The notes under the pieces are model-generated. The model was not told the DNA's origin and made no database searches. It worked only from the letters and a program-made list of their open reading frames with translations. Below are positions 1-64,000 of a stretch of DNA of 64,000 nt, one piece after another. The stretch is from IMG/VR virus record IMGVR_UViG_3300048672_000152, positions 1 through 64,000 of that record. The stretch is one strand, 5' to 3'. The stretch's first letter is position 1, and the number at the start of each line of letters is the position of its first letter. Origin of the DNA: a virus. The position numbers were made by a program, and so were the translations under genes.

Positions 1-929
1 TCTTGTTGTAAACCAGCAGTAGTTACTACGTATTCATTAAGAGCTTTCCAATCCACCGCTACTTTATTTGTATTTTCTGCTTGTGTGTTTCCACGAACGC
101 CAAAGGCCATATTAAGTTTCCTTATATATTAAGTTTTGCAATATTGCATTATATCAGTTTTAAGAATTGTACAATCTCTTGTACAAGAAGGTTCTACGCA
201 TTAAATCGTGCTAACAACGTCATTACTTTATTTAAGCCAGAGTAAGATACACCCATACACTGCAATTGCTTTTGGTAATCTCGATTATTAGCAAACCGAT
301 TATTCGATAATGCACCATAATTCTGGTACAGTTGTTGCAGACGCAACGTATTATTGAAGTTATCTGCATTGTCAGCTAGAGATTCGGCAGATTTAGACAT
401 TAAAGATTTAATTTTATCAAACATTTTATTCTCCTTTATTAATATTTCACTTTATTACTACGACCAATACTTACTACAGCAACTCCATACATCAGCACAG
501 CTACAAACACTTGGCTAACAAAACCAACGAAGGCATATAGTGTAGTTGACCAGAATGGTGCTGTCAAGATAAACATTTGATAAAGTGTCCAAGTAAACCA
601 AATTGGTGCTGCACTCCATACCAACAAACCTGCGAGAGCAATTAATAATACTTTCATTGTTTCTCCTCTTTAGAAATCATGTGAGCAAGAGTGTGTTCAT
701 CTACATCCACATTATAATCCCACTCATCGCTATTACCAAATAGCTTACCTAACCACTGACCATTGGAGTCTTTCTTGAAGAAGCAAGGGTAGTCTTCTTC
801 TGTCTCAGGACAGAAATGAGTTGCTTCTGGTTCAATACTCCAATCTACTTCATTTGAATTCATAATTTTTCTCCTCATTTATTTAAGCGTCAATTGTATC
901 AGAATTATCATCAGTGTCAAGCGAATTAT

Positions 930-3401
930 TTAGTGAACATCATAATAATTTTTACCAACTTTATAACCACCATTCAAATCTATTGCGAATGTAGGTGGGT
1001 TTCCATTGGCAAAGTGTTGTGGATTCTTAGTATGATACTTGAATATCTGTTCAGCAGCCCAACTATAACACTCACCGCCAAGCTTACCAGCTTGTTCTTC
1101 ATAACCTTCTGTGACTTCTAATAAAACTTCATCGTGAGTATCAAGAACCTTACAGATATGCTCTCTTAACCCAAGTTTATCTAACTCTTTACCTAAGCGA
1201 ACAACAGCCATCTTTTGAGCCAAAGCTTCAAAACCTTGAACAATAGTGTTTACACTCTTGTGACTGCTATTATTCCACAACCAATAACCAAAAGCAAGTG
1301 GTAAATAGAAACCGTTGCGGTATTTGTATTTAGATTCATAAACACTTAAAGCTTTGATAGTATTATCCAAACCCATTTGGTTTAAGAATTGTTCCTTACG
1401 CTTATTACCTTCTTTCTCAGGAATACCAATGGTTTTAGCTACTTTCTTACCAGAAGCCCCAAAGATTACCGCAAAAGAACCCCCCTTGCTAGCCTTACGC
1501 TTCAAAGTAATTTTGTGGATCAGATCTTTGTCTTGAGAGTCAACAGCAGATAACCAATCTACTTCAGACACCATCCCAAACATACGAGCATTAACACAGT
1601 GAGCAGTTTGACCTAAATACTTACCATCTTCAGAGTACTCCATACCAGAAGCTACGTTGTTATAGTATTCATAGTTATTAGCATAGTAAGCTGCAATAGA
1701 TAACTGAGCAGACTTCATATCAATACCTACTAACACCTTACCCTCACCTGCGATGACACTTTGGCGTATCTCCTTGCCGTATAAAGCACTATCAGATGGG
1801 GCGTTTACCCAGATCCTTTGTGCGCCCCTACCACTGCGAGTGGCAAAGTTGTTTACACCAGCAGGAATTCTACCATCTTCCCGAACATAACTCAATAACC
1901 CCTTATTCTCAGGGTCTTTAGGGTTCTCTAAGAAACGTCTACGGTGCTGATAGGTGTTATACTCAGCAATCTTCTTACCTAAACCTTCAGGTAATTGGTC
2001 GTAATCATCGTCTGTAAGTTTAGGGCTACTCACTAAGTATTCACCTTTCTTAACCAAACGCACTAATTGATTTTCTGGTGCTGCTTTAGAAGGCCACCGC
2101 ACTTCTGTATCAGCATCAACCTTGATCCACTCACCATAAGCATCCTCTTTCAAATTCCAATCTTCCGCATCCTTCCAGCCTAGAGTGATTAAGAATGCTT
2201 TTACAATTTCAGATTGTGTCATGGTAGAAGGTTCGACAGTTATCCTTGTGAATGCACCTGAAATAATATCAGTATCAGTAGGCTCTAACCCAAACCATTG
2301 GCAAGTGTAAGCGTTAAGTACTTCAGTAACCACTTCTTTCTTCTCAATATCCCAATCCTTTGTTTTGGTATCTGGAAAATTCACTTTGATCCAATCAGTC
2401 AAATCCTTTTTCTTATTGAACACTGGTGTTGCCCCATAGGATAAGTTAAAGCCATAATATTGGGTAACTTTCTCTTTACTGGTGTAATTGATGGTTGGTT
2501 TATAGTAAGGCTTATCAATAACTTCTACAACTTCACCATCTTTTTTACGATTAGATTTAGCCTCTACTATTTTGCTCGAATCAAAGCCAAATAATTCTGC
2601 CATCTCTTTTCGGGACACTTTGGTTGTAGCACCTTTAATAGATGGTGGTAATTGTGGTTCAATTTCTGCACGTAATAATTCAATCTTAATATCCAAGTCA
2701 TCTAGACATTTCTTAATGTGATTAACATCTACTAACACGCCATTATTCTCTTGTAAGAAGCATTCATGTGCGTACAATGCCTCCACTTTTAATGCGTAAG
2801 TAAAATCAATATTGTAAGTATCTTTTAAGAAGTTACGTTCTTTCTCTAACATTAAATACGTCTGAGCTTGGATCTTACAATCTTCTATTACACGATGGAG
2901 CTTAAAGGCATCCATCGTAACCCAATCAATAATCTCTGGTTTGTTAATACCACACTTGATACCCCAAGCTTTCAAACCATGAGGTGATTTAGCACCTTTA
3001 GGGCAAGGTCTTTCAAACCATTGGAGCTTACTCTGAATAAACGTATCATGGTAGCTTTCAAAAGGAATCCCATTGTCAGGCCAAATCTTATCTATCACAG
3101 GTCTATCGTAAGTATGCGCGTTATGGATAATCAACAAACTTCCATTGTTCGCTGCTGATTTCCAAAACGCGATACCCTCATCTAGTGTTCCAGACCGTAC
3201 AGGTATAGTGTACTCTTTATTATCATAAGGATCTACTACAGTAACACCGTCAAACTCAGGGTTATTATGGAAGAGTATCACATTACCGTTGTCAATATCC
3301 ACTGAGCAAAGGCAATGTATATCCTCTTTGCTGTTAACTGCTTCATAGAAACCTTTGGCTTCGATGTCACTAGCTAATTTTAAATTCCGATACTCTAACA
3401 T
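930..3401 (-). CDS. DNA polymerase, family A (3'-5' exonuclease plus polymerase)
   Basis: 823 aa. Exo motifs SDIEAKG, HNAHTYD, HDTFI; polymerase motifs TRSGR, GIDMKSAQL (A), RKASKGGSFAVIFG (B), DTHDE (C). Confidence 0.95.
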   Translation of the reverse strand: MLEYRNLKLASDIEAKGFYEAVNSKEDIHCLCSVDIDNGNVILFHNNPEFDGVTVVDPYDNKEYTIPVRSGTLDEGIAFWKSAANNGSLLIIHNAHTYDRPVIDKIWPDNGIPFESYHDTFIQSKLQWFERPCPKGAKSPHGLKAWGIKCGINKPEIIDWVTMDAFKLHRVIEDCKIQAQTYLMLEKERNFLKDTYNIDFTYALKVEALYAHECFLQENNGVLVDVNHIKKCLDDLDIKIELLRAEIEPQLPPSIKGATTKVSRKEMAELFGFDSSKIVEAKSNRKKDGEVVEVIDKPYYKPTINYTSKEKVTQYYGFNLSYGATPVFNKKKDLTDWIKVNFPDTKTKDWDIEKKEVVTEVLNAYTCQWFGLEPTDTDIISGAFTRITVEPSTMTQSEIVKAFLITLGWKDAEDWNLKEDAYGEWIKVDADTEVRWPSKAAPENQLVRLVKKGEYLVSSPKLTDDDYDQLPEGLGKKIAEYNTYQHRRRFLENPKDPENKGLLSYVREDGRIPAGVNNFATRSGRGAQRIWVNAPSDSALYGKEIRQSVIAGEGKVLVGIDMKSAQLSIAAYYANNYEYYNNVASGMEYSEDGKYLGQTAHCVNARMFGMVSEVDWLSAVDSQDKDLIHKITLKRKASKGGSFAVIFGASGKKVAKTIGIPEKEGNKRKEQFLNQMGLDNTIKALSVYESKYKYRNGFYLPLAFGYWLWNNSSHKSVNTIVQGFEALAQKMAVVRLGKELDKLGLREHICKVLDTHDEVLLEVTEGYEEQAGKLGGECYSWAAEQIFKYHTKNPQHFANGNPPTFAIDLNGGYKVGKNYYDVH

Positions 3402-3409
3402 ATAACTCC

Positions 3410-5281
3410 TTAAAATAATTTGTTTATATCTACCTCATCTTCAGTATTGAAGTTTTGATAGTGGTCTGAATAGTCTGGTTCTGGTTGGTTAAAGTAAGTA
3501 TTAAAATTGTGCATAGTGTGGGTAGTAATATCGTAGTACCAATTACCTACAATACCTGTCACCCCTGTCCAACGACACTTACCTAGTGTAACCTTAGTGG
3601 TGTTTTGTACAATAGGGTCTTCAGCATATTTGTTCCTGTTTAGGAATATGTTTGCCCCTGCGCTTTTAGTAACTAAAGATAAACCAGATACGTCATCTTC
3701 GGTTAACTCACGTTCGATACGCTTACCTGTCTTATCTGTAGACACATTACCTTTCCTAACGTGGCAAACACAAGAGAAGGTTATACCGTACTTCAACGTA
3801 TTTTTCATCCATTTAATAAAGGCTGTTTGTTCTTCCCAAGAAGACGCATCAAATAAGTCATTTAGGGGGTCTATGATAATCAACTTACATCCATGTTTCT
3901 TAATTAAACGTTCAATCTGCTTACGTACATTATCCAGACTGCCTTCTCGGTCATCTAATAATGCAAATCTTTCCTCTCCGTACTCATTCATCTTCAAACG
4001 ATTACGTGCTTCCATCACATGAGATTGTTTAATGAACTCTACAGCTTTCTCAGGACTGTCAATTAGGTTAATTTTATACCCTACCTCACGACTTAACATA
4101 GCAATCATGTACTGTGCTGCGGTAAGCTCAAGACTTACAATACCCACCTTGTAGGGTGAATTGTAAATCCACTCACGAATGGCTTCATTGACAGTAGTGG
4201 TTTTACCTGCACCTGTTCCTGCAATCCAGTTTACCCAATAACCTAAAGGGATACCACCAGAGAATGCTTTTTGTAAATCACACATGAATGCTGGTAGCGG
4301 GATTTTAGGTCTTAATAGTTCTTCTTCTAAACCATCATCAGCATCAATAGAGGATATAATACCATCATCAAGGTAAGGTTTAGCGCTAAAGAAGTCTCGT
4401 ACAAACTGGTCTTGCTTGCCAGACTCTAACATCTTGTTAGGATCTTTCATAGTCCAATTTGCAATTTTAACTTTGTCTGCGGGTAATACCTTGGCAATTT
4501 CTACCATCGCCTCTTTACCTACGTCATCATTGTCCAACCCTAGAATGATAATTTCAAACGAATCTAAGAAATCGTATTGTGCTGCTATCTGTTTAACTGC
4601 ACTACCTTCACCCGTTGTAGGGCTGACAACAGCAATAGGCTCGAAGTTATCTTGCTTACGTTGTTTCTGACTTTCCCGTAACATCTGGAAGGCAGCAACC
4701 TTATCTTCTTCTCCTCCGGTAATAAGGATATATTTACCCCCAGACTTGAATTTAACCTGTCCAGATAGCTCAGATTTAATACCTGTACGCCCTTTGTTTA
4801 ACATGCCAAATTTCTTAGGAAAGATACGAGATTTATATCCAGTAACTTTACCATCTTCTGTTTCTGGGTAGAAACGTGCTACAGGGTTTCCAGAAGAATC
4901 GCGTTTAGTTAAATGCCCGTAGAACTGATTGTATTCATCTTTAATACCGCGAATATCGTTACCTACATAACCTGTATCTTTAATAAACTGGATGACTTCA
5001 TCTTTAGTCATTGGTTCCTTTTTAGGTTTAGCTGTTACTTTGGTTGAATCAACTACAACACCACCCTCAATACCTAAGTCACCCGCTATACTAGATTTAT
5101 TAATCATTGAAGGTGAAAAATATTGGCTACATGACCAACAGAACCCATCATAGAAAATTTTACCATCTTCATCTGTATTTTGATATACAGCTAAACCATC
5201 ACTGCTATGGCAATCATGTCTATCAGAACATTCACTACCAATACAATGAAAATGTCCTACAAAATCTCCGCTATCTTTCAT
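3410..5281 (-). CDS. T7 gp4-like primase-helicase
   Basis: N-terminal Cys/His zinc finger (CHSSDG...CWSC), TOPRIM (TGGEED, LGLDND), Walker A AGTGAGKTT, IIIDPL, CHVRK. Confidence 0.93.
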   Translation of the reverse strand: MKDSGDFVGHFHCIGSECSDRHDCHSSDGLAVYQNTDEDGKIFYDGFCWSCSQYFSPSMINKSSIAGDLGIEGGVVVDSTKVTAKPKKEPMTKDEVIQFIKDTGYVGNDIRGIKDEYNQFYGHLTKRDSSGNPVARFYPETEDGKVTGYKSRIFPKKFGMLNKGRTGIKSELSGQVKFKSGGKYILITGGEEDKVAAFQMLRESQKQRKQDNFEPIAVVSPTTGEGSAVKQIAAQYDFLDSFEIIILGLDNDDVGKEAMVEIAKVLPADKVKIANWTMKDPNKMLESGKQDQFVRDFFSAKPYLDDGIISSIDADDGLEEELLRPKIPLPAFMCDLQKAFSGGIPLGYWVNWIAGTGAGKTTTVNEAIREWIYNSPYKVGIVSLELTAAQYMIAMLSREVGYKINLIDSPEKAVEFIKQSHVMEARNRLKMNEYGEERFALLDDREGSLDNVRKQIERLIKKHGCKLIIIDPLNDLFDASSWEEQTAFIKWMKNTLKYGITFSCVCHVRKGNVSTDKTGKRIERELTEDDVSGLSLVTKSAGANIFLNRNKYAEDPIVQNTTKVTLGKCRWTGVTGIVGNWYYDITTHTMHNFNTYFNQPEPDYSDHYQNFNTEDEVDINKLF

Positions 5282-5761
5282 TCATCTCTCCTTCAACTAA
5301 ACTTCCGATACCAATTCATATACTCAGCAAATGCACAAATAGCAATGTCAAAATCATCAAACCTGATACCATTTACACCAAATGAATACATAGACCCACC
5401 AAGAAATACTCCATGACTCATGTATTTACTATCACGCTTATCCCACCAATACAAGTAGTATTCGGTATCTGTCTGATTCTGTAAAGCTACCCCATAATCC
5501 AATCTCTCAAGAACTTGAATCACTTCTTGAATCTGTTCGTCTATTGTCATTTCAAAGCTCCTCTAGCCTCTAACTCGAAGCGCAACATACTAACAGTATC
5601 TTTCAATTCTGTCAACTCTAATTCCATGTCGTTAATTGTATCTGTACGTAAAGCAATCAGAGCCTTGATTTCTTGATTAGTTAGTAATGGCATAGGTGAT
5701 GGTAGGTGGTCTTCTAAATATTTGTAATATTTAGCATCTTTAATTAGTGTCATGTTGTCTC

Positions 5762-6103
5762 CTACATTTGTGATAGAATAGCTTTAAGTCTTTCACCATA
5801 TTCTCTTGTATTATGATTGTATAACAAGTCATACATTAGTGGTGTTAGCTCATCTCTTGTGCTTTTAGTAATCACTTCTTCCATCTGTCTGCAAGCTAAA
5901 TCAATAGATTCAGTGAGTTCTCGCTCATTCTTATAACTAACATGAACAGACATACCTAAATACACTTCAACAACATTCACTGTGTCTATGTACTGATGGT
6001 CATACACATTAGTTTCTAATTTAAGAGGTGGTAGAACAACTAGCTCTTGTGAACGACCAATTACTACATTTTCTCTAAGGATTTCTCTTAATGGTTTGTT
6101 CAT
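5762..6103 (-). CDS. hypothetical protein
   Basis: 113-aa ORF, co-directional within a tightly packed operon. Confidence 0.6.
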   Translation of the reverse strand: MNKPLREILRENVVIGRSQELVVLPPLKLETNVYDHQYIDTVNVVEVYLGMSVHVSYKNERELTESIDLACRQMEEVITKSTRDELTPLMYDLLYNHNTREYGERLKAILSQM

Positions 6104-6106
6104 AAA

Positions 6107-6640
6107 TCACTCTCCTAATTGTTCGTTAATCTGAGCTAATTGTAACTCTAAAGCTTTCTTCTTGTCAAGGAGAGTTTGTTTGCTATGCTCTTTTTCTTGG
6201 CGCTTGCGTTCCTCATAAACATTAATTACAATGTCTACAGTTTCATCATTACTCCACCAACCTCCATGAGTATCTGAAATAGATAAACAGTATTCGAGAT
6301 AATAAATAGAATCTCTATCTGTCACACATTTCAGTTTCTCAAACCAAGCCTTAACAATCTCTGATTCTGATTTATCGGAAGCTACATTTTCCTTTTGAAC
6401 AGGAACATCCGCTACAAGAAAGAAGAATTCAATATCAGTCTGATAGAAGAAGTAATCACCTCTATAGTGTACAATATCACCTTCAATATACGATACAGTA
6501 ATTTCATAATCAAACTGCGCTAAATCATAGAACACTTCTTCGTTGCAGTCGTGTGCGTCAAAGAATTCTTGTTTCATAGCCATGTCGAATTTATATTTCT
6601 TACCAACTTCAAACTGTTTCATATCTATTCTCCTCATCAA
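6107..6640 (-). CDS. hypothetical protein with C-terminal coiled coil
   Basis: 177-aa ORF; GAGGAG RBS near an internal ATG. Confidence 0.6.
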   Translation of the reverse strand: MMRRIDMKQFEVGKKYKFDMAMKQEFFDAHDCNEEVFYDLAQFDYEITVSYIEGDIVHYRGDYFFYQTDIEFFFLVADVPVQKENVASDKSESEIVKAWFEKLKCVTDRDSIYYLEYCLSISDTHGGWWSNDETVDIVINVYEERKRQEKEHSKQTLLDKKKALELQLAQINEQLGE

Positions 6641-6695
6641 TTAATATTCAGCTATTCTACATAGCAAAAAGCCCTCTGTCAAGAGGGCTAATGCT

Positions 6696-7361
6696 TTATT
6701 TCGCTAATTTTTCAGCTTTATCTTTAGTCTGTTCAAGAGACTCAAGTAATCCATTTACATCAGGATTATCTGTAGCCCATTTACGTAGCTGATTTGTAAT
6801 AGCTTTACCTGCCAAGCTACCAGCTTCTTGTACAAATTCAGATTCATACGTACTCTGAATTAAATAAGCAGCTCCCGCATATTGTAATGTCTTTTCTGTT
6901 GGCAATAGAAGATGTAGTGATAGCATTGTAATAGCTAACCATTTAAGTTTAACAAAGTTTGTATCAACAATACCCTGCTTGTGTGTAATATCAATAATCG
7001 TTAAATCTTCAATAGCGTCAAGAAATGTGTCAGTAAGCACTCGTGCGGAGGAGTCAGTACACCTCTTGTCAAATTTAGAAATACAACCGTAGTCTGAGAA
7101 CTTGTTAATATAAACTTCATCACCTACATTGAAATTTAATAGCGGTTTTTGTAGTTTATATAACTTTTTCTCTCTTACGCCATCCCAAGTAGGTTTAGCC
7201 ACATGAGTATTCTTGTAACTCTCCCACACTTTAACAAGTTGGAATTTACTGATCAGGTAACAAACAATAAACAAAGCCAACACCAACCCAACATAATATG
7301 TAACGAAAGCTTTAATAGCTCCGAGTGTTGCCACTAAATATACGATAAATGCTAATAACAT
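6696..7361 (-). CDS. putative membrane protein
   Basis: N-terminal hydrophobic segments and a second hydrophobic stretch (WLAITMLSLHLLLP). Confidence 0.6.
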   Translation of the reverse strand: MLLAFIVYLVATLGAIKAFVTYYVGLVLALFIVCYLISKFQLVKVWESYKNTHVAKPTWDGVREKKLYKLQKPLLNFNVGDEVYINKFSDYGCISKFDKRCTDSSARVLTDTFLDAIEDLTIIDITHKQGIVDTNFVKLKWLAITMLSLHLLLPTEKTLQYAGAAYLIQSTYESEFVQEAGSLAGKAITNQLRKWATDNPDVNGLLESLEQTKDKAEKLAK

Positions 7362-8114
7362 TTTACTCTCCTAATTTCTTTAAATCATTAATAAATTGTT
7401 CCCGCAAAGAACTTTCAGCTTTCAATACTTTAGCTAATAATACTAATTGTTGCATCAAAGCCTCAGATGTTTTAGCATTAACAACAGTATCTAAATCTAA
7501 CATATCTGCTAGGATCTTGCGGGCATTCTCATAAGAATCCACTAGCGTATTTAGTTTGGCTTTGTCCAATCCTTTCTCCAATTGGAAATGTCTTGGTATT
7601 GGTTCTTCCTGTGAAGGTGGATTACCGAACGGATCTAGTTTGTAAATAAATTCTGGTTGGTAAGGCATAGTTACTCTCCTACAATAATAAATTGGTCACT
7701 CGTTAAACGATATGTACTTTTGTAATTACTTAGCTCACCGACAGCATATCTCGGTGTATATTCAATCAGTACGGTTTTATCTGTAACTTTAATTACAGTT
7801 GCTTCCATTAGACTACGATAATTCTTCACTGTACAAACAACTCTATCGCCAAGCTTTACCTCAACACCATAGAAATCTTTCATAACTATTACTCCGTTAA
7901 TTCAAAGTATTCACTGAACCCTTTAATTGGTAGATAATGACAACTACCTTCGTTATTACGTGGTGTATACATTTCGGCATAACCTGTATCTAGGTCAAAG
8001 CCAAAGAACTCATACACATCACCAGCTTTGAATGCTGGAACATCCCCATTTTCTTCAGATTCGTTGTGCATCCAGAAGTTTTTTAAACATTTGTATTTCA
8101 TGTGTTTCTCCTAT

Positions 8115-9009
8115 TTAAAATTCGTTATGAGGTAAACCAACATCAACAGTAGTTAAACCTAACTCATAAGCCCACATACGTAATACTGACTTACGATCAT
8201 CTACAACATATTCAACATTGTAATTATTCCGAACATACTTGTCGAATAGTTCTTTCTTGATAATTGTATCTTTTCGTTGGTCTTTTTCAGAACGCATTAG
8301 TAACAAACAATCTTGTGTCCATTCACCAACATTATCAATTAACCATTGGCGAGTAGCTTCTTGACAAACAGCATCACGACCAGACATAAAAAATTACATA
8401 ATTGCCTGAATCAAAACGGTAATTAGTTACCATATCAATAACATGCTGTCTTGGTTTATCCAGATGAACTTTATACCACTCGAATGCTGTACGAACGCCT
8501 GTCATATCCGCTATCGACCCGTCGATGTCACAGATAACACAATGTTTCAACCCTTGTTGGTGCTTATGATAACTATCACCATGACGTAATTTCATATATC
8601 GTGCATATTGATCTGTAATTACTTTATATCCAACACCATTAGGACGTTTAGCATCACGTTGTAATGCTTCCATTAAATCAATATCAAAGTATTTAACTTC
8701 AACATCATACCCTAAATCAGTTAAACGATTAATCCAGAAATTACGTGTCTTGTCGTTGATATTAGTATCAGAAATAATTACATTCATACCTAACATCCAA
8801 GCGCCATCAGTAGCCACCTCTTGCTCGCGCGTTACGCGATTTTCACGTTCTTTGGTGAATTTATAAAGATTCCAGTCACGTACACCATTACAAAATAGTT
8901 TGAAACGAATATCGTCACGATTAATATCCATATATCCTTGTGATTCCATTTCTTTAGCAAATGTTGATTTGCCGCTGGCGCTAATCCCGCATAACACATA
9001 CGCTTTCAT
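8115..9009 (-). pseudogene. pseT: T4 PseT-like polynucleotide 5'-kinase/3'-phosphatase, split by a 1-nt frameshift (ORFs 8374..9009 and 8115..8387)
   Basis: P-loop GISASGKST, NRDDIR and HAD motif CDIDGS in ORF1; SGR, RKDTIIK and VDDR in ORF2. Removing one base from the A6 run at 8388-8393 fuses them (YVIFMSGRD). Confidence 0.85.
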
Positions 9010-9068
9010 CTTATTCTCCTCTCCAAATAAAGAAGCCCTATCTTAACAGACAGGGCTTTTGTTGTCAA

Positions 9069-10157
9069 CTACTTTACGTAATTAGCTAAACATTTCAGTT
9101 TAAAGTTTTCATCAAAACTATTATAAGTGTGTCCAATATTCTCACCGTTCTTACGTGCCTTGAACAATACCCCACTACTAGGTAAATGTTTAATCGCTAA
9201 TGCAAATTCTTTCTGGTCAATGATACCACTCACTTTATCCCAAGTAGTCGCCATCTCTTGTAACATGGTATTATAACCTTCAACATATTTTTCAAAGTGT
9301 TCTGTATCTTCTGGAAAGATTGACAGGTATTCGTCTTTCTCGTTCATAATTACCAACTGCATAATACGTTTTGGATTTAACCCTTCACCCCTCAAGTGAT
9401 GAGCAGCAACGTAAGCAGGATTCTTAACTTTTAATTTAGGTTCACCGAATTGATCATACAACACATAACCTTCGTTCAATTCTCGCAGTTCTTTAGCCGC
9501 AAGCAAACAATCTTCAAACGATTCAAATTTGTAGCTTTTCGGTGATTTCCAACCACGTAGTTCGGCATCTTTACTTAAAAAGCGTAAGTAGTTACCAGTA
9601 AGATTACAACGAACAGCTAGTAAATATGCAGCAGATTCTTCGTATTTAGTGACTACACGATTCTCTCTACCAACTACTTCAAAGATGTATGTGTTATGTG
9701 GTGAATGGATGTAGTCATTAAATTCTGGTTTAAACAGTACAGGCTCAATCAATTCTTTCCATGTGGTTTCCCATCCATTAACGCTAGATGTCGGCATAAT
9801 CATCGAACGTGTTCGATACAACCAATCACCTTTCCAATTGAACAATGAGACAATACTACCATCAACTTTCTCATAAGCTGTCATTTTAGTAATATCTTGT
9901 TGTTCTTGTGTTTCTCCATAATTGAAGAAGCGGTCAAAACTACGACTAACTACTATCCATTTACCTGATTCATCATAAGTGACTACTAGACTACGACATT
10001 CGTTAGTAATTGGATGATTTTTAGGTGATTCAATTTGGTCATAATTCAACACATATAAAATTTGACCATCTTTATCTACCCATTCATTCACTGATAATGA
10101 AAACTCAGTGATCAGATGAGCCATGCAGTTTTGGTTTAAATAGTCAATAACTCCCAT
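9069..10157 (-). CDS. RNA ligase 1 (T4 Rnl1-like)
   Basis: ECRSL, SFDRFFNYGE, motif I YEKVDGS, FE, EGYV, KLKVK; adjacent to PNK. Confidence 0.88.
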   Translation of the reverse strand: MGVIDYLNQNCMAHLITEFSLSVNEWVDKDGQILYVLNYDQIESPKNHPITNECRSLVVTYDESGKWIVVSRSFDRFFNYGETQEQQDITKMTAYEKVDGSIVSLFNWKGDWLYRTRSMIMPTSSVNGWETTWKELIEPVLFKPEFNDYIHSPHNTYIFEVVGRENRVVTKYEESAAYLLAVRCNLTGNYLRFLSKDAELRGWKSPKSYKFESFEDCLLAAKELRELNEGYVLYDQFGEPKLKVKNPAYVAAHHLRGEGLNPKRIMQLVIMNEKDEYLSIFPEDTEHFEKYVEGYNTMLQEMATTWDKVSGIIDQKEFALAIKHLPSSGVLFKARKNGENIGHTYNSFDENFKLKCLANYVK

Positions 10158-10926
10158 ACATTTCTCCTATTCATAAATCAATTTTAAGGCACTTAGATGA
10201 AGCGTAGCAGCGTTATCACCCTTCAAGGTATGTTAGGGTATTGCTATCTGGCGATAGCAGCTTATACAGCGTTCTACGCTCGTTCTTCACGCTCTGCTTC
10301 GTCTAAACGATTTTGAAGGTCTGTAGCAGCACAGCCATCGTCCCATTTTAAACCACAATTCTTACAACCAATCTTGTTGCACGTATTGATAATAACATCA
10401 CGTAAACGGATTTTCAATTCGTCTGAATATTTCATTGATTCTTACACTCCATGTCCCATAAAACCGAATCAGTAACACCTCTAGAATCAAGACGTAATGT
10501 TTCGCTGCGTCCGTAACACTCTCCATCTACACTGATAAATCCAGCACTGATAGGTGTTCTACGAATACGCCGCCAATCTCCGCTACGTTGATTTTTAATG
10601 GCGTTTAGCACTTCAGCCATGCAGTCATGGTTAATTATATCTGGAAATACAAACATTTCCTCAATACCTTCACGTTCTGTTACAATGTATTTCATTACTT
10701 CACCTCCATCAATGTATCTTTCCAATCCATACCTTCAAGGTCTACAATACCAAGAAAGGTAGAGGTAATAAAATTACCTTCATAGTCTTCTTCTACAGCA
10801 AACACCCAACCATCTTGATGAGTTTTAATATGACCTCTGAAGCACTCAGGTAATTCAAACTCGATGCCAAAATAATCTACTTTCTTTAGTTTTCTACCGC
10901 TAATAAGTTTCATCACATTCTCCTCA

Positions 10927-10972
10927 TTTGTTTCGATGTGTACATATTACGCTCATTGTGGGTTGGTGTCAA
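10927..10972 (-). promoter_or_regulatory. sigma70-type phage promoter with ATCGAAAC leader motif
   Basis: TTGACA (10972-10967), 17 bp, TAATAT (10949-10944), then ATCGAAAC and GAGGAG. Similar architecture at 14070-14113(-), 14138-14180(+), 16339-16382(+) and 35646-35688(-). Confidence 0.7.
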
Positions 10973-11092
10973 TAGGGGTTTATTAAAATAAATTAAATAT
11001 TTAAACAAGTATACACGAATCCACTTATATGGTGTATTTCTGTCTACTTAATTTTAAGGTTGCTTAGCTAAGCAACACTTATTTTAGATAAT

Positions 11093-11117
11093 AAAAAGCC
11101 AGCACGAAGGCTGGCTT
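11093..11117. terminator. intrinsic terminator
   Basis: aaaaagccagc-acgaag-gctggcttt hairpin with A/T tails. Confidence 0.7.
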
Positions 11118-11163
11118 TAGTCACAAATATTGGTGATTAATTTGTTTATCTGACATTGATTTA

Positions 11164-11361
11164 TCAATGATCACCAGATATGGTGAGTTTCTTATTCCCT
11201 TCTCGCATCCAATATTCCATAGTGACCTCAATAGCGTCCCGTATTAATGACTCAGCTTCTTCGTAAGTGTCAGCGTACTCCGTTAAGTAAGGGAATGTAC
11301 CACAATTGGCTTCGTATAGACGTTCACCATCTACCATCACTTGTTTGATTGTTATTTTCAT
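11164..11361 (-). CDS. HicB-like antitoxin-domain protein
   Basis: YEANCGTFPYLTEYADTYEEAESLIRDAIE resembles the HicB N-terminal pattern (Y.A.CP.LP.....G.T.EEA.....EA). Confidence 0.65.
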   Translation of the reverse strand: MKITIKQVMVDGERLYEANCGTFPYLTEYADTYEEAESLIRDAIEVTMEYWMREGNKKLTISGDH

Positions 11362-11613
11362 TCTTCATCTTCCTCATCTGGGACACATGGAATCATACGT
11401 AATGAATATTTGTAATGGTCAAGGTTGATACTAGCACCAGCCATGATAAGTTCAGCTTTATCTTTACTAACACATTCTCCACCACAGATAGTGTGAATGA
11501 ATTTACCTGTCTCATCTTCAACTACTACGACTACATATTTAAGATTGTTCATTTGTTTCTCCTATGTGTTTGATGTAGGGAATTGTACAGAGTAAATTGG
11601 TTAGTGTCAAGAG

Positions 11614-12921
11614 TTATTTTACCCTAATTACACAATTATCTCCACCAACAACGACATCGTAAGCTTTCTTCATATTTACCTCAGCAGTCTCAGCATAGTC
11701 TTCTTGAACAACAACAGAATCGTGAATTGGTATTAGAATCCTGTCATCTTCAACAGCACGTTCCAACAGATAATCCATCAAACTGCTCTCGATATTCATC
11801 AGAAATGTAGCTTTCTTACTAAAGAAATAATCCATTAGATAAGCATTACGATCCATAAGCATATCCAACATTTTACGTATTACGGGAAAATCATTCCACA
11901 TTCCCTTTTCTTTTGCGTCATCAATCTTGGCTTGCATTCCAGAAGACTTCAGTTCACCGAGCGTTGCATAGTAAGCTGTATCAAAACTATCAGCGTTGAG
12001 CAAGCACATCAACCCTATCTTAGCTAGGTCTCTTAATACTTTAGGGCAGTAACCCTCAATTTCCACAGCATATACATCAAACTCTGGGGATAACTTTTGA
12101 CCAACCAGATCAGCAGCTATTCTAGGCCATAGTTGACTATAATCAAGCTCCACTGTAGGTAAGCCATTAATGTAAATCTCTCTACGATTTTGCTTGTTCA
12201 ACAACTCAGACACGTTAGAACCTGTCATAAAAATCCTACCTCCTTCTCTCAGTGATGAATTGTTATATATTTTCTTCACAGTAAAATAGAACTTGTTATC
12301 TTGAACGCTAACACTAGATTTGTCAAGAGAAGCATTGAAAGCATTTAGTACATCAACTAGGTGCTTTTCTTTTGGAGTCAAGCGTATACCTATGGGCCTT
12401 CCTTTCTCATCCCTAACTTCCAAGACACTCTCTACAGGTTTAAATTTACCACTTACTTCTGCTACCCGAGTAACGATACGTTCATCTAAGTACAGTATAC
12501 TTGACTTAAATGACTCAGGTACTGCTTTGAATTTATCTTTACCATTCTCATCAACATGGGAGAACTTGAGAACATAGTCTTCTGCACCACCTTTCTCAAT
12601 GATGGAGTTAGTAAAATTCTCTAAATAAGATAACACAATCTTCATGTTGGTGTAGCTAATCTTTCTCCCTGTGTTATTGCCATTATACACAGCAGGATTA
12701 GAATATGAACCCTCACTGAGAGTTAAGGTGATATATGGTTTACCTTTACTCACCATAGAAGCAGTATTGAGAATGATACAATAACAACATCTCTTTATGT
12801 CTGTCATTCTTTTAAGAGTAGCTTTCACATCTGTATTCTTAGTTAGATGGTCTATAACTTCTTTGTATAAGCTATCACCTATCTTACTAAGTTGCTTATT
12901 TAAGATATAATCTAATAACAT
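11614..12921 (-). CDS. compact family-A/T7-like polymerase-fold protein (copy 1)
   Basis: 435 aa. GGRIF, ELDYSQLWPR (motif A), RDLAK (motif B), MNIES, PIHDSVVV (motif C); no exonuclease domain. Confidence 0.75.
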   Translation of the reverse strand: MLLDYILNKQLSKIGDSLYKEVIDHLTKNTDVKATLKRMTDIKRCCYCIILNTASMVSKGKPYITLTLSEGSYSNPAVYNGNNTGRKISYTNMKIVLSYLENFTNSIIEKGGAEDYVLKFSHVDENGKDKFKAVPESFKSSILYLDERIVTRVAEVSGKFKPVESVLEVRDEKGRPIGIRLTPKEKHLVDVLNAFNASLDKSSVSVQDNKFYFTVKKIYNNSSLREGGRIFMTGSNVSELLNKQNRREIYINGLPTVELDYSQLWPRIAADLVGQKLSPEFDVYAVEIEGYCPKVLRDLAKIGLMCLLNADSFDTAYYATLGELKSSGMQAKIDDAKEKGMWNDFPVIRKMLDMLMDRNAYLMDYFFSKKATFLMNIESSLMDYLLERAVEDDRILIPIHDSVVVQEDYAETAEVNMKKAYDVVVGGDNCVIRVK

Positions 12922-13056
12922 TTAATCTCTAATACTCCTATAATAACTACTACAGTAAAGCCCCCTGTCGCTTCGCTCCAAGGGGTTGGGTTCCCCAATA
13001 GCAGGAATAACAGCTTAAACCTTAGTGTAGCAAGGCTTAAACCTATCATTTGCTCC

Positions 13057-13263
13057 CTATTTATACCTCACCAATACCTCAACTTCTAGCCCTACAAAGT
13101 CAGCTAACTCAAACAATTTATCATAGCTTACAGAATCAGTTTTCAACCACTGATTGACAGCCTGTCGTGTACATTGTTGATGCTTGGCTACATCAACTTG
13201 AGTGATACCTAAATCTTCCATAGCACTAATAATAGCGAACTGAATTTTATTCTTGTGTGTCAT
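13057..13263 (-). CDS. Cro/XRE-type HTH regulator
   Basis: GITQVDVAKHQQCTRQAVNQW helix-turn-helix pattern. Confidence 0.8.
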   Translation of the reverse strand: MTHKNKIQFAIISAMEDLGITQVDVAKHQQCTRQAVNQWLKTDSVSYDKLFELADFVGLEVEVLVRYK

Positions 13264-13558
13264 AACACCTCCTTTATGCTAGTAGTTTACCAGATGTTTC
13301 TGTATTGTCAAGCAAATAACTTAACCTATTACATACCTGTGTTCTGCCTCTCCACGAATTAAAGCCTTACCATACTTCCAAGACATACCTTCGACATCAG
13401 CATCACGACTAACTGACATCCGAACACCATTGAAATTAAACTTAACAAAAGCTAAATCCATACGCTGTGCTAAGTCTTTAGCTTCTGCAATAGCTTCTTC
13501 AATAGATGTACCAGCCAACACTTCCACTTCAATAGAAAAATTACTCATTACGTTCTCC

Positions 13559-14053
13559 TTATTTAGATTTTCTGTTCACTACGGCTTTACAAAACTCAAG
13601 TAGAGCTTCATCTGTTTCATCATTTTTCATTAGGTTGTACCACCAAACAACAACTCTGACGTTATCTTTAGTGTAACCCTTGCTATTATCAACTCTGTCT
13701 AGTGACGGAGCTAACTTGTTTGTTTTGTATTTTTCAGATGAACATTCGTAGCTGAAGGCTATTCCTGTAGCTTCACAGACTCCAGCGGTTAACTTGTCGA
13801 TTATAAAGTCTAAATCTAATTCAAAACCTGCGTTCGCTTTATTATTTCGCCTAGCACCTTTTAATAGATCCATTGCCTTACCTCTAACACTATTGTAATA
13901 GGCTTTAGCTCTCACTGAATCTTTATTTCTAGTGCATTCCTTACAAGTACGAGCATGGATTGCCACACCTTTATTGTTTGTATAGCAAAAGATAAACTCA
14001 TTGAGTTGTTTGTCAGTTTTGCACACCCTGCAAGTCCTCACTTGGGAAACCAT
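13559..14053 (-). CDS. putative HNH-type endonuclease
   Basis: CxxC...CxxC N-terminus; PSLDRVDNSKGYTKDNVRVV...N..K. Confidence 0.75.
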   Translation of the reverse strand: MVSQVRTCRVCKTDKQLNEFIFCYTNNKGVAIHARTCKECTRNKDSVRAKAYYNSVRGKAMDLLKGARRNNKANAGFELDLDFIIDKLTAGVCEATGIAFSYECSSEKYKTNKLAPSLDRVDNSKGYTKDNVRVVVWWYNLMKNDETDEALLEFCKAVVNRKSK

Positions 14054-14069
14054 TTACTAACCCTCATTC

Positions 14070-14180
14070 GTTTCGATGTAGAACATCTTACACATACATA
14101 TATAAGAAGTCAACAAGAATTTTAATGAAAATAAGTATTGACACGAACATCAGAACGTGTAAAATAGCTCTCATTGAAAC
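14070..14180. promoter_or_regulatory. divergent sigma70 promoter pair at the strand switch
   Basis: Minus strand TTGACT/TAAGAT; plus strand TTGACA(14138)/TAAAAT(14160); both followed by AT(C/T)GAAAC. Confidence 0.7.
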
Positions 14181-14520
14181 AACGGAGAAACACTATGAAT
14201 ATCGAATGTGCATGTGGAAGTTGTAATACAGATGTAGTGATCAGTTAACATGAATATGTATATAAAGGTTATGTGCTACAGGTTGAGAAGAAGCATACTG
14301 AATGTTGGGATTGTGGTCTTGAGTTTACCACACATTTTCAAACGAATTACAACGACTCTCAAGTAAGTATTGCAAAGTTCACAATTGAACAGTACATTTT
14401 AAACAACCCAGACGAATGATAGAGTGCTTCATTACTGAAGCAGTACGTTAGGGTGTCTTTAGGCAGATAAGTGCCTTGTAGACAGTCTCACAGCGTTTAA
14501 ATAGGGTTCACATAGGGGGA

Positions 14521-14712
14521 TTGAGTATGGTTAAGGTTGTTGGTCAAGATATGAGTATGTATTTAGAGGTTACTTGCAGAAATTGTGCAGGTGTGTTACA
14601 GTACACACGTTCAGAAGTGCAGAGTGGGATGCAGACAGATTACGGTGGCGGTAAAGAGTTGTATAAATTTATTACTTGTCCACAATGTAGTGATAAAGTT
14701 AGAGTTAAATAA
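14521..14712 (+). CDS. small zinc-ribbon protein
   Basis: CRNC...CPQC. Confidence 0.6.
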   Translation: MSMVKVVGQDMSMYLEVTCRNCAGVLQYTRSEVQSGMQTDYGGGKELYKFITCPQCSDKVRVK

Positions 14713-15934
14713 GGAAAATCATGAACTACTTACACCAACTAAATGTACTAGAAACTAAAGATGATCGTGATGTCGTAGCCACTGCGAGTATTGGTACATA
14801 CTACGTACATAAAAAGAATTGTTTAGCTGCTTTTCCATTCGGTGTAGCTGGTCATTACCACACAGGTAAAGAAGCATTTGATACTATGAGAAAGTTCTTG
14901 CATTCACGTAAGGATGCTGCTATCCTACGTGTAACTTTGATTGAGGAATAAGGAGAATAAAATGCAAATTTTAGAATTTTTAGAATATTCACAACAAGCT
15001 TGGCAGAAAGTAAAAGAATCTGATCAACATACTCTACATACACTACGTTATGGTCAAGCTTTATATCTTGTACTACCTGATGAGTTCTTTGAACATATTT
15101 ATCAAACAGATAAAGACTTCTTCTACTGGGGTAATGAACGTGCTGAAGAAATCGACCAAATTTGCTATGCTATGTGTGCAGATTATGAAGATATGTGGTA
15201 TTTAGGGGTGATACTATGATAGTTACAATCCTTATTGCAATAACTTTCATTTGTGGTATCATAATTACCGCCAGCAACAACATCAATAAACGTGCTACAT
15301 TCTTGGCTATCCTTGGGGTAACATTAGGACTGTTGTTAGGAATGATTAATACACCAGCCACTTTGCTATATGAAGAAGGTCAAAAGGCTGTCAAAGAATG
15401 TCAACAGCATATTGTTCAAGGTGAAGAATGTGTTATGGTAGTGACAGCAGTTATAATTTAAGAGGTATCTATGTTAAAACAAGCGATTATGTTGTTAGTG
15501 TTTGGTCTGTCAGCAGTGCAGACTGTAGTTCCAGCAGAGACAGCTAACAGAGAACTTGTTAAAGTGGTGGATAAACCATTGAGAATGAAATTCCTAGCAG
15601 AATGTAAGGCTATGAAACAAAAGAATTGCCATTATAAAGCCTTTGAATTATCTGTAAGATTACAGGAAAAGCAATGAGCGAATTAACACAAAGAGATAGC
15701 ACATTAATCAATACATTCTACAATGCTTTGATTCAAGAAGCTGGTAAAAATGGTATTCCTGTTCGTAGTGCTGGCTTCAATGAAGAACGCGATAATGACT
15801 ACCTATTATGGTTAGTGGTGTATCGCTTTCAGATGGGGATGTCTATGTTTGAATTGTTTATCAACACAAAGATGTCTGAAGATAGCGGATTACGTTATGG
15901 TTGGAATCGTACAGGAATGTTTTAAGGAGATCAC

Positions 15935-16330
15935 ATGAAAAAGAATAAACTAATTGAATTGTTACAAGCTATTGATGGTAATCCAGAAATCTATTTGTGG
16001 AATGGCTTTGTTGAAGATTGGGTAGATATTAGCCCCGATTTCGTGGAAAATTATTTGGTTAAAGAATCTGTAGAACACAAACTCAATTGTTTGAAAATGG
16101 AGTGGTGTAGAAATAATAACACCTTTGAAATTCCTGATGACGTATTGGCTTCTCTAAGTGAATATGCTAATCAATTAGCAGCTAAAGAGAAATGGGATTT
16201 CCCTAATCGTTACGTAGAAGATAAAGATTTCAAGATGTGGTACGGTAAATCTAAGAAACGCATTATCTTGATTGATGCTAAACGTAAAGGTACTTCGTAT
16301 TCTGATCGACAAGGTACTATGAACTATTAA
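15935..16330 (+). CDS. hypothetical protein
   Basis: 131-aa ORF with AAGGAG RBS. Confidence 0.6.
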   Translation: MKKNKLIELLQAIDGNPEIYLWNGFVEDWVDISPDFVENYLVKESVEHKLNCLKMEWCRNNNTFEIPDDVLASLSEYANQLAAKEKWDFPNRYVEDKDFKMWYGKSKKRIILIDAKRKGTSYSDRQGTMNY

Positions 16331-16856
16331 AATATTCGTTGACATGGAATATGAATATCTGTAGAATTAGCCTTATTGAAACAGAGGAGAGAAATTATGA
16401 CTAAGAAAATTGGGGTATTGGTTAGTACAGGTTTTGGGGCAGGTTGGTCAACATGGAACAACCCAGAATGTGCTTTAGATCAAGAACTTGTAGCAGCAAT
16501 CGAAGCTAATTTACCTGCTGAACAAATCACAGCTATTGCAAAACGTAATTGGCCGAATGCTTATTTAGGCGGTCTATTGGATTGTGATGTGAAGTGGGTG
16601 GATGAAGGTACTGCATTTCGCATTGAAGAATACGATGGTGCTGAATCTATTCATTTTCCAGATAGCTACAATTGGCAGATTGCAAAATGAACCAGAAGAA
16701 CACAATTAAATATATTCATGAAGTAGTCGGAGAGTTGTATCTTGACAAGAACTCTGCTATCATTGAGCTTATGAAAGAAGATAAGAAGAAGGCTGATAGC
16801 ATCTTGCAGACTTTGTTCTATAATTGTTATGGTAGATATACGCAGGAGAAACTAAA

Positions 16857-17984
16857 TTGACTAAATATGTAACTAACTTTGCTCGTACATGCTTCGACCA
16901 TTGGAGTGCATCAAAAGCTGTATCTGAATATGTTCAGAACTGGTTAGACAGTGATGGTGAACGTGAATATTCTTTCACTGACACTGGCATTGTACTTACT
17001 AACAAGAACATCAAAGTCAGTAATAAACTACTGATGATGGGTAAGTCTGATAAACGTAATGACCCTAGTAAACGTGGCAGATTTGGCGTAGGTTCGCTTC
17101 AGTCAATGGTGGTGCTGATTGACCTTGGAGCTACTGTTGTGATCGAGAACAATGATGTGGTTTGGACTCCAGTGTGGGAATATTCAGACCAATATCAAGA
17201 TGACATCATGGTAATTATTGAGACAACTAAACGACGTCCAAACAATAACTTCTCTGTAATCATTGATGGATTGGATAGTGAAACATTAGATGAGATTAAG
17301 ATCCGTTGTCTAGCATTCCAAAATCGTGAAGTATTACATAGTACAAAGTATGGTGACTTGATTGAAACAGTAAATGGTGATACAGGGGAGATTTACGTAG
17401 GTGATTTGTACGTATGTCAGAATGCAAGCTTCAGTTATTGTTACAACTTTAAACCTGAGTTTGTTAAGCTTTGTCAAGATCGTAACCTAGTGTCACAATG
17501 GGATTTACAAGAGTTGACAAGTAAGCTTATCATTGCTACAAATGATGTGGAGTTGATTAAAGAATCAATTACTTTAGCTACCCTAGATACACGCAACTGT
17601 AATATGTATTGGGATAGTACACAACGTACTTCACCTGAAGTAGATAATGCTTTAGCTACAGAGTTTTTAAATGAACATGGTAATGCTTTTGTCACTAATG
17701 ATATTCACACATTCCAAGAGATGACAAAGCTTGGTAATAAGGTGGCGTTAGTACAAACAGAAACATTATATAAAGCCATCACTCGTAGTAGTGTGTATAA
17801 AGAAGCGATTGAAGGTGTAGAAGAAATTGTTAAAGAATCTTTTGCTGATTTAGCTAATAAAGTTCTTGACGAGTTAGAATATATGGTGCAAAATGGTGAA
17901 ACTCTAACTAAGACATATCATAAAGATTTGATTGTTAATTTAGAGTTGTTACGTGAACGTATTGATAATGAAGATTACAACTAA
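16857..17984 (+). CDS. GHKL/HATPase-fold ATPase
   Basis: N-box EYVQNWLDSD and G-boxes MGKSDK and GRFGVG. Confidence 0.7.
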   Translation: MTKYVTNFARTCFDHWSASKAVSEYVQNWLDSDGEREYSFTDTGIVLTNKNIKVSNKLLMMGKSDKRNDPSKRGRFGVGSLQSMVVLIDLGATVVIENNDVVWTPVWEYSDQYQDDIMVIIETTKRRPNNNFSVIIDGLDSETLDEIKIRCLAFQNREVLHSTKYGDLIETVNGDTGEIYVGDLYVCQNASFSYCYNFKPEFVKLCQDRNLVSQWDLQELTSKLIIATNDVELIKESITLATLDTRNCNMYWDSTQRTSPEVDNALATEFLNEHGNAFVTNDIHTFQEMTKLGNKVALVQTETLYKAITRSSVYKEAIEGVEEIVKESFADLANKVLDELEYMVQNGETLTKTYHKDLIVNLELLRERIDNEDYN

Positions 17985-18005
17985 AGTTGTGAATAAGGAG
18001 ATACA

Positions 18006-18446
18006 ATGGCAAAACTAAGTGAACGTGTTACAAACAATAGTATTAGTGATTACATGCTGACGGGCAGTCTAGCGGATACATCATTAAGAGTTGAGGTAAC
18101 ACCAAATGTACCAGTAAATAATGTAAATTGCACAGTTAAATTAAACAACACAGGAGAAACAAAAATGGGTATTCGTAAAGTATCATTAACACTGATTGAC
18201 AATGACAATAATCTAAAAGGTGCTGAGAAGATTGTATTTGAACAATCTGTAGTAACAGAGCATGACAATGATAAGACAATCCAACAAGTGCTTATCACAG
18301 GTGATGTATCTACAGCATTAGATAAACACAATAAGAAACGTGAAGCTACAGTAGACAAAGCTGTATTACGTAGCACAGGAACTCAAGTGTTCTTAGAACC
18401 TGTAGAAATCTTTGAGCTACAATGGCAAGTGGTGCAAATTGGTTAA
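18006..18446 (+). CDS. hypothetical protein
   Basis: 146-aa ORF with AAGGAG RBS. Confidence 0.6.
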   Translation: MAKLSERVTNNSISDYMLTGSLADTSLRVEVTPNVPVNNVNCTVKLNNTGETKMGIRKVSLTLIDNDNNLKGAEKIVFEQSVVTEHDNDKTIQQVLITGDVSTALDKHNKKREATVDKAVLRSTGTQVFLEPVEIFELQWQVVQIG

Positions 18447-18529
18447 TACCAATAGCATTTAAACGCTGTGGGAGAGGCGTAGAGTGATTATCTATACTCT
18501 ACCTATGTGAATGTATTGCTTAATGTATT

Positions 18530-18553
18530 AGCCCCGCTTTGCGGGGCTTTTTT
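18530..18553 (+). terminator. intrinsic terminator
   Basis: agccccgc-ttt-gcggggct followed by a T-tract. Confidence 0.8.
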
Positions 18554-18576
18554 GTATAACGTTAAAGAGGGACTAA

Positions 18577-19734
18577 ATGAAGAAATGTATTAGATGTGGT
18601 GAGATAAAACCTTTTGAGGATTACTTTAAATGTAGTCGCATTAAAGATGGGTATATGGGTTATTGTAGAGTCTGCCACAATAAGAACAACAAGGGTGTTA
18701 AACAGGTATTGTATAGCGAAGTTGTTGCCGGAAACGCTTACAAGAATACTCTAGGTGAGGAATTTACGGTTACTTCAATTAGTGGTAAAACTGCTTATGT
18801 TTATTTCAATGAGTTATTACATGGGTCTACCGGTATTGACAAGGTAAGGATAGGAAAAGTATTCACAAACAGTAGGACAGGGGATATACGTAACAAAGTA
18901 AGTAAAGGTCAGGTCATAGGAAACTTAACAATCTTAGAAGACATGCAGGGTAAAAACTCTAAGGTCAATACTCTGTGTAAATGCGGGAATCAATCTTTAG
19001 TAAGAATGGATTATTTAATAAGCGGAGGTATCAGTTGTGGTTGTATTCTCAAGGAAGATAGTCTCACTGTCTCTAACTTTAAGGAAAGCATGTCTAAGTG
19101 GAATCCTACAACACACCGGATAGATGTGAAGAAGTTACCTATATTCAAACTAAACCCTGAAGGGGAAGGTTGTCATATTGATGGATGGACTTATGTTGAT
19201 GACTATATTTATAACAGCCTGAGCAAATGTATGTTGACTAGAAACATCTACGTATTCGTAGGATTGAGTAAAATTAACTCTGATGCGCTTGGTATTAAGT
19301 ATACCTATGGTCACAAAAGAATACCATTACACTCTTGGGTGAAAGCTATGCCTACCGGAGTTAAAAACTTAGTCACTGACCATAAAAACGGCTGTAAGTT
19401 AGACAACAGGATGTGTAATTTAAGGATTGCAGATTCATCACAAAACTCAGCTAACTCTAAAGCTAACAGTGGTACAGGATACAAAGGAGTGACTCAACTT
19501 GCGGACGGTAAGAAAGGTACGCCTATTAAAAATGTTTTGGCGCAAGGTTGGATACCTCTACAAAATAAGCACAAATTCCTTGGCAAGTATTACACAGTAG
19601 AGGAAGCAGCTAAAGCTATAGACATTTGGAATATCCAAAACTATGGAGAGTTTGTTAGGTTGAATTTTAAAAGAAGTATTTATGAGGAGATGGGATTACT
19701 CCCTAAGACAGAAAAGAAATACAAACTCCCATAA
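18577..19734 (+). CDS. HNH homing endonuclease with AP2-like C-terminus
   Basis: DHKNGCKLDNRMCNLR; GYKGV...FLGKYYTVEEAAKA. Confidence 0.85.
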   Translation: MKKCIRCGEIKPFEDYFKCSRIKDGYMGYCRVCHNKNNKGVKQVLYSEVVAGNAYKNTLGEEFTVTSISGKTAYVYFNELLHGSTGIDKVRIGKVFTNSRTGDIRNKVSKGQVIGNLTILEDMQGKNSKVNTLCKCGNQSLVRMDYLISGGISCGCILKEDSLTVSNFKESMSKWNPTTHRIDVKKLPIFKLNPEGEGCHIDGWTYVDDYIYNSLSKCMLTRNIYVFVGLSKINSDALGIKYTYGHKRIPLHSWVKAMPTGVKNLVTDHKNGCKLDNRMCNLRIADSSQNSANSKANSGTGYKGVTQLADGKKGTPIKNVLAQGWIPLQNKHKFLGKYYTVEEAAKAIDIWNIQNYGEFVRLNFKRSIYEEMGLLPKTEKKYKLP

Positions 19735-19987
19735 AGTTAGGGGCAGGGTGAATAAAGTATCCCTGCAACACATAGATAAATATGAAAATCTGCCCCTTGT
19801 CAACTTGCGATATACCCACAACATACGTAAATTTTTTGTAGATAAATCAAAAACTTAGAATCCAGTTCAATCGACCCTTCAATGGCAACATACGCACTCT
19901 CCAGACTCCGCAGCTTGCGCTGCCCCCTCGCTTCGCTCGTCAACCAGCTACACTCCGAAATTTTTACCGGATACAAAATTCATAGAG

Positions 19988-20035
19988 AAAATAAAATTCA
20001 TATATGAGCAATTGCTCATATATGAATTTTATTTT
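19988..20035. repeat. 48-bp perfect palindrome
   Basis: AAAATAAAATTCATATATGAGCAA|TTGCTCATATATGAATTTTATTTT, checked base by base. Confidence 0.95.
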
Positions 20036-20197
20036 GCTTTACCTAGTTGACAGGCTGTCTGTTATCTGGTAATTGCGCATGATATTATATAAGGTAAAAT
20101 AACGTATAAAAATAATTGATAAATTTTAATAAATACGCTTGCAATTAATTTTAAATGGTATACGATTGTATCAAGTTTAGCGGATAAGGTTTAACTA

Positions 20198-23100
20198 ATG
20201 AAAACCCAAGTAATTATACAAGTTTTTGGAACTTGCACCGATACGAGGATTAGCGGTAAAGGTTTACCAACTGGCATGAAAGCATTTATTGAAGGTAGTG
20301 GGTATAAAAACGGCTATAAAGTTTATATGGATAATAACACAAGATCTTGCCAGTGTTATATCAAGATTAAGGGTAAAAAGTATGCTTTAATTAATGACCT
20401 AAACTTTGGAGTTTCCAGCCCATACCGTCTAATAAATTTAGTTGGCTGGTATATTGAAAAGTAGTTGACAACACAAAGCGCTTGCGATAGTGTAAGCGCT
20501 CAATTCTTTCAAACAATGTAAGGATAGCAAGGCAAGCTTGCGTCCTTCTCTTAAACTCGAAGGTTTTAAAATGAACTACTTTACAAAACAAGCAAACCAA
20601 CTTGCGAAGCTTGCGCTATTACAAAAAGATCCTGTATTGTGGGATCTTGCTAAATGCAACCTAATCAAAGCTTTTGAACTGAAAGGAACTAAAACAGCAT
20701 GATAAGCAATTTTCATCTTGACCAACTGGCAAAAGCCTGTCACAATTCAGGAATGAGTAGAGACCATTTTTTATCTAGTGTAAAAAATGTTCTCGATAGT
20801 GTTGATAGTGGCGGCATTTGCTGCAAGGATTATTGGCAGAATTACAACACAATCGCAGTAGTAAAAAAGGATAAATACTTTGGTCTGTCGTTTGAATTTG
20901 TAACATTAAAATAGGGAGTAAAAGATCATGCAAAATAGAATCGAATTAATCAAAAAATTAGCTTGCAAAGTGCAAGCGGATCAACTAAAGTTAGCAGGTA
21001 TTGAAAGACAGGCTGTTATGCTGGCAGATCTTGAGTATGTTACTATTAAAAAGTCAGTAACAGAAAATAACGAATTAAATTTTAACTAATCACAGAAAAG
21101 GTTTATATCATGGTAGAATTAACGATGTTTAAAGTTGGAGATAAAGTTAAAAACCGATTTAATGACAATAAAACTGGTACTGTTTTAGGTTATGATGGAT
21201 GTCTGTTAATGGTGGAGATTGCAGGTAGACCTTATGAATTCTACGCGGTGAACTTCAACTGGTGCGTGCCTAGTGATTGGATCTTGGCTTAAATAATTTA
21301 AGGGTTTTAAAATGAAATACTCAAAAGATGATCTTACACGTGTTAACAATGACGTAAACGGCAATCCGCGTTATGTAATACACTTTTTAGCCTTGCTAAC
21401 TGATGCTGAAAAAGACTACAACGGGCTAACTTTAGATAGCCGCTATAGCGTAGCAATCGCAAGAGCTAAAAAGCTTTTCAGTGGAAAGAAGTTTCATAAC
21501 AAGCAATATGGGGGCGGTATTGTTTTCCAGTCTTATAACGTCGAAGTTGAATTATCATTAATTAATGCAATTAATAGTTGATCTTTATATTCTAGCCGTT
21601 TACTATAGCGGCTATTGATAAATGTCAATCGCCAATAGTGGCAAACTTTTAAATAAGGTAATATATGAAAACTTTTAACTTTCCTTCTCGTGCTGTTTTC
21701 ACTCAATTGCTGTTAGATAATGCCGACTCAAGCGGCTACGGTATTGATCTGGATAATGCCAGCGATGCAGACAAAAAAGCATTTTTAAAGAGTACAATTT
21801 TATCAGAAGTCGGATGGATGTTAGAAAAACACACTAGCTTCGATATGGCAGATCATTGGCTGAAAGGCTTGGCCTCAGCTTGCACAATTCCTTTTTATAA
21901 CGGGCAAATTCTGGATTGGCTAGAATCAAACAATACACAAATTATCAACGGCAAAGAAGATCTCGCAGTAGATAAGTATTGGCGGCAAGCGGCTTTTGCA
22001 ATGGCTGCAATTGTTGATAATAAGAAATAAATACCAGTTGACAAAATAGCGGGAGTCTTGATAAAGTACCCGCTCAATTTAAACAAAGCTAAAAGGGTTT
22101 AAAAATGAAAATAGGCAATAAGATTACAAAGACACAAGCGATCAAAGCTTTAAACAACGGTCAATTCGTTGGTGCTATCGCTAGTAAACTGAACCCAATG
22201 GCATTTAATAATGCCTTCGTTGTTGTGTTACATAAAGACTACATAGGCAATAATGCACTGTCGGAAAGCTGGATCAATCAATTTAAATACTACAACTGCA
22301 ACAAAGAATCTGGACAAGGGATTAGTTTTTATGAAGTGTCGGAGTTCTAATCATGGCTAAAACATATCGTTGGGATGATAAACAAGATCCCCGTAAAACA
22401 ACACAAAAGGCTAAGCAAGATGTAAAACAGCAAGGCCGGATCAATAAGCAATTTTTGCGGAGTATTAACACTGGGAGTGTTACAGAATGAAATTATTCGA
22501 TCATACGCTAGACGGTTGGGCTAGTAATAACGATATAGAAAGAACAGTTCGTTTTATTTCTGAATACGCTGAAGAAGTAGCGACAGAACAAAACAAGCCC
22601 TTAAATTCTCGATTGTTTAAAGTGTACAAAGAACAAAAGATCAATGTATGGTATGACTTTGGTGCGGATTATTTTTACTTCGAGGATGTAACAGAATGAA
22701 AACTTTCAAAATTTGTAAAAACGGATTTATTAAATTTTTTGACGGAAAAGAAGTACATTTATTTTTTTATAATCCGAAAATAGAACACGACTTAATAGCA
22801 GAAGGTGTAAAACAAGTATATTGATCTACTAACAAAACAGCCAATTAAACGCAATATAAGCCCCGATAAGGGGCTTTGTTGTTTATAGCTATCCAACGCC
22901 ATACCCTCAGAATTACATACGCTCAAAAGCCCTTGTAAGGGCTTTAAATGCTGATAAAAATAATTGATAAATTTTATAAATAGCTGTTGACAAGATAAAA
23001 CCAGATAACTAGAATTAGCGCTATACCTTGCAATGGTGCAATGGATAGAGAAGGGCTTTAAAAATGCAAAACTTAAAAAACCGTATTGCTTGCGAAAAAA

Positions 23101-23985
23101 GTATCACTAAAACTCTGATCAAATCCATTCTTGATCTCGGCTATCTTGTAACAGTGTATGACGGTGAAGAAGTATATAATAATTTGACAGCTAAACAAGC
23201 GCTAGATCACGCAATGGGCGTTGATGAGTGTTGGATCTATGCTCGCAAACCAAGCGAACAAACAGATGGAAAATTTAAAACATTTGAAACATTTTATTTA
23301 GTATATGGCAATGATGGTTATGATCTTATCTGTGACCATAGTGTAAATGATGTCACTGATCAGATTTTACTGGCTGTTAATCCATTGGTGGAAAAGTGGG
23401 AAAATAAAATCTTAGGATTATAAAAATAGTTTGCTTTTTGTTGGATCTTGTTTTAAGATCCAATTCTAAAGTGAATTTCAACAAATAAGGGCTTTATCAT
23501 GTTTAAATTAGCAATGAAGCATACAGAGCTTAAATGCTTAATCTGGACATTAAATGAATTTTCAAAGTTAGTAGCTGATGGCTCAGTAAGACGGCCTAAC
23601 GTATGGCAATTAACTTTACAAGTGAAATTATTTGGTAAAGTGTTTTACATTCCATTGGCTGAGGTGGTTTAAATGTTAGAATTATTACAAGTAGGTCAAA
23701 CGCTGTTATTCTGTATTTTTGGGCTAGTGCTTTACTTTGTTGTAAAACCAGCTAATAAATCTAAATCAATTTTTTAAATAAGGGCTTGACATTATGAAAC
23801 AATCAACAATTAACATCACAATCAAAATGATGGACGTTCACGGAACTTGTAAAGATGTTACTGTGAAACGTGTTGTTAAACCGTTTGGCAGTTCAGATCA
23901 TTATGTATCCTATCGCGGGCAAATTATTTTAGTTAAAAAATGCCTGTCGGGTAGTTGGTATGGTTCAACATTTAACTGGTGGTAA
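20198..23985 (+). other. cluster of small early (putative host-takeover) genes
   Basis: Many 60-120 aa ORFs (20198, 20699, 21110, 21312, 21665, 22105, 22487, 23064, 23794) with repeated sigma70 promoters and a distinct AAGG(G)T/C RBS style; flanked by long non-coding regions. Confidence 0.65.
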
Positions 23986-24014
23986 TACTTACCGGTAAAA
24001 TTAAACAAATAACT

Positions 24015-24039
24015 AAGCCAGCTATTAAGCTGGCTTTTT
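24015..24039 (+). terminator. intrinsic terminator ending the early block
   Basis: aagccagc-tattaa-gctggctt followed by TTT. Confidence 0.8.
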
Positions 24040-24417
24040 ATTGTCTAAAATTCAACCCTAGCAAACCCCATGCCAACATGACAAAACAGCCTAAAATTAG
24101 TGGTATATTAGAAAAATCGAAAATAGCTAAAATCAACGCTATTGCACGTATTCAGTCGAACCCTTATCAAGGTATCAAAACAGCCCTAAATTGATTGTAG
24201 GCGATTCTAGGCGCATTATAATTGATTGCTATCCTTTCAATACTTGAATTTATTGCATAAAACATGAATAAAACATACAGGATAATAAGGTTATGCAATG
24301 CAAACTTGCATATTATGCAAAATAAGGCTGTTTTACAGTGAAAAGCTATAGAAAAGCCTAGCTATTAAACATCATTAAAAATAGCAGGATATGCAATATC
24401 CTTGCCAAGTATTAATA

Positions 24418-24555
24418 CTGTATAGTTATACAGTAGTATTGAATAATCCAATAGCCTAAGCTTTTTTGCTTACCTTGCTATTAAAGTGTATATCTATCCA
24501 GTAGTGTATAAACATACAGTAGTACATAAATATACAGCACTGGATTAGTGTACAG
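24418..24555. promoter_or_regulatory. array of LexA (SOS)-box-like sites
   Basis: CTGTATAGTTATACAG (24418) and CTGGATTAGTGTACAG (24540) fit CTG-N10-CAG; near-matches at 24486, 24504 and 24522 give an exact 18-bp period. Confidence 0.75.
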
Positions 24556-25286
24556 TAGTTTTACAAATTGAATTTGTTTAAACACTAACATTAATCAATA
24601 ATCATACCAACTATTCCAACCCTTCTATACCGCATGGTACAAATCTATCCTATCCGATAAGCTTGCGTTATACTTGATTACTCAAGTAATTCTGTAATGA
24701 ATATTCATGCAATTACATTAGAATTCAATCATTTAACATAATCAGAATTAGTGGTTATCTTGTTTTATATTGCATATTACGCAGATATTTTAAACTTTCT
24801 AGAGTGATATATTCGGGGGGATATTCCTGTGTTAAACCATGATACGAACATGAACTACTGGTAGAATAACAGGATATTCGATATTTCTAATCTCAATAAC
24901 AAACTAGGCTGCATACCTTGGTATGACTCATTTTTACTAATATTTTAGATAGAAAATACCCAGATACTCCGTATCAGGAATAATATAGGATGGTACAAGG
25001 AATAGTGTCTTGATATTTGCACCAACACAGAGCATAACATCCCAATGCCTTGCATTGATATTTCATATAATAATTACGGATATTTAGCAACAAATACAAT
25101 AGGATAGGTGATATTTTATAGGAGTAATACAGGAGTAGTGCATCAATAAGGGAGTGTATAGGTATTTGGATAAATAAAAAGACAGTAACATAACATTACT
25201 GTCTCTATTTGAAGTGGCTCATAATGGCTCAATAGTGAGCCACAAGTATTAATAGTTATAGGGGAAATGACCAAAAGTGTGACATT

Positions 25287-25303
25287 GTGTGACATTGATC
25301 ACA
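25287..25303. promoter_or_regulatory. CRP-like site TGTGA-N6-TCACA
   Basis: TGTGACATTGATCACA, preceded by a direct repeat of GTGTGACATT. Confidence 0.5.
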
Positions 25304-25309
25304 CATGAC

Positions 25310-26107
25310 TTACTTCTTATTGTTAAGCCATCGACTAACTGTCTCCCTTCTTACACCTAATTCTCTAGCTATCTCTGTGTTGGAATGCCCTAGTAGTTTA
25401 AGTTTAACAGCTATTTCTTTATTAGAACTTGAGCTTATGCCTAGATGATCACCTATATGGTCTACTCTAGTTTCCGTTATTGCTTGTCTAATCTCTAACT
25501 GATTTACTTTATTTCTTAGTTCATCTAACTCACCTAATATCTTCATAGTTGTGTATGTGTTTACATACATGCTATTGATAGTTGTTGGTTTATCTAACAT
25601 ATTCAACAATCCTTCCTCCACTACTTTGGATATTTCATCAGGGACAACTAATGATGTTTGGTCTATTATCTGAGTTCTATTATAATGTTCTTTAGTTGCT
25701 ATTGACTTTAGTGTTATAGCATCTTTATTGTGTTTCTCTGCTACAACATCATAAGCTCCTTGAACAGTACCTTTATCTCTAATCAAATGCACCATACCGT
25801 CTACTCCCATCTCTGTTGTAAATCTTTCTGGTGCAACATAATCAGGGTCTTTAGAGTTCTCATATCTTTGTATTCGAGCTACGCTGATATTGATGTCTTT
25901 ACTAACCTTGATGGTTGTCTTATAATTTTGTTCTGATAACTTATCAACTATGGCTGCTTGTAGTATAGCGATACCTTCGTTATCTGGTACACGACTCAGT
26001 GCGGCCTCTATCTCAAATTGGGCATCCATTAGTTGCTCTAGTTGTTCTGCTGTAGATATTTCACCAACAGAAATAGCCCCATTAGGGGCATCTTCTTTAT
26101 CACTCAT
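25310..26107 (-). CDS. coiled-coil protein with C-terminal HTH
   Basis: GHSNTEIARELGVRRETVSRWL at the C-terminus. Confidence 0.75.
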   Translation of the reverse strand: MSDKEDAPNGAISVGEISTAEQLEQLMDAQFEIEAALSRVPDNEGIAILQAAIVDKLSEQNYKTTIKVSKDINISVARIQRYENSKDPDYVAPERFTTEMGVDGMVHLIRDKGTVQGAYDVVAEKHNKDAITLKSIATKEHYNRTQIIDQTSLVVPDEISKVVEEGLLNMLDKPTTINSMYVNTYTTMKILGELDELRNKVNQLEIRQAITETRVDHIGDHLGISSSSNKEIAVKLKLLGHSNTEIARELGVRRETVSRWLNNKK

Positions 26108-26120
26108 TTATTTACTTCCA

Positions 26121-27350
26121 TTATGAAAGATTATTGTAGAATTCTATAACATCTCTACTTGTTTTAATATTACTACTATCTACATGAGTGACAAAACTGA
26201 TATTAGATAAGTCACGTAATCTTGACAGTGCTACATATAATTGACCATTACTAAAACAACCTCTACCTACGTGTATAGCGGCTTTATCTAAAGTCATCCC
26301 TTGGCTACGGTGAATAGAGATGGCCCATCCTAGCTTGATTGGGAGTTGAATATAGACACTATCCAGCACTCGTTTGATCTTACCATCTACTCGTTGTAAC
26401 TTGTAGTTTTCCCATGTAAATGGAACTACTTCTATTTCCACTCCATTGTCTTTCATTACTTTAACAGAGTTGGGGAATAACTTAGTAACTACGCCACGCT
26501 CACCATTGACATAACCTTGTGTATTGTCATTAGCAGATATAACCACTCTACAACCTACTTTGAGTTTTAGTAGTTCTGCTACACCACATCCTTTATCCTT
26601 CCCTACAGCTTTGTATACCACCTCTTTAGATTGGATAGTGTTATACCAAATATTATTGATATTGTCTGAATCAGCATTATAACAACACAGATGTAGTGTG
26701 TCTGATGTATTCTGGTACGCACTAGCATTCTCTTGGATAGTTTGTAATGCTTGTGCAGCATCATAATTACCTTTACGAATAGCTCCTAATAAGGCTACTT
26801 GCTGCGCATCTGATTGTCTCACTACTTCAGTTAGTTCAATAGTTTCAAAGTTCCACGCTCTACTACTGAAACAGAAAGGAGAAGTATAATCTTTCTTCAA
26901 TAATGGTGCTTCTTGTTTAGGAACAATTGGTTCTAATTGGAAGAAGTCTCCGACTAACACAACTTGTAGCCCACCAAAGGGTAGTTTATTCTTCCTCACT
27001 AACTTCAATCTGAAATCAATAATGTCTAATTGCTCTGCACGTAACATACCAGCTTCATCAATAACGATACGTTTGATATTTGATTCTACACCATAGAAAT
27101 CCTTAAAGCCTTTAGGTAGTTTAGTCCATTCAGAGAGTAATGGATATTCTCTCGGTAAACCAAAAGCAGAGTGGCAAGTGACTCCGCCAATGTTAATGGC
27201 TGCAATACCTGTAGGGGCGCACAACACTGTATCTTCATCTAGTATTTGTTTGATTACATAAGATTTCCCCACACCACCTGCACCAAAAATAAATACATTC
27301 TTTCCAGACTTAATAGCTTCTAATGCTTGCTGTTGTTTTTCAATAATCAA
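26121..27350 (-). CDS. Pif1/RecD-like SF1B helicase
   Basis: GAGGVGKS, APTGIAA, VIDEAGM, PFGGLQVVLVGDFFQLEP, WAISIHRSQGMTLD, YVALSR. Confidence 0.92.
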   Translation of the reverse strand: MIIEKQQQALEAIKSGKNVFIFGAGGVGKSYVIKQILDEDTVLCAPTGIAAINIGGVTCHSAFGLPREYPLLSEWTKLPKGFKDFYGVESNIKRIVIDEAGMLRAEQLDIIDFRLKLVRKNKLPFGGLQVVLVGDFFQLEPIVPKQEAPLLKKDYTSPFCFSSRAWNFETIELTEVVRQSDAQQVALLGAIRKGNYDAAQALQTIQENASAYQNTSDTLHLCCYNADSDNINNIWYNTIQSKEVVYKAVGKDKGCGVAELLKLKVGCRVVISANDNTQGYVNGERGVVTKLFPNSVKVMKDNGVEIEVVPFTWENYKLQRVDGKIKRVLDSVYIQLPIKLGWAISIHRSQGMTLDKAAIHVGRGCFSNGQLYVALSRLRDLSNISFVTHVDSSNIKTSRDVIEFYNNLS

Positions 27351-29059
27351 AGTAATCTCCTAATCAAATTCATCCTGTGCATAATAACAAGCAATGACAT
27401 CCATGTCAATGAGTCAACCTCTTTCCTTTGTAACAGCATTGACCCAATAATGTAGCTGAATATAATCACCACTAAACAAAGTAGTATGTAACATCACTTG
27501 GAAATATTCTTCATTGGTAAATTGCTTACGCAAATTATGTTTCCAACGTGTAACAGCTTTTGGTAAATAACTTGTCTTATATCTAGCTAAAGATAACCAG
27601 AGCATCCCTTCACCTATACCCTTATTCAAATAGACAGACTTTGGTGGGAAACCTGAATATAATGTGTGGTATTCCATTATTCCCCCCGCTCACTAGCTTT
27701 CAGAATAATAGTATCTCGTGTACCACAACAATTATCAGCATCATAAAACATGACATACCCATCTTCTGATTCTACACAACCTCTTACGTCATAATTGTAT
27801 GTAGCACCATCACCATTGAACAAATCATCTATTTGCCCTTGGGTGTTTATGGATAAATCACCATTAGAATAATAACACCAAACAACACCAGTGTAAGCTA
27901 CGATATTCATATTGACTTCTGTTTGTAGCTCTTTTACTTGATTAAATAAGTTTTCTAATTTCATTCTTTCCTCCAAATCAATAATGATTATCATCTTCTT
28001 TAAGTGCTTCTAATGGTGTATAACTAGATTCAAAGTATCCATACCAACAATCGTATCCTGTGCTACTACCTAAATTACCATCATAGTAATGAAAATATCT
28101 ATTAACAATTTCCAACTCTACACACCATTTCTGGAAAGCTTCTAATTGTTCTTCAGGAACCTCACCAATATTTTCTGGTGAACATAAATCCTTAACAAAT
28201 TGATTCAAAGATTCCCCATCTTCAATGATGAATTTATTATTAAAACTTGATGTAGCCATTATTCTTTCCTCCGATAAACAACAGTGTCTAATATGTCCGA
28301 TATTCTGTTATAGTTCGGTACTAACTTGCGCTGAACAATCTTATAACCACTAACTATAATAAGTGCTAAATTAAACAGTGGTATAAATGCTACAAATATT
28401 GTGGTGAGGATAAGTCTCACCGTTATTTCTCCAATGTACTGCAAGTCATCATACAACGATAAAGATATAGCTAACACAATAGTTACTAAATACGCAATCA
28501 ATAATTCCATTATTCCCCCTCCACATACTGTTTAACAACTTCACCAAGTTTGATTAAATCTTCATATCTGATATAGCCATCAATTATTACACCGTTGGTT
28601 AAGTCTGTATCAATGTATGGGATCCCCATACCATGCGTATTCTTGAATAGTTCCTCAATTGCTTGATTGAATTCTTGTTCTGTCATTATTTGCTCTCCTT
28701 CAATAATTCTTTACATACCTCACCTCGTCGTGGTGTATATGTGAGATTGTTACGGTGGTCTCTATAAGCATTAGCTTTATATTGATAATAAAAACCATTA
28801 ATAGACTCTGCTACAACTACACCGTTACATTGTAGCACTGTAGGGCGAGGAGAGTCTACAATAACATCCCCAAAAGTAGCTATAAGGAGAGATGTTACTA
28901 AATAAACTATCCCAAAAGCACAACCAACTGTGGTGAAGGCTACCAACATAGCCCCAACTACACCAACACAACTTTCAAGGAATGTCTCATATTTTGACTT
29001 AGACAATGCCCCTACAACACTTACAATCAATAAAAAGAATCCAATCCAACCTAAAATAA

Positions 29060-29956
29060 TCATTTATTCTCTCCTAATTTAATCTGCAATTCATCAATAG
29101 CCCTAATAGCTAAACGCTTAGTGTTATCAGATTTAACCTTTACTTCTAGTTCTTGAACATACCCTTTGATACGGCGCAAATCACCATAGATTTCGCTAAC
29201 CAATAACCCATCTAGTTTACTATAGTTGAATTTAGCATTCAACATCTGACGTAATTCACCAATTAATATTTGTTCTGCTTGTTTGGCTGACGTTAATGTC
29301 GGGTGATACTGTGTACTACCTTCTTGTAAACGAGATTCCCAAGCTTTCTCTGATACATACACTCCGTTGATTTGTGCATAACGAAATCCTGAGTGTGTAG
29401 AGTTAGAGAATGTCAATCCTTTCTCTTTAGCAAACTTCTGTAATTCGTTACCTAGCAATCCAGTGACATTGAGCTTAAAGAAAGATGTCTCATTATTATA
29501 GAATCTACCTTTACCGTATGTCAATGCTGTCTCAATGTAATCACTACCTGTATCTATAAACTCACCAATCACTCTGTATTCGATTGGGATTAAAACTTCA
29601 GGAGTTTCCTCATAAACAGGGGTATATTTATCTAAATCAGCTAGAAGTTTACGGTGTTGAAACTCTGTTTCTAAGTCTGGGTAGTTATCACCATAATCAA
29701 AATCGGCGCGATACTCATTCATAAGTTCACTAGAGATTTCTGAATCACCATTGATGTAATATTTTAGCACCCGTTGTGCCGATGTTACTGTGCTAATAAC
29801 AGCATCCTTGGCTACTGATACTTGCGTCCCTTTTCCGTAAGATGTTTCGATACGTTTACCATCAATATCCCATTTACGACCTGATGGTAATTGGATAATC
29901 ATAACATCACCAGATGTTACAGCTTCAAAATCATTTAACATTGTGATTAGTTGCAT
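29060..29956 (-). CDS. hypothetical protein
   Basis: 298-aa ORF with GGAG RBS. Confidence 0.65.
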   Translation of the reverse strand: MQLITMLNDFEAVTSGDVMIIQLPSGRKWDIDGKRIETSYGKGTQVSVAKDAVISTVTSAQRVLKYYINGDSEISSELMNEYRADFDYGDNYPDLETEFQHRKLLADLDKYTPVYEETPEVLIPIEYRVIGEFIDTGSDYIETALTYGKGRFYNNETSFFKLNVTGLLGNELQKFAKEKGLTFSNSTHSGFRYAQINGVYVSEKAWESRLQEGSTQYHPTLTSAKQAEQILIGELRQMLNAKFNYSKLDGLLVSEIYGDLRRIKGYVQELEVKVKSDNTKRLAIRAIDELQIKLGENK

Positions 29957-31447
29957 ATTATTTCTCCTTAATATTTCTTAGCTTTACCTTCAATGTGTTC
30001 ATTGGACATAAAATTACCATACGCCCAATAATCTTCATGTCCACATAACTTACATTTAGTAGTTGCTTCGCAGATGTGATAGTTAATTGTATCTTCCACT
30101 GTTATATCATTACTATCCTCAGAACCGCAAGCATTACAACTAGCCATTACATCGTATGGGTGGTGTTGTGGTATAAAGTTTTCACTGTTGAAATCTAGTT
30201 CAATCATCCTAACATACTCTCACTAATAATCAAAGCGTTTTGCCACACAACGGGAGCATCCATGTCTTCTTTAACAACATGAACTCTCATTCCTGTAACT
30301 GTGTACCCATCGTAAATCATTGTACCTTCTGGATGGTCATAAGGATCTGTAGATTTTAATAGAATGTCAAATGTTATTTTATAAGGTTTGTATGCTTCCA
30401 TATTATTTCTCCCACTGCTTAATCAAAGCATCAGCAAATTCTACACTTGATTCGCTCCAACACTTCACCATAGCTTCCGAGGATTCGTATTGCAATACTG
30501 TATCCAAATACACAGGTAATAATGCTGCCCCAAATCGAGCAGATAATTCTTCTCGTTTAGAGAAGCCTGCATTATCACAATACAATTCTTTTTGACCGCT
30601 TAAATCTGCATATAGTGTTGGTTGTGCTGGTGTATTTGCGTTCATAATTTCTCTCCTCTGTTGAAACACTAACAACAGGATACCCGAAAGCGACCCTGTT
30701 GTCAATAGATTATTTAAATACTGCTGCTTTCAATATACCTTCCAAGAGTAACACTCTATTAGTTAGTTCCTGATTAGCTTGACGTTCAGATTCTAGTACA
30801 TCAGAGTGAACAGATAGAAGTTGTCTTGTTAAATCAGCATTTGCTCCATTCAACACTTTAATTTGATTCTGTTTAGATTCTAACAAGCGTTGTAAAGCTT
30901 TAAACTGTTTGACTAACGTATCATAATCTTCGCTTGGCTCCACTGTAATGCTATTCACTCTTAGCCTCCAACCAATACCACTCATTATCTTCAATTTCTA
31001 ACTTGAAGTGTTGTAAGATGAATTCCTTAGCACTCTCAATAGATGCAAACATTACTTTAGGTTCCCATGTTTCAGCATCATACCCAAGTGTCAACTTAAC
31101 TGGTGTATCCTTTGGTATATAGATTTCACTGTATTTGTGTTCACCTTGAAATAGCGTGTATAATTGGTCTGTCAATGTGTCTTCATTTATTCTCCACGCT
31201 TCTTTATCATCTAGCAGGAATTCAATTTCTAATAAATCAAAATCATCGTTAGGATTGAATTGTTTATCTTGAATGAAGTCATGACTTTCGGTAAAGACTA
31301 ATATTTTCTCACCATTCACTTTAACTCTATTTGTTTCAACTCCATCAACCAGATTAACCCATTTTACATCAAACTCTGAATCGTAGTGAACAGTACCTAC
31401 TTCCATATCTGGAAGACATAATAGCAACTTCGCTAGTTCATGTGATT

Positions 31448-32002
31448 TCATAATCCAAGCTCCTCTAATTTATCTGACCAATCTGGATAAAACATATTGA
31501 TTGTTGGTACATTAAACTTACGTGCAATATTCACTGCGGTAGCTGTACCACCTTGTACAACACCATTAACTTCTTTAGCATAGAATAACACAAAGTCTGA
31601 TGGTAGGAATAAACCATCCCCTAGAATTTGACAAACATTCCTAGCGTGTAGCTTCTTAGCGCCAGCAGAACACCTACCCCAATGTGGGTGAACACTGGCT
31701 GCAATTTCCATACATGCGGTGTTCAGGTGTTGAGGGATTATGTTACTACCTGTACTTAGGTATTCTTCCATTTTAAAGTTTACCCAAGGAATGTAAATCT
31801 CTTGGTTGGTGATTACCGCATTAATATCACTGTAATAATACTCATGTCCCCATTGGAAAGCCGAGTCGCTACCTTTAGCACCACCTGAACGTAGTGTATA
31901 ACCTTTACCCGCTAGGTGATAAGCTTCAGTGGACATAGCTTCAAATACATTTTCAGGAACTTCCCTGCTCCCAATACCTGTGTAGATTTTATTCACAATC
32001 AA
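31448..32002 (-). CDS. SLOG/DprA-like nucleotide-binding protein
   Basis: YTGIGSR, LRSGGAKGSDSAF, HARN, GGTATA. Confidence 0.75.
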   Translation of the reverse strand: MIVNKIYTGIGSREVPENVFEAMSTEAYHLAGKGYTLRSGGAKGSDSAFQWGHEYYYSDINAVITNQEIYIPWVNFKMEEYLSTGSNIIPQHLNTACMEIAASVHPHWGRCSAGAKKLHARNVCQILGDGLFLPSDFVLFYAKEVNGVVQGGTATAVNIARKFNVPTINMFYPDWSDKLEELGL

Positions 32003-32980
32003 TCCTCACAATTTCTACATCATATCCAAACTCAGCACTGACAGAATTCTTATAATACTCAGCCTCATGATAAGTGTCATAGATGTCAACAAACTCTAAT
32101 TCAGTTGTATAAGCAACTAATTCGGCATACTGTATCTCGTCAATCTCGTATTCATCGAAATAGCAGTTAAGGTATTCGCCAGATTCTAAATCTCGAAGTA
32201 CATATTTAATTGTCACATCACACCTCACGCTTCTTTTGGAAAGCTTTCCATTGTTTATCTGTAGAATAATGTCTGATCACACGAGCTAACGAATTCTGTA
32301 ATTCAATATCACCTTCATCATGATTATCAAATTGTTCAATCAGGTCATCTAAGATAATATCATTCAGAGCATCAAACTCAATTTCGATTGTTACACGTTT
32401 AGTCATACATTCTCCTTACTTAATGTTTTAGCGATATTCTCTGCTGTACTACTTAGTGATACAATAATGTCATCAAGTGTATTACCTTCCAACGCAACCC
32501 AAGAAAGCTTATCTGCAATCTGATTGAGATTAGCATAGAACAGAGAAGATTGTGTCATCTCTTTCTTAGCATCTTCCTTAAGAGTTGGTTTATGATGTGT
32601 CAAGTTATAACCAAAGTGGTCTGACTTGGTGATAGTGTAATATTCTTTGCTATCTTTTACTTTGAATGTTAATTCCATATTCTCTCCTTTGTAATTAAAT
32701 TTGATTACATCATCATTTGTAAGCTATTTGACTTACAATTAAAACTCTGTGTAATCGTAGTACTTAGATTGATAGCGTTCATGTGCAAGGACATGAACAG
32801 ATTCTTCATCTAAATGTGGGTGTGTCATACGAACCATAGATTCAATCCACAACATATCGCTCTCAAATTTAAATTCTTCATAAGCTGCACGTTCTTCTTC
32901 GGCATCATAGCTTTTCCATTGATCGTATGCAACACCAACATCGTTATTCCAACTCTTGTATAACATAATTATTAACTCCT

Positions 32981-33868
32981 CTAATTGCTCATATCTAATT
33001 CATTGCGAAATGCTTTCCAAGTAGGAAATCTAGGTACACCATAACTAGACAATTCTTGATACTTGAATGTTACAAGCTTACCTAGACATTTATCTTGGTT
33101 ATCCCAAATATCTTTGCGCTGTTCATCGGTGAATCCACTACCGATATTGAATACTACACCACCCCATTGCACTTGTAAAGAGCCAAGTGTGTTTGCGGGA
33201 AGTAAACCTTCTTTCTTACTTGAGCGTTTGCTATACCCTCGTTCATCCGTTTCTTTGATGTTTGTGTTGGTCATCTTTTCTTCAAAACCAATAACAGTTG
33301 CTTCGTCGTCTAAGAAACTTTTCAACTTCAACAAATAACCTTCTTTGAATGTAGACCGTCCTTGTTTATACTTGCCATTTAATGATCGTAAAATGCCACC
33401 TTCATAACCTTGTGATATGTATTTCCCTAGCAGATTTTCAACTTCTTCTGGAGTCTCAGCAATATCAGAAATCACGCGCTTAACATACAGTGGTCTATCA
33501 ATCTCCAACACTTTAATCGTGTAAATATTAGCTCGTTCTTTGAAAGGTAAATCACTATCCCAATAATCATAAACAGCCAAATAGAAATCTGGCTCTCCAT
33601 CTTCTGACATAATTGCTGACTGAACAGAATTGAAGTCCCCATGTACCATTAACTCCCCATCCAAACCATGAAGGTTTAATTCTTTAAACACTTCCTGTAC
33701 AAATCGGTTAGGGATAAGCTTCATTTTGCGACTATAAGCCACCCCGTTAATAGCTAGACAACGTATTCCGTCGAGCTTTTGTTGAATGAAACACGGATAC
33801 TTAATATCGGTGTATAAATTTGGTATTTCCGATGCCGCCAGCATACATTGCTTAATCATACTTCCCAT
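32981..33868 (-). CDS. ATP-dependent DNA ligase
   Basis: KLDGIRC, LDGEL, YEGGILR, LLKLK, GSGF, PRFP. Confidence 0.93.
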   Translation of the reverse strand: MGSMIKQCMLAASEIPNLYTDIKYPCFIQQKLDGIRCLAINGVAYSRKMKLIPNRFVQEVFKELNLHGLDGELMVHGDFNSVQSAIMSEDGEPDFYLAVYDYWDSDLPFKERANIYTIKVLEIDRPLYVKRVISDIAETPEEVENLLGKYISQGYEGGILRSLNGKYKQGRSTFKEGYLLKLKSFLDDEATVIGFEEKMTNTNIKETDERGYSKRSSKKEGLLPANTLGSLQVQWGGVVFNIGSGFTDEQRKDIWDNQDKCLGKLVTFKYQELSSYGVPRFPTWKAFRNELDMSN

Positions 33869-34487
33869 TTAATACCTCCTCTTTAAATAAATTTATTAAT
33901 TTATCCGCCACCCTTGCGTCTTCTTGTAAGGTAGCGAGTTGTATTGCCAATTCCTTCTTCCTTTTCTTCCACTGATTATGTGCCTCATCCTCAGAGAAGA
34001 AATACCCTAAATGTTCAACCGTATTCGTAAAAGGGTTACTACATCTTGCCCTAAATTTACCGTTTGGTTTGTAAATGTCAACTCCTAATTTGTATTGACC
34101 GCGCCTTTTCTCACAATCTAATAAGAAACAGTTAGTGAGTCTATCAACAAATACACAAGTTTCTGGACTGTAGAGCTTTCCATCACCCAACAAATCTTTA
34201 TCTAACTCCCTACCTTCCCAGTTTTGTGTTTCCATCCATGTTTTAAAATTAGAAAAGGTAAGCCACTCAAAACAAACGTTTGTATTATCGTAAGTCGAAC
34301 TTTTCATTAAGGTCTTCTTATTATAACAGCGTTTCAGCATATTGGACCAAGTTGTGAAATATGGACATCTGACTCGAAGTCCACCCGATCTCAAGTCTAC
34401 TTGATAATCCGCATCATTGACCCCAATACCGTATATAAGTGTTTTTGACTTTTTTCTTCTTGGTGAGATGGTAAAGTTCATTTCCAT
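33852..34487 (-). CDS. putative homing endonuclease (HNH/AP2-like)
   Basis: WSNMLKRCY, ELDKDLL...YSPETCVFV, HLGYF..E.EAH. Confidence 0.75.
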   Translation of the reverse strand: MEMNFTISPRRKKSKTLIYGIGVNDADYQVDLRSGGLRVRCPYFTTWSNMLKRCYNKKTLMKSSTYDNTNVCFEWLTFSNFKTWMETQNWEGRELDKDLLGDGKLYSPETCVFVDRLTNCFLLDCEKRRGQYKLGVDIYKPNGKFRARCSNPFTNTVEHLGYFFSEDEAHNQWKKRKKELAIQLATLQEDARVADKLINLFKEEVLNGKYD

Positions 34488-35071
34488 CCTCTAGTTTGTT
34501 TAATTTCATCTAAGCTAATTGGTGTGTAATTTACTTGTTCGCATGATACACAGTAGTATCTATCATCAGTTACATCACCAAGATACATACCCAAGTATTT
34601 TTCTTCTCTTGTGACTCGTTTACTATGTAAGTGACCATGAATATTCATACCACGATATAATTCATAATCAGGTACAGGAATATGGCTAATCCACAATCCC
34701 CATCTGGACTCAACACCCATGATAGTTACATTCTTAAATTGTAGTGCATATTTAACAACTGATAATTTATCATGATTACCTAATACATAATACACTCGTT
34801 GAAACTTACGTGCATATTCCTTCAGTCGCCAGAATTCACTTTCCTTAAAGAATATATCACCTAACAACCATAAACAATCGCATTTGTTTCCTGTGTTCAT
34901 GATGTTTCGATGAATTGTTTCATTGTGTTCTTCGACAGAAGAAAACTCTTTACGAAATTTTAAATGTATATTGCTGTGTCCAAAATGGGTATCAGCAATG
35001 AAATAATGCTTTGGTGGTTCCGGTGCCGCTTTCCGACTAAAACCACTTTCTACTAATGTTATATCGCTCAT
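34478..35071 (-). CDS. calcineurin-like metallophosphoesterase
   Basis: ADTHFGH, LGD, GNHD, SHIP, IHGHLH. Confidence 0.9.
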   Translation of the reverse strand: MSDITLVESGFSRKAAPEPPKHYFIADTHFGHSNIHLKFRKEFSSVEEHNETIHRNIMNTGNKCDCLWLLGDIFFKESEFWRLKEYARKFQRVYYVLGNHDKLSVVKYALQFKNVTIMGVESRWGLWISHIPVPDYELYRGMNIHGHLHSKRVTREEKYLGMYLGDVTDDRYYCVSCEQVNYTPISLDEIKQTRGWK

Positions 35072-36185
35072 AGCATTCTCCTAATCCCAAAACCCTAATA
35101 AATGTTTATTCAGCATAGTTGTGAGCAAACTCAAATTTGCTTTTCTGCGTTTGACCAGATACTTGTGACTCTCCCACATAACGCGAATATCTTTGTTGTT
35201 TCTAGTGATAAACACTTTATTTGTCTGATGATTATCCTCACGTACTCGCTTACACAACTCAGCACAAATCTTCATCTTCTTAGCCACTTTGTCAGCATTA
35301 AGGTGCATACCTTTCTTCAATGTAACTTTAGCGGCATTATCTAACCAATCTTCCATAGCCATCAACAAGAAACTGTAGTCATACCATTTGTAAGCCTTTA
35401 AGAATTGACGTTTGTGTTTGTTTTTCATACTACACCTCCCGAACCACATACATATTAGACCCATACTCGGCATCAACAGCCTCTTGTGCTAATACTCGTT
35501 TGCTTGTTTTATAGAAAATGAATGTCCCATCCCAAATACGAATGCAATATTTGCTTGGGTAGACAAAAGTATCTTGTGCATATTCTTCATAACTAACAAC
35601 TACTACTTCAATAGCTTTCTTCTTAGACATTATTTTCTCCTTCATGTTTCGATGAGATTCATTATACACGAATCAAATATCAATGCAACTATAATTTTCA
35701 TTATTACAAAGAAAAAAGCCCGCTAAGAAGCGGGCTTATGTTTATCTAATTCTTCACGATATAAAGCAATAGCTTTGAGTAGACTATCCACTTGTTTCTC
35801 AAGTACACTGTTGTACTCTTGTAACTCATTGTTCCGGCGCTCTAGCTGGCGGATTGTTTCTTTGTCGTCTGGAACAGACATATATTCTCTCATTTCTGCA
35901 TAGTGCGTCATTTTGTTTCTCCTTTGTTTGCAAATTTCTCATTAAGGATATCAGCTAACCAAACACCTGTTACAGCACCAACTGCCGCTCCAATGGAAGT
36001 GATTAGAATAGTCCATGTTGCCCCTTGCGTCAACACTGTTCCATAAACAGTCAGTTCTAGTAAGCAGATAAAATAACTCACAATAGGAATAATTCTCATA
36101 TTCTTATTTGCGATACTTCTACCTTGCAACGTTTTTAGCCCCACTGCTGTGAACATACCTAGCGTTGTTAATATTGTTTGTGCTA

Positions 36186-36566
36186 TCATAAAGATCCCCC
36201 GTATTCCGCAATAATCTCATCCATTACACGCAACGTACCATTGTAATCCCCGATCCACATACGTAACAATGCTTCACGATATAATTGGTTATCTGTGAAT
36301 GTATTAATTAACGCTGTGCCACTATCTACAGACACTAAATCAAGATTGTCTATATACTGAAAAGCATAAGTTTTTAAATCCATTTCTAATTGCACACAAT
36401 GTTTAGCTTTGTTTAAGTTAACAAGCTTGTCACCTTTATCTCTGGTTAGGTATTTAGCAAGTTTACAGAAACACGGTGTACCGTATAGTTTATATACAAG
36501 CTCAATAGGCTGCATCTTCATTGCTGTGTAGTGTGTGCCATCGCATTGGAATCCTAAACCATTCAT
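36186..36566 (-). CDS. DUF3310-like protein
   Basis: GTHY..MKMQPIE...KYLTRDK pattern. Confidence 0.55.
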   Translation of the reverse strand: MNGLGFQCDGTHYTAMKMQPIELVYKLYGTPCFCKLAKYLTRDKGDKLVNLNKAKHCVQLEMDLKTYAFQYIDNLDLVSVDSGTALINTFTDNQLYREALLRMWIGDYNGTLRVMDEIIAEYGGSL

Positions 36567-36621
36567 ATTATTCTCCTCTTAAAATTAAAAAGCCCCAATC
36601 TTTCGACTGAGGCTAAGTATA

Positions 36622-37353
36622 TTACTCTGGTACGCTATTGTCAAGCTCAGTGATAATTAATTTTCCATTATCATCAACATCAACAGAAATCTCACCTAAT
36701 ACATATTGAGCTAATTGTGATTTAGTTAATTTTAACAGTTGTTCTCTTGTCAAAGTTTCTTCGTAGAGGTCGTCTAAGTTGAAAGCTTTGGTTTGAGCTT
36801 CTTTTTGTTCTTGAATTTGAGCTTTGATAATGTTCTCACGTTTTTCAAGTCGCTCACAGATTTCATCATACTCTAAATATGAATCCTTACCTTCAAGAAT
36901 ATCTTCAATTTCTTCTGGTGAATAGAAACCAAAGTAAACATCTTGGTACAAGGCACGTAATTGTTTGTCGCTAGATTGAATCGACCTAATTTTATCGCTT
37001 AACTTACCACCATCGTACCCATGAGATGTGTGACTCATAAGTGTGGAGTGTGGCATCACTTCAACTGAGTGACAAGACAGTAGCAGAATAGATCCACCAC
37101 TCATTGCTACACCATTCAAAATACCATGTACATGACCGTTACAAGAACGAATCATATTACTAAGCATTGTAGTAGTGTGCAGGAATCCTCCAAAACAGTT
37201 TATTGTTAGTTCAAGAGAATCATCTTCCGACATAGAAGTCAATACTTGAACTAATTCTCTATACTTGCTAGGTTCTTCAATATCCCCGTCAATGAAATAT
37301 GCAAAGTTTTGTGGAGAAGGTTTTACGTAAATTGTATCTAATTCGTTAAGCAT
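36622..37353 (-). CDS. ClpP-like protease
   Basis: INCFGG, GVAMSGGS (catalytic Ser), LMSH. Confidence 0.82.
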   Translation of the reverse strand: MLNELDTIYVKPSPQNFAYFIDGDIEEPSKYRELVQVLTSMSEDDSLELTINCFGGFLHTTTMLSNMIRSCNGHVHGILNGVAMSGGSILLLSCHSVEVMPHSTLMSHTSHGYDGGKLSDKIRSIQSSDKQLRALYQDVYFGFYSPEEIEDILEGKDSYLEYDEICERLEKRENIIKAQIQEQKEAQTKAFNLDDLYEETLTREQLLKLTKSQLAQYVLGEISVDVDDNGKLIITELDNSVPE

Positions 37354-37889
37354 TGTTCTCTCCTTAAAATATTGTATTGAAATTCAAGCTGTTTCCTCAC
37401 GGTAGCAGCTTCGATTTCTGTGTTATATCTGCCGAAATACGTAGAAACTCCTCCTACTGGAAACCAAACTTCCCATTTATTATCTTTTGGTCTGATGCCG
37501 TACCAAGCATATGTCGGAGATTTACCTGTATTAAATGTGTTAGCTGAAACCGTACTTAGTCTCAAATTACATATACGATTATCTAAACTATCTCCATTTA
37601 TGTGGTCAATAATAGAAGATGTGTCACCATAAACGTAAGCCCAAGCAACTCTATGTGCTTTGTATCTTACCTTGTTTACATATAAACTCTTATATTGGTA
37701 GCCAGAGGCGTTTTCCTCTAAACTACCCGCTAACATCCCTACATGCTTCTTATTAAAACTTTTCCAAACTGTATCAGTCTTGAAATGTTCTCTAGGACGA
37801 GTCTTCCAGAGGAATTCTCCTGTGCTTGGGTTATATTCAAGTACAGACTTAATGTAATCCACAGGTATCGTCTTGGGTAATAGCAACAT
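37338..37889 (-). CDS. HNH homing endonuclease
   Basis: YNPSTGEFLW, KAHRVAW, IDHINGDSLDNRICNLR, AP2-like C-terminus. Confidence 0.88.
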   Translation of the reverse strand: MLLLPKTIPVDYIKSVLEYNPSTGEFLWKTRPREHFKTDTVWKSFNKKHVGMLAGSLEENASGYQYKSLYVNKVRYKAHRVAWAYVYGDTSSIIDHINGDSLDNRICNLRLSTVSANTFNTGKSPTYAWYGIRPKDNKWEVWFPVGGVSTYFGRYNTEIEAATVRKQLEFQYNILRREQCLTN

Positions 37890-37890
37890 A

Positions 37891-38646
37891 CTACATCAAC
37901 CCCTTACGTCTCAGAGCAAGAATCACTTTCTTCACTGGTTCAGAACGAACAATATCACTTGGACGATTGAAATCTACGAAGCCCCAAGGTAGGTCAGGAT
38001 TCTCACCATACAACTCAATAGCTAATTGAAGACCGTTACTCTCTTTCAAATCAGTTTGTAGAATATCACCAGCTAAAACTAAAGTAGAGTTATTGCCGCT
38101 TCGAGTGATAATCTTGATAAACTCTTGACGACTGATATCTTCAGCTTCATCACAAATGATAAAACAGTTCTTCAGTGAGCGTCCTTTTATCACTTCGAGT
38201 GGTATGGGTTCAATATCTCCACGTTCGATAGCTAAATCTACTACAGAACGTCCTAGCTTCTCGTATAGCGTATCTAAAATAGGCATTAACCAGTTCTTAG
38301 ACTTCTCTACAAGAGACCCCCCGAAGAAACCTAATGACTTAGAGTTAGATACTGCTGGACGCACTAGATAAATCTTATTGATTTCACCTAAATACCACTT
38401 TTCTGCTGCAACACAAGTAGGGATGTAACTTTTAGAGCTTCCTGCATACCCAGTAGCGATCACAACAGGAAGTTCATTGCACATACGAATGTATTCGGCT
38501 TGCAAATCATTCATAGGTTTTACGGTGACAAACTTTTCTTTTCGGTCTTCTAAATGTTTTTCAGAAATCTCACGAGGTTTCCCCGCAGTTTCTTTAGCTT
38601 TACGTGTTCTCTGTACACGTTGTTTCGCATTGCTATTGTGTTCCAA
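37891..38646 (-). CDS. phoH: PhoH-family ATPase (TTG start at 38646 chosen from the RBS)
   Basis: GYAGSSKS, RPAV, LGFFGG, KGRSL, DEAED, GDILQTDL, IVRS; AGGAGG upstream of the TTG. Confidence 0.9.
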   Translation of the reverse strand: MEHNSNAKQRVQRTRKAKETAGKPREISEKHLEDRKEKFVTVKPMNDLQAEYIRMCNELPVVIATGYAGSSKSYIPTCVAAEKWYLGEINKIYLVRPAVSNSKSLGFFGGSLVEKSKNWLMPILDTLYEKLGRSVVDLAIERGDIEPIPLEVIKGRSLKNCFIICDEAEDISRQEFIKIITRSGNNSTLVLAGDILQTDLKESNGLQLAIELYGENPDLPWGFVDFNRPSDIVRSEPVKKVILALRRKGLM

Positions 38647-38659
38647 TTTATTATCCTCC

Positions 38660-39055
38660 TTAATCACAACTGCTTGATGAACTACTACTACTACTTGAAT
38701 AATCTGAACTACTATAATTACTTGACGAGCAAGAATCACTACTAGACATGATAATTGCAGTAGCTACATAAGGTGTAACATAGTCAGTGTTATCAACTTT
38801 AATAGCATTGCTCTCAGATTGAACAGTAGATTTATACTTACTCTCTGCTGGTTTGTTATACTTCTCAAACTTTGACTTAGCTGGAGTATTTACTTTCGGC
38901 ATAGGAGTTTCTGTCTTAGTAGCAGGTAACTTCTGATAATCATTAATATGCTGTGGCAATTCTTCGACCTTCAGCATAGCAACATTAGGTAACTCTTGCT
39001 CAACTTTACTAGATGAAAACAATTTACTAAATTTAGATACTAACCAATTCCACAT
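38660..39055 (-). CDS. hypothetical protein with Ser-rich tail
   Basis: C-terminus SSSDSCSSSNYSSSDYSSSSSSSSSSCD. Confidence 0.6.
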   Translation of the reverse strand: MWNWLVSKFSKLFSSSKVEQELPNVAMLKVEELPQHINDYQKLPATKTETPMPKVNTPAKSKFEKYNKPAESKYKSTVQSESNAIKVDNTDYVTPYVATAIIMSSSDSCSSSNYSSSDYSSSSSSSSSSCD

Positions 39056-39457
39056 AACAATCCCCCCTTATTTATCGAAAATAAATATCATCTCTCAGAC
39101 TAACGTAACCATCTCTAATTTCTTTAACAGTAGGTATACTGCTTTTCCTATCAGCTAAGAAAGCTAAGGGGTACATTGCTACTAAAACAATAGTAAACAA
39201 CAACACAGCAAGAGTAAACTTAATATGCAACCACCACATTATAAATACTCCCCTAATAATTCTAGTTCATATTCAGACAACATAACACTGTAAGGCTGAC
39301 TTTTAGCTTTCAATGTTGTCTGGTAGTTACGTAAGATATGCTCATAATCTAGCATATCAGGAACTTCTTCTTGTGATGCTTTATTATTCTCAAAGTTAGT
39401 GAGGAATGTATCACAAGCTAATAAGAATACATCTGTTGGGTATGTGAAATACATTAG

Positions 39458-40212
39458 TTAACCTCCTAATAGTTCAATTAGTTTGTCTTTAATCTTTTCT
39501 TCAGCATCGTCCACTTTTAACTTAGTACCGACTGATACAGCAATCGCAGCAATGCGGTCTTCGTAGTTATCCAAGAAATTACGAATTTCTTTTAGTTGTT
39601 TACCTGAGAATTCTTCTAGTAACGCCTCACGATAAGCACCTTTGATGTTAAATGTTTCAACAACGAAGTCTTTTAGTTCCGCCAACACTGATGGTTCTAA
39701 ATCAATTTGCTTCTTAACCTCGTCTTCCATTTGTTGCATAAAAGCGCCGACAACTTTCTGGACAATACTCTCTAAATCTGAAGTCATTTATTCTCTCCTT
39801 ACATTAATATTTTAATTTCACGTTCAACTGGTTCAATATCGACAACACTGTCAATATCATCTAAACCATATTTAAACTCATCTAACACAACAGACAGACA
39901 TTCATATAGCTTTATGTAGTTAGGGCTATTGATGACCCGCAGAAGTTCTTTAACTTCGTCTTCTGACATATTCATTAAGATAGTTTCTTCCAATCGTGCA
40001 ACAATTGGGTATTTAGCAGTATCCATCTTGAATTTATCGTACAATTCACGACTATATTCATCCACCAACTCGCGCTGGGTGTCATTAGTACATAACTGCT
40101 TTGTACTATCTGTATAGTCTGCCAAGTATTCAGCAATACTTGCAGCACCGTCTAACTGAAATAATTCAATCAGTTGTTCTTGAATTTCACTCATCTTCAT
40201 CCTCCTCATCAT
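39458..40212 (-). CDS. two tandem acidic helical proteins (39458..39787 and 39799..40212), DUF2059-like
   Basis: Both carry an (F/M)S..(Q/E)(L/V)KE(I/L)..(F/V) helix; the family call is tentative. Confidence 0.35.
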
Positions 40213-40748
40213 AAATGTCTTTCATACCTTCAGCACCATTCTCAAAAGCATTGTTTGCTGCTTCATCAAATGCTCTGTGTATCAATGTTGAGCCATCTTC
40301 TTCCTCTGACCCTAAACTACATAAGAACTCTTTTAGGAATTTAGATTTATTGTTAATCTGAAATGGACAGCATGGTGCATTTTCTAAAGCCCATATCAGG
40401 GTATCCACACCAATGGTGATTTGGAGTACTTCATTTTTTATTTTAATGTCTAGTGGTTTATTTGCGTTTTCCATAATTCTCTCCTTAATTAAACATAGAA
40501 ATCATTCTATCACTGAAACTGTATTTGTCAATAGCTTAACAGCACCAAAATTGTCTAAATAGTTAGTAACATTAGTAATTAATAAATCTCTCAATGTTTC
40601 AGGGTCAGCACACTCGCCAGATTTGTATACAGGTATTTCATGTAAATCCAAGTACACAAACCCTCTGTATTTATTTGAGTTTGGAATAGGTTCTACAACA
40701 ATCTCGTATTTGTAAATCTTATCATAACTGTAAATGTGGTCGTGCATA

Positions 40749-41273
40749 TTATTCTCCTGTGTAAGAACCGTAACGAACTTTGATAGTACCTAAATCTTTA
40801 AATGATTCATAGAACTCATGTACATTCTTACCGAAATATGTAACTACACTCCCCTTAGTAACCCCTTTCACTTTATTACCGTTCTGGTCATAGTAGTTGG
40901 TGCGCCCATGTAAATAACATTGTGGTCGATGTAACAACGGTTTGAACCAAGTTTCACTTGTAGCAGCAAACGTAATCATTACGATTTCACAGTCATTACT
41001 AACGTGTTCTTCTAAAGCTTTCCAAGCAATACGTTTATTATTCTCACGAGAAAATGGATGATTGCACCACACTTTACCGAACCAATGCTGCTCGAAACCA
41101 TCATCTTCTTTTGTGAAAATACATTTGGCTTTCACAGTTTTGTTAGCTTGTTCACAACTAAAAGGATCTAAATCAATACGTCCCATAGTTTTACGGGCAG
41201 CTTCAATGATTTCTTTTGGTGAGTACCATTCAGTATTTCCGCTATCTTGGTTAATCAGTTGATGTTCTTCCAT
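40749..41273 (-). CDS. phage DNA N6-adenine methyltransferase
   Basis: EWYSP, IDLDPFS, DDGFEQHW, VWCNHPFS (NPPY-like motif). Confidence 0.85.
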   Translation of the reverse strand: MEEHQLINQDSGNTEWYSPKEIIEAARKTMGRIDLDPFSCEQANKTVKAKCIFTKEDDGFEQHWFGKVWCNHPFSRENNKRIAWKALEEHVSNDCEIVMITFAATSETWFKPLLHRPQCYLHGRTNYYDQNGNKVKGVTKGSVVTYFGKNVHEFYESFKDLGTIKVRYGSYTGE

Positions 41274-43120
41274 TATAATTTCCCCTCTCGTTTTAAATCT
41301 TGGTATCTCATTTCAACTTCCCTGTAGTACACTACCTTGTCGTTACTGTATTCTCCAATATTCCAACCATGTTTATCATGTAAATAGAAATATCTCTCAT
41401 AATACCATGTATCACTCCAAACACCATTGAAATTAGTATCTTTAATAAATTGGTCAATCAATTCCATTGAATGTGAATAAGTAGGTGTGTCTAAGTAGTA
41501 AATTACACATTCTTCTTTCTTATTAATTAAATCTTTACGGTGTTCACGTAAACTTGCAAGCTGCAACTCTAACTCTTTAATTTGAAAATCAACAACTTCA
41601 ATGGCTTGTGTATATTTATTGAAACCTTCCTCAAGGATAATTTTCATATCCATTACTCCATCTCCTTCAACACATCTGTTAATAACTTAATCTGGCGTTT
41701 AACTCTAGCTACAGGACACATGAAATCAGTTTGATACCAACTACCTTCAATTTTGTTATCTTCTTGTTCCGACCACCAATTAGCAATCTCAAACAACTCA
41801 TTCACTTCTCCTATTGTCAGCTTAAATGTATTCCCAAAGTCAGTAATAATATGGAATACTTCAATAGTTTCTGTAAACTCATCGTTTAGTACAGATTTCC
41901 TAAGTGTATATGTCTTGGTTTCTTTGCTGATAACAAACCCATTACCACAACGCTGACCATCTTTAGTAGCTAAAGCCATCCCAACGATAGGTGTAAATGC
42001 TCGATTAATTGGTTTCATTTGTGTTCACCTCGATTAATTCAACATCATAGTTATCACCCAAGTAATTTCTACAGTAAGATTCTAACATATCCTTAGCTAC
42101 TAAAGGGTATTGTGTTGTCCCTACTGTGTAAGCCCATGTCTCATCCCATACTTCATATAGATTAGTTTGTGGGTCAAACGTAATTTCACCATTTTTAGTT
42201 ACTTTAATTAAACTCATATATTTCTCCTTATTTAAACCTCAATTTTAAGCTATGTACAAGCGTGTACAAGCCACTCTATTCTTACCCAATACGATTTATC
42301 ATCTTACGTATAATAACACCCTTCTCAACGCTTGTACAGCGTTTAAATGCTATATGCGATGTATTATTTCTTTATAGGGTATTTAGAAATTATATTTTCA
42401 CTTATTCAGCTATTCTGAAACGCTAGTTTCTAATTCTTTCTTGATACCATCCAACACTTCCATCACCCACCAATCATCAGCAAAGGTTTTCTTGGAATTC
42501 ATTACATCGTATATGTTCTTCTGAAAGAAGTCAAGTGTTCTGTACTCTGGTAATGCTACAAATGTGTATATGCTGTTATATGGAATATGCGCGTACATTC
42601 TGGTGAGACTTAGTAGCTCTAGGATTAGTTGGTTCATGTTAATATCTCCTCAATTTCAATTTGCACACTGTACAGGAAGACAATGGGATTGTCAATAGGT
42701 ATTTTGTTGTTGACATTTGGAATTTGGTGGTGTAGAGTGTGGACTTGTTAATTGATGGAGGTGTTTATCTCACATATCTGTGATTTCACCGTATTCGAGT
42801 AGACACTTACCTATTAGGTGTTAAAATATAAGCATAAGGAGAACATTATGACTAATGAAGAAATTATTGAGAGTATTGCAAACTGGTACGAACTTCCTGT
42901 TGAGCAAGTGGCTTTGTTATGGAGTGCATTTCAGTGGGTGTCTGATAGTGATTTACAGCAAGTGGTTAGAGCTACTGTTACTCAATTTATTCAAGATAAG
43001 TTGGTGTAGTTCGACACACTAAATGAAACCTCTGTATCCTTAGTCTCTCTAAGGCTGTAGAGGTTTTTATTATATGTTTTATCTCTTATTGGATGTTGGT
43101 ATGGAGGATAGGTATATTGG

Positions 43121-44425
43121 TTGTATTGGATAGATTATAAGATAAGTAATGAGATGAAAGAAGTTAGTAGTAAGTATTATACCGAGTACGTAGATTATTT
43201 ATCTAAGTTTAATGAAGTTAAGTTAACAATTAATAAACTTACTAAGATAAGACAAGCTGTAGATTGTCTGTTCTATAACATTCAATACAGCTTAAAAGGT
43301 GATACGATCATAGTCACTAGAGATAGGAATGATTTTAGTAGACCACTAATCTATAATGGCAGGGTAGTTAATCGTAAGGTAAGCTATGAGTATACTATGT
43401 CATTATTCTCTTGGTTACATGCTCAAGGTTATGCTACTAATGAGATTGGTTTAGTGGATAATTGGGTGATGAAGGGTGGTGAATGGACACCGTTAACCAT
43501 TAAACAAAGTAAACTGATATTATCTGACCAACTTATGAGGGATGTCAATACTGTACTTATAGACAAAAAGAATGTACCTCCAGTAGAGAATGTTATTCGT
43601 ATCCGTGATGAGAGTAAGAATTATGTCACTAAGCGTTTAGGTGAATATCAGCAACACCTGTGTAAGTTACTTAAAGAATACAACCATTTGTCTAAGAGTT
43701 TTATTTTAGAATCATGCGGTAAAGAATTTGACATTCAGGTAGCAAAGGTGTACAATCAATCTTCCTTCCAGAAGGGTGGAAGGACTTATGTTATTGGGGG
43801 AGGAAGTGAAGTGTTAGAGAGTGAAATCAGAAGTCGATTAACTGTTGATGGTGAAAAGACTGTTGAATGTGATTATAAGAGTTTACATGCTCGTCTTGTT
43901 GCTACTGTAGTTGGTACACATATCCCACTAGACCATGACCCTTATCAACTGACTTTGGATGGGTATGACAACAAAGTGCTGCGTAAGATATGTAAGTTGC
44001 TTGTCCTGTGTATGTTTAATGCTAGTAGTAAGCAGAGTGCTATTTCAGCAGTTAACAAAGAAATCAACGAAACATCGTATGTCGATGAGAATGGGAATGA
44101 TATTCCAATCAGAGATTATTGGTTTAAAGAAGGTTTAGCTCCAAAGTATTTAGAGTTGAAATACATTGCGGATTTATTGTTAGAACACAACCCTTATATG
44201 AAAGGCCATGCTTTTACTGGATGTGGTATGGATCTACAGAATTTAGATTCACGTATGATGGATATTGTGGTAGATTATTTCACTAATAATGGGGAGTTCT
44301 GTTTACCTGTGCATGATTCTATTGTTGTTCGTGAAACTCTAAAAGACCAAGCAATCACTGTAATGTATGAAGCATATCTACAAGTTATGGGTAATAACGA
44401 TAATTGTATTGTGGATGTTAAATAA
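43121..44425 (+). CDS. compact family-A/T7-like polymerase-fold protein (copy 2)
   Basis: 434 aa. GGRTY, ECDYKSLHAR, RKICK, QNLDS, PVHDSIVV; paralog of 11614..12921 (both share YNG....RK.SY, K.YN.SS, G.DNC). Confidence 0.75.
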   Translation: MYWIDYKISNEMKEVSSKYYTEYVDYLSKFNEVKLTINKLTKIRQAVDCLFYNIQYSLKGDTIIVTRDRNDFSRPLIYNGRVVNRKVSYEYTMSLFSWLHAQGYATNEIGLVDNWVMKGGEWTPLTIKQSKLILSDQLMRDVNTVLIDKKNVPPVENVIRIRDESKNYVTKRLGEYQQHLCKLLKEYNHLSKSFILESCGKEFDIQVAKVYNQSSFQKGGRTYVIGGGSEVLESEIRSRLTVDGEKTVECDYKSLHARLVATVVGTHIPLDHDPYQLTLDGYDNKVLRKICKLLVLCMFNASSKQSAISAVNKEINETSYVDENGNDIPIRDYWFKEGLAPKYLELKYIADLLLEHNPYMKGHAFTGCGMDLQNLDSRMMDIVVDYFTNNGEFCLPVHDSIVVRETLKDQAITVMYEAYLQVMGNNDNCIVDVK

Positions 44426-45760
44426 CCCTTGACAAGTCATCTTGTCTTATGTACACTATACAAACAATTTAATTAAGGAGAGAATAAATGAAATTTAATC
44501 TTTGGAACATTATTGCTGTTGGGGCACTACTTTATGTGGTTGATGCTATGATGCTATCATCGTTTGTTGATGAACTGAAGGCTACAGAAGACTATGAGAA
44601 AGTATGTGTTATGGATAAACTAACAGATGGATTGTCTACTAACGCAATTTTACGTAAAGTGGAACGAGAGATTACTCTTGAACAGGCTGGATTATTTAAG
44701 TACTTATATGGTGAACGTGCTGTACGTAAATCTATTGAGGAGTGTTGATTTAAACACTCTCAGAACAACGTAGAAGCGATTAAATAGGTAGAGGTAGGCA
44801 TACGTACTGGGCATGTGTTATAATGACTTGTACGTTGCTGTATTAGTGATTGAAAATTGATAGGAGAGAATACGAAAGACTTTATTGAACAGTACAAATT
44901 GTTAATGCTTAAAGCCAATAGGTATCTGGACGGAATGTATGATCTTCAAGAGGAGTTTGATACTGAATTAGATTTAGGTTGTATAGAACGTTCTTATTGG
45001 GTTGATGCTTTAGTTGTAGACAATAACGAGTTACATATCCAAGTGTATAGGTCGGGGTATGAATGGGGTAATGCTGATTTACTGATCTCAATGCCCGAAT
45101 GCGTGGATACTAAACTCTTAGAACTACGTAAACAATGCGAGGCTATTAAAACTGAACGAGATATTGTACGTGAAGCTTTAGAAAAACAGCAATTACAGAG
45201 ACAGGAAGAACTGGAGTACCAGAATTTTCTTAAACTTAAAGCTAAATTTGGAGGGTAATATGAAAGTAATTAAGTATTGGCGAACTGAACCGCTAGATAA
45301 AAACTGCTCAGGTATGTGGTCTGGTTATCACGAGAGTGAGGAAGATGCTGTTCAGTATATTGTCAATATGTTAGTTGAGCATGATATGTTTTGCTATGAA
45401 GAATTTGAAGTGCTTCCCTATTATGTTATTCAGAATGATTGAGGGGGGTGACAAATATGTTCGATATGAAATGTGGCTGTGGTAGAGAAGTTAGGTATCA
45501 AGTCCTTGACTCTGAAGGTAGACTTACTTATGCTTGTAATAAACACGTTCGTTGTTTAGATTATGAAGATTTAATATTATTAACAAATCTACAACGTATG
45601 GATATTATAAGGTTGAAATCAGCAGCAGAGGATATTCTTGCTTACAGAGAAGGTACTGCTAAATACCAGATGGCTAAATATTACATTGAGAATTTTACGC
45701 CATCTCAAATTGATGAAAATAAAGCTTGACAGATAACAAAGTTGTGTTATTATCTGTTTA

Positions 45761-45847
45761 TATCTTGTAGTTTAAATAAAACGTAAGACTTTTAATCTTA
45801 AGATGTTGGGTTCATAAGTTGTCTTATGTAAGTCCTAGCCAAGATGT
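45761..45847 (+). ncRNA. degenerate tRNA-Lys(UUU)-like RNA with a hairpin inserted in the T-loop
   Basis: Acceptor TATCTTG/CAAGATG, D-stem GTTT/AAAC, anticodon arm TAAGA-CTTTTAA-TCTTA; CATAAG/CTTATG insertion; no CCA; sigma70 promoter at 45726-45753. Confidence 0.6.
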
Positions 45848-45852
45848 ATTAC

Positions 45853-45980
45853 TTTAGTGTTTGAAGTTGGACGGTTTAGCAAGCTACTTCTGGTAAAGGT
45901 TCAACTCCTTATTAAGCACGGCGACTACCAGAAGCCACAGAAGCATAAGTTCGTAGGTTCAAATCCTACCAAACACTAAA
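45853..45980 (+). ncRNA. tRNA-like RNA with two T-loops
   Basis: 11-bp terminal stem, 3' T-arm GTAGG-TTCAAAT-CCTAC, internal 9-bp stem CTTCTGGTA/TACCAGAAG enclosing AAGG-TTCAACT-CCTT. Confidence 0.6.
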
Positions 45981-46036
45981 CTAATATTAACGAGTCTGAG
46001 CAATCGTAGTTTGTTTTTAAATTACAATTGTATTGA

Positions 46037-46055
46037 TAGCCCCGCAAGGGGCTAT
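46037..46055 (+). terminator. hairpin or terminator
   Basis: atagcccc-gcaa-ggggctat. Confidence 0.55.
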
Positions 46056-46064
46056 GTTTATTAA

Positions 46065-46141
46065 AGCCTTGTCAGCTAACAGGATAAGCTACCGACCTCA
46101 TAAGTCGTGAAATACTGGATCGTACCCAGTCGGGGCTACCA
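46065..46141 (+). tRNA. tRNA with CAU anticodon (Met or Ile2)
   Basis: Acceptor AGCCTTG/CGGGGCT + A-CCA, D-stem AGCT/AGCT, anticodon loop CTCATAA, T-arm ACTGG/CCAGT. Confidence 0.85.
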
Positions 46142-46147
46142 TTTACT

Positions 46148-46247
46148 AAATATTATCTTGGCTGCTTAGAGGAGCCTAAGACGTACATGCCGATAAAAGC
46201 CACTGTATGACCGCGAGTAGGAGAATGCCCTACCCAAGATAATATTT
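46148..46247 (+). ncRNA. cloverleaf-like structured RNA
   Basis: 14-bp closing stem AAATATTATCTTGG/CCAAGATAATATTT with three internal arms. Confidence 0.5.
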
Positions 46248-46329
46248 ATTTTAATTTACCCATTGACAACACAGTTATGTGTGTTATATTTCTATTTTAC
46301 CCCTCCAAAACATATTAGGAAATCTCATC

Positions 46330-46563
46330 ATGTCATCTAATCGCATACTTACGGGTATGTGCTTTCATTGTTTAAGTTGTGGACGTTCATTGTCTGGGGC
46401 TGAACAAACCCGCACCTTTCCCAAGTCCCCTGAACTAATTGCTCTCTGCAATACTTGCTTACACAAATCTAAAGACCAAAGCTATCAGTATGAGTTTGAG
46501 CATCAAGCATTAACAGAGTCAACTTCTATTAACAATTTACCGCAGAATGATGAGATTCCTTAA
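46330..46563 (+). CDS. small zinc-finger protein
   Basis: CLSCGR...LCNTC; AGGA RBS before the ATG at 46330. Confidence 0.55.
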   Translation: MSSNRILTGMCFHCLSCGRSLSGAEQTRTFPKSPELIALCNTCLHKSKDQSYQYEFEHQALTESTSINNLPQNDEIP

Positions 46564-46653
46564 TAATTTCAACACTTCCCCTATTGACAAATATAATACA
46601 TAGTGATAAACTTCATGTAGATTGTATTGTATGTAAAGAATTAAGGACAGAAT

Positions 46654-47064
46654 ATGTCTGATGTAGAAACTACCTCTAGCGAAATCCGCGATGATAAAGG
46701 CAGATTTAAACGTGGAGTTAGCGGCAACGTTAAAGGTCGCCCTCGTAATACTAAAGGGAACAAACACAAACACGCAAAGCAAACATTAGAAACAATGTTA
46801 ATGTCTACAGGGCCAGCAGCTTTAAAAGCTATCAAGAAAATGGCTGATGAAGAATTAGCAAAGGGTAATGTCAATCACGCATTCAAATGTTATGTGTTTA
46901 TTGCTGATAAATATTATCAACTTGTTATGCACAACGACAAGGTTGAAATCCAAGCTATCAAAGACGAAGAACAGCGTAAGCTTAAAGCACAGCAACAACA
47001 GGATGAAGATTCTGAAGAAGATTCAACATTCCAGAATGTAATTGTTACATTCGGTAGTGCTTAA
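46654..47064 (+). CDS. putative terminase small subunit (DUF5681-like N-terminus)
   Basis: RDDKGRFKRGVSGNVKGRP motif; lies upstream of terL. Confidence 0.55.
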   Translation: MSDVETTSSEIRDDKGRFKRGVSGNVKGRPRNTKGNKHKHAKQTLETMLMSTGPAALKAIKKMADEELAKGNVNHAFKCYVFIADKYYQLVMHNDKVEIQAIKDEEQRKLKAQQQQDEDSEEDSTFQNVIVTFGSA

Positions 47065-47207
47065 CATCAACGAATAACTATAACTCTATGCGTATACTCT
47101 TGTATACCTCTCCATCATCCCCCTAGAGGCAGCCTCTCCTCTGCACCTCTCCACTCTAGGGAGATTTCTTCCCCCCCCGCATAGAAGAATTACACAAGGA
47201 ATTATAA

Positions 47208-47633
47208 ATGAATTTAGTAAACTTAACATACGGTGGAAGCCGTAGTTATTTCAAAGGTATTATCGAACAAGGTAGTAATTTGGCAACAGTAGAAGCTGGT
47301 TGGTCATCTTATTGTCGATTACTTGTCACTACACGCTTAAATATGAAGCTAATGATTGGTGGTGTTGAAGAAGATGTTATTGATGGTAGAACACTACTTG
47401 ATTTAACATTCAATGCCGCTAAAGCTGGTAAATTCACCCTAGATGAAGCTGAAGCAATTGCTAGTCAATTAGATAAGATTAGTTTACGTTACACATCTGT
47501 ACGCACTCCATTCTTTGCAATTGCTTATGAAAAAGATTTGACATCTAAAGAAGAAGCTAGTAATATTGATTCTGTTGCTGAGGATGTTGTTACAGAAGCT
47601 CCGAAGCAACGTGGTCGTAAAGCTGCTAAGTAA
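47208..47633 (+). CDS. hypothetical protein
   Basis: 141-aa ORF with AAGGA RBS. Confidence 0.65.
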   Translation: MNLVNLTYGGSRSYFKGIIEQGSNLATVEAGWSSYCRLLVTTRLNMKLMIGGVEEDVIDGRTLLDLTFNAAKAGKFTLDEAEAIASQLDKISLRYTSVRTPFFAIAYEKDLTSKEEASNIDSVAEDVVTEAPKQRGRKAAK

Positions 47634-47639
47634 AGAATT

Positions 47640-48126
47640 TCCCCTTCACACATAGGATGTGGTTGAGGAATAGTCCTCGAATAAGTTCCCTAGGACTTTA
47701 AATACATGATGGAATCCGTGCAAGCGCCATAACACATGGACAACTATAAGAGTGAATAATGTGTTGGTCTGGAAGCGGCAGACTCCCTAATTTAGCATTC
47801 GCTAGACTCCCCTAGGAGTGAATATCGGTGTTAACAAAACAACTAGCCGTCCCTTAGCCCACTGAATATTAGGTTCAGGTATCCCTAAGGTTGTTGTCCC
47901 CACCTGTGATAAGGTGAATGCTGGTGCATTTAATGGGTTTAATTCAGGTTTTTAATTTTAAGAAAGCTCAACCTCTGATGTTACCATCATGTTGAGTTTC
48001 GTTTTACCGCTGATTGGCGTCTGCGGAGACTTAGGTCTGAAGAAATTAATAGTCGCAAAGATTCCATTAACAGTTATCTTTGCTTAAGAGTAAGCGATTA
48101 ACTCTGCGCCAATAGGTGAGGGTAAC
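47640..48126 (+). ncRNA. putative large structured non-coding RNA(s)
   Basis: About 500 nt without an ORF, with many nested stems (see finding). Confidence 0.5.
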
Positions 48127-48144
48127 TGATTAATAGGATTTTAA

Positions 48145-48861
48145 ATGAACAATATTGAGTGGCGAGTTATCCCAGATTTCCCTATGTATAAAATCTCTGA
48201 ATATGGAGATATTTATAGCTATTACAAATCTGGAAAAATGCTGAAACCTAAATTAGATAAAGATGGGTATCTGGCTGTAAATCTTACTGAGAATAAAGTT
48301 AGACACGACCTACGAGTACATCGTTTAGTCGCTTCAGCCTTTCTAGATAACCAAAATAATCTACCAATTATAAATCATAAAGATTTGAACGTAAGTAACA
48401 ACCATTACTCTAATTTAGAGTGGTGTACTTACACTCACAATACTGTACATTACTATGCTAACGGTATTAATAAAAGAACACTATCTTCTTTAACTAAAGA
48501 AGAAATGTTGTCTATTGTATCAGACTACAAAGATGGTGCTTCACATAAAGATCTTAAAGAAAAATATAACCTAGAGTGTAGGGCTGACGCAATCAGTGAA
48601 ATTGTAACTGGACGTAGATTTTCTGAAATTACCGGAATCGTAAAATCAGATAAATTTGAACAACGCACAACAGCCAAACACGATGATGATTTAATCTTAG
48701 AGCTTTTAATTAAAGCTCATTGCAATAATATACCTCAGAAAACTTTATGTGAAGAATATAAGTTATCTGCTGCACAAATTAGTAGGATAGTTAATGGTAG
48801 CAGACGGAGAGAAGTATTCGAGAAGTTTATGAAGGAGATATATGAAAAAACCAAAAGCTAA
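48145..48861 (+). CDS. free-standing NUMOD4-HNH homing endonuclease
   Basis: EWRVIPDFPMYKISEYG, VHRLVASAF, INHKDLNVSNNHYSNLEW; two HTH-like C-terminal repeats. Confidence 0.9.
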   Translation: MNNIEWRVIPDFPMYKISEYGDIYSYYKSGKMLKPKLDKDGYLAVNLTENKVRHDLRVHRLVASAFLDNQNNLPIINHKDLNVSNNHYSNLEWCTYTHNTVHYYANGINKRTLSSLTKEEMLSIVSDYKDGASHKDLKEKYNLECRADAISEIVTGRRFSEITGIVKSDKFEQRTTAKHDDDLILELLIKAHCNNIPQKTLCEEYKLSAAQISRIVNGSRRREVFEKFMKEIYEKTKS

Positions 48862-50656
48862 GATAACTAACAAAGCTCCAGACCAAGAACCGATAAGAAT
48901 CGGCCCTTGTTCAGAGATGCAAGAATTAGTGTTTAAAAGAGCCACTGAGGTAGATTTCCTACTCATTGGCGGCTCTCGTGGTAAATAGACCGCTGCCACG
49001 TAACCTTGCTAAGTCGGTGAAACCCTAACGTAAAGTCGAGGGCAATACCGAGCCGAATGATTTGATTCATGGGTGTAGAGACTAGAGTAGTATCAAGCGA
49101 TACGAAAACGTAAGGGTGTCGAGAGACATAAGATATAGTCCGACAACACTGGAAACAGTGGAAGTAGCTAGCGCCTACAAAACTGAGACTTGGGCGGCAA
49201 GTCTGAAGTGATGACACAACTACCTTTAATTTGGCGAGATGATCCAAATTTCACGGGTATGTTCACACGTACAATGCTAAAACAATTACTAGGTTCTGGT
49301 GGTCTTTGGGAAATAGCGGCTAAGTATTACCCTTTACTTGGCGCTAAATCAGTTAAGATGCCACAACCAATGTATACCTTCCCTAGCGGTGCTAGACTTC
49401 GTTATTCTCAAATCTCTGGTATGAGCGATGCGGAAAGTTTGAGGGGCCTCCAGCTTTCTTACTTGGCCATAGATGAGCTGACACAGTTAGACCAAAAGAG
49501 TGTGCAATTCTTATTAACCTGTCTTCGTTCAGAAGCAAACATGAACTCTATCTGTGTAGCGTCATGTAACCCTCATAAAGATTCATGGGTGTTTGACCTA
49601 GTATCTTGGTACTTAGATGATAAAGGTTTTGTTGATAAAGAGAAGAATGGTAAGACTCGTTATTACGTAGTCAATGAAGGTCAATTTATCTTTGCAGATG
49701 AAGAAGAATGGTTTAAGGAAAACTTACCAGACTGTGTAACAAACAGCCAAACAGGCGAGTATATTCCACCTAAGAAATTCTGCTTTGTGCAACTAACCAT
49801 ATTTAATAATCCAATATTATTAAAGAAGAACCCAAGGTACTTGTCCGAATTACAGAACTTACCTCCACATGAACGTGATGCCCAATTATACGGCAACTGG
49901 TTTGCCACTGCCGAAAAACCAGACTACTTCAACAGAGCTATGGTTCAAGGTAAGCATGGTGAGCGTATAGCACCTTTCGTACCTATCGGGTCTACGAGGG
50001 TACGTGCTTGGGACAAGGCAGCCACACAGTTCATACCTAAGATAAATAACACTGATGCTGACTTTAGTGCTTGCATAGCAATGGCTAAAGACAGACTTGG
50101 GAATTATTATATCTATGCCGACTTCTGCAAAGATAACTATGACGAATATGAAAAAGTGTATGGAAAGTTCCGTAAGAACTCTGCTCAACGTGACCAGATA
50201 ATGATGGAGCAAGCCAAACACGATGGTAAGGAAACTTATCTAGTAATCGCCAAGGATGCTGCTGCTGATGGGAAGACTGTGTATGAGCAATTATCCCGCA
50301 TGTTCTTATCTGCTGGTTTTAAAGTTAAACCCAGCAAAAGTAGTGCTTCACAGAGTAAGTGGACAAGGTTTGAACCTTTCCTTTGTGCTTGCCAAGCTGG
50401 ATTAGTCCATATAGTCGAAAGCTCCTTCCCTGACAAACGTACTCTTGAACTGTTCTATGCAGAACTCGAAGCGTTTAATCCAGATCCGACAACTGGTAAA
50501 TGGCGTTCAGGGCGTTATGTGAAAGATGATTGGCTCGATAGTTGTAGTGATGCGTTTTTATTTCTATCTATGGAAAAAATATACGCAGTCCCCAAACTAG
50601 GCTCATTTTCACCCCCACCTATAAGCGTTAAAGCTATCGCTTTAGCTGATATGTAA
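48842..50656 (+). CDS. terL: terminase large subunit, spliced: join(48842..48982,49193..50656), 534 aa
   Basis: Splicing restores Walker A GGSRG|GGKS; Walker B LAIDELTQ, SCNP, RAWDKA, C-terminal KDDWLD nuclease motif. Confidence 0.9.
48983..49192 (+). mobile_element. group I intron (210 nt, no ORF) in terL
   Basis: Exon ends in U and pairs with IGS GCCACG (U-G wobble); P10 CCGCU/GGCGG; P7 GACTA(49080)/TAGTC(49136) within AAGATATAGTCC; ends in G. Confidence 0.92.
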
Positions 50657-50673
50657 ATTTAATCGGAGAAGAT

Positions 50674-52188
50674 ATGTCCGATAATACGGATCAAATCGAG
50701 ATCACTAAAGCAGAAGCATCCACATCAGTTGAAGCAAAACGCATTCGTACTGGTGAAGTTGGCACACCCAACCTTCGTGCTGTAGGCTCTTGGATTCAAA
50801 ATGAAATGCGTAGGGAACTTCAAGCTCCTTACAATCTTGTAACATACGAAAAGATGCGACAAGACGCTACAGTAGGTGCTGCATTAGGTACTGCTGAAGC
50901 ATTCCTTACTAAAGCTCTAGCGAAAGCTAAGTTTACTACTAACTCTAAAAACCCACAAGCTAAAGAATTCTGTGAATACCTTAACTGGAATTTAAAGAAT
51001 CTTAAAGATGTTACATGGTATGAGAGTTGCATTAATGTCCTAAGTTATCTTCAATATGGTTTCTCATGGCTTGAGAAAGTGTATGAACCAAACTTCAGTA
51101 AGAAGTATTCTAAATATCCTTGGAAATTAAAGAAGCTTGCTCCACGTTCTCAACACTCTGTTGAGCAATGGAAGTTTGATGATGACAGTAGGACAGTGAT
51201 TGGCTTACGTCAATATCCAGCACAAACATTGAACATGGGGTATACAAGAACTACTCCGGTGTCAATGAATCCTAATGATTACATGAAACGTAATAAGTTT
51301 ATGTTGTTCTCATGGGACAGTAAGAATAGTTCTCCAATCGGTGTATCTCCATTGAATGCTTGTTATAAAGCATGGAAAGAGAAAGTGTTAATAGAGGCTA
51401 TGGAAGTTACTGGTGTTAGCAAAGGTATTGGCGGCATTCTCACACTTCGTTGCCCTACAGAACATATTAATAAAGCTGCGGAAGACCCTACATCAAATGA
51501 ATATTCTTCTTTGATGGCGTTACAGCAACAAGCTGCATTGCTTCATAACGGTGATCAGACATTCATCATGCTTGGCTCAGACACACAGGGTGAGAACGGT
51601 AATGGTAAATATGTCTACGATGTATCTGTAACTGGCATTGAGGGTAATAGTAATGCTGTATCAACAGACACTATCATCAACGACCGTAAGAAAGCAATCC
51701 TAGATGTATTCGGTGCTGGCTTTATCAACTTAGGTAATGATGCTACAGGTAGCTATTCTTTAGCAGATGCTAAAACCTCATTACATGCTTTCTTCATGGA
51801 AAAACACATGCTGTTTATCCAGTCAGTTATCCAGAATGATTTAGTTAAGCAATTAATGGAAATCAATTCTGTCTACTTAGAAGAAGATGATATTCCTACT
51901 CTAGTGCTTGCTGCATTAGATGAAGTCAACCCTGACGAATTTGGCAAGTTAGGTCAGCGGCTTGGGGCAGTGGGCCTAATGCCATTGCAGAAACAGTTCC
52001 TAATTGATTTCTGGGGTAAATGTGGATTGAACACTGACTCACTAGAAGACCTGTCGGAAGATGAGTTGTTGCAAATGCTAACAGCACATACCTCAAGAGC
52101 CGGAGACGGTATGAGCGAGGGATTAAACAGTGGCACTGGAAGTTCACTGGGAAATAATAGTGCAACCAATAGCGACAACGCTGCGTAA
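50674..52188 (+). CDS. portal protein
   Basis: 504 aa directly after terL; YGFSWLEKVY, GVSPL, GSYSLA motifs. Confidence 0.88.
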   Translation: MSDNTDQIEITKAEASTSVEAKRIRTGEVGTPNLRAVGSWIQNEMRRELQAPYNLVTYEKMRQDATVGAALGTAEAFLTKALAKAKFTTNSKNPQAKEFCEYLNWNLKNLKDVTWYESCINVLSYLQYGFSWLEKVYEPNFSKKYSKYPWKLKKLAPRSQHSVEQWKFDDDSRTVIGLRQYPAQTLNMGYTRTTPVSMNPNDYMKRNKFMLFSWDSKNSSPIGVSPLNACYKAWKEKVLIEAMEVTGVSKGIGGILTLRCPTEHINKAAEDPTSNEYSSLMALQQQAALLHNGDQTFIMLGSDTQGENGNGKYVYDVSVTGIEGNSNAVSTDTIINDRKKAILDVFGAGFINLGNDATGSYSLADAKTSLHAFFMEKHMLFIQSVIQNDLVKQLMEINSVYLEEDDIPTLVLAALDEVNPDEFGKLGQRLGAVGLMPLQKQFLIDFWGKCGLNTDSLEDLSEDELLQMLTAHTSRAGDGMSEGLNSGTGSSLGNNSATNSDNAA

Positions 52189-52200
52189 CAAGGCATAACA

Positions 52201-52680
52201 ATGAATAAAGAACAAATGTTTGAGAAACTACTTGACTTCTTAGATAGTTTAGTAGGCGATAATTCAAACCCTACCCAAGATACTGCTGAAGTTGTACAAG
52301 TAGTCAAATCTGTAGACACTCTAGAACAACGTGCAATGTTCGTTGTGTTAGAACCTCAAGATGAAGATGGGCTTACTCGTGACGCTCATGCTGATTGGTA
52401 TAGTGCTGAGGATGTGGCACAGGCTTGTGCTAGTTTCAACGTAGCTTGCCGTAAAGCGGGTATTGACCATGCTGGATTACTATCTAACGATGATGTTGTG
52501 ATTGAACAATCCTATACAGCCCCTTGTGACTTCACTACTGAGTCTGGTGTATTCATCAAGAAAGGTACTTGGTTGCAGTGGTGGAAATTTAATAATGAAA
52601 CTCTTTGGCAAGGTGTATTAGATGGGACATACACAGGTGTCTCTATCGAGTGTGCTGCTGTAGGGTATGAGGTAGAGTAA
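52201..52680 (+). CDS. XkdF-like prohead protease
   Basis: VVLEP, DAHADW, IDH, KKGTW, GTYTGVSI. Confidence 0.78.
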   Translation: MNKEQMFEKLLDFLDSLVGDNSNPTQDTAEVVQVVKSVDTLEQRAMFVVLEPQDEDGLTRDAHADWYSAEDVAQACASFNVACRKAGIDHAGLLSNDDVVIEQSYTAPCDFTTESGVFIKKGTWLQWWKFNNETLWQGVLDGTYTGVSIECAAVGYEVE

Positions 52681-53618
52681 TGTCAGAAACAATTAAACAA
52701 AAAGCAAAGAGAGTGCTGAAGAAGTTTGACTTCTCTAAAGAAGACCACTGCGTATCTTTAGTTGGCCCTTCTCTTGGAAATGCCGCAAACGGGTTCCAAA
52801 CGCTCGTAATCAAAGCAACTGCTCCTGAAGAAACAATCGAAGTTAAGAAAGCATTAGAGCAAATTACATTAAAACTTTCAATGGAAGAATTTCTACGTAA
52901 GTTTTTTGATATGTGGAGTGACGATGCTGAAGTTCTAACTAAGTTATTAGGTTTTGAAACAGAACACGAAGCTTACGTTAAAGCAAATAAAGAACGTAAA
53001 GATAGTGAAGATAATTACGATTGGGAAGCTGAACATACTAAATGGTTAGAATCTCGTTTATCCCAATTCACTATTATGAAATCAATGAATGAGGGGACAG
53101 CAACTAACATTGCTAAATCAGCATTCAATGACATTGTTGCATTACAGCAATCAATTGAACCCGCTCTGATCGAGCATTTTACAACAAAGGAAAAACAAAT
53201 GGAAGAACTAGAACTTGCTAAATCAGCATTGTCTGCAAAAGAAGCTGAACTAGCAACTAAGGTTGATCTGGTTAAATCTTTGGAAGCTAAAGTAACAGAG
53301 TTGGAATCTCAACTGGCTGTTGTTAAAGCTGCTGAGGAGAAGGCACAGTTTGATGAATTCGCTACTCAACTGAAAGGTTTAGTTGCCGATGATAAATTTG
53401 AAAGCGTAGCTAAAGCTATGTATGAAATGAGCAAGGTCAATGCTGACGTTGTTGCTGTACAATTAGACGTACTGAAAGCTGCTAAACAAGCACAAGCTGC
53501 TAATGCTTCAGTTGTTGAACAAGAATTGACCGTTGAAAAAGGTCACAATGAAGTTAAAGATTCAGAAGCCGTAGAGTTAGCTAAGTCTCGCGCTGCAATC
53601 TTCAAACACATCAAATAA
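52680..53618 (+). CDS. capsid scaffold protein
   Basis: Position between protease and capsid genes; long Ala/Glu/Lys coiled coil. Confidence 0.7.
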   Translation: MSETIKQKAKRVLKKFDFSKEDHCVSLVGPSLGNAANGFQTLVIKATAPEETIEVKKALEQITLKLSMEEFLRKFFDMWSDDAEVLTKLLGFETEHEAYVKANKERKDSEDNYDWEAEHTKWLESRLSQFTIMKSMNEGTATNIAKSAFNDIVALQQSIEPALIEHFTTKEKQMEELELAKSALSAKEAELATKVDLVKSLEAKVTELESQLAVVKAAEEKAQFDEFATQLKGLVADDKFESVAKAMYEMSKVNADVVAVQLDVLKAAKQAQAANASVVEQELTVEKGHNEVKDSEAVELAKSRAAIFKHIK

Positions 53619-53633
53619 TAAGGAAAATATATA

Positions 53634-54137
53634 ATGGCTAAAATTGCTACCACTCTACCATTTCTGTCATCTGTGTTGATGGCTGATGCTACCTCTTTAG
53701 TTCCAGATTTTAACTATGCTGAAGTTGCTTTGAAAGAAGCTGCTGACACCACTTTAAAATTAGGTCAAGTAGTTGTTTATAACGGTACTGATGCGTATCG
53801 TATTCTGAAAAACACTGACTTCACTTCTGACACAGTGTTAACTGCCCCTGCTGGTATTCCATCTCTGCCAGATGGCGGTGCTATCGGTATCGTTGTTGGT
53901 TTCAACGGTTCTATCGGTGGTGAATACTCTGCTACTGTTGGCACTACTGCTGTTAAAGCATTCGTTCTGTTCCGTGGCCCAGTTGCTGTTAAAGATACAC
54001 ACGTTGACGGTGGTTTAGTATTCGATGCTGGCGTAGTTGCTGCTCGTAAAGGTTTAACCAAACGTCTGTTAGAAGGTAAAGGCATTGACATCAAAGCCGT
54101 TGCTGCACAGAAAACTTCAAGCTTATACGGTTACTAA
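53634..54137 (+). CDS. head decoration protein
   Basis: 167 aa immediately before the major capsid gene; codon usage typical of high expression. Confidence 0.7.
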   Translation: MAKIATTLPFLSSVLMADATSLVPDFNYAEVALKEAADTTLKLGQVVVYNGTDAYRILKNTDFTSDTVLTAPAGIPSLPDGGAIGIVVGFNGSIGGEYSATVGTTAVKAFVLFRGPVAVKDTHVDGGLVFDAGVVAARKGLTKRLLEGKGIDIKAVAAQKTSSLYGY

Positions 54138-54187
54138 TAGTAGCCGTTTACTGCATATCTTGACAAGAATAATTAAAGGAAATTTCA

Positions 54188-55267
54188 ATGTCTGTAAAAT
54201 TTAACGTAGGTCGCGGTCAAACCTTAGAATTGACTAAAGCACTGGTTCGTGACTTAGGTAACTTGAACGGTCTGCATGATGTAACTGCTGAAATTGCAGA
54301 ACGTCCTAATGTACCTGACCTAATTAGCTCGATGGTTAACCCTAGCCAAGTGTTCTTACAAACTAACGTTTTTGAACATGATTTCACCCACTACAAAAAT
54401 GCTATGCCTTCTGACAAAGCATACGGTGAACGTGGTGAAGTGATTGATGCTCGCCCTGTGACTGATACTCACTTCCACAAAGTTCCTTCATTCGGTTTAC
54501 AAGCACATATCCGTCCAGAAGACGTAATTCGTCGTCGTAAGCCGGGCACTACTGATGCACTGTTAGCTGAAGCTGAAGTAGTTGCTGAAGATAAAGCATC
54601 TCTGATGCGTGGTTGGGATATGTTACGGGAAGTAGCATTAGCTCACTCAATCGTCAATGGTACTTCATACGTTCCTAACGCTACTGTACCATCAGTTGAC
54701 TTCTACCAAGAATACACTGGTACATCTCGTCCTGTAGTTACGTACACTCTGTCTAACACCACTACTCATCCAAAAGTATATGGTGAAGAAGCTCGTCGTC
54801 GTATCTTAGACAACCTGTACGAAGGTCAACGTGTTAGCGGTTTCGTTGTTCTGTGTGGTAAGAACTTCTGGTCTAGCCTGACTACTCACCCATTGTGGAT
54901 TCAAGCAATGGTTGATCGCGCTGGTTTAGATGGTCAAGACCCACTGATTAAACGCTTTGAGAACTTCAAAGAACAGTACCAAATGGTTCGCTTTGCTGAC
55001 AACGTAGTGTACGTAGAGTACGCTGGTCAGATTGGCGGTGCTGCATTAATTCCAGATGACCAAGCATTCATGATCCCATTGGGTGTTGACTTGTTCACTG
55101 AAGTATTTGCTCCAGCACAAACTAAGTCATACATCAACACTGTTGCTCAACCTGAGTATATGTGGGAAGTGAGTGACGAGTTTAAAGGTACTCAGTTGTT
55201 CTCTGAATCTAACCGTTTAATGGTTCCATTCAACCCACTGTTGATTCAAAAATTAGTTCGTGCCTAA
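54188..55267 (+). CDS. major capsid protein
   Basis: 359 aa, strong codon bias, followed by a terminator; FAPA and SESN.L motifs of lambda E-like capsids. Confidence 0.88.
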   Translation: MSVKFNVGRGQTLELTKALVRDLGNLNGLHDVTAEIAERPNVPDLISSMVNPSQVFLQTNVFEHDFTHYKNAMPSDKAYGERGEVIDARPVTDTHFHKVPSFGLQAHIRPEDVIRRRKPGTTDALLAEAEVVAEDKASLMRGWDMLREVALAHSIVNGTSYVPNATVPSVDFYQEYTGTSRPVVTYTLSNTTTHPKVYGEEARRRILDNLYEGQRVSGFVVLCGKNFWSSLTTHPLWIQAMVDRAGLDGQDPLIKRFENFKEQYQMVRFADNVVYVEYAGQIGGAALIPDDQAFMIPLGVDLFTEVFAPAQTKSYINTVAQPEYMWEVSDEFKGTQLFSESNRLMVPFNPLLIQKLVRA

Positions 55268-55282
55268 TACTAGGTAATATTA

Positions 55283-55304
55283 GGGGAGCTTGTCTCCCCT
55301 TTTT
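55283..55304 (+). terminator. intrinsic terminator after the capsid gene
   Basis: ggggag-cttgt-ctcccc followed by T5. Confidence 0.8.
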
Positions 55305-55324
55305 CGATTAGGGGAAAGCTATAA

Positions 55325-55795
55325 ATGATTGACGTTGATTTTCAAAATCCCCACGACCAAGTAAGATTGAATATCGGTGATCCTAACACAGAGTTTGTTT
55401 CTGACAATTCAATTAACAGTGCTTTAGTTGCTTTTAATGACAATGTTTATAATGCCTCTGTAGCGCTCATGGAAGCTATGCTAACAAGGTTTAGTACCTT
55501 AGCTGATAGAGAGCGTGAGGGTCAAGTAGAAATCTATTATACCAAGCTCTACGAGCGTTATAGTGAACGTCTTAAAGACTTCAAATCTGGTTCTGCTAGT
55601 ATTACCCCATCTAACAAAGCATTTATGCCTATCATTATTGGTGGTGTATCTCGTTCACAGAAAGAAGTAATCCGTAACGATTTAGGTTCTTTCAGTATGT
55701 ACGATTTAGCACACTGGCACAGTGAATCCCTTGGTTACAAATCAGTATACGAAATTTACATGGAAGATATTGGTGGTTTACCTAATAACGGGTGA
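55325..55795 (+). CDS. head-tail adaptor
   Basis: VRLNIGD N-terminus; synteny. Confidence 0.65.
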   Translation: MIDVDFQNPHDQVRLNIGDPNTEFVSDNSINSALVAFNDNVYNASVALMEAMLTRFSTLADREREGQVEIYYTKLYERYSERLKDFKSGSASITPSNKAFMPIIIGGVSRSQKEVIRNDLGSFSMYDLAHWHSESLGYKSVYEIYMEDIGGLPNNG

Positions 55796-55798
55796 TGT

Positions 55799-56299
55799 AT
55801 GACATTTAAAATCTCATCCAAAGTTAGTGTAGACAACAGAGAGTTGAACAAGTTCTTAAACAGACTTCGAGACTTACATTCACATGAAGTTCAATACGGT
55901 TATTTTGAAGGCGATATTCATCAAGATTCAGGAATGGATATTGCTGAGTTAGCCGAAATGCTCAACTATGGTACTGACAGAATCATTGCTCGTCCATTTA
56001 TGGATTTAGCGGGTGATATGGTGGAAAGACATTTCCAGATAGCTAGACGTTCTGGTGCTGAAATATGGCAGTATCTCACTGGTACAGGAACCATACACAC
56101 CTTACTTAAACAGTTTGGTAGAGTTGGTGAAACCTATGTGCAAGCATCTATTGATACTGGTGAATGGGCTGACAACGCTGAATGGTGGAAGCAGATTAAG
56201 TTTGAGAAGTATGGTACTTCTGCACCTTTAGTTGCATCACAAGAATTGTATGAAAGTGTTAAATCTAAGGTGGTAAAATCTGATGTCATCCTCCTTTAA
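55799..56299 (+). CDS. neck/tail completion protein
   Basis: NYGT..I.ARPF motif; synteny. Confidence 0.6.
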   Translation: MTFKISSKVSVDNRELNKFLNRLRDLHSHEVQYGYFEGDIHQDSGMDIAELAEMLNYGTDRIIARPFMDLAGDMVERHFQIARRSGAEIWQYLTGTGTIHTLLKQFGRVGETYVQASIDTGEWADNAEWWKQIKFEKYGTSAPLVASQELYESVKSKVVKSDVILL

Positions 56300-56654
56300 A
56301 CGTAGAGGTGGTATACCTCGTAAAACATTACCAGCAAGACGTAATGTCGAAGTTAGAAATGAGTTCAACGAAGTAACTGGTATATCAGAAACAAACTTCC
56401 AAGCTCTCTATTGCACTGTACAACCGTATGAGGGCGATATGTTCACTCCTGACGTACTGGGATATACAGACAAAGATGTGTTTACTGTATTCACCGAGAC
56501 TGAATTAAAAGTTGGTCAAGAAGGTACAAACCGTAAACCAGATGAAGTAATGATTGATGGTAAGTGGTTTAAAGTTGTCAAAGTAAAACGCTGGCAAACA
56601 CTATTAAAACATTATGAAGTAGTGGTTATAGAAAAAGATGAGGGTTTAATATGA
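56283..56654 (+). CDS. head closure protein
   Basis: TVQP, D.V.IDGKWFKV; synteny. Confidence 0.6.
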   Translation: MSSSFKRRGGIPRKTLPARRNVEVRNEFNEVTGISETNFQALYCTVQPYEGDMFTPDVLGYTDKDVFTVFTETELKVGQEGTNRKPDEVMIDGKWFKVVKVKRWQTLLKHYEVVVIEKDEGLI

Positions 56655-57214
56655 CAGTAGTTGTATATAATCATCAAGAAATCTATGACCAATTAAAATC
56701 ACGAATCAAAGCATTATGTGATAAAACATTAGTTCCTAATTTACAGTATACAATACGTGGTGCAAGTAATCAGAAACTAAACGAACCTTATATTCAATTG
56801 TGGATTAAAGATTGGAATAAGATTGGTAAATACGACAAGGTAGATACCAACACTTACGCAGTGAAGTATGAAGTCATTGTAGATATATCAATACATCGTC
56901 CACCAACAGCAACATCTACTGTAGGTACGACCTCAGTTGCTTTAAACAGAATTATTAATGCTTTTGAGGCTTCAGCAGGAACATACTTTGGTTCATTTGC
57001 TGACAACAATATTTCATACCTCAGAAGTAGTAGTGTAACGCAAAGACATTTCCCTATAGATAGGACTCAATTAGAAGAACGCAGTTCTGTCAGTTGTATC
57101 TTTGAAGTAGTGGTAGTAGAAACAGACAGTACAGATGTAGGTTATATTGAAACAATAGAACTATCACTATCTGCAAATAATATCCAATCCTCAGAAACAA
57201 TAACTTACCCATAA
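56651..57214 (+). CDS. tail terminator/neck protein
   Basis: Position directly before the sheath gene. Confidence 0.55.
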   Translation: MTVVVYNHQEIYDQLKSRIKALCDKTLVPNLQYTIRGASNQKLNEPYIQLWIKDWNKIGKYDKVDTNTYAVKYEVIVDISIHRPPTATSTVGTTSVALNRIINAFEASAGTYFGSFADNNISYLRSSSVTQRHFPIDRTQLEERSSVSCIFEVVVVETDSTDVGYIETIELSLSANNIQSSETITYP

Positions 57215-57226
57215 CAGGAGTTAACA

Positions 57227-58297
57227 ATGGCTGACGTTCCTATCGAAAGTCGTATTGATGTTGTTGTGTCATTAGGCACACAACCTCTAACCACAGCATC
57301 ATTTGACAGCGCAGTATTTGCTGCTGAATTGACAGATGCTGCATTTGCACAAGATTATAAAATCTATACCTCAGTGAAAGAAATGGTAACTGATGGTTTC
57401 CTCACTACTTCAGCAGCATATAAGTATGCTAGTTTAGTATTCGGCGGTAACTTCCGAGCTAATAAACTGTATGTAGTTAAATTTGGTAGCACTGGTGTTG
57501 CTGTAACTAAAACTCCAGTACAAGCTCTTACTGATTTATTCAATGTAGACGACACCGCTTACTATATTGGTTGTAGTTCACACTCTGATGTGAATGTAAC
57601 TGCATTAGCTGCATTTGCTGAATCATTAGATAAGATGTATGTTCATGCTACACAACAAGCTGGTGTATTAGTTCCAGCAACTACTACTGACATCGGTAGT
57701 GTGTTACAGGATGCTTCATACAACCATGCTTTCACTATCTACAATGCTGCGGCTGATTCTAGCTATGCTGAAGGTGGTGTTGTGGGTGCAATGGCTGCTA
57801 TCGCTGCTGGCACATCTACGTTAGAAGATAAGACAATGGTGGGTGTTACTGTTGACAGTTTAAATGCTACTCAACGTAGTTCATGTGAAGCTAAAAACGT
57901 AGCTTACTATATGCCTATTGCTGGTGTCAATTCAGTGTTCAATTCTAAAGTAGCTTCTGGTCAATTCTTCGATACTATCGTATTCGCAGATTGGTTGAAA
58001 GCTCGCGTATCTGAAGAACTATATGGTTTACTGAAACGTGAATCTGATTTAGGTCGTAAGGTATCATACGATGAGGCAGGTTTCTCTAAGATCCGTCAAG
58101 CTTGTCGTCGTGTAATTGAAGTTGGTCGTGCTAATGGAGCTATCTCTTTAGATAGTGAAGCTATTGTACGTACACCAGAACGTAGTGAGATTTTAGAAGC
58201 AGATCGTATGAATCGTGTTCTTCCAAATCTTGTTGTTGAAGTTCCATATTCTAGTGCTGTACATAAAGTTATTGTACGTGCTTACGTTACAGTATAA
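57227..58297 (+). CDS. tail sheath protein (compact)
   Basis: KTMVGV, SGQFFDTIVFADWLKAR, R..P, AVHKV motifs of DUF3383-type sheaths. Confidence 0.8.
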   Translation: MADVPIESRIDVVVSLGTQPLTTASFDSAVFAAELTDAAFAQDYKIYTSVKEMVTDGFLTTSAAYKYASLVFGGNFRANKLYVVKFGSTGVAVTKTPVQALTDLFNVDDTAYYIGCSSHSDVNVTALAAFAESLDKMYVHATQQAGVLVPATTTDIGSVLQDASYNHAFTIYNAAADSSYAEGGVVGAMAAIAAGTSTLEDKTMVGVTVDSLNATQRSSCEAKNVAYYMPIAGVNSVFNSKVASGQFFDTIVFADWLKARVSEELYGLLKRESDLGRKVSYDEAGFSKIRQACRRVIEVGRANGAISLDSEAIVRTPERSEILEADRMNRVLPNLVVEVPYSSAVHKVIVRAYVTV

Positions 58298-58308
58298 GGA
58301 GATAATTA

Positions 58309-58803
58309 ATGGCTTCTAATCATACTTGGGTATACGACCCACGTAAAACTACCACTACAATTGGTGGTGAAGAAGTATACGGTTGGGCTGAAGGCTCAAT
58401 GATTGAGTTCAGCAAAGCAGACCAAACAACTAGCACCACTCGTGGTTTAGATGGTCGTGATATGACTGTTAACATCAATCCAATGCGTGACGGTACTGCT
58501 ACAATCACTCTGCAACATACTAGCCCATTTAATAAAGTGTTATACACTTGGGCTGAAAGTTATCAGAATGGTTTTAGTTCTACTGTGTTACCAATTGCAC
58601 CATTTAGTTTCCGTGACCCTTCTGGTCTATCTATTGAAACTACATGCTGGTTAGAGCAAGTACCTAGTGTATCTATTGCTCAAGAAACTGGTGAACTGCA
58701 ATGGGTTCTACACTTAGCTGATGTATTACCTAAGACTAATGAATCTTGGGCTGCTGCTAAGAACCTCGGTAACATTCTTGGTATTAATTTACCATCATTC
58801 TAA
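58309..58803 (+). CDS. tail tube protein
   Basis: YDP...G.DG...GTATITLQHTSP.N pattern; follows the sheath gene. Confidence 0.78.
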   Translation: MASNHTWVYDPRKTTTTIGGEEVYGWAEGSMIEFSKADQTTSTTRGLDGRDMTVNINPMRDGTATITLQHTSPFNKVLYTWAESYQNGFSSTVLPIAPFSFRDPSGLSIETTCWLEQVPSVSIAQETGELQWVLHLADVLPKTNESWAAAKNLGNILGINLPSF

Positions 58804-58884
58804 CATAAAGTTTGTCATGTATGCCACAAGGATGTGGCATAGTTTTAGTATAAACAGCATGGCACATAAACAGAGTAAGTAAAC

Positions 58885-59313
58885 ATGACAACAAATTTAG
58901 AACGTAAAAAAGAAATCTTCAATGTAGGCGGTAAAGCCTATATCTCTGTTTCTTGGTCGCCTATGAAAGCTGCTAAGAACCTCCCTAAGATTGGTAAAGC
59001 ATTCGCCGTACCTATCTCTTTCCTTATCGCTGGTGGTGAAAATATCCAATCAGCTATCCCTACAGCTATGATGATGTTGTTCGAGCAGTTAGAAGAACAA
59101 GACATTACAGAGTTGTTCTCTTTAATTCTAGCAGATGTTTGGTCTAAGAGTACAGATAAAGCGTTAAATATTGATACTGATCTTGAGAACATTGATGAGT
59201 TACTTCAGCTAACAGCTAACGTATTGAAGCAACATTATGGGGTACTGATTAACGGTACGGGTTTTACATCCCTGTTCCAAACGATGGTTCCTCTACATCA
59301 AATGGCGGTATAA
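58885..59313 (+). CDS. tail assembly chaperone (G-like)
   Basis: Lies between tube and tape measure genes; contains slippery site G GGT TTT at 59259-59265. Confidence 0.8.
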   Translation: MTTNLERKKEIFNVGGKAYISVSWSPMKAAKNLPKIGKAFAVPISFLIAGGENIQSAIPTAMMMLFEQLEEQDITELFSLILADVWSKSTDKALNIDTDLENIDELLQLTANVLKQHYGVLINGTGFTSLFQTMVPLHQMAV

Positions 59314-59525
59314 AACCGACAAAACAGGCTCTCCAACACATAGAGAGAACATCTAGTTTAACGCCAATCGAAGTTTTATTTCTAAGGGCTGTGAAGGAAG
59401 GTGGTGAAACCGCTATGTCCCTAGAGTCCCAAGATTTGGAATACTTGCTGAAAGTAAATGAGTACCTTGATATTCAATCTTTCTTAGAACAAGATATGCA
59501 AAAACAAATCAACAAAACGAGATAA
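58885..59525 (+). CDS. tail assembly chaperone, -1 frameshift product (GT-like)
   Basis: The -1 frame is open from 59265 (YIPVPNDG...KPTKQALQH...KQINKTR) to TAA at 59523-59525. Confidence 0.8.
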
Positions 59526-59528
59526 TCT

Positions 59529-62500
59529 ATGGCAGATAATGTAGTAGGCTCAGTTGTTGGTCGTGTTAGGTTTAGTATTGATAAAAGGTCGTGGGATAAT
59601 CTCGATTTATTTCAAAAGAAACTTACCTCAATTAAACGACAAATGACTAACATGGACAAGAGTATTAAAGTTAATGCTGTTGTCCAACAAATAAATAAAG
59701 TAGCTAATACGGTCGTGAACGCTGAAAAGAAAGTAGCTAAAGCGAAAGAAGAAGCGGCTAAGAAGAATCATAAACTAATGACTTTCGGTAGTGTTGGTGG
59801 TGATCCTAAAGGTTATACGAAGTTCTGGCAAGAGGAACTAAAGACTCGTGACCAGCTAACTAAAGCCAGAGAAAAGCAAGATGCTATTTACGCTAAACGT
59901 CAACAAGCTGCTCTAGCTAACAATAACAAACGTGCTGGTATGTCTGATAGACTAGCTTGGTTATTCCCTGCATCATCTGTAAGTAATCCAGCCAATCGCG
60001 GTTTGTTAGCTCAAATGCTTCGTGATGAAGCCACTGCGAGTGTTAAGCTCCAGAGAGAACAAGACAAAGCATACGAAGCTCGTCGTAAAGATGTGATGGG
60101 TAGGCGCAATGCTTCTTTAAAATCTCGTGCTGCTCGTGACAGAGCTAAAGAAAAACAAACAGCCAAAGCCAATAGAAATAGAACAGCATTTGAAGCTGGC
60201 GTTGAAAACTTCATGCTCATTAAAGAATCTCAGCTTAATCAATATGCTGATAGGGTGAGAATGAGTCAGCAACAACGTGCTGAGATGATGGGTCGTCTAG
60301 GTAAAGCAAAGGAAGATGCTTTAAAAGGTATTGACCCCACTCAGGCTAGAGCTATTGAATCTTTTAGAGCGCAAGTAAATAAAACTAAGAATGAAATGGT
60401 TAACACTGACCGTATTACTAGGTCTAATGCTGTTTCATTTAGGTCACTACGTAATGAAATTGTGCAACTAACTGCTGCTTATACGGCGTTTAGTGTTGTG
60501 CAGAATGTTGCTCAGACTGGTATGGATCTCGAAGGAATTCGTGCTGCTGCTAAAGTATTTACAGGTAGCGACGCAGGGACTACTGCTCACATGGAATACC
60601 TTGTAGAAATGTCTGATAGACTTGGCGTTAACTTCATGACAGCAGCTAAAGAGTTTAATAAATTCTCTATTGCTGTAGGTAGTAAAGCAGATCAAGGTAC
60701 ACAAAGACATATCTTTGAAGGTTTGTCAGAGTATGCAACAGTATTACAAGTAGACCAACAACAATATGAACGAGCTATTCGTTCAGTAGTTCAAATGTTC
60801 TCAAAGGAACAAGTATACGCTTAAATTCAGGTGCTTCATATAGTAATATATGTCGAAGAATCTCTCTAATTCGGTGGAACTCTTACCATGTAATGATGGA
60901 GACAATGCCGAGCGAAGCTCAATGTATAATATTGAGAACGTGTGACGGTCAGAACGATAGTTCGTACCCTATAAGCTATTGATAGGGGAAACGGGAGATA
61001 CCGTATTATTAAATTAACGGTAAAGAGATGACCTAATCTGTATAGAAATATACAGCAGCATGTAAAGATGCGAATAACTTAGTAGCGTAAGTTATTGAAT
61101 TATATGGAAGAATTACGTGGGCAGTGGACTGACTAGCTGCCATAACATAGTAATATGTTATAAGAAAACTTATTGAATTGCTGGAAACTCCTAAAAATCA
61201 TACACTACAAAGTAATCGGTGACGGTAAGCTTGACAGTTTGAAAAGTTATGATATGATCTTTCTTTTAATAAGAGGAAGTGAAATGGACAATCAGCAGGT
61301 AAGTTCCTGTGAAGAAGTTTGGAAATTATATGAAGATGAACCTCGTTATGAAGTATCTACTTTTGGTAGAGTTCGGCACGTTAAGGATTTATCTATCAAA
61401 TATAGTAAGCCAGATAAAATAGGGTATGTATGCATCCAATGTAAAACAAAAGGTAAAATCAAAAACCTTAAAGTACACAGGATGGTGGCACAGACGTTCT
61501 TAGAAAACCCAAACTCTTTGAGAGAAGTAAATCACAAAGACGGGGTTAAAACTAACAATAACGTAGATAATCTTGAGTGGTGTACGCGCAGGGATAACAT
61601 ACTGCATGGTCACGATATAGGTCTTTACGATTTAAAAGGTTCTAAGAATGGTAGGTCTGTATTAACAGAAGATTTAGTACATAAACTTTGTGCTTGGTAC
61701 GAGAGTTGTCCAAACAACACTCCAAAACTCGCAGTTAAAATGTTTAGTATTAGTATACAGCAAGCATCTAAAATCAGGTGCGGTATTGCATGGAAACATA
61801 TATCTTCTCAGTACAACATACTTCCCTTAGTAAACAGGAAAAACTCCAGAGACTAGGCGTAAGCCGTACACCTAAGCAGGTGGAAGTGGTAAGCTCCTCT
61901 AACGAGGATGAAGATATAGTCCGACCTCATACGAAAGTATGAGCAGCTTGAATAAAGCGGGGATGATGTAGCGAATCATCTTGAACATTTTGTAGCCGAA
62001 GCCCTCCCCGGATCTGTATCAGCAATGATGCGAGCAGCAGGGTATGATAACGAAAAAGATTTCTTTAAAGCTGTAGAAGCTGGTAAGATTATGGCATCAG
62101 AAGTTATGCCAAAGTTTGCCGATGAATTGAAGAAAGTAGCAAGAACAAATGGTGCGTTAGAAGCAACTACTAAAAAGACTCGTGCAGAAATGCAACGGTT
62201 CTTTAACCAACTAACATACGCCAAAGATAATATATTCCAAGGTGGAATGAATGAAGGTTTATCTTATATGTTCGGCTCTTTTGCTGACTTACTTAAAGAG
62301 ATGGAACCAGTTGCGAAAGCTTTAGGTGCTATGTTCAGAGGTGCGGTTGTAACACTTACAGGTGCTATTAAAGTAGCACTTGTCCCGTTCAGAGGTTTAG
62401 TAGCGCTGTTTGATTCATTAGGTGATAACTTAGAACGATTAGGTATTCTTGATGGTAGTGGTGGTATGTGGTCTGTAGTAGGTGGCGCTGGTGTATTGGT

Positions 62501-62873
62501 ATTAATGGCAACACGATTCAATTGGCTGAGTAAAGCAGTGTGGTCTGTCAATAGCGCATTGTTGACAATGGCTGCGAGGTTCGCACCTATCATTGCCGCT
62601 TATGCTGTGCTAGAAGATTTAGCTCTATACGCAACGTATGGTGATAAAGCTGATACTGCAGTAGGTAGGGCAATCAAGTATACGCAAACAAACCCATTAG
62701 CTGACACCACAAGCAAATTGTCAAGCTTCACCCCAACAGGGTGGATAGCCAATCAAGCTAAGACCTTAGTTGAAGTAACAATGAAAGGTGATGCTGATAA
62801 TTGGTTGAGTGCAAAAATAGACCAATTTTCACATATTACATCAGCCGTAACTCAAACGGAGACAAGTCAATAA
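59529..62873 (+). CDS. tape measure protein, spliced: join(59529..60821,61107..61125,61993..62873), 730 aa
   Basis: Splicing restores the tape-measure motif QMFSKEQVYA|EELRGQL|AEALPG and the frame of ORF 62025..62873. Confidence 0.9.
60822..61106 (+). mobile_element. group I intron 1 in the tape measure gene (285 nt, no ORF)
   Basis: Exon ends in U; P element AATTCGGTGGAAC; Q element GACAATGCCGAGC; variant P7 GGTCA(60947)/TGACC(61029); ends in G. Confidence 0.88.
61126..61992 (+). mobile_element. group I intron 2 in the tape measure gene (867 nt, encodes HNH)
   Basis: P1 GGCAGU/GCUGCC; P element AATTGCTGGAAAC; Q element AATCAGCAGG; P7 GACTA(61851)/TAGTC(61917); ends in G. Confidence 0.92.
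61284..61856 (+). CDS. intron-encoded NUMOD4-HNH homing endonuclease
   Basis: GAGGA RBS before ATG 61284; YEVSTFGRV, VHRMVAQTF, VNHKDGVKTNNNVDNLEW. Confidence 0.88.
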   Translation: MDNQQVSSCEEVWKLYEDEPRYEVSTFGRVRHVKDLSIKYSKPDKIGYVCIQCKTKGKIKNLKVHRMVAQTFLENPNSLREVNHKDGVKTNNNVDNLEWCTRRDNILHGHDIGLYDLKGSKNGRSVLTEDLVHKLCAWYESCPNNTPKLAVKMFSISIQQASKIRCGIAWKHISSQYNILPLVNRKNSRD

Positions 62874-63520
62874 TGATTACATTCATCGTCGCTAATAAAT
62901 TTAAAGCTGGCGTGAGTGAGATTGCTGGTGAGAAATACTTTGCGGATTGTACTGTGAGTATTTCTCATGACTTCTCCAACACAGTTACTGAACATCCTGT
63001 TGAAACTGGCGTATCATTCTCTGACCATGTACAGTTGAAGAATAATCGCTTCACTGTATCTGGCATATTTGGTCAATATGGCATTAACGACTTCCAATCT
63101 GACACCCTTACACGTACAGCAGATCGCATACCAGATGCTTATAAGTTTTTACGCAAACTTCGTGATGAACGTCTTACATTCACTTTAGTTAGTAAGTACG
63201 ATACGTATTACGACTGTGTTATAGAAAGCTTATCAATTCCGGCTAATCCAGAATCGTCTAATAGTTTGTATTTCGACATAACTGTTGTACAGATACGAAA
63301 AGCAACTACTGAAACAGTTAACCTTATTTCTGCTACTAAAGTAGTTGATGGCAAAAAGGACGCTGCTAGTGGTACAGTAAGTGGTGGTAAACAGATAAAG
63401 AGTTTTGCTGCATCTGGTATTGATGCCGCAGGTGGTATACCCCAAGCTTTAACTGAATTTAATTCAGCAGCTTTCGGGACTGATCCAACACCAGATAAGA
63501 AGGAGGGCGGCACATCATGA
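62873..63520 (+). CDS. distal tail/tube-initiator-like protein
   Basis: VTEHPVETG..FSDH motif; ATG overlaps the tape measure stop (TAATG). Confidence 0.7.
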   Translation: MITFIVANKFKAGVSEIAGEKYFADCTVSISHDFSNTVTEHPVETGVSFSDHVQLKNNRFTVSGIFGQYGINDFQSDTLTRTADRIPDAYKFLRKLRDERLTFTLVSKYDTYYDCVIESLSIPANPESSNSLYFDITVVQIRKATTETVNLISATKVVDGKKDAASGTVSGGKQIKSFAASGIDAAGGIPQALTEFNSAAFGTDPTPDKKEGGTS

Positions 63521-63939
63521 CAATCTCTGTATTATCTATTCCAGACAGTCCTAACGTGCTGTTCACGACAATCCTAGACAATATAGCTTATGATATGTTG
63601 TTACAATGGAACCCTCGTGATGAAGCATGGTATCTTTCTTTAGGTAAACAAAACCAAGACTTTCTATTTAAAACTAAAATCACCACAATGACTGACTTAC
63701 TCAAAGCACATAGATCTTTAGAAGTTTCACCAAAAGGTGCTTTAGTTGCTATTGACACAATGAAAAGTTATGGTAGAATTACTAGAAATGGTTGGTCATC
63801 TGGAAGATGGCAACTGTATTATATCAGTGAAGACACTTACAATTCCGCAATAGCTAACACTTTTACATCGGGTGATTTGAATATCACTATTGATGTGGAA
63901 GATGATGTTAGATTCACAAAATCCTCAACAAGATTATAA
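63517..63939 (+). CDS. baseplate-associated protein
   Basis: WNPRDEAWYLS motif; synteny after the tube initiator. Confidence 0.6.
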   Translation: MTISVLSIPDSPNVLFTTILDNIAYDMLLQWNPRDEAWYLSLGKQNQDFLFKTKITTMTDLLKAHRSLEVSPKGALVAIDTMKSYGRITRNGWSSGRWQLYYISEDTYNSAIANTFTSGDLNITIDVEDDVRFTKSSTRL

Positions 63940-64000
63940 GATACTTTTATGGCTGAACAATTTATTCATAAATATGTATTAGAGTTTGGTCAACCAGTAT

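Follow-up and report, generated by a model that had tools for sequence, protein, structure and literature searches.

Two polymerase-fold genes and their upstream regions

The window analysed here is a 64,000-nt stretch of DNA, positions 1 to 64,000 of the record IMGVR_UViG_3300048672_000152, a marine phage genome of 93,452 bp. It carries two genes, hereafter paralogs A and B, that we assign below to the TV-Pol family (Table 1). A reading made earlier from the sequence alone had described them as diverged paralogs of the lengths given in Table 1, and indeed both ORFs are real and align over their full length with 30% identity (E 1e-59). They are the only two copies across the 93,452-bp genome. 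Paralog A matches PHROG 4756 (E 2e-63) and the A1 profile (E 4e-141) and is 72-73% identical to gp041 of a Rheinheimera Barba phage, and paralog B matches the same PHROG with an E of 4e-84. The long form of B is supported by its N-terminal YWxDYK, which is kept in homologs. Each gene lies near the head of an operon, as the same reading had noted: A comes fourth in the leftward block (start at ~14.05 kb) and B second in the rightward block (start at ~42.8 kb).

Table 1. Features of the window discussed in the text
Feature	Position	Strand	Description
Replisome genes	930..5281	-	Pol A 930..3401 (823 aa, PF00476) and gp4-like primase-helicase 3410..5281
TV-Pol paralog A	11614..12921	-	ORF, 435 aa; N-terminal TV-PolN-like domain and minimal family-A core
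CTATTGGGGAACCCAA	12986..13001	-	TTGGG-N-CCCAA palindrome ~65 nt upstream of A; candidate operator
Terminator-like stem-loop	13012..13043	-	Between HTH gene and A; 13 pairs; carries CCTT...AAGG
XRE-type HTH gene	13057..13263	-	68 aa, directly upstream of A; own sigma-70-like promoter GCTTGACA...TAAACT
Divergent intergenic region 1	14054..14520	.	Leftward and rightward sigma-70 promoters; strand/GC-skew switch 1.1 kb from A
Divergent intergenic region 2	42638..42817	.	Back-to-back TTGACA promoters; strand/GC-skew switch 0.3 kb from B
63-aa ORF	42818..43009	+	Family unassigned; upstream of B; opens the rightward block behind TGTTGACA promoter
Stem-loop, inverted repeat I1	43026..43066	+	18-bp arms then T-run; between 63-aa ORF and B; carries CCTT...AAGG
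CTCTTATTGG	43083..43092	+	Half-element related to CTATTGGGGAACCCAA and alignable with it, ~30 nt upstream of B
TV-Pol paralog B	43121..44425	+	ORF, 434 aa, TTG start; architecture as in A

The 68-aa HTH gene matches the Pfam families HTH_37 (E 5e-6, 26.7 bits for a curated cut-off of 27) and HTH_3 (E 6e-4, 20.3 bits for a cut-off of 23), both narrowly under the cut-offs. Small HTH genes also precede homologs in ICP1 ("HigA") and at the loci L087, L100, L103 and L133, though not at all loci. A Pfam search of the 63-aa ORF upstream of B gave no match. The sequence-only reading had singled out a pattern preceding both genes, AAATGA-N10/11-CCTT-N8/9-AAGG, which is found at just two sites, 13020-13051(-) and 43021-43054(+); an expectation of zero occurrences is an unfair test here since the pattern was derived from these same two sites. 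Both stem-loops that carry it begin 6-16 nt past the stop codon of the upstream small ORF, with folds of -20.8 kcal/mol ahead of A (z -1.9) and -20.3 kcal/mol ahead of B (z -4.98). The shared motif is a terminator-like hairpin behind the preceding small gene; the pattern is therefore present at both genes as described, but as a post-gene hairpin and not as a demonstrated promoter or origin. An AGCAAA box and hairpin recur ahead of A orthologs, and so does the palindrome, which is kept in an upstream alignment of window A, Barba19A and L098. Outside credible genes, TATTGGG is found in the upstream-A copy alone, the overlapping 45-aa ORF being judged spurious, and the site upstream of B is the sole intergenic TTATTGG of the genome; the TTATTGG element is confined to the two TV-Pol genes.

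Predicted fold, motifs and nucleotide pocket

The AlphaFold model of paralog B (pLDDT 93.6) matches Pol I entries in Foldseek with a probability of 1.0. Its structural Z scores are 12.1 for apicoplast Pol, 11.5 for Aquifex Pol I, 11.3 for Pol nu and 11.0 for Klenow, and, among RNA polymerases, 9.4 for T7, 9.3 for the mitochondrial enzyme, 7.8 for N4 and 6.6 for 6dt7_B (N4 RNAP II). Structure prediction and Foldseek had been suggested as a check, and they return a predicted right-hand family-A fold with both Pol I-type and T7 RNAP matches. The model aligns solely to the polymerase domains of Pol I-type enzymes, indicating that an exonuclease domain is missing, as had been claimed. A 150-residue N-terminal domain precedes the polymerase core; its best Z against winged-helix structures is 5.8, a weak likeness, and this TV-PolN-like domain is possibly a winged helix.

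The motifs listed in the sequence-only reading (GGR[IF/TY], D-Y-x-x-L, RxxxK and HDS) are all found in A and B and are invariant or near-invariant among relatives, conservation being counted over 142 family members. GGR (219-221) falls in strand 220-225, and its Arg is present in 137 of the 142. The two metal-binding Asp of the palm, D251 (142/142) and D399 (141/142), are kept in both paralogs, and the fingers carry D273 (125/142), R288 (139/142) and K292 (141/142). Motif C reads P[VI]HDS[FVI] and the hairpin motif GGRxY. As shown by modelling, A and B are predicted to have a family-A right-hand polymerase fold with an intact two-Asp active site.

The position of Klenow E710, counted from the motif A Asp, is occupied by H256 in B and by Trp in A, in agreement with the earlier remark that His or Trp stands in place of the steric-gate Glu. 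Across the family it is His in 135 of the 142 members, and Trp is confined to the A clade. In 138/142, Asn occupies the position 12 residues beyond the Arg of motif B, the equivalence of this position being taken from motif spacing and not from superposition. Where Pol I has E710, F762 and Y766, H/W, L/M/N and N are found, respectively, and a sugar pocket with His and Asn at the Glu710 and Tyr766 positions suggests a build unlike that of a dNTP-only enzyme. A Pfam search of A and B gave no match at E up to 1, PF00476 included, a search of PDB sequences with the family profile gave none either, and hhalign of the TV-Pol profile against the phage's own Pol A returned a probability of 3%. The two proteins thus differ from canonical family-A DNA polymerases in lacking both a PF00476 match and Glu710/Phe762/Tyr766.

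Membership in the TV-Pol family

TV-Pols were described as predicted primase-polymerases (Iyer, Abhiman and Aravind 2008, Biol Direct 3:39; PMC2579912) and put forward as a minimal, near-ancestral form of Pol I and T7-type RNA polymerases (PMC2579912). They were found in small mobile elements with a resolvase, integrase, transposase or D5-like helicase, and also as stand-alone forms (PMC2579912). The A1 profile aligns with a protein of Reinekea blandensis MED297 over 339 columns (49-431) with an hhalign probability of 99.8 and an E of 1e-28, and the gene of this homolog is followed by gamma-delta resolvase and integrase genes. More generally, full-length homologs in bacterial genomes adjoin resolvase and integrase genes. 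Reinekea, Paracoccus denitrificans and HTCC2255, each with relatives found here, are all named in the TV-Pol paper (PMC2579912). The window proteins show all four TV-Pol synapomorphies (the beta-hairpin Arg of GGR, the two Asp, the fingers Asp and RxxxK), together with the minimal thumb-palm-fingers core with no fused nuclease (434 aa; Z 11-12 to Pol I-type enzymes). Judged from these comparisons, A and B are members of the already known TV-Pol family and not a new kind of enzyme, and the "primer makers" considered in the sequence-only reading agree with the published prediction (PMC2579912).

A and B resemble the TV-PolN subset in being nuclease-free family-A cores within the 400-600 aa range of a family of viruses and mobile elements, but they differ in their setting, a large lytic phage with its own Pol A and primase-helicase and with two paralogs in the one genome. 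None of the typical neighbours (D5-like helicase, resolvase, integrase, transposase) lies beside A or B, where small ORFs and the XRE HTH gene are found instead; this does not exclude membership since stand-alone forms have been described. The phage TV-Pols form a clade apart from the bacterial-element clade. A family profile search of Ma-LMM01, one of the phage examples in the TV-Pol paper, found nothing.

Distribution among phages

The family comprises at least 9999 representatives. Unannotated TV-Pol genes are found in at least 290 GenBank phages, Vibrio cholerae phage ICP1 included, the carriers including lytic phages of Vibrio, Aeromonas, Rheinheimera and Pseudoalteromonas. Close relatives of the window phage carry A only, B only or both. 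A complete syntenic 93-kb relative with the same four-block layout (G002) has the A type only, and the Barba phages and a further relative (G001) have one copy each, which does not support the obligate "two-enzyme system" of the sequence-only reading. We propose that copy B is an accessory addition and not half of an obligate pair. In the window, as in G002 and Barba, A stands at the head of the replication block; the head of the structural block is taken by B both here and in G001, where the single copy sits at the sole divergence point of the genome. Where other phages have two copies, these belong to different deep subclades, and ICP1 shows two alleles at one locus, an allele replacement. 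TV-Pol is the first or second gene after a strand switch at 53 of 68 viral loci, compared with 519 of 1093 other genes, both counts being based on crude ORF calls. In ICP1, no more than a few kb separate the homolog from the mapped theta origin, at a resolution of a few kb and with uncertain published reference coordinates.

Promoters and replisome of the phage

TTGACA-type sigma-70 promoters were detected in 20 of 59 upstream regions, with 4 expected. Promoters of the sigma-70 type occur in all four gene blocks, the structural one included, and directly downstream of A and B. No repeated phage-specific promoter and no conserved repeat motif of at least 14 nt was found genome-wide, and an intergenic k-mer survey yields only sigma-70 and terminator words. 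The idea of one RNA polymerase per transcription class is not supported by these results. Iterons or other origin-like repeats were sought beside A and B and in both divergent regions, and none was found. The separate full Pol A that had been reported is present; with the primase-helicase it forms a replisome gene pair (PHROG 17 and 239; PF00476, Toprim_2, DnaB_C), and the primase-helicase bears an N-terminal Cys4 zinc ribbon. No initiator protein or phage RNA polymerase was recognised in the genome. The small ORFs downstream of the TV-Pol genes gave no Pfam match. The genome is also abundant in homing endonucleases and introns.

Proposed primer making and competing explanations

A role of the TV-Pols in replication rather than transcription is favoured but unproven. 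We give a probability of roughly 0.5 to the reading in which they make primers that start phage DNA replication instead of transcribing genes. The strand-switch positions, the gp4/Pol A replisome with no recognised initiator and the ICP1 homolog near the theta origin are consistent with it. Host sigma-70 RNA polymerase would transcribe A and B early, reading through the hairpin behind the small upstream gene; the TV-Pol protein would then bind phage DNA and lay a primer de novo, RNA or mixed, to be extended by the T7-type replisome (Pol A and gp4-like primase-helicase). The TV-Pol would in this way start replication in a phage that lacks both its own RNA polymerase and a recognisable initiator protein. 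T7 RNA polymerase primes the T7 primary origin for the gp4/gp5 replisome, which resembles the replisome of this phage. Several points weigh on the other side, among them the finding of no origin-like repeats beside A and B. The gp4-type primase is complete (zinc ribbon and Toprim), which leaves no obvious need for a second primase, and since strand switches also mark early promoters, position alone cannot tell an initiator from an early gene. The patchy presence (B absent in G002, two ICP1 alleles) would be expected of accessory or selfish genes just as much as of initiator modules that can be swapped.

To our knowledge, CcPol-MP is the one relative of the TV-Pol concept that has been tested by experiment. 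This protein of SCCmec is a primase (Bebel et al. 2020, PMC7581432), and CcPol-MP and the PolA-SSB primases (PMC7581432; bioRxiv 10.1101/2022.12.02.518924) are, like the window proteins, exonuclease-less family-A polymerases, acting as primases of mobile elements. However, CcPol retains E710 and F762, positions occupied by H/W and L/M in A and B. It has a preference for dNTPs and depends on a small OB-fold protein whose gene lies just downstream, whereas A and B have an N-terminal domain of their own and no OB-fold protein was recognised among their neighbours.

The main idea of the sequence-only reading, that A and B are miniature single-subunit RNA polymerases transcribing phage genes from DNA, one per operon class, is in our view quite improbable. 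Several observations do speak for it: motif C HDS[FVI] is as in T7 RNAP (HDSF), GGRxY recalls the T7 GRVY, the ribonucleotide-excluding residues of Pol I are replaced, the T7, mitochondrial and N4 enzymes are structural matches, and both genes lie behind early promoters at block heads. DNA polymerases are nevertheless the better structural match (Z 12.1-11.0, compared with 9.4). The T7 and mitochondrial enzymes share the superfamily fold, HDS(F) and GR-x-Y, but T7 RNAP is twice the size, with a specificity loop and a large promoter-binding N-terminal domain that are both missing from the 434 aa considered here, and the motif B Tyr of T7-like RNAPs (T7 Y639) is absent. Cognate promoters are repeated through a T7-type genome, whereas here sigma-70-type promoters serve every block and follow each TV-Pol gene directly. 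N4 RNAP II (gp15/gp16) is likewise a small family-A-type RNA polymerase lacking a promoter-recognition domain, yet it has two subunits, a weak structural match and no detected sequence similarity. Syntenic relatives also manage with one copy, and a transcriptase makes little sense in the mobile-element setting of the bacterial homologs (Iyer et al. 2008).

Somewhat more credible, if still on the unlikely side, are A and B as accessory or selfish cargo with no origin-firing role, either the replicase of a small HTH and TV-Pol cassette moving from one phage genome to another or a repair, translesion or counter-defence polymerase. Their patchiness among close relatives, the ICP1 allele replacement, the twin copies from different deep subclades elsewhere, the integrase- or resolvase-bearing elements in which the bacterial branch resides and the homing endonucleases and introns of this phage would all fit; against this, no recombinase or repeat boundary was found flanking A or B, each type keeps its position among relatives, and the family is kept in the at least 290 sequenced lytic phages. 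That the proteins are catalytically dead and act as DNA-binding regulators is very improbable: the Trp in the nucleotide pocket of A is unusual and both copies have a separate N-terminal domain, but the metal Asp pair, RxxxK, the hairpin Arg and HDS are shared by A and B and by 137-142 of the 142 relatives.

The primer-making reading can be extended into a bolder proposal, which we regard as doubtful. The TV-Pols of lytic phages would be the origin-firing enzymes of T7-type replisomes in phages with no RNAP of their own, sequence-directed single-subunit polymerases of ~430 aa making an RNA primer at the strand-switch point, with two origins here (~14 kb and ~42.7 kb) and two specificity variants. 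If this is true, no natural DNA-dependent RNA polymerase smaller than the TV-Pols would be known, and if both origins fire, every gene would be co-oriented with the replication fork.

Hundreds of cultured lytic phages, among them ICP1, a genetically tractable cholera phage, are found to carry unannotated TV-Pols of one large, coherent clade. The old TV-Pol prediction becomes directly testable, as the start of replication by T7-type replisomes with no phage RNA polymerase, and the His/Asn sugar pocket of the TV-Pols offers a natural test case for the choice between NTPs and dNTPs.

Two TV-Pols with a family-A polymerase fold

Copies A and B are the open reading frames that the sequence-only reading had described, and they are indeed paralogs, aligning end to end with 30% identity (E 1e-59). 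A profile search of the complete 93,452-bp record, whose first 64 kb are the window, returned these two copies only. Both match PHROG 4756 ("unknown function"), and none of the Pfam and NCBIfam models was matched by either. Copies A and B were aligned with 26 database homologs, and the AlphaFold2 model of copy B reached a mean pLDDT of 93.6. Exhaustive structural comparison of this model gave Z scores of 12.1 with the apicoplast DNA polymerase, 11.5 with Aquifex Pol I, 11.3 with human Pol nu, 11.0 with the Klenow fragment and 10.0 with T7 DNA polymerase, versus 9.4 with T7 RNA polymerase (RNAP), 9.3 with mitochondrial RNAPs, 7.8 with the N4 virion RNAP and 6.6 with N4 RNAP II, and Foldseek agreed. 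The right-hand fold that had been proposed is therefore present, as a family-A fold, and since the polymerase domains alone align, copy B has no exonuclease domain, as had also been stated. An hhalign comparison of the family with the phage's own Pol A was not significant (probability 3%), with motif A alone aligned. A Cryptosporidium hypothetical protein (PDB 2pd0) matched copy B at E 0.0016, and neither copy A nor the family profile; it was taken as a chance match.

Residues 1-150 form a separate N-terminal domain (pLDDT 89 when folded alone). Its structural matches are mostly winged-helix proteins, which it may tentatively resemble in the model, the best Z being only 5.8, below the tool's stated noise level.

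The TV-Pols are defined by four synapomorphies: the thumb, a hairpin Arg, two palm Asp, and fingers with an Asp and RxxxK (PMC2579912). All four are found in copies A and B, which are therefore TV-Pols of the subset bearing the N-terminal TV-PolN domain. The bacterial genome scan gave 89 relatives, including proteins of Reinekea blandensis MED297, Paracoccus denitrificans and alpha proteobacterium HTCC2255, species that appear in the alignment of the defining paper (PMC2579912). Over columns 49-431 the Reinekea protein matches the family profile (probability 99.8, E 1e-28), a stretch that takes in much of the N-terminal domain. Behind the Reinekea gene come a gamma-delta resolvase gene and an integrase gene, and the Paracoccus gene adjoins an integrase gene, a neighbourhood described for TV-Pols as a small-mobile-element context (PMC2579912). 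A profile search of Microcystis phage Ma-LMM01, which that paper cites as a TV-Pol phage (PMC2579912), returned no match, a blank that carries no weight either way.

Family spread and the sugar pocket

Among 1.84 billion representatives, the profile found at least 9999 proteins at E <=0.001 and 4013 at E <=1e-30, mostly 410-520 aa long and matched over their full length. The family occurs in 290 GenBank phage records, all "hypothetical" among the records listed, with Vibrio (including ICP1), Rheinheimera (Barba phages), Aeromonas, Pseudoalteromonas and Shewanella as hosts. One Barba ortholog is named "DNA polymerase" in UniProt, and the names assigned automatically to ESM Atlas clusters include "putative DNA polymerase family A". 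A tree of 142 rows separates a phage-dominated clade (58), which contains both window copies, ICP1 and the Barba phages, from a bacterial-element clade (84). BLAST clustering of neighbouring genes revealed no conserved partner gene in phages.

We surveyed motifs in 142 non-identical relatives, both phage and bacterial. The signature reads GGRxY, an invariant Arg, ExD[YF]xx[LM]H, DxY, RxxxKxxx[LMN]xxxN[ASC], LQxxDS and P[VI]HDS[FVI], and the survey showed the earlier residue-level statements (palm motifs, a Trp or His at the gate, HDS) to be correct. At the position of Klenow E710, 135 of the 142 have His, Trp being confined to a small clade with copy A; the F762 position is Leu, Met or Asn; and the Y766 position (T7 RNAP Y639) is Asn in 138, all these equivalences being set by spacing from invariant residues and fold-level alignment rather than residue-by-residue superposition. 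Ribonucleotide use is not proved simply by the presence of a bulky His or Trp at the "gate".

Genome layout and gene placement

The genome consists of four co-directional gene blocks, and its GC skew merely follows gene orientation. As had been read from the sequence, copy A goes with the leftward replication genes, a separate full Pol A is present, and copy B goes with the rightward tRNA and virion genes (see table). Besides Pol A, the leftward block encodes polynucleotide kinase, RNA ligase and a gp4-like primase-helicase; the rightward block holds tRNA-Met, terminase, portal and virion genes. The T7-type replisome is complete: the primase-helicase has zinc ribbon, Toprim and DnaB-like domains, and a Dda-like helicase and a ligase are also encoded. 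A scan of the large ORFs found neither an RNA polymerase nor a recognisable initiator.

Several other features were observed. Motif A of Pol A reads DMKSAQ, with Gln at the Klenow Glu710 position (a low-confidence local alignment), and a separate "DNA polymerase exonuclease subunit" gene lies about 9 kb from Pol A across the record ends. The polynucleotide kinase and RNA ligase genes look like a T4-like tRNA-repair pair. At least four SOS/LexA-box-like repeats, partly at 18-bp spacing, lie where two blocks converge, in a 1-kb region free of genes, and a group I intron in the tail/tape-measure region is the sole Rfam match within the window.

Coordinates of the features (phage record unless an ICP1 record is named)
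Feature	Position	Remark
Pol A gene	930-3401(-)	
Polynucleotide kinase and RNA ligase genes	8374-10157(-)	adjoining; PHROG 505, 562
CTATTGACA promoters (examples)	10916-11000; 42640-42700; 46500-46650	strong, host-type
Copy A	11614..12921(-)	435 aa; 4th gene of its block
TTGGG-N5-CCCAA palindrome	12986-13001(-)	between XRE HTH and A-type TV-Pol genes
Divergence points	about 14.05-14.5 kb; 42.64-42.82 kb	gene map
Convergence points	about 24.2-25.1 kb; 78.4-78.5 kb	gene map
Gene-free region	24195-25142	non-coding
CTGT-N8-ACAG repeats	24417-24562	
Copy B	43121..44425(+)	434 aa; 2nd gene of its block
Group I intron	60812-61055(+)	RF00028, 57 bits, E 8e-12
Exonuclease subunit gene	85444-86388(-)	PHROG 403; outside the window
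ICP1 ORF100 (locus L169)	53113-54780	HQ641347; 555 aa
ICP1 ORF100.1 (loci L168/L001)	57946-59250	MH310935; 434 aa

Two copies also occur in three other phage contigs (78-93 kb), where they belong to different deep subclades. Only the A type is present in Barba19A. In the relative G002 (93.4 kb, syntenic, same four-block layout) the A type heads the replication block and the B position is empty, while G001 (94.7 kb) has only the B type, whose gene opens the structural block at the one divergence point of that genome. The closest complete relatives thus carry one copy, so the positions of the types are conserved and the pair is not obligate, contrary to the two-enzyme system that had been envisaged. 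Across informative viral loci, the TV-Pol gene takes one of the first two places after a strand switch in 53 of 68, versus 519 of 1093 neighbouring genes (Fisher p ~1e-6), an effect of uncertain size because the gene calls are crude.

Promoters and upstream elements

Of 59 upstream regions, 20 contain TTGACA (4 expected), which is present in all four blocks and also directly 3' of each TV-Pol gene, often within CTATTGACA and with good -10 boxes. As an 8-mer, this extended -35 element is present in 5 upstream regions (0.4 expected); such promoters occur genome-wide, and sigma-70 -35 boxes extend into the structural block. The genome holds no long conserved repeat of the kind expected for T7-like promoters, and no iterons or inverted repeats were found beside the TV-Pol genes except the hairpins.

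Each TV-Pol gene is preceded, in order, by a sigma-70 promoter, a small ORF and a stem-loop, the small ORF ahead of copy A encoding an XRE-type HTH protein. The shared AAATGA...CCTT...AAGG pattern does stand ahead of both genes, but its reading as a promoter or origin was rejected: it is the top of two post-gene stem-loops and is missing upstream of most orthologs. We read these hairpins as putative terminators or attenuators. The A orthologs of the window, Barba19A and locus L098 share upstream only an AGCAAA box, the hairpin and a TTATTGGG-N5-CCCAA palindrome. This palindrome, seen in three diverged phages (including those of loci L002 and L098), is a likely operator, putatively of the XRE HTH protein. 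CTCTTATTGG, upstream of copy B, is a relative of the A-type element. The genome does not have TTATTGG(G) words as a general intergenic motif, and the TTATTGG of copy B is the sole intergenic copy of that word; the CTATTGGGG of copy A was scored as coding for no other reason than that a spurious 45-aa ORF overlaps it.

Proposed origin priming and its alternatives

The sequence-only reading proposed RNA polymerases, possibly one per transcription class. Transcription of phage genes by these enzymes now appears improbable: host-type promoters are found throughout and cognate repeated promoters are absent, the proteins have neither the motif B Tyr nor a promoter-recognition apparatus, the structural matches are better to DNA polymerases than to RNAPs, and full-length bacterial homologs lie beside resolvase and integrase genes. 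That both copies are accessory, selfish or repair enzymes is somewhat unlikely. We favour, with a probability of about 0.5, origin-priming enzymes of phage replication. The family was predicted to be primase-polymerases (PMC2579912), and the sole tested relative, CcPol-MP, is a primase that retains the Pol I sugar-selection residues and requires a partner (PMC7581432). The strand-switch location of the genes also supports priming, as does a T7-type replisome without a phage RNAP. In T7, the origin is primed by the phage RNAP.

ICP1 provides a parallel case. This phage encodes a gp4-type helicase-primase as well as a Pol I, and two records carry TV-Pol family members, ORF100 (53.1-54.8 kb) in one and ORF100.1 (57.9-59.3 kb) in the other. 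During early theta replication, reads in 1-kb bins peak "near the 60 kb position" (PMC7145576), within a few kb of the gene, a co-location good only to that scale because no reference coordinates are stated for the engineered phage. ORF100 has an N-terminal extension, its record noting similarity to a Geobacter protein, and ORF100.1 comes after a "HigA" HTH gene; two alleles at one locus look like module swapping.

This kind of enzyme was already recognised by sequence analysis in 2008. What can be reported is a large TV-Pol clade overlooked by annotation in cultured lytic phages, one of them a model system, together with the conserved strand-switch placement of the phage genes, a family-wide His/Asn sugar pocket, and two putative specificity variants side by side in one genome.

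Follow-up and report, generated by a model that had tools for sequence, protein, structure and literature searches.

Predicted host LexA operators in a gene-free gap between converging operons of a V22-like marine myophage

Introduction

What would a near-consensus SOS operator, followed by a phased array of similar boxes, be doing where two phage operons converge and there is no gene for it to regulate? The question is raised by a locus in the window analysed here, which is the first 64 kb (64,000 nucleotides) of the 93,452-bp IMG/VR virus genome IMGVR_UViG_3300048672_000152 (called g0); positions are those of the window unless another contig is named. The original prediction for this DNA described a non-coding platform for host transcription factors, acting either as a sponge that titrates LexA and other regulators or as a zone that paces genome entry or shields a genome end.

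The LexA site of gammaproteobacteria is CTGT-N8-ACAG, and the use of host LexA by temperate phages is textbook knowledge. For lytic marine myophages there is hardly any record of such use, and none that concerns a gene-free region. Our literature searches found no description of LexA operators in a gene-free lytic-phage region of this kind, and a term search of the text of the paper on Alteromonas phage V22, the closest cultured relative, found no non-coding RNA reported and no mention of the intergenic region, a promoter or an origin.

Results

Source genome, relatives and probable host

The source genome encodes a family-A DNA polymerase, a primase-helicase, a Dda-like helicase, a large terminase, a portal and a major head protein, a gene content of the lytic myophage type. 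Its closest cultured relative is V22 (Myoalterovirus; 92,760 bp; helicases 42% identical), and sequence comparison places it as a marine myophage that is V22-like but distant from V22 itself. The nearest relatives of its large terminase are found in Pseudoalteromonas, Vibrio and rV5-like phages (~36–40% identity). Because V22 and these phages are the nearest relatives, the host is most likely a marine gammaproteobacterium; the LexA consensus that we scored is the gammaproteobacterial one. V22 has been described as strictly lytic (PMC7289586), and the source phage itself looks lytic.

Alignment-based scans for relatives recovered a complete sister genome (IMGVR_UViG_3300044732_000704, called g1; 93,434 bp), which is collinear with g0 and encodes an HTH protein 52% identical to that beside the gap, as well as the contigs L148, L149 and L150. 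Homologues of the g0 HTH protein occur in metagenomes, the closest at 94% and 80%. Scanning for relatives of g0 returned one truncated contig from metagenomes and no match from genomes, while the gap DNA matched none of 50,697 phage records and the corresponding V22 DNA matched only V22 itself among phage records. An HTH protein of the g1 type (cluster P0007) is also found on a contig at NCBI whose length, 186,720 bp, is almost exactly double that of the phage genome and suggests a concatemer assembly.

A gene-free gap between converging operons

The locus was originally described as a gene-free gap between convergent operons, and this description is borne out: positions 24045–25305 contain no credible ORF and lie between the terminators of two converging operons, one on each side. 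The borders and flanking genes are:

24015–24036, + strand: intrinsic terminator with a hairpin usable on both strands; closes the + strand early operon and forms the left gap border
25178–25206, − strand: intrinsic terminator of the HTH-helicase operon; right border of the variable part of the gap
25310–26107, − strand: flanking gene for a 265-aa all-helical protein with a C-terminal HTH
26121–27350, − strand: flanking gene for the Dda-like helicase, 42% identical to the V22 helicase

No small ORF was conserved between the g0 and g1 gaps, and an Rfam search of three gaps gave terminator and leader look-alikes only, with no real match. The small early genes on the + strand carry consensus sigma70 promoters, which indicates that host RNA polymerase is in use. 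The HTH protein beside the gap has no recognisable initiator fold; its AlphaFold model is of low confidence, Foldseek matched the C-terminal HTH alone, and the ESM Atlas was uninformative. Elsewhere in the window, a perfect 44-bp hairpin or palindrome (19990–20033), scored as a bidirectional terminator, sits in a 460-bp non-coding stretch before the second early block.

LexA-type boxes

Five LexA-type boxes were located in the gap:

24416–24435, no strand: LexA box 1, a near-consensus SOS operator with 18/20 matches to the 20-bp consensus and a perfect core
24484–24557, no strand: four contiguous LexA-like boxes with an exact 18-bp period (20-mers from 24484, 24502, 24520 and 24538)

Box 1 had been predicted as a near-consensus SOS box and proved to be the best match in the genome; only two perfect CTGT-N8-ACAG cores occur in the 93,452 bp, and it holds one of them. 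The four further boxes, which begin 68 bp after box 1, do keep the exact 18-bp spacing claimed for them. With consensus scores of 14–17/20 (16, 17, 15 and 14 in order) and core matches of 5–7/8 (6, 7, 5 and 7), they are degenerate. When the consensus was scanned across the 93 kb, ranks 1, 2 and 3 all fell inside one 142-bp stretch of the gap, the remaining two of the five boxes scored 15/20 and 14/20, and no LexA-grade site was found elsewhere in the g0 genome. A scan for the exact box-1 pattern gave no match.

The density of LexA-type sites also exceeds background. We simulated 20,000 sequences with a first-order Markov model of the gap: none reached a maximum of at least 18/20 (P < 5e-5), and 0.045% had at least five sites at or above 14/20 (P = 4.5e-4). 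Pairwise identity among the five boxes is 0.79 in the arms versus 0.40 in the central 4 bp. Conserved arms with variable centres are expected of a dimeric palindromic operator under selection rather than of a recent neutral repeat duplication, which suggests that the array is under ongoing selection as a palindromic operator. The right half-sites of the array boxes are good and the left ones weaker, mostly beginning with G versus the C preferred by LexA, and the array boxes would bind with lower affinity than box 1. We predict that all five boxes are operators for host LexA. In g0 and g1 alike we found no gene for a LexA DNA-binding domain, none for an S24 peptidase and none for a sigma54 activator domain, so that the readers of the boxes would have to be host proteins.

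One promoter-like element accompanies box 1:

24442–24447, + strand: candidate −10 hexamer AATAAT, paired with TGTATA at 24419 across a 17-bp spacer; putative weak sigma70-type promoter

The candidate matches 8/12 consensus bases, and box 1 covers its −35 element and spacer. A stricter consensus promoter scan found none at the LexA boxes, and no gene lies downstream of them in the gap.

Sigma54-like, CRP and palindromic motifs

Further motifs lie on both sides of the LexA boxes:

24061–24075, − strand: sigma54-type −24/−12 look-alike TGGCA-N6-TTGC, one of three copies in 93 kb
24393–24407, − strand: second sigma54-type look-alike; overlaps a 17-bp palindrome (24386–24402) and abuts LexA box 1
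24306–24320, no strand: 15-bp palindrome without mismatch, from the TTGCAT/ATGCAA family; the V22 gap has a similar one
24563–24577, no strand: perfect 7+1+7 palindrome right after the LexA array
25277–25304, no strand: two copies of a 10-bp unit and a third that is inverted and partial, immediately downstream of the HTH stop codon; identical in g1

The sigma54 sites and the CRP consensus that had been predicted are both present, and as motifs the sigma54-like element and the CRP core are real and non-random. TGGCA-N6-TTGC occurs three times in the genome and twice in the gap, both times on the − strand, against an expectation of ~0.4 per genome that we estimated from base composition; three of its four V22 copies lie in the V22 gap, and the g1 gap has none. 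Part of the motif is itself palindromic, so the element may be a site for another protein. The CRP core TGTGA-N6-TCACA is found once in the genome, at 25288–25303, and is conserved in g1, but the full 22-bp match is ordinary and the spacing to the nearest −10-like hexamer is non-canonical. The core is formed within the triple 10-bp repeat at 25277–25304, whose flanks have diverged in g1; this repeat might fold into alternative RNA hairpins or serve as the binding site of a protein. Scanning for the conserved 10-bp-repeat pattern matched one contig, which was unrelated. The same 10-bp repeat is seen on L008, an unrelated low-GC viral contig (1925–1990 and 2080–2140), with Fur-box-like repeats nearby, which is probably a coincidence.

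The palindromes and regulator names first assigned to the gap fared less evenly. The palindrome at 24306–24320 is perfect and that at 24770–24783 has one mismatch, while the one placed at about 24245 is a half-site only. The TTGCAT/ATGCAA family is strongly enriched in the gap and includes a related copy at about 24697–24712, which had been taken for an ARG-box-like element; it lacks the 4-bp spacer and its ARG score is ordinary. No test supported the Lrp label, and NtrC-like and ArgR-like matches, which stay within the genome background, were discarded. The left gap also holds a short repeat family with two direct copies and one inverted (24082–24095, 24176–24190 and 24322–24336; core 24177–24185).

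The GATATTT block and the right part of the gap

The right part of the gap is marked by short repeats and conserved blocks:

24784–25116, + strand: six same-strand GATATTT and two GATATTC around AT-rich DNA
24829–24840, + strand: 12-bp block conserved with g1 inside otherwise unalignable sequence
25214–25243, no strand: hairpin, position conserved in g1

GATATTT starts at 24784, 24880, 25012, 25057, 25079 and 25110, about 50-fold over its genome rate; each copy is only 7 bp long and the spacing in g0 is irregular (22–132 bp). The repeat is conserved as a motif class, with six copies in the g0 and g1 gaps, five in V22 and four in L150, and the six copies common to g0 and g1 lie in the right 300–330 bp of each gap. 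A scan with a triple GATATTT pattern gave at least 117 matches, which were unrelated. Some 110 bp past the HTH stop codon, comprising the hairpin and the 10-bp repeats, are conserved between g0 and g1.

We also ranked windows of 80–150 bp by ease of melting in each genome: the g1 gap holds the top two, the V22 gap ranks in the top three and the g0 gap in the top five. No DnaA boxes were found in the gap, and RNA folding of 24780–25210 on both strands was not better than that of shuffled sequences (z = −0.8 and +0.2). A CsrB-like GGA-repeat RNA was considered and rejected, the GGA density of the gap being unexceptional compared with the rest of the genome.

Homologous gaps and exchange of LexA for Fur

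Syntenic counterparts of the gap exist in g1, V22, L150 and L149. Those of g1 and V22 are delimited as follows:

g1 contig 43112–43892: gap between the same converging operons as in g0
V22, NC_048847 69,411–70,986 (L027 19411–20986): unannotated 1.6-kb gap at the same convergent junction

Apart from short blocks, the g0 and g1 gaps are mostly unalignable, and they differ in the repressor sites that they carry. The g1 gap has no LexA boxes, and the best g1 match to the LexA consensus (15/20) lies elsewhere in that genome. In their place are three near-consensus Fur boxes within 132 bp (contig 43361–43492; L003 9190–9321), which make up three of the six best genome-wide 7-1-7 Fur matches, including the best one. 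Two of them lie on −10-like hexamers with identical −35-like hexamers 17 bp upstream, facing the repeat block, and the third abuts the first GATATTT repeat.

The V22 gap contains, besides its five GATATTT, three sigma54-like or palindromic elements and 11-bp-phased TGTCA repeats, and in V22 the HTH gene does not border the gap. L150 is a V22-like metagenomic contig of 94 kb whose gap is 78% identical to that of V22, with cassette-sized indels. We considered Pho boxes for the V22 gap, where the 11-bp-phased TGTCA repeats are unique to the gap, but their core is changed in L150 and the assignment was not relied on. In L149 a 1.3-kb gap after the HTH gene holds the genome's best Fur-variant site; several CT-rich (anti-Shine-Dalgarno-like) repeats lie on one strand of this gap at 12380–12640.

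An HNH homing-endonuclease gene occupies the gap position in L148. The last two early genes of that contig have repeated promoter/5′-UTR cassettes with perfect CTGT-N8-ACAG cores around the ribosome-binding sites, which may be LexA boxes or translational stem-loops; the endonuclease gene and the cassettes together fall within 12174–13370 and 13800–14120 of L148. The module is thus widespread, being syntenic in relatives, but not universal, given the HNH gene at its position in L148, and clear host-repressor clusters were found in only two independent lineages. The synteny, the Fur cluster of g1 and the lack of phage-encoded readers together strengthen the view of the gap as a non-coding platform for host regulators.

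Discussion

Proposed mechanism

In both g0 and g1, the LexA or Fur boxes overlap weak promoter-like hexamers that face the conserved repeat block. The interpretation that we put forward as the simplest one, tentatively and from sequence patterns, is that the host-repressor operators serve as a sensor, through which non-coding transcription from the gap toward this block would be gated. The gap would be a non-coding module with a control function, conserved among V22-like marine myophages, and its left and central part would hold the operators of a global regulator of the host, in g0 the five predicted LexA sites. In an undamaged cell, host LexA would sit on the boxes and block the weak rightward promoter, where binding, promoter and direction are all predicted, and the four-box array, at ~+33 to +102, might serve as auxiliary operators or as a roadblock. 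DNA damage would lead, through RecA-driven cleavage of LexA, to rightward non-coding transcription into the GATATTT/AT-rich block at 24784–25116, beside the replication genes. In g1, Fur would take the same role and report iron starvation.

Such transcription could activate an origin-like element, interfere in antisense with expression of the HTH-helicase operon, or yield a non-coding RNA; the first option fits the finding that the repeat block has some of the most easily melted DNA in these genomes. One strong site with several weak ones is the pattern of a regulated operator set, and the sigma54-like element on the opposite strand beside box 1 allows a different wiring. Points that speak against the sensor reading are the weakness of the candidate promoter, which the stricter scan did not pick up, the lack of a downstream gene, the unremarkable RNA folding with no Rfam match, and the restriction of clear repressor clusters to two lineages. 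Lytic phages of the g0 type probably read host stress at this gap. That sister virulent phages have wired different stress repressors of their hosts, LexA in g0 and Fur in two other lineages, into one conserved non-coding module, and that this module either switches replication in response to stress or acts, through its copy number, as a decoy to open the matching host regulon, is a reading to which we give only a small chance.

Alternative explanations

In the second most likely reading, although rather unlikely in itself, the repeat block would act in cis as a DNA element of the phage, namely an origin, terminus or packaging signal, and the host regulators beside it would be accessories with an architectural or gating role on DNA and not on RNA. 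Same-strand short repeats do flank the most easily melted DNA, next to the helicase/HTH replication module, and they have been kept as a class in three lineages while the surrounding sequence has not. On the other side, the repeats measure no more than 7 bp and their spacing is irregular (22–132 bp), the gap lacks DnaA boxes, and replication from a convergent junction would drive forks head-on into both operons. The V22 HTH gene does not adjoin the gap, and the position is taken by a homing-endonuclease gene in L148, both of which speak against such an element. As to a terminus, reports on rV5-like phages, which are among the nearest terminase relatives, describe headful packaging or circular permutation and so speak against fixed ends (PMC8407724, PMC13211470). 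We found no terminal repeat in g0, and a 127-bp repeat in g1 was taken as an assembly overlap. Fixed genome ends in the gap are therefore unlikely. Nothing supports the injection ratchet, T5-like stop or end shield that had been proposed, the phage being a V22-like myovirus whose terminase relatives include phages reported as headful or permuted.

A sponge, in which sites without a local target on hundreds of replicating genome copies would titrate LexA (Fur in g1) and so derepress SOS or iron-uptake genes in the phage's favour, is somewhat less likely again. Operators in multiple copies are well known to titrate Fur, as in the Fur titration assay, there is no gene to regulate where the sites lie, and a swap between global repressors at this one locus would fit a choice of which regulon to open. 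A decoy would be expected to maximise both the number and the affinity of its sites; the gap offers one high-affinity and four degenerate sites, the rest of the genome adds none of LexA grade, and the g1 boxes coincide with promoter-like hexamers oriented to the repeat block. No result supported the LexA sponge as first proposed, since one strong site with four weak ones is the layout of an operator set.

The sites could also be remnants of a plastic junction at which operator cassettes and mobile genes turn over, a gene once controlled by LexA having been lost, which we regard as quite improbable. The array, with its conserved arms and variable centres, suggests ongoing selection, and box 1 is nearly perfect, neither of which suits a relic. 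The idea draws on the cassette-sized indels between the V22 and L150 gaps, on the g0 and g1 gaps being unalignable save for short blocks, and on L148 with its HNH gene and its CTGT-N8-ACAG cores within repeated promoter/5′-UTR cassettes.

Weakest of these is the view that a DNA-binding protein of the phage uses the 18-bp repeats as iterons, their resemblance to SOS boxes being a coincidence, which is very improbable: a tandem 18-bp period, an HTH protein encoded next door and left half-sites that mostly start with G and not with the C preferred by LexA are set against an 18/20 match (P < 5e-5), agreement of every conserved position with a LexA contact (flank and spacer preferences included), the lack of further such sites in the genome that would make a phage regulon, and Fur boxes instead of these repeats in g1. 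A lysis-lysogeny switch of the GIL01 type was rejected, as terminators of converging operons enclose the boxes, the phage encodes neither an S24 nor a LexA-like protein, and V22 has been described as strictly lytic (PMC7289586).

Significance

The locus differs from what is known in three respects: it is gene-free and enclosed by converging terminators, its array is large and strictly phased, and LexA is exchanged for Fur at a syntenic module. LexA and Fur at the same module suggest that virulent phages may tune a conserved cis-element to different host stresses, and both UV or DNA damage and iron limitation are ecologically central in the sea. If host-repressor operators are indeed plugged into this module, the gap would represent a modular, DNA-only interface to host state in lytic phages. 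Because V22 is in culture and has a homologous gap, the idea is directly testable.

Comparison with known systems

The gap resembles the T5 injection-stop region in being repeat-rich non-coding DNA of a virulent phage, but the source phage has no T5-like gene content and its gap lies between the early and replication modules, not at a terminal repeat. Closer parallels are found among SOS operators. In colicin operons, recN and lexA, two or three close CTGT-N8-ACAG boxes give tight cooperative repression; these bacterial SOS genes have tandem boxes like those of g0, whereas the g0 array has no downstream gene. To our knowledge, four contiguous boxes with a strict 18-bp period and a fifth 68 bp away, without a downstream gene, correspond to no described layout.

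CTXphi and coliphage 186 tum are LexA-linked phage systems. A further LexA-dependent switch is known from the tectiviruses GIL01 and Bam35 (PMC4551915, PMC6182141). As predicted for g0, GIL01 and Bam35 carry several adjacent operators for host LexA on the phage genome, which couple a phage decision to the SOS state. GIL01/Bam35, CTXphi and 186 are temperate and their boxes overlap promoters of defined genes, with GIL01 also needing the co-factor gp7, whereas g0 looks lytic and has five boxes, no downstream gene and an exchange for Fur in its sister genome.

For the possible output, the nearest counterparts are the transcription-activated origins of lambda (ori), T4 (oriF/oriG) and T7 (primary origin). 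There, as would be the case in g0, transcription from a promoter enters AT-rich DNA that contains repeats and lies next to replication genes, although the g0 repeats are only 7 bp long. We know of no gating by a host stress repressor at the lambda, T4 or T7 origins, and of no mapped origin in the phage group of g0. Lytic marine cyanophages, which carry host PhoB and NtcA boxes, are likewise virulent marine phages that borrow host stress regulators; the stress read there is that of nutrients and the boxes precede auxiliary metabolic genes, whereas the g0 boxes lie in a gene-free module.

Follow-up and report, generated by a model that had tools for sequence, protein, structure and literature searches.

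Two probable mobile group I introns separated by a 19-nt micro-exon in the tape-measure gene of a myophage

Within a 64,000-nt stretch of the virus record IMGVR_UViG_3300048672_000152 (hereafter the window), the tape-measure gene of a myophage is very probably interrupted by two independent mobile group I introns of the phage IA subgroup, carrying P7.1 and P7.2. They are separated by 19 nt and interrupt the best-conserved motif of the gene (Table 1).

Table 1 Features of the tape-measure locus, in window coordinates.
Feature	Position	Strand	Description	Basis
Exon 1, tape-measure gene	59529..60821	+	431 codons, last base U (60821), followed by in-frame TAA	ORF list
Group I intron 1	60822..61106	+	285 nt, no ORF	Rfam RF00028; X2 DNA contig; sequence reading
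Micro-exon	61107..61125	+	19 nt; codes EELRGQ and the first base of a Leu codon	intron-less alleles
Group I intron 2	61126..61992	+	867 nt	Rfam RF00028 partial matches; X2 record 9; sequence reading
HNH homing endonuclease ORF	61284..61856	+	190 aa, putative activity	Pfam, PHROG, structure match
Exchangeable ORF cassette in intron 2	61304..61840	+	P6 region	X2 record 10
Exon 3, tape-measure gene	61993..62873	+	last two bases of the Leu codon, then 292 codons and stop	

Joining the three exons yields 2193 nt coding for 730 aa with a single terminal stop, and the frame reads ...SKEQVYAEELRGQLAEALPGSVSAMMR... Exon 1 ends in ...TACGCT at 60821, followed by an in-frame TAA at 60822-60824, and exon 3 begins with TAGCCG at 61993, giving the junctions TACGCT/GAAGAA and GGCAGT/TAGCCG (a slash marks the splice point here and below); peptides spanning the predicted junctions are EQVYAEELR and GQLAEALPGSVSAMMR. 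All coordinates and sequence statements of a preliminary description of this locus held on re-reading, including its claim that the unspliced product is 431 aa long, with the TAA directly after exon 1. The joined product aligns with the uninterrupted tape-measure protein of Barba9A without gaps across the junctions, and the exon 1 product shows 79% identity to residues 1-431 of an uninterrupted 723-aa protein (P0002). Against PHROG 5255 ('tail length tape measure protein'), exon 1 matches profile positions 1-423 and exon 3 positions 431-576, that is, both halves fall collinearly on adjoining parts of one profile, and the seven-position gap between them (424-430) fits the micro-exon. Each of the two large exons also matched annotated tape-measure genes in tblastn searches, and genes for a sheath, a tube-like protein and a tail assembly chaperone lie upstream. 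A megablast search of the locus against cultured phages gave no match.

The 19 nt between the introns (GAAGAATTACGTGGGCAGT) are needed for the frame, as had been proposed, because their omission gives GCT/TAG, an immediate stop. For the same reason, a single long intron from 60822 to 61992 containing a pseudo-exon was rejected: it would join exon 1 to exon 3 at a stop, and natural alleles keep the 19 nt. Three intron-less alleles (L006 and L007, with 76-79% nucleotide identity to the locus, and record 9 of the plankton DNA run X2) carry exactly 19 nt at this place, encoding the same EELRGQ(L), and the Barba9A protein has EEVKGQ where the micro-exon peptide aligns. Exactly 19 nt in independent intron-less DNA alleles is far more than chance would give.

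Intron 1 matched the full length (1-253) of the group I model RF00028 with 57.1 bits (E 7.6e-12; cut-off 50), and its fold has a z-score of -2.97. Its P1 (60818-60822 with 60829-60833, including the U60821-G60830 wobble) is short, comprising four exon pairs and one intron pair, two of which are wobbles. P2 (60837-60852, GUAA loop), P7 (60947-60951 with 61029-61033) and P9, P9.1 and P9.2 (within 61039-61098) are followed by the terminal G at 61106, and the intron has no room for an ORF. The end of the Rfam match at 61055 was discarded as the 3' splice site, since it leads into a stop and a natural DNA variant skips 285 nt rather than 234. Intron 2 was recovered in two pieces of 39.0 bits (E 5e-8) and 21.4 bits, staying below the cut-off of 50 as one match because its ORF splits it. 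Its P1 (61120-61125 with 61136-61141) includes the U61125-G61136 wobble, P10 is formed by 61133-61135 with 61993-61995 (3 bp), P2 spans 61142-61161 with a GUAA loop, P9 spans 61926-61943, and the terminal G is at 61992; as read from the sequence, P7 pairs GACUA (61851-61855) with UAGUC (61917-61921). With the ORF cassette removed, the consensus pairs of P2, P4, P5, P7, P7.1, P7.2, P9 and P9.2 are kept, and 4 of 5 in P9.1. In both introns the U ending the 5' exon pairs with a G in P1, the last base is a G, and the guide also pairs with the 3' exon (P10). The micro-exon thus serves both ribozymes, as previously suggested: GAA (61107-61109) pairs with UUC (60826-60828) in the 3-bp P10 of intron 1, and GGCAGU pairs with GCUGCC in P1 of intron 2. 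Rfam matches, junctions and intron-less alleles together support the structural reading of the preliminary description, two separate group I introns.

Only intron 2 encodes an endonuclease, in agreement with the first reading of the locus. A GAGGAAG Shine-Dalgarno sequence precedes the ORF, the product of which contains an N-terminal NUMOD4 domain (PF07463, 25.6 bits, cut-off 23.4) and an HNH_3 domain (PF13392, 29.8 bits, cut-off 24.8) and matches PHROG 59 with E 2.9e-43. The ORF is embedded in the ribozyme, its ATG falling where the Rfam alignment places the 3' strands of P5 and P4 and its stop TAG (61854-61856) overlapping the 5' strand of P7, where it had been placed before. Its only solved relative is I-HmuI from the DNA polymerase intron of phage SPO1 (PDB 1U3E, E 4.7e-10). 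Both enzymes are intron-encoded and their HNH motif regions align (NHKDG...N...NLEW here, DHKDG...N...NLRW in I-HmuI); however, the alignment covers residues 18-113 only, and the C-terminal DNA-binding part, the target gene and the site all differ.

Across the ribozyme family, the consensus structure has compensatory changes in 38 of 57 pairs. Subgroup IA is marked by the extra helices P7.1 and P7.2, located between P7 and P3'; the consensus has two hairpins following P7, themselves with compensatory changes, and both are kept in intron 2 and less well aligned in intron 1. A recent duplication as the origin of the pair was rejected, because the two introns are only 56% and 54% identical to each other, near the shuffle baseline of 50.5 +/- 4.8. 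Intron 2 most resembles (73-76%) introns from a different site, more than it does the one that L026 carries at the intron 2 site itself, and the nearest match of intron 1 (75%) lies at yet another position, in the relative L018.

Natural variation at the locus shows both introns as separate units. The plankton run X2 contains a close relative in two forms, intron-less and intron-2-only. In the intron-less form, 60821 is joined to 61993 with just 19 exon letters between, and in the intron-2-only contig, which is about 90% identical to the window, 60821 is joined to 61107, with exactly 285 nt absent. As these variants differ at exactly the proposed boundaries, they confirm those to the nucleotide and show that the two introns are gained and lost separately. 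The intron-2-only form keeps intron 2 with a different ORF cassette: 661 other letters (X2 record 10) replace the 537-nt cassette, with the flanks 61107-61303 and 61841-62129 kept. Its micro-exon has no listed difference from that of the window, and that of the intron-less form in X2 differs at 4 of 19 nt, a pattern which fits exon co-conversion or co-adaptation of P1.

Relatives have between one and three introns in this gene. The insertion positions number at least seven, all within about 25 codons of the same motif, and the micro-exons range from 11 to 44 nt. Two introns are present in each of L015 and L022, L018 has an 11-nt exon, and in L026 exons of 44 nt and 21 nt separate three introns in tandem (61, 71 and 88 bits); all three are ORF-less, including the one at the site identical to that of intron 2. 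L017 was left out of the count of insertion sites. It carries, inserted a few bases upstream, an HNH ORF 70% identical to that of intron 2, and this insertion was not accepted as a placed intron, as its junctions could not be fixed by the rule of a 5' U and terminal G, it has no Rfam match, and the contig soon diverges. In the truncated homologues P0003-P0064 the break points were read in the C-termini only and serve as leads for intron sites. Among the RNA runs on record, none contained this stretch; run X20, labelled RNA-Seq, contained nothing beyond short, conserved intron-core fragments from other organisms.

Taken as two independent introns, the locus would work as follows. The late transcript would be made whole, and each ribozyme would fold and excise itself, intron 1 forming P1 between CGCU/U and AGGUG and P10 with the first three micro-exon bases, and intron 2 using the last six micro-exon bases for P1 and UAG of exon 3 for P10. 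Only the doubly spliced mRNA would encode the 730-aa protein. Ribosomes on unspliced RNA would be halted by in-frame stops, namely the TAA that forms the first codon of intron 1 and a TAG after three codons of intron 2. The I-HmuI-like enzyme of intron 2 (I-HmuI itself is a nicking enzyme) presumably nicks or cuts intron-less alleles of co-infecting relatives, and repair would spread the intron. Intron 1, 19 nt away, could ride along by co-conversion, and it is also found, and lost, alone. Co-homing of both introns by one HNH enzyme, as the preliminary description had proposed, is plausible through co-conversion but not obligatory: intron 1 is missing from the relative of about 90% identity that carries intron 2, and no close kinship links the two introns.

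A more far-reaching idea, which we consider doubtful, is that one lineage of small phage ribozymes repeatedly re-targets within about 70 nt of the tape-measure motif by a change of guide alone, with reverse splicing into look-alike sites as one conceivable route, and that stacked introns persist as each insertion destroys the endonuclease targets of its rivals. Such look-alike sites are GCAGAU/ at the common upstream site and GGCAGU/ at intron 2, and likewise CGCU/ and GGCU/ for the intron 1 type. The idea draws on the similarities noted above, in which each of the two introns has its nearest match at a site other than its own. If this were true, the micro-exons would be the record of an arms race between homing elements.

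Less probable still, though compatible with two independent mobile introns, is an additional adaptive layer, in which the stack is kept for the benefit of the phage, either because splicing efficiency gates tail assembly, as the preliminary description had suggested, or because co-infecting competitors have their intron-less tape-measure genes damaged by the HNH enzyme. An intron endonuclease has been reported to mediate interference competition among phages that infect the same cell (PMC11620839); moreover, intron-less and intron-bearing alleles occur together in one sample and the hot spot is reused repeatedly. However, an explanation by selfish elements covers everything seen, and ORF-less introns (intron 1 and all three of L026) persist without an endonuclease. 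We regard it as very unlikely that the locus is dead, with one or both ribozymes no longer splicing and the contig coming from a defective or dying phage lineage. The weak P1 of intron 1 and a genome known from a metagenome only could be read that way, but the virus record is rated 100% complete, the three-exon frame is intact, the micro-exon is identical in another allele, and relatives preserve the core helices through compensatory changes. The least likely reading, a gene in pieces whose 431-aa and approximately 282-aa products (the latter from an ATG at 62025) are translated independently and come together as a functional tape measure, draws on gene callers that list two ORFs, on P0001 being stored as a 431-aa protein and on split yet functional phage genes such as nrdA of Aeromonas phage Aeh1 (cited in PMC10448857), but it is opposed by two intact group I ribozymes with P1, P10, U-G pair and terminal G exactly where the frame is restored, by the loss of the conserved EELRGQ and of LAEALPGSVSA that it would entail, by the lack of a visible Shine-Dalgarno sequence ahead of the ATG at 62025, the first in the downstream ORF, and by the splicing of the homologous ICP1 gene (PMC10448857).

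Two independent introns have consequences for annotation. Gene callers split an essential tail gene into 'proteins' of 431 aa and 282 aa and miss the 19-nt exon, and dozens of homologues truncated in this way are stored in the protein database; recognising the hot spot would correct tape-measure lengths, and with them estimates of tail length, for a whole group of aquatic myophages. With its intron-less, one-intron and two-intron alleles, the locus also provides a clear case from nature in which closely stacked introns are gained and lost independently of one another and endonuclease cassettes are exchanged within a fixed ribozyme. A tape-measure gene with several introns and micro-exons is not new, as one has been published for ICP1 with splicing demonstrated by experiment (PMC10448857); the gain is incremental, because the principle is already established there. 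The background of the preliminary description, which had named clustered introns in a late gene of phage Twort and had placed most phage introns in DNA-metabolism genes, was in this respect incomplete, since tape-measure introns were already known (PMC2504315, PMC10448857).

Very short exons between group I introns are also known from the mitochondrial cox1 gene of Agaricus bisporus, which is packed with group I introns and has an exon 2 of 3 nt (PMC2987802); unlike here, that gene lies in an organelle, its endonucleases are of the LAGLIDADG type, and proteins assist its splicing. Among phages, orf142 of Staphylococcus phage Twort has three group I introns and shows exon skipping (Landthaler and Shub 1999, as cited in PMC11878797 and PMC3073962). 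Both cases involve several related group I introns in a late structural myophage gene and a risk of exon skipping; orf142, however, is a different gene, coding for the tail tube, and skipping of the micro-exon here would give an immediate stop. Closer in target, tape-measure genes of Bacillus cereus-group prophages contain the group I introns TMP-IVS1, IVS2 and IVS3 (Tourasse and Kolsto 2008, PMC2504315). They belong to subgroups IA1 and IA2 and occupy several tape-measure sites, with similar introns fitted to different sites via P1 and the guide and different introns at the same site, the same pattern as here. Their context differs, with Gram-positive hosts, siphoviral prophages and a tape measure exceeding 1200 aa, and the text consulted describes no micro-exon of about 20 nt.

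The nearest counterpart is Vibrio phage ICP1, whose tape-measure transcript has four exons and three introns as determined by RT-PCR and RNA-seq (Barth et al. 2023, PMC10448857). The two tape-measure proteins are homologous, with 28% identity across 342 aa (E 2.6e-33), and by our own reading of NC_015157 the short ICP1 exons measure 8 and 16 nt within an open 677-aa frame. In both phages several group I introns interrupt the same motif, and a single one of them contains an HNH-3 endonuclease gene; in ICP1, too, endonuclease content varies at fixed junctions. ICP1 intron 1 sits at the same GCT/GAAGAA position as intron 1 here, and ICP1 terL combines an intron with an adjoining free-standing endonuclease gene, as does the window. 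On the other hand, this gene has two introns and that of ICP1 three, the intron 2 site after GGGCAGT (Gly-Gln plus 1 nt) is unused in ICP1, and the similarity between the intron sequences is weak (about 60%, compared with 50% for shuffled sequences). Judged by sequence, this locus and that of ICP1 are the same kind of locus, with different sets of insertions.

Within the window, which covers the first 64 kb of a virus record of 93,452 bp with a completeness rating of 100%, the split gene is preceded by a myophage tail module of normal type. A short ORF between the chaperone ORF and the tape-measure gene is a candidate for the frameshift extension that such chaperones usually have. In tape-measure profiles, the 431-aa ORF 59529-60824 matches the first half and the frame 61995-62870 the portion that follows; on PHROG 5255 they cover positions 1-423 and 431-576, respectively, leaving 7 positions between them.

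Features of the tape-measure and terL regions (window positions; a slash marks a splice site)
Feature	Position	Detail
Free-standing HNH/NUMOD4-like gene	48145-48861	end lies 20 nt into terL start
terL (large terminase)	48842-50656	split
terL exon 1	48842-48982	47 codons, ends ...LLIGGSRG
terL intron	48983-49192	210 nt, ORF-less group I
Sheath	57227-58297	upstream of tape-measure gene
Tube-like virion protein	58309-58803	upstream of tape-measure gene
Tail assembly chaperone	58885-59313	upstream of tape-measure gene
Short ORF	59391-59525
Tape-measure exon 1	59529-60821
Intron 1	60822-61106	terminal G 61106
Intron 1 Rfam match	60812-61055	57.1 bits, E 7.6e-12
Intron 1 P1, hand-read	60818-60822 with 60829-60833	CGCU/U with AGGUG, including U60821-G60830
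Intron 1 P10, hand-read	60826-60828 with 61107-61109	UUC with GAA
Micro-exon	61107-61125	GAAGAATTACGTGGGCAGT
Intron 2	61126-61992	terminal G 61992
Intron 2 P1, hand-read	61120-61125 with 61136-61141	GGCAGU with GCUGCC, including U61125-G61136
Intron 2 P10, hand-read	61133-61135 with 61993-61995	CUA with UAG
Intron 2 Rfam match, P4-P6	61179-61344	21.4 bits
Intron 2 ORF	61284-61856	190 aa
Intron 2 Rfam match, P8-P9	up to 61943	39.0 bits, E 5e-8
Tape-measure exon 3	61993-62873

Re-reading of the sequence returned the junction bases as given in the preliminary description: exon 1 ends in TACGCT, followed by an in-frame TAA, and exon 3 opens with TAGCCG. Joining of the three exons resulted in 2193 nt with a 730-aa frame containing SKEQVYAEELRGQLAEALPGSVSAMMR, and omission of the 19 nt created the junction GCT/TAG, an immediate stop.

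Three independent lines of sequence comparison agree in supporting the predicted junctions. First, the joined protein aligned gap-free over both junctions with the tape-measure protein of Rheinheimera phage Barba9A, which is uninterrupted (36% identity over 355 aa; KEQVYAEELRGQLAEALPG versus KGSLMSEEVKGQFAEAAYG). Second, in two related IMG/VR contigs (L006 and L007, 76-79% nucleotide identity) the gene is uninterrupted, and exactly 19 nt, encoding an identical IRSVVQMFSKEQVYAEELRGQLAEALPGSV in each, separate the equivalents of 60821 and 61993. Third, contigs from a plankton DNA run revealed a relative of about 90% identity in two allele forms. In the intron-less form, 60821 is joined to 61993 with just 19 letters (GAAGAACTTCGTGGTCAAT) in between. 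In the intron-2-only form, 60821 is joined straight to 61107, the missing 285 nt being precisely intron 1, and the micro-exon continues into intron 2, in which 61304-61840 is exchanged for 661 other letters before the match resumes at 61841. Because these natural DNA variants break exactly there, both boundaries of both introns are fixed; the ORF cassette can, moreover, be exchanged inside an unchanged intron 2 ribozyme. While the micro-exon of the intron-2-only form has no listed difference from the window, that of the intron-less form has 4 deviating bases among its 19; they include GGTCAAT in place of GGGCAGT, a change that would weaken the intron 2 P1 pairing. This pattern fits the expected trace of exon-flank co-conversion at homing, or selection for P1 pairing.

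Intron 1 matched the Rfam group I model over its full length and above the cut-off of 50 bits, and its fold was better than that of 100/100 shuffles (z = -2.97). For intron 2, the match was broken in two, as would be expected from an ORF within P6. Both pairings proposed for the micro-exon, P10 of intron 1 and P1 of intron 2, could be read by hand; its bases 1-3 therefore go to intron 1 and its last 6 to intron 2, without overlap. A consensus fold of six ORF-less introns (intron 1, three of contig L026, and one each of L015 and L022) comprised P2, P4, P5, P6, P7, two post-P7 hairpins, P9, P9.1, and P9.2, with pairing kept despite two-sided changes in at least one sequence for 38 of the 57 consensus pairs. 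The two hairpins are P7.1 and P7.2, a mark of subgroup IA. Upon deletion of the ORF cassette, the intron 2 core showed all pairs in P2, P4, P5, P7, P7.1, P7.2, P9, and P9.2 and 4 of 5 in P9.1; the sole broken helix was P6, where the ORF is located.

The intron 2 ORF, preceded by a GAGGAAG ribosome-binding site, matched HNH_3 and NUMOD4 over the Pfam cut-offs and PHROG 59 (E 2.9e-43); its one relative of known structure, I-HmuI from phage SPO1 (1U3E, E 4.7e-10), can be aligned in the HNH motif region. Its opening codons AUG GAC AAU CAG CAG fall where Rfam places the P5/P4 3' strands, and its stop overlaps the P7 5' strand, in line with the suggested start in a core element and stop in P7. Because ORF-less family members keep the letters at this start, the ribozyme core doubles as the start.

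A protein search revealed many homologues of 300-430 aa that end within the same motif at differing places, and Rfam confirmed introns in those with DNA examined. Contigs L011 and L012 carry one HNH-bearing intron after CAGCAGAT (Gln-Gln/Met); L015 and L022 combine this HNH-bearing Gln-Gln/Met intron with an ORF-less intron after Lys-Glu-Glu-(Leu), a 33-nt exon lying between. Three introns, all ORF-less, are present in L026 (61, 71, and 88 bits); the exons between them measure 44 and 21 nt, and the middle intron is at the exact intron 2 site of the window (...CAGT before it, TAGCCGAA after it). In L018:3796-4998 (= L023), an HNH-bearing intron is followed by an 11-nt exon, TACAACTGGCT (Leu-Gln-Leu-Ala), and a second intron, whose start resembles intron 1 and inside which the contig stops. 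Together with those of Vibrio phage ICP1, seven verified insertion positions span about 25 codons.

Dozens of database proteins (P0003-P0064, protein sequences only) are likewise tape-measure N-terminal halves stopping inside this motif, most commonly at ...VVQ with read-through IECCLPIQ, and otherwise after SKGQL, VYA, EEL, ELRG, GQ, LQLA, or LPG. One more end, AQTGME/IKL, lies upstream and points to another hot spot some 90 codons before this one. Contig L017 (6900-7900) has an insertion after ...EEIYG, slightly upstream of the intron 2 site (by a few bases), with an HNH ORF 70% identical to that of the window. This insertion had no Rfam match, no 3' junction with a terminal G could be placed, and similarity of the contig is lost after 30 nt of the following exon. 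It is possibly a degenerate intron, or else a chimera of the assembly. In the source-sample run, contigs at 3-4 times higher depth resemble only the intron 2 ribozyme parts (61176-61298 and 61844-61991, about 90% identity) and run on into another exon (...CAAATGGCTGAAAATGCGCCCGGCAGTG, Gln-Met-Ala-Glu-Asn-Ala-Pro-Gly-Ser), indicating that this water also contains other, more abundant phages whose tape-measure genes carry related introns.

In pairwise comparisons, intron 2 was closest to the Gln-Gln/Met-site introns (73-76% in both halves); the L026 intron occupying the intron 2 site was more distant (70% and 59%). For the 5' part of intron 1, the closest counterpart was the Gln-Leu-Ala/ intron of L018 (75%). 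Introns 1 and 2 shared 56% and 54%, close to the value for shuffled sequences (50.5 +/- 4.8). The 5' exon ends look alike across sites (GCAGAU/ versus GGCAGU/; CGCU/ versus GGCU/), which fits re-targeting via small changes of the guide sequence, as described by Tourasse and Kolsto for Bacillus prophage tape-measure introns (PMC2504315).

Overall, the observation made in the preliminary description is right in all details and strongly supported. The locus is best read as two independent, predicted self-splicing introns, one with a putative homing endonuclease, a mechanism that would be ordinary for mobile group I introns. Co-homing of both is plausible because they are only 19 nt apart; they are also separable, since an allele with intron 2 and without intron 1 exists. 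Splicing as a regulatory 'checkpoint' is speculation.

This kind of locus is already known, because the homologous ICP1 gene has the same architecture, experimentally proven, with one site in common; what this locus still contributes is an exact series of natural alleles and a map of the hot spot. Splicing of the ICP1 tape-measure transcript, which comprises four exons and three introns, was demonstrated via RNA-seq, RT-PCR, and Sanger sequencing, and one isolate has other endonuclease genes in introns one and three with the same junctions (Barth et al. 2023, PMC10448857). In the ICP1 record NC_015157, Rfam found three group I introns (77.9, 38.9, and 28.9 bits), and applying the U, terminal-G, and P1 rules to this sequence gave exons of 8 nt (GAAGAACT) and 16 nt. 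The joined frame of 677 aa is open, contains SKNQVMAEELKGQLGEVMPNAM, and is collinear with the window protein (E 2.6e-33). Its first intron, at GCT/GAAGAA, occupies the position of intron 1, whereas its third, after Gln-Leu-Gly, differs from the intron 2 site. Very short exons among group I introns also occur in fungal mitochondria (Agaricus cox1, 3 nt; PMC2987802). In the window, terL is split as well, by an intron scoring 48.7 bits, just below the Rfam cut-off, and lying inside the Walker A motif, since exon 2 begins GGKS. ICP1 terL is likewise spliced and adjoined by a free-standing endonuclease gene, the same layout as in the window (PMC10448857).
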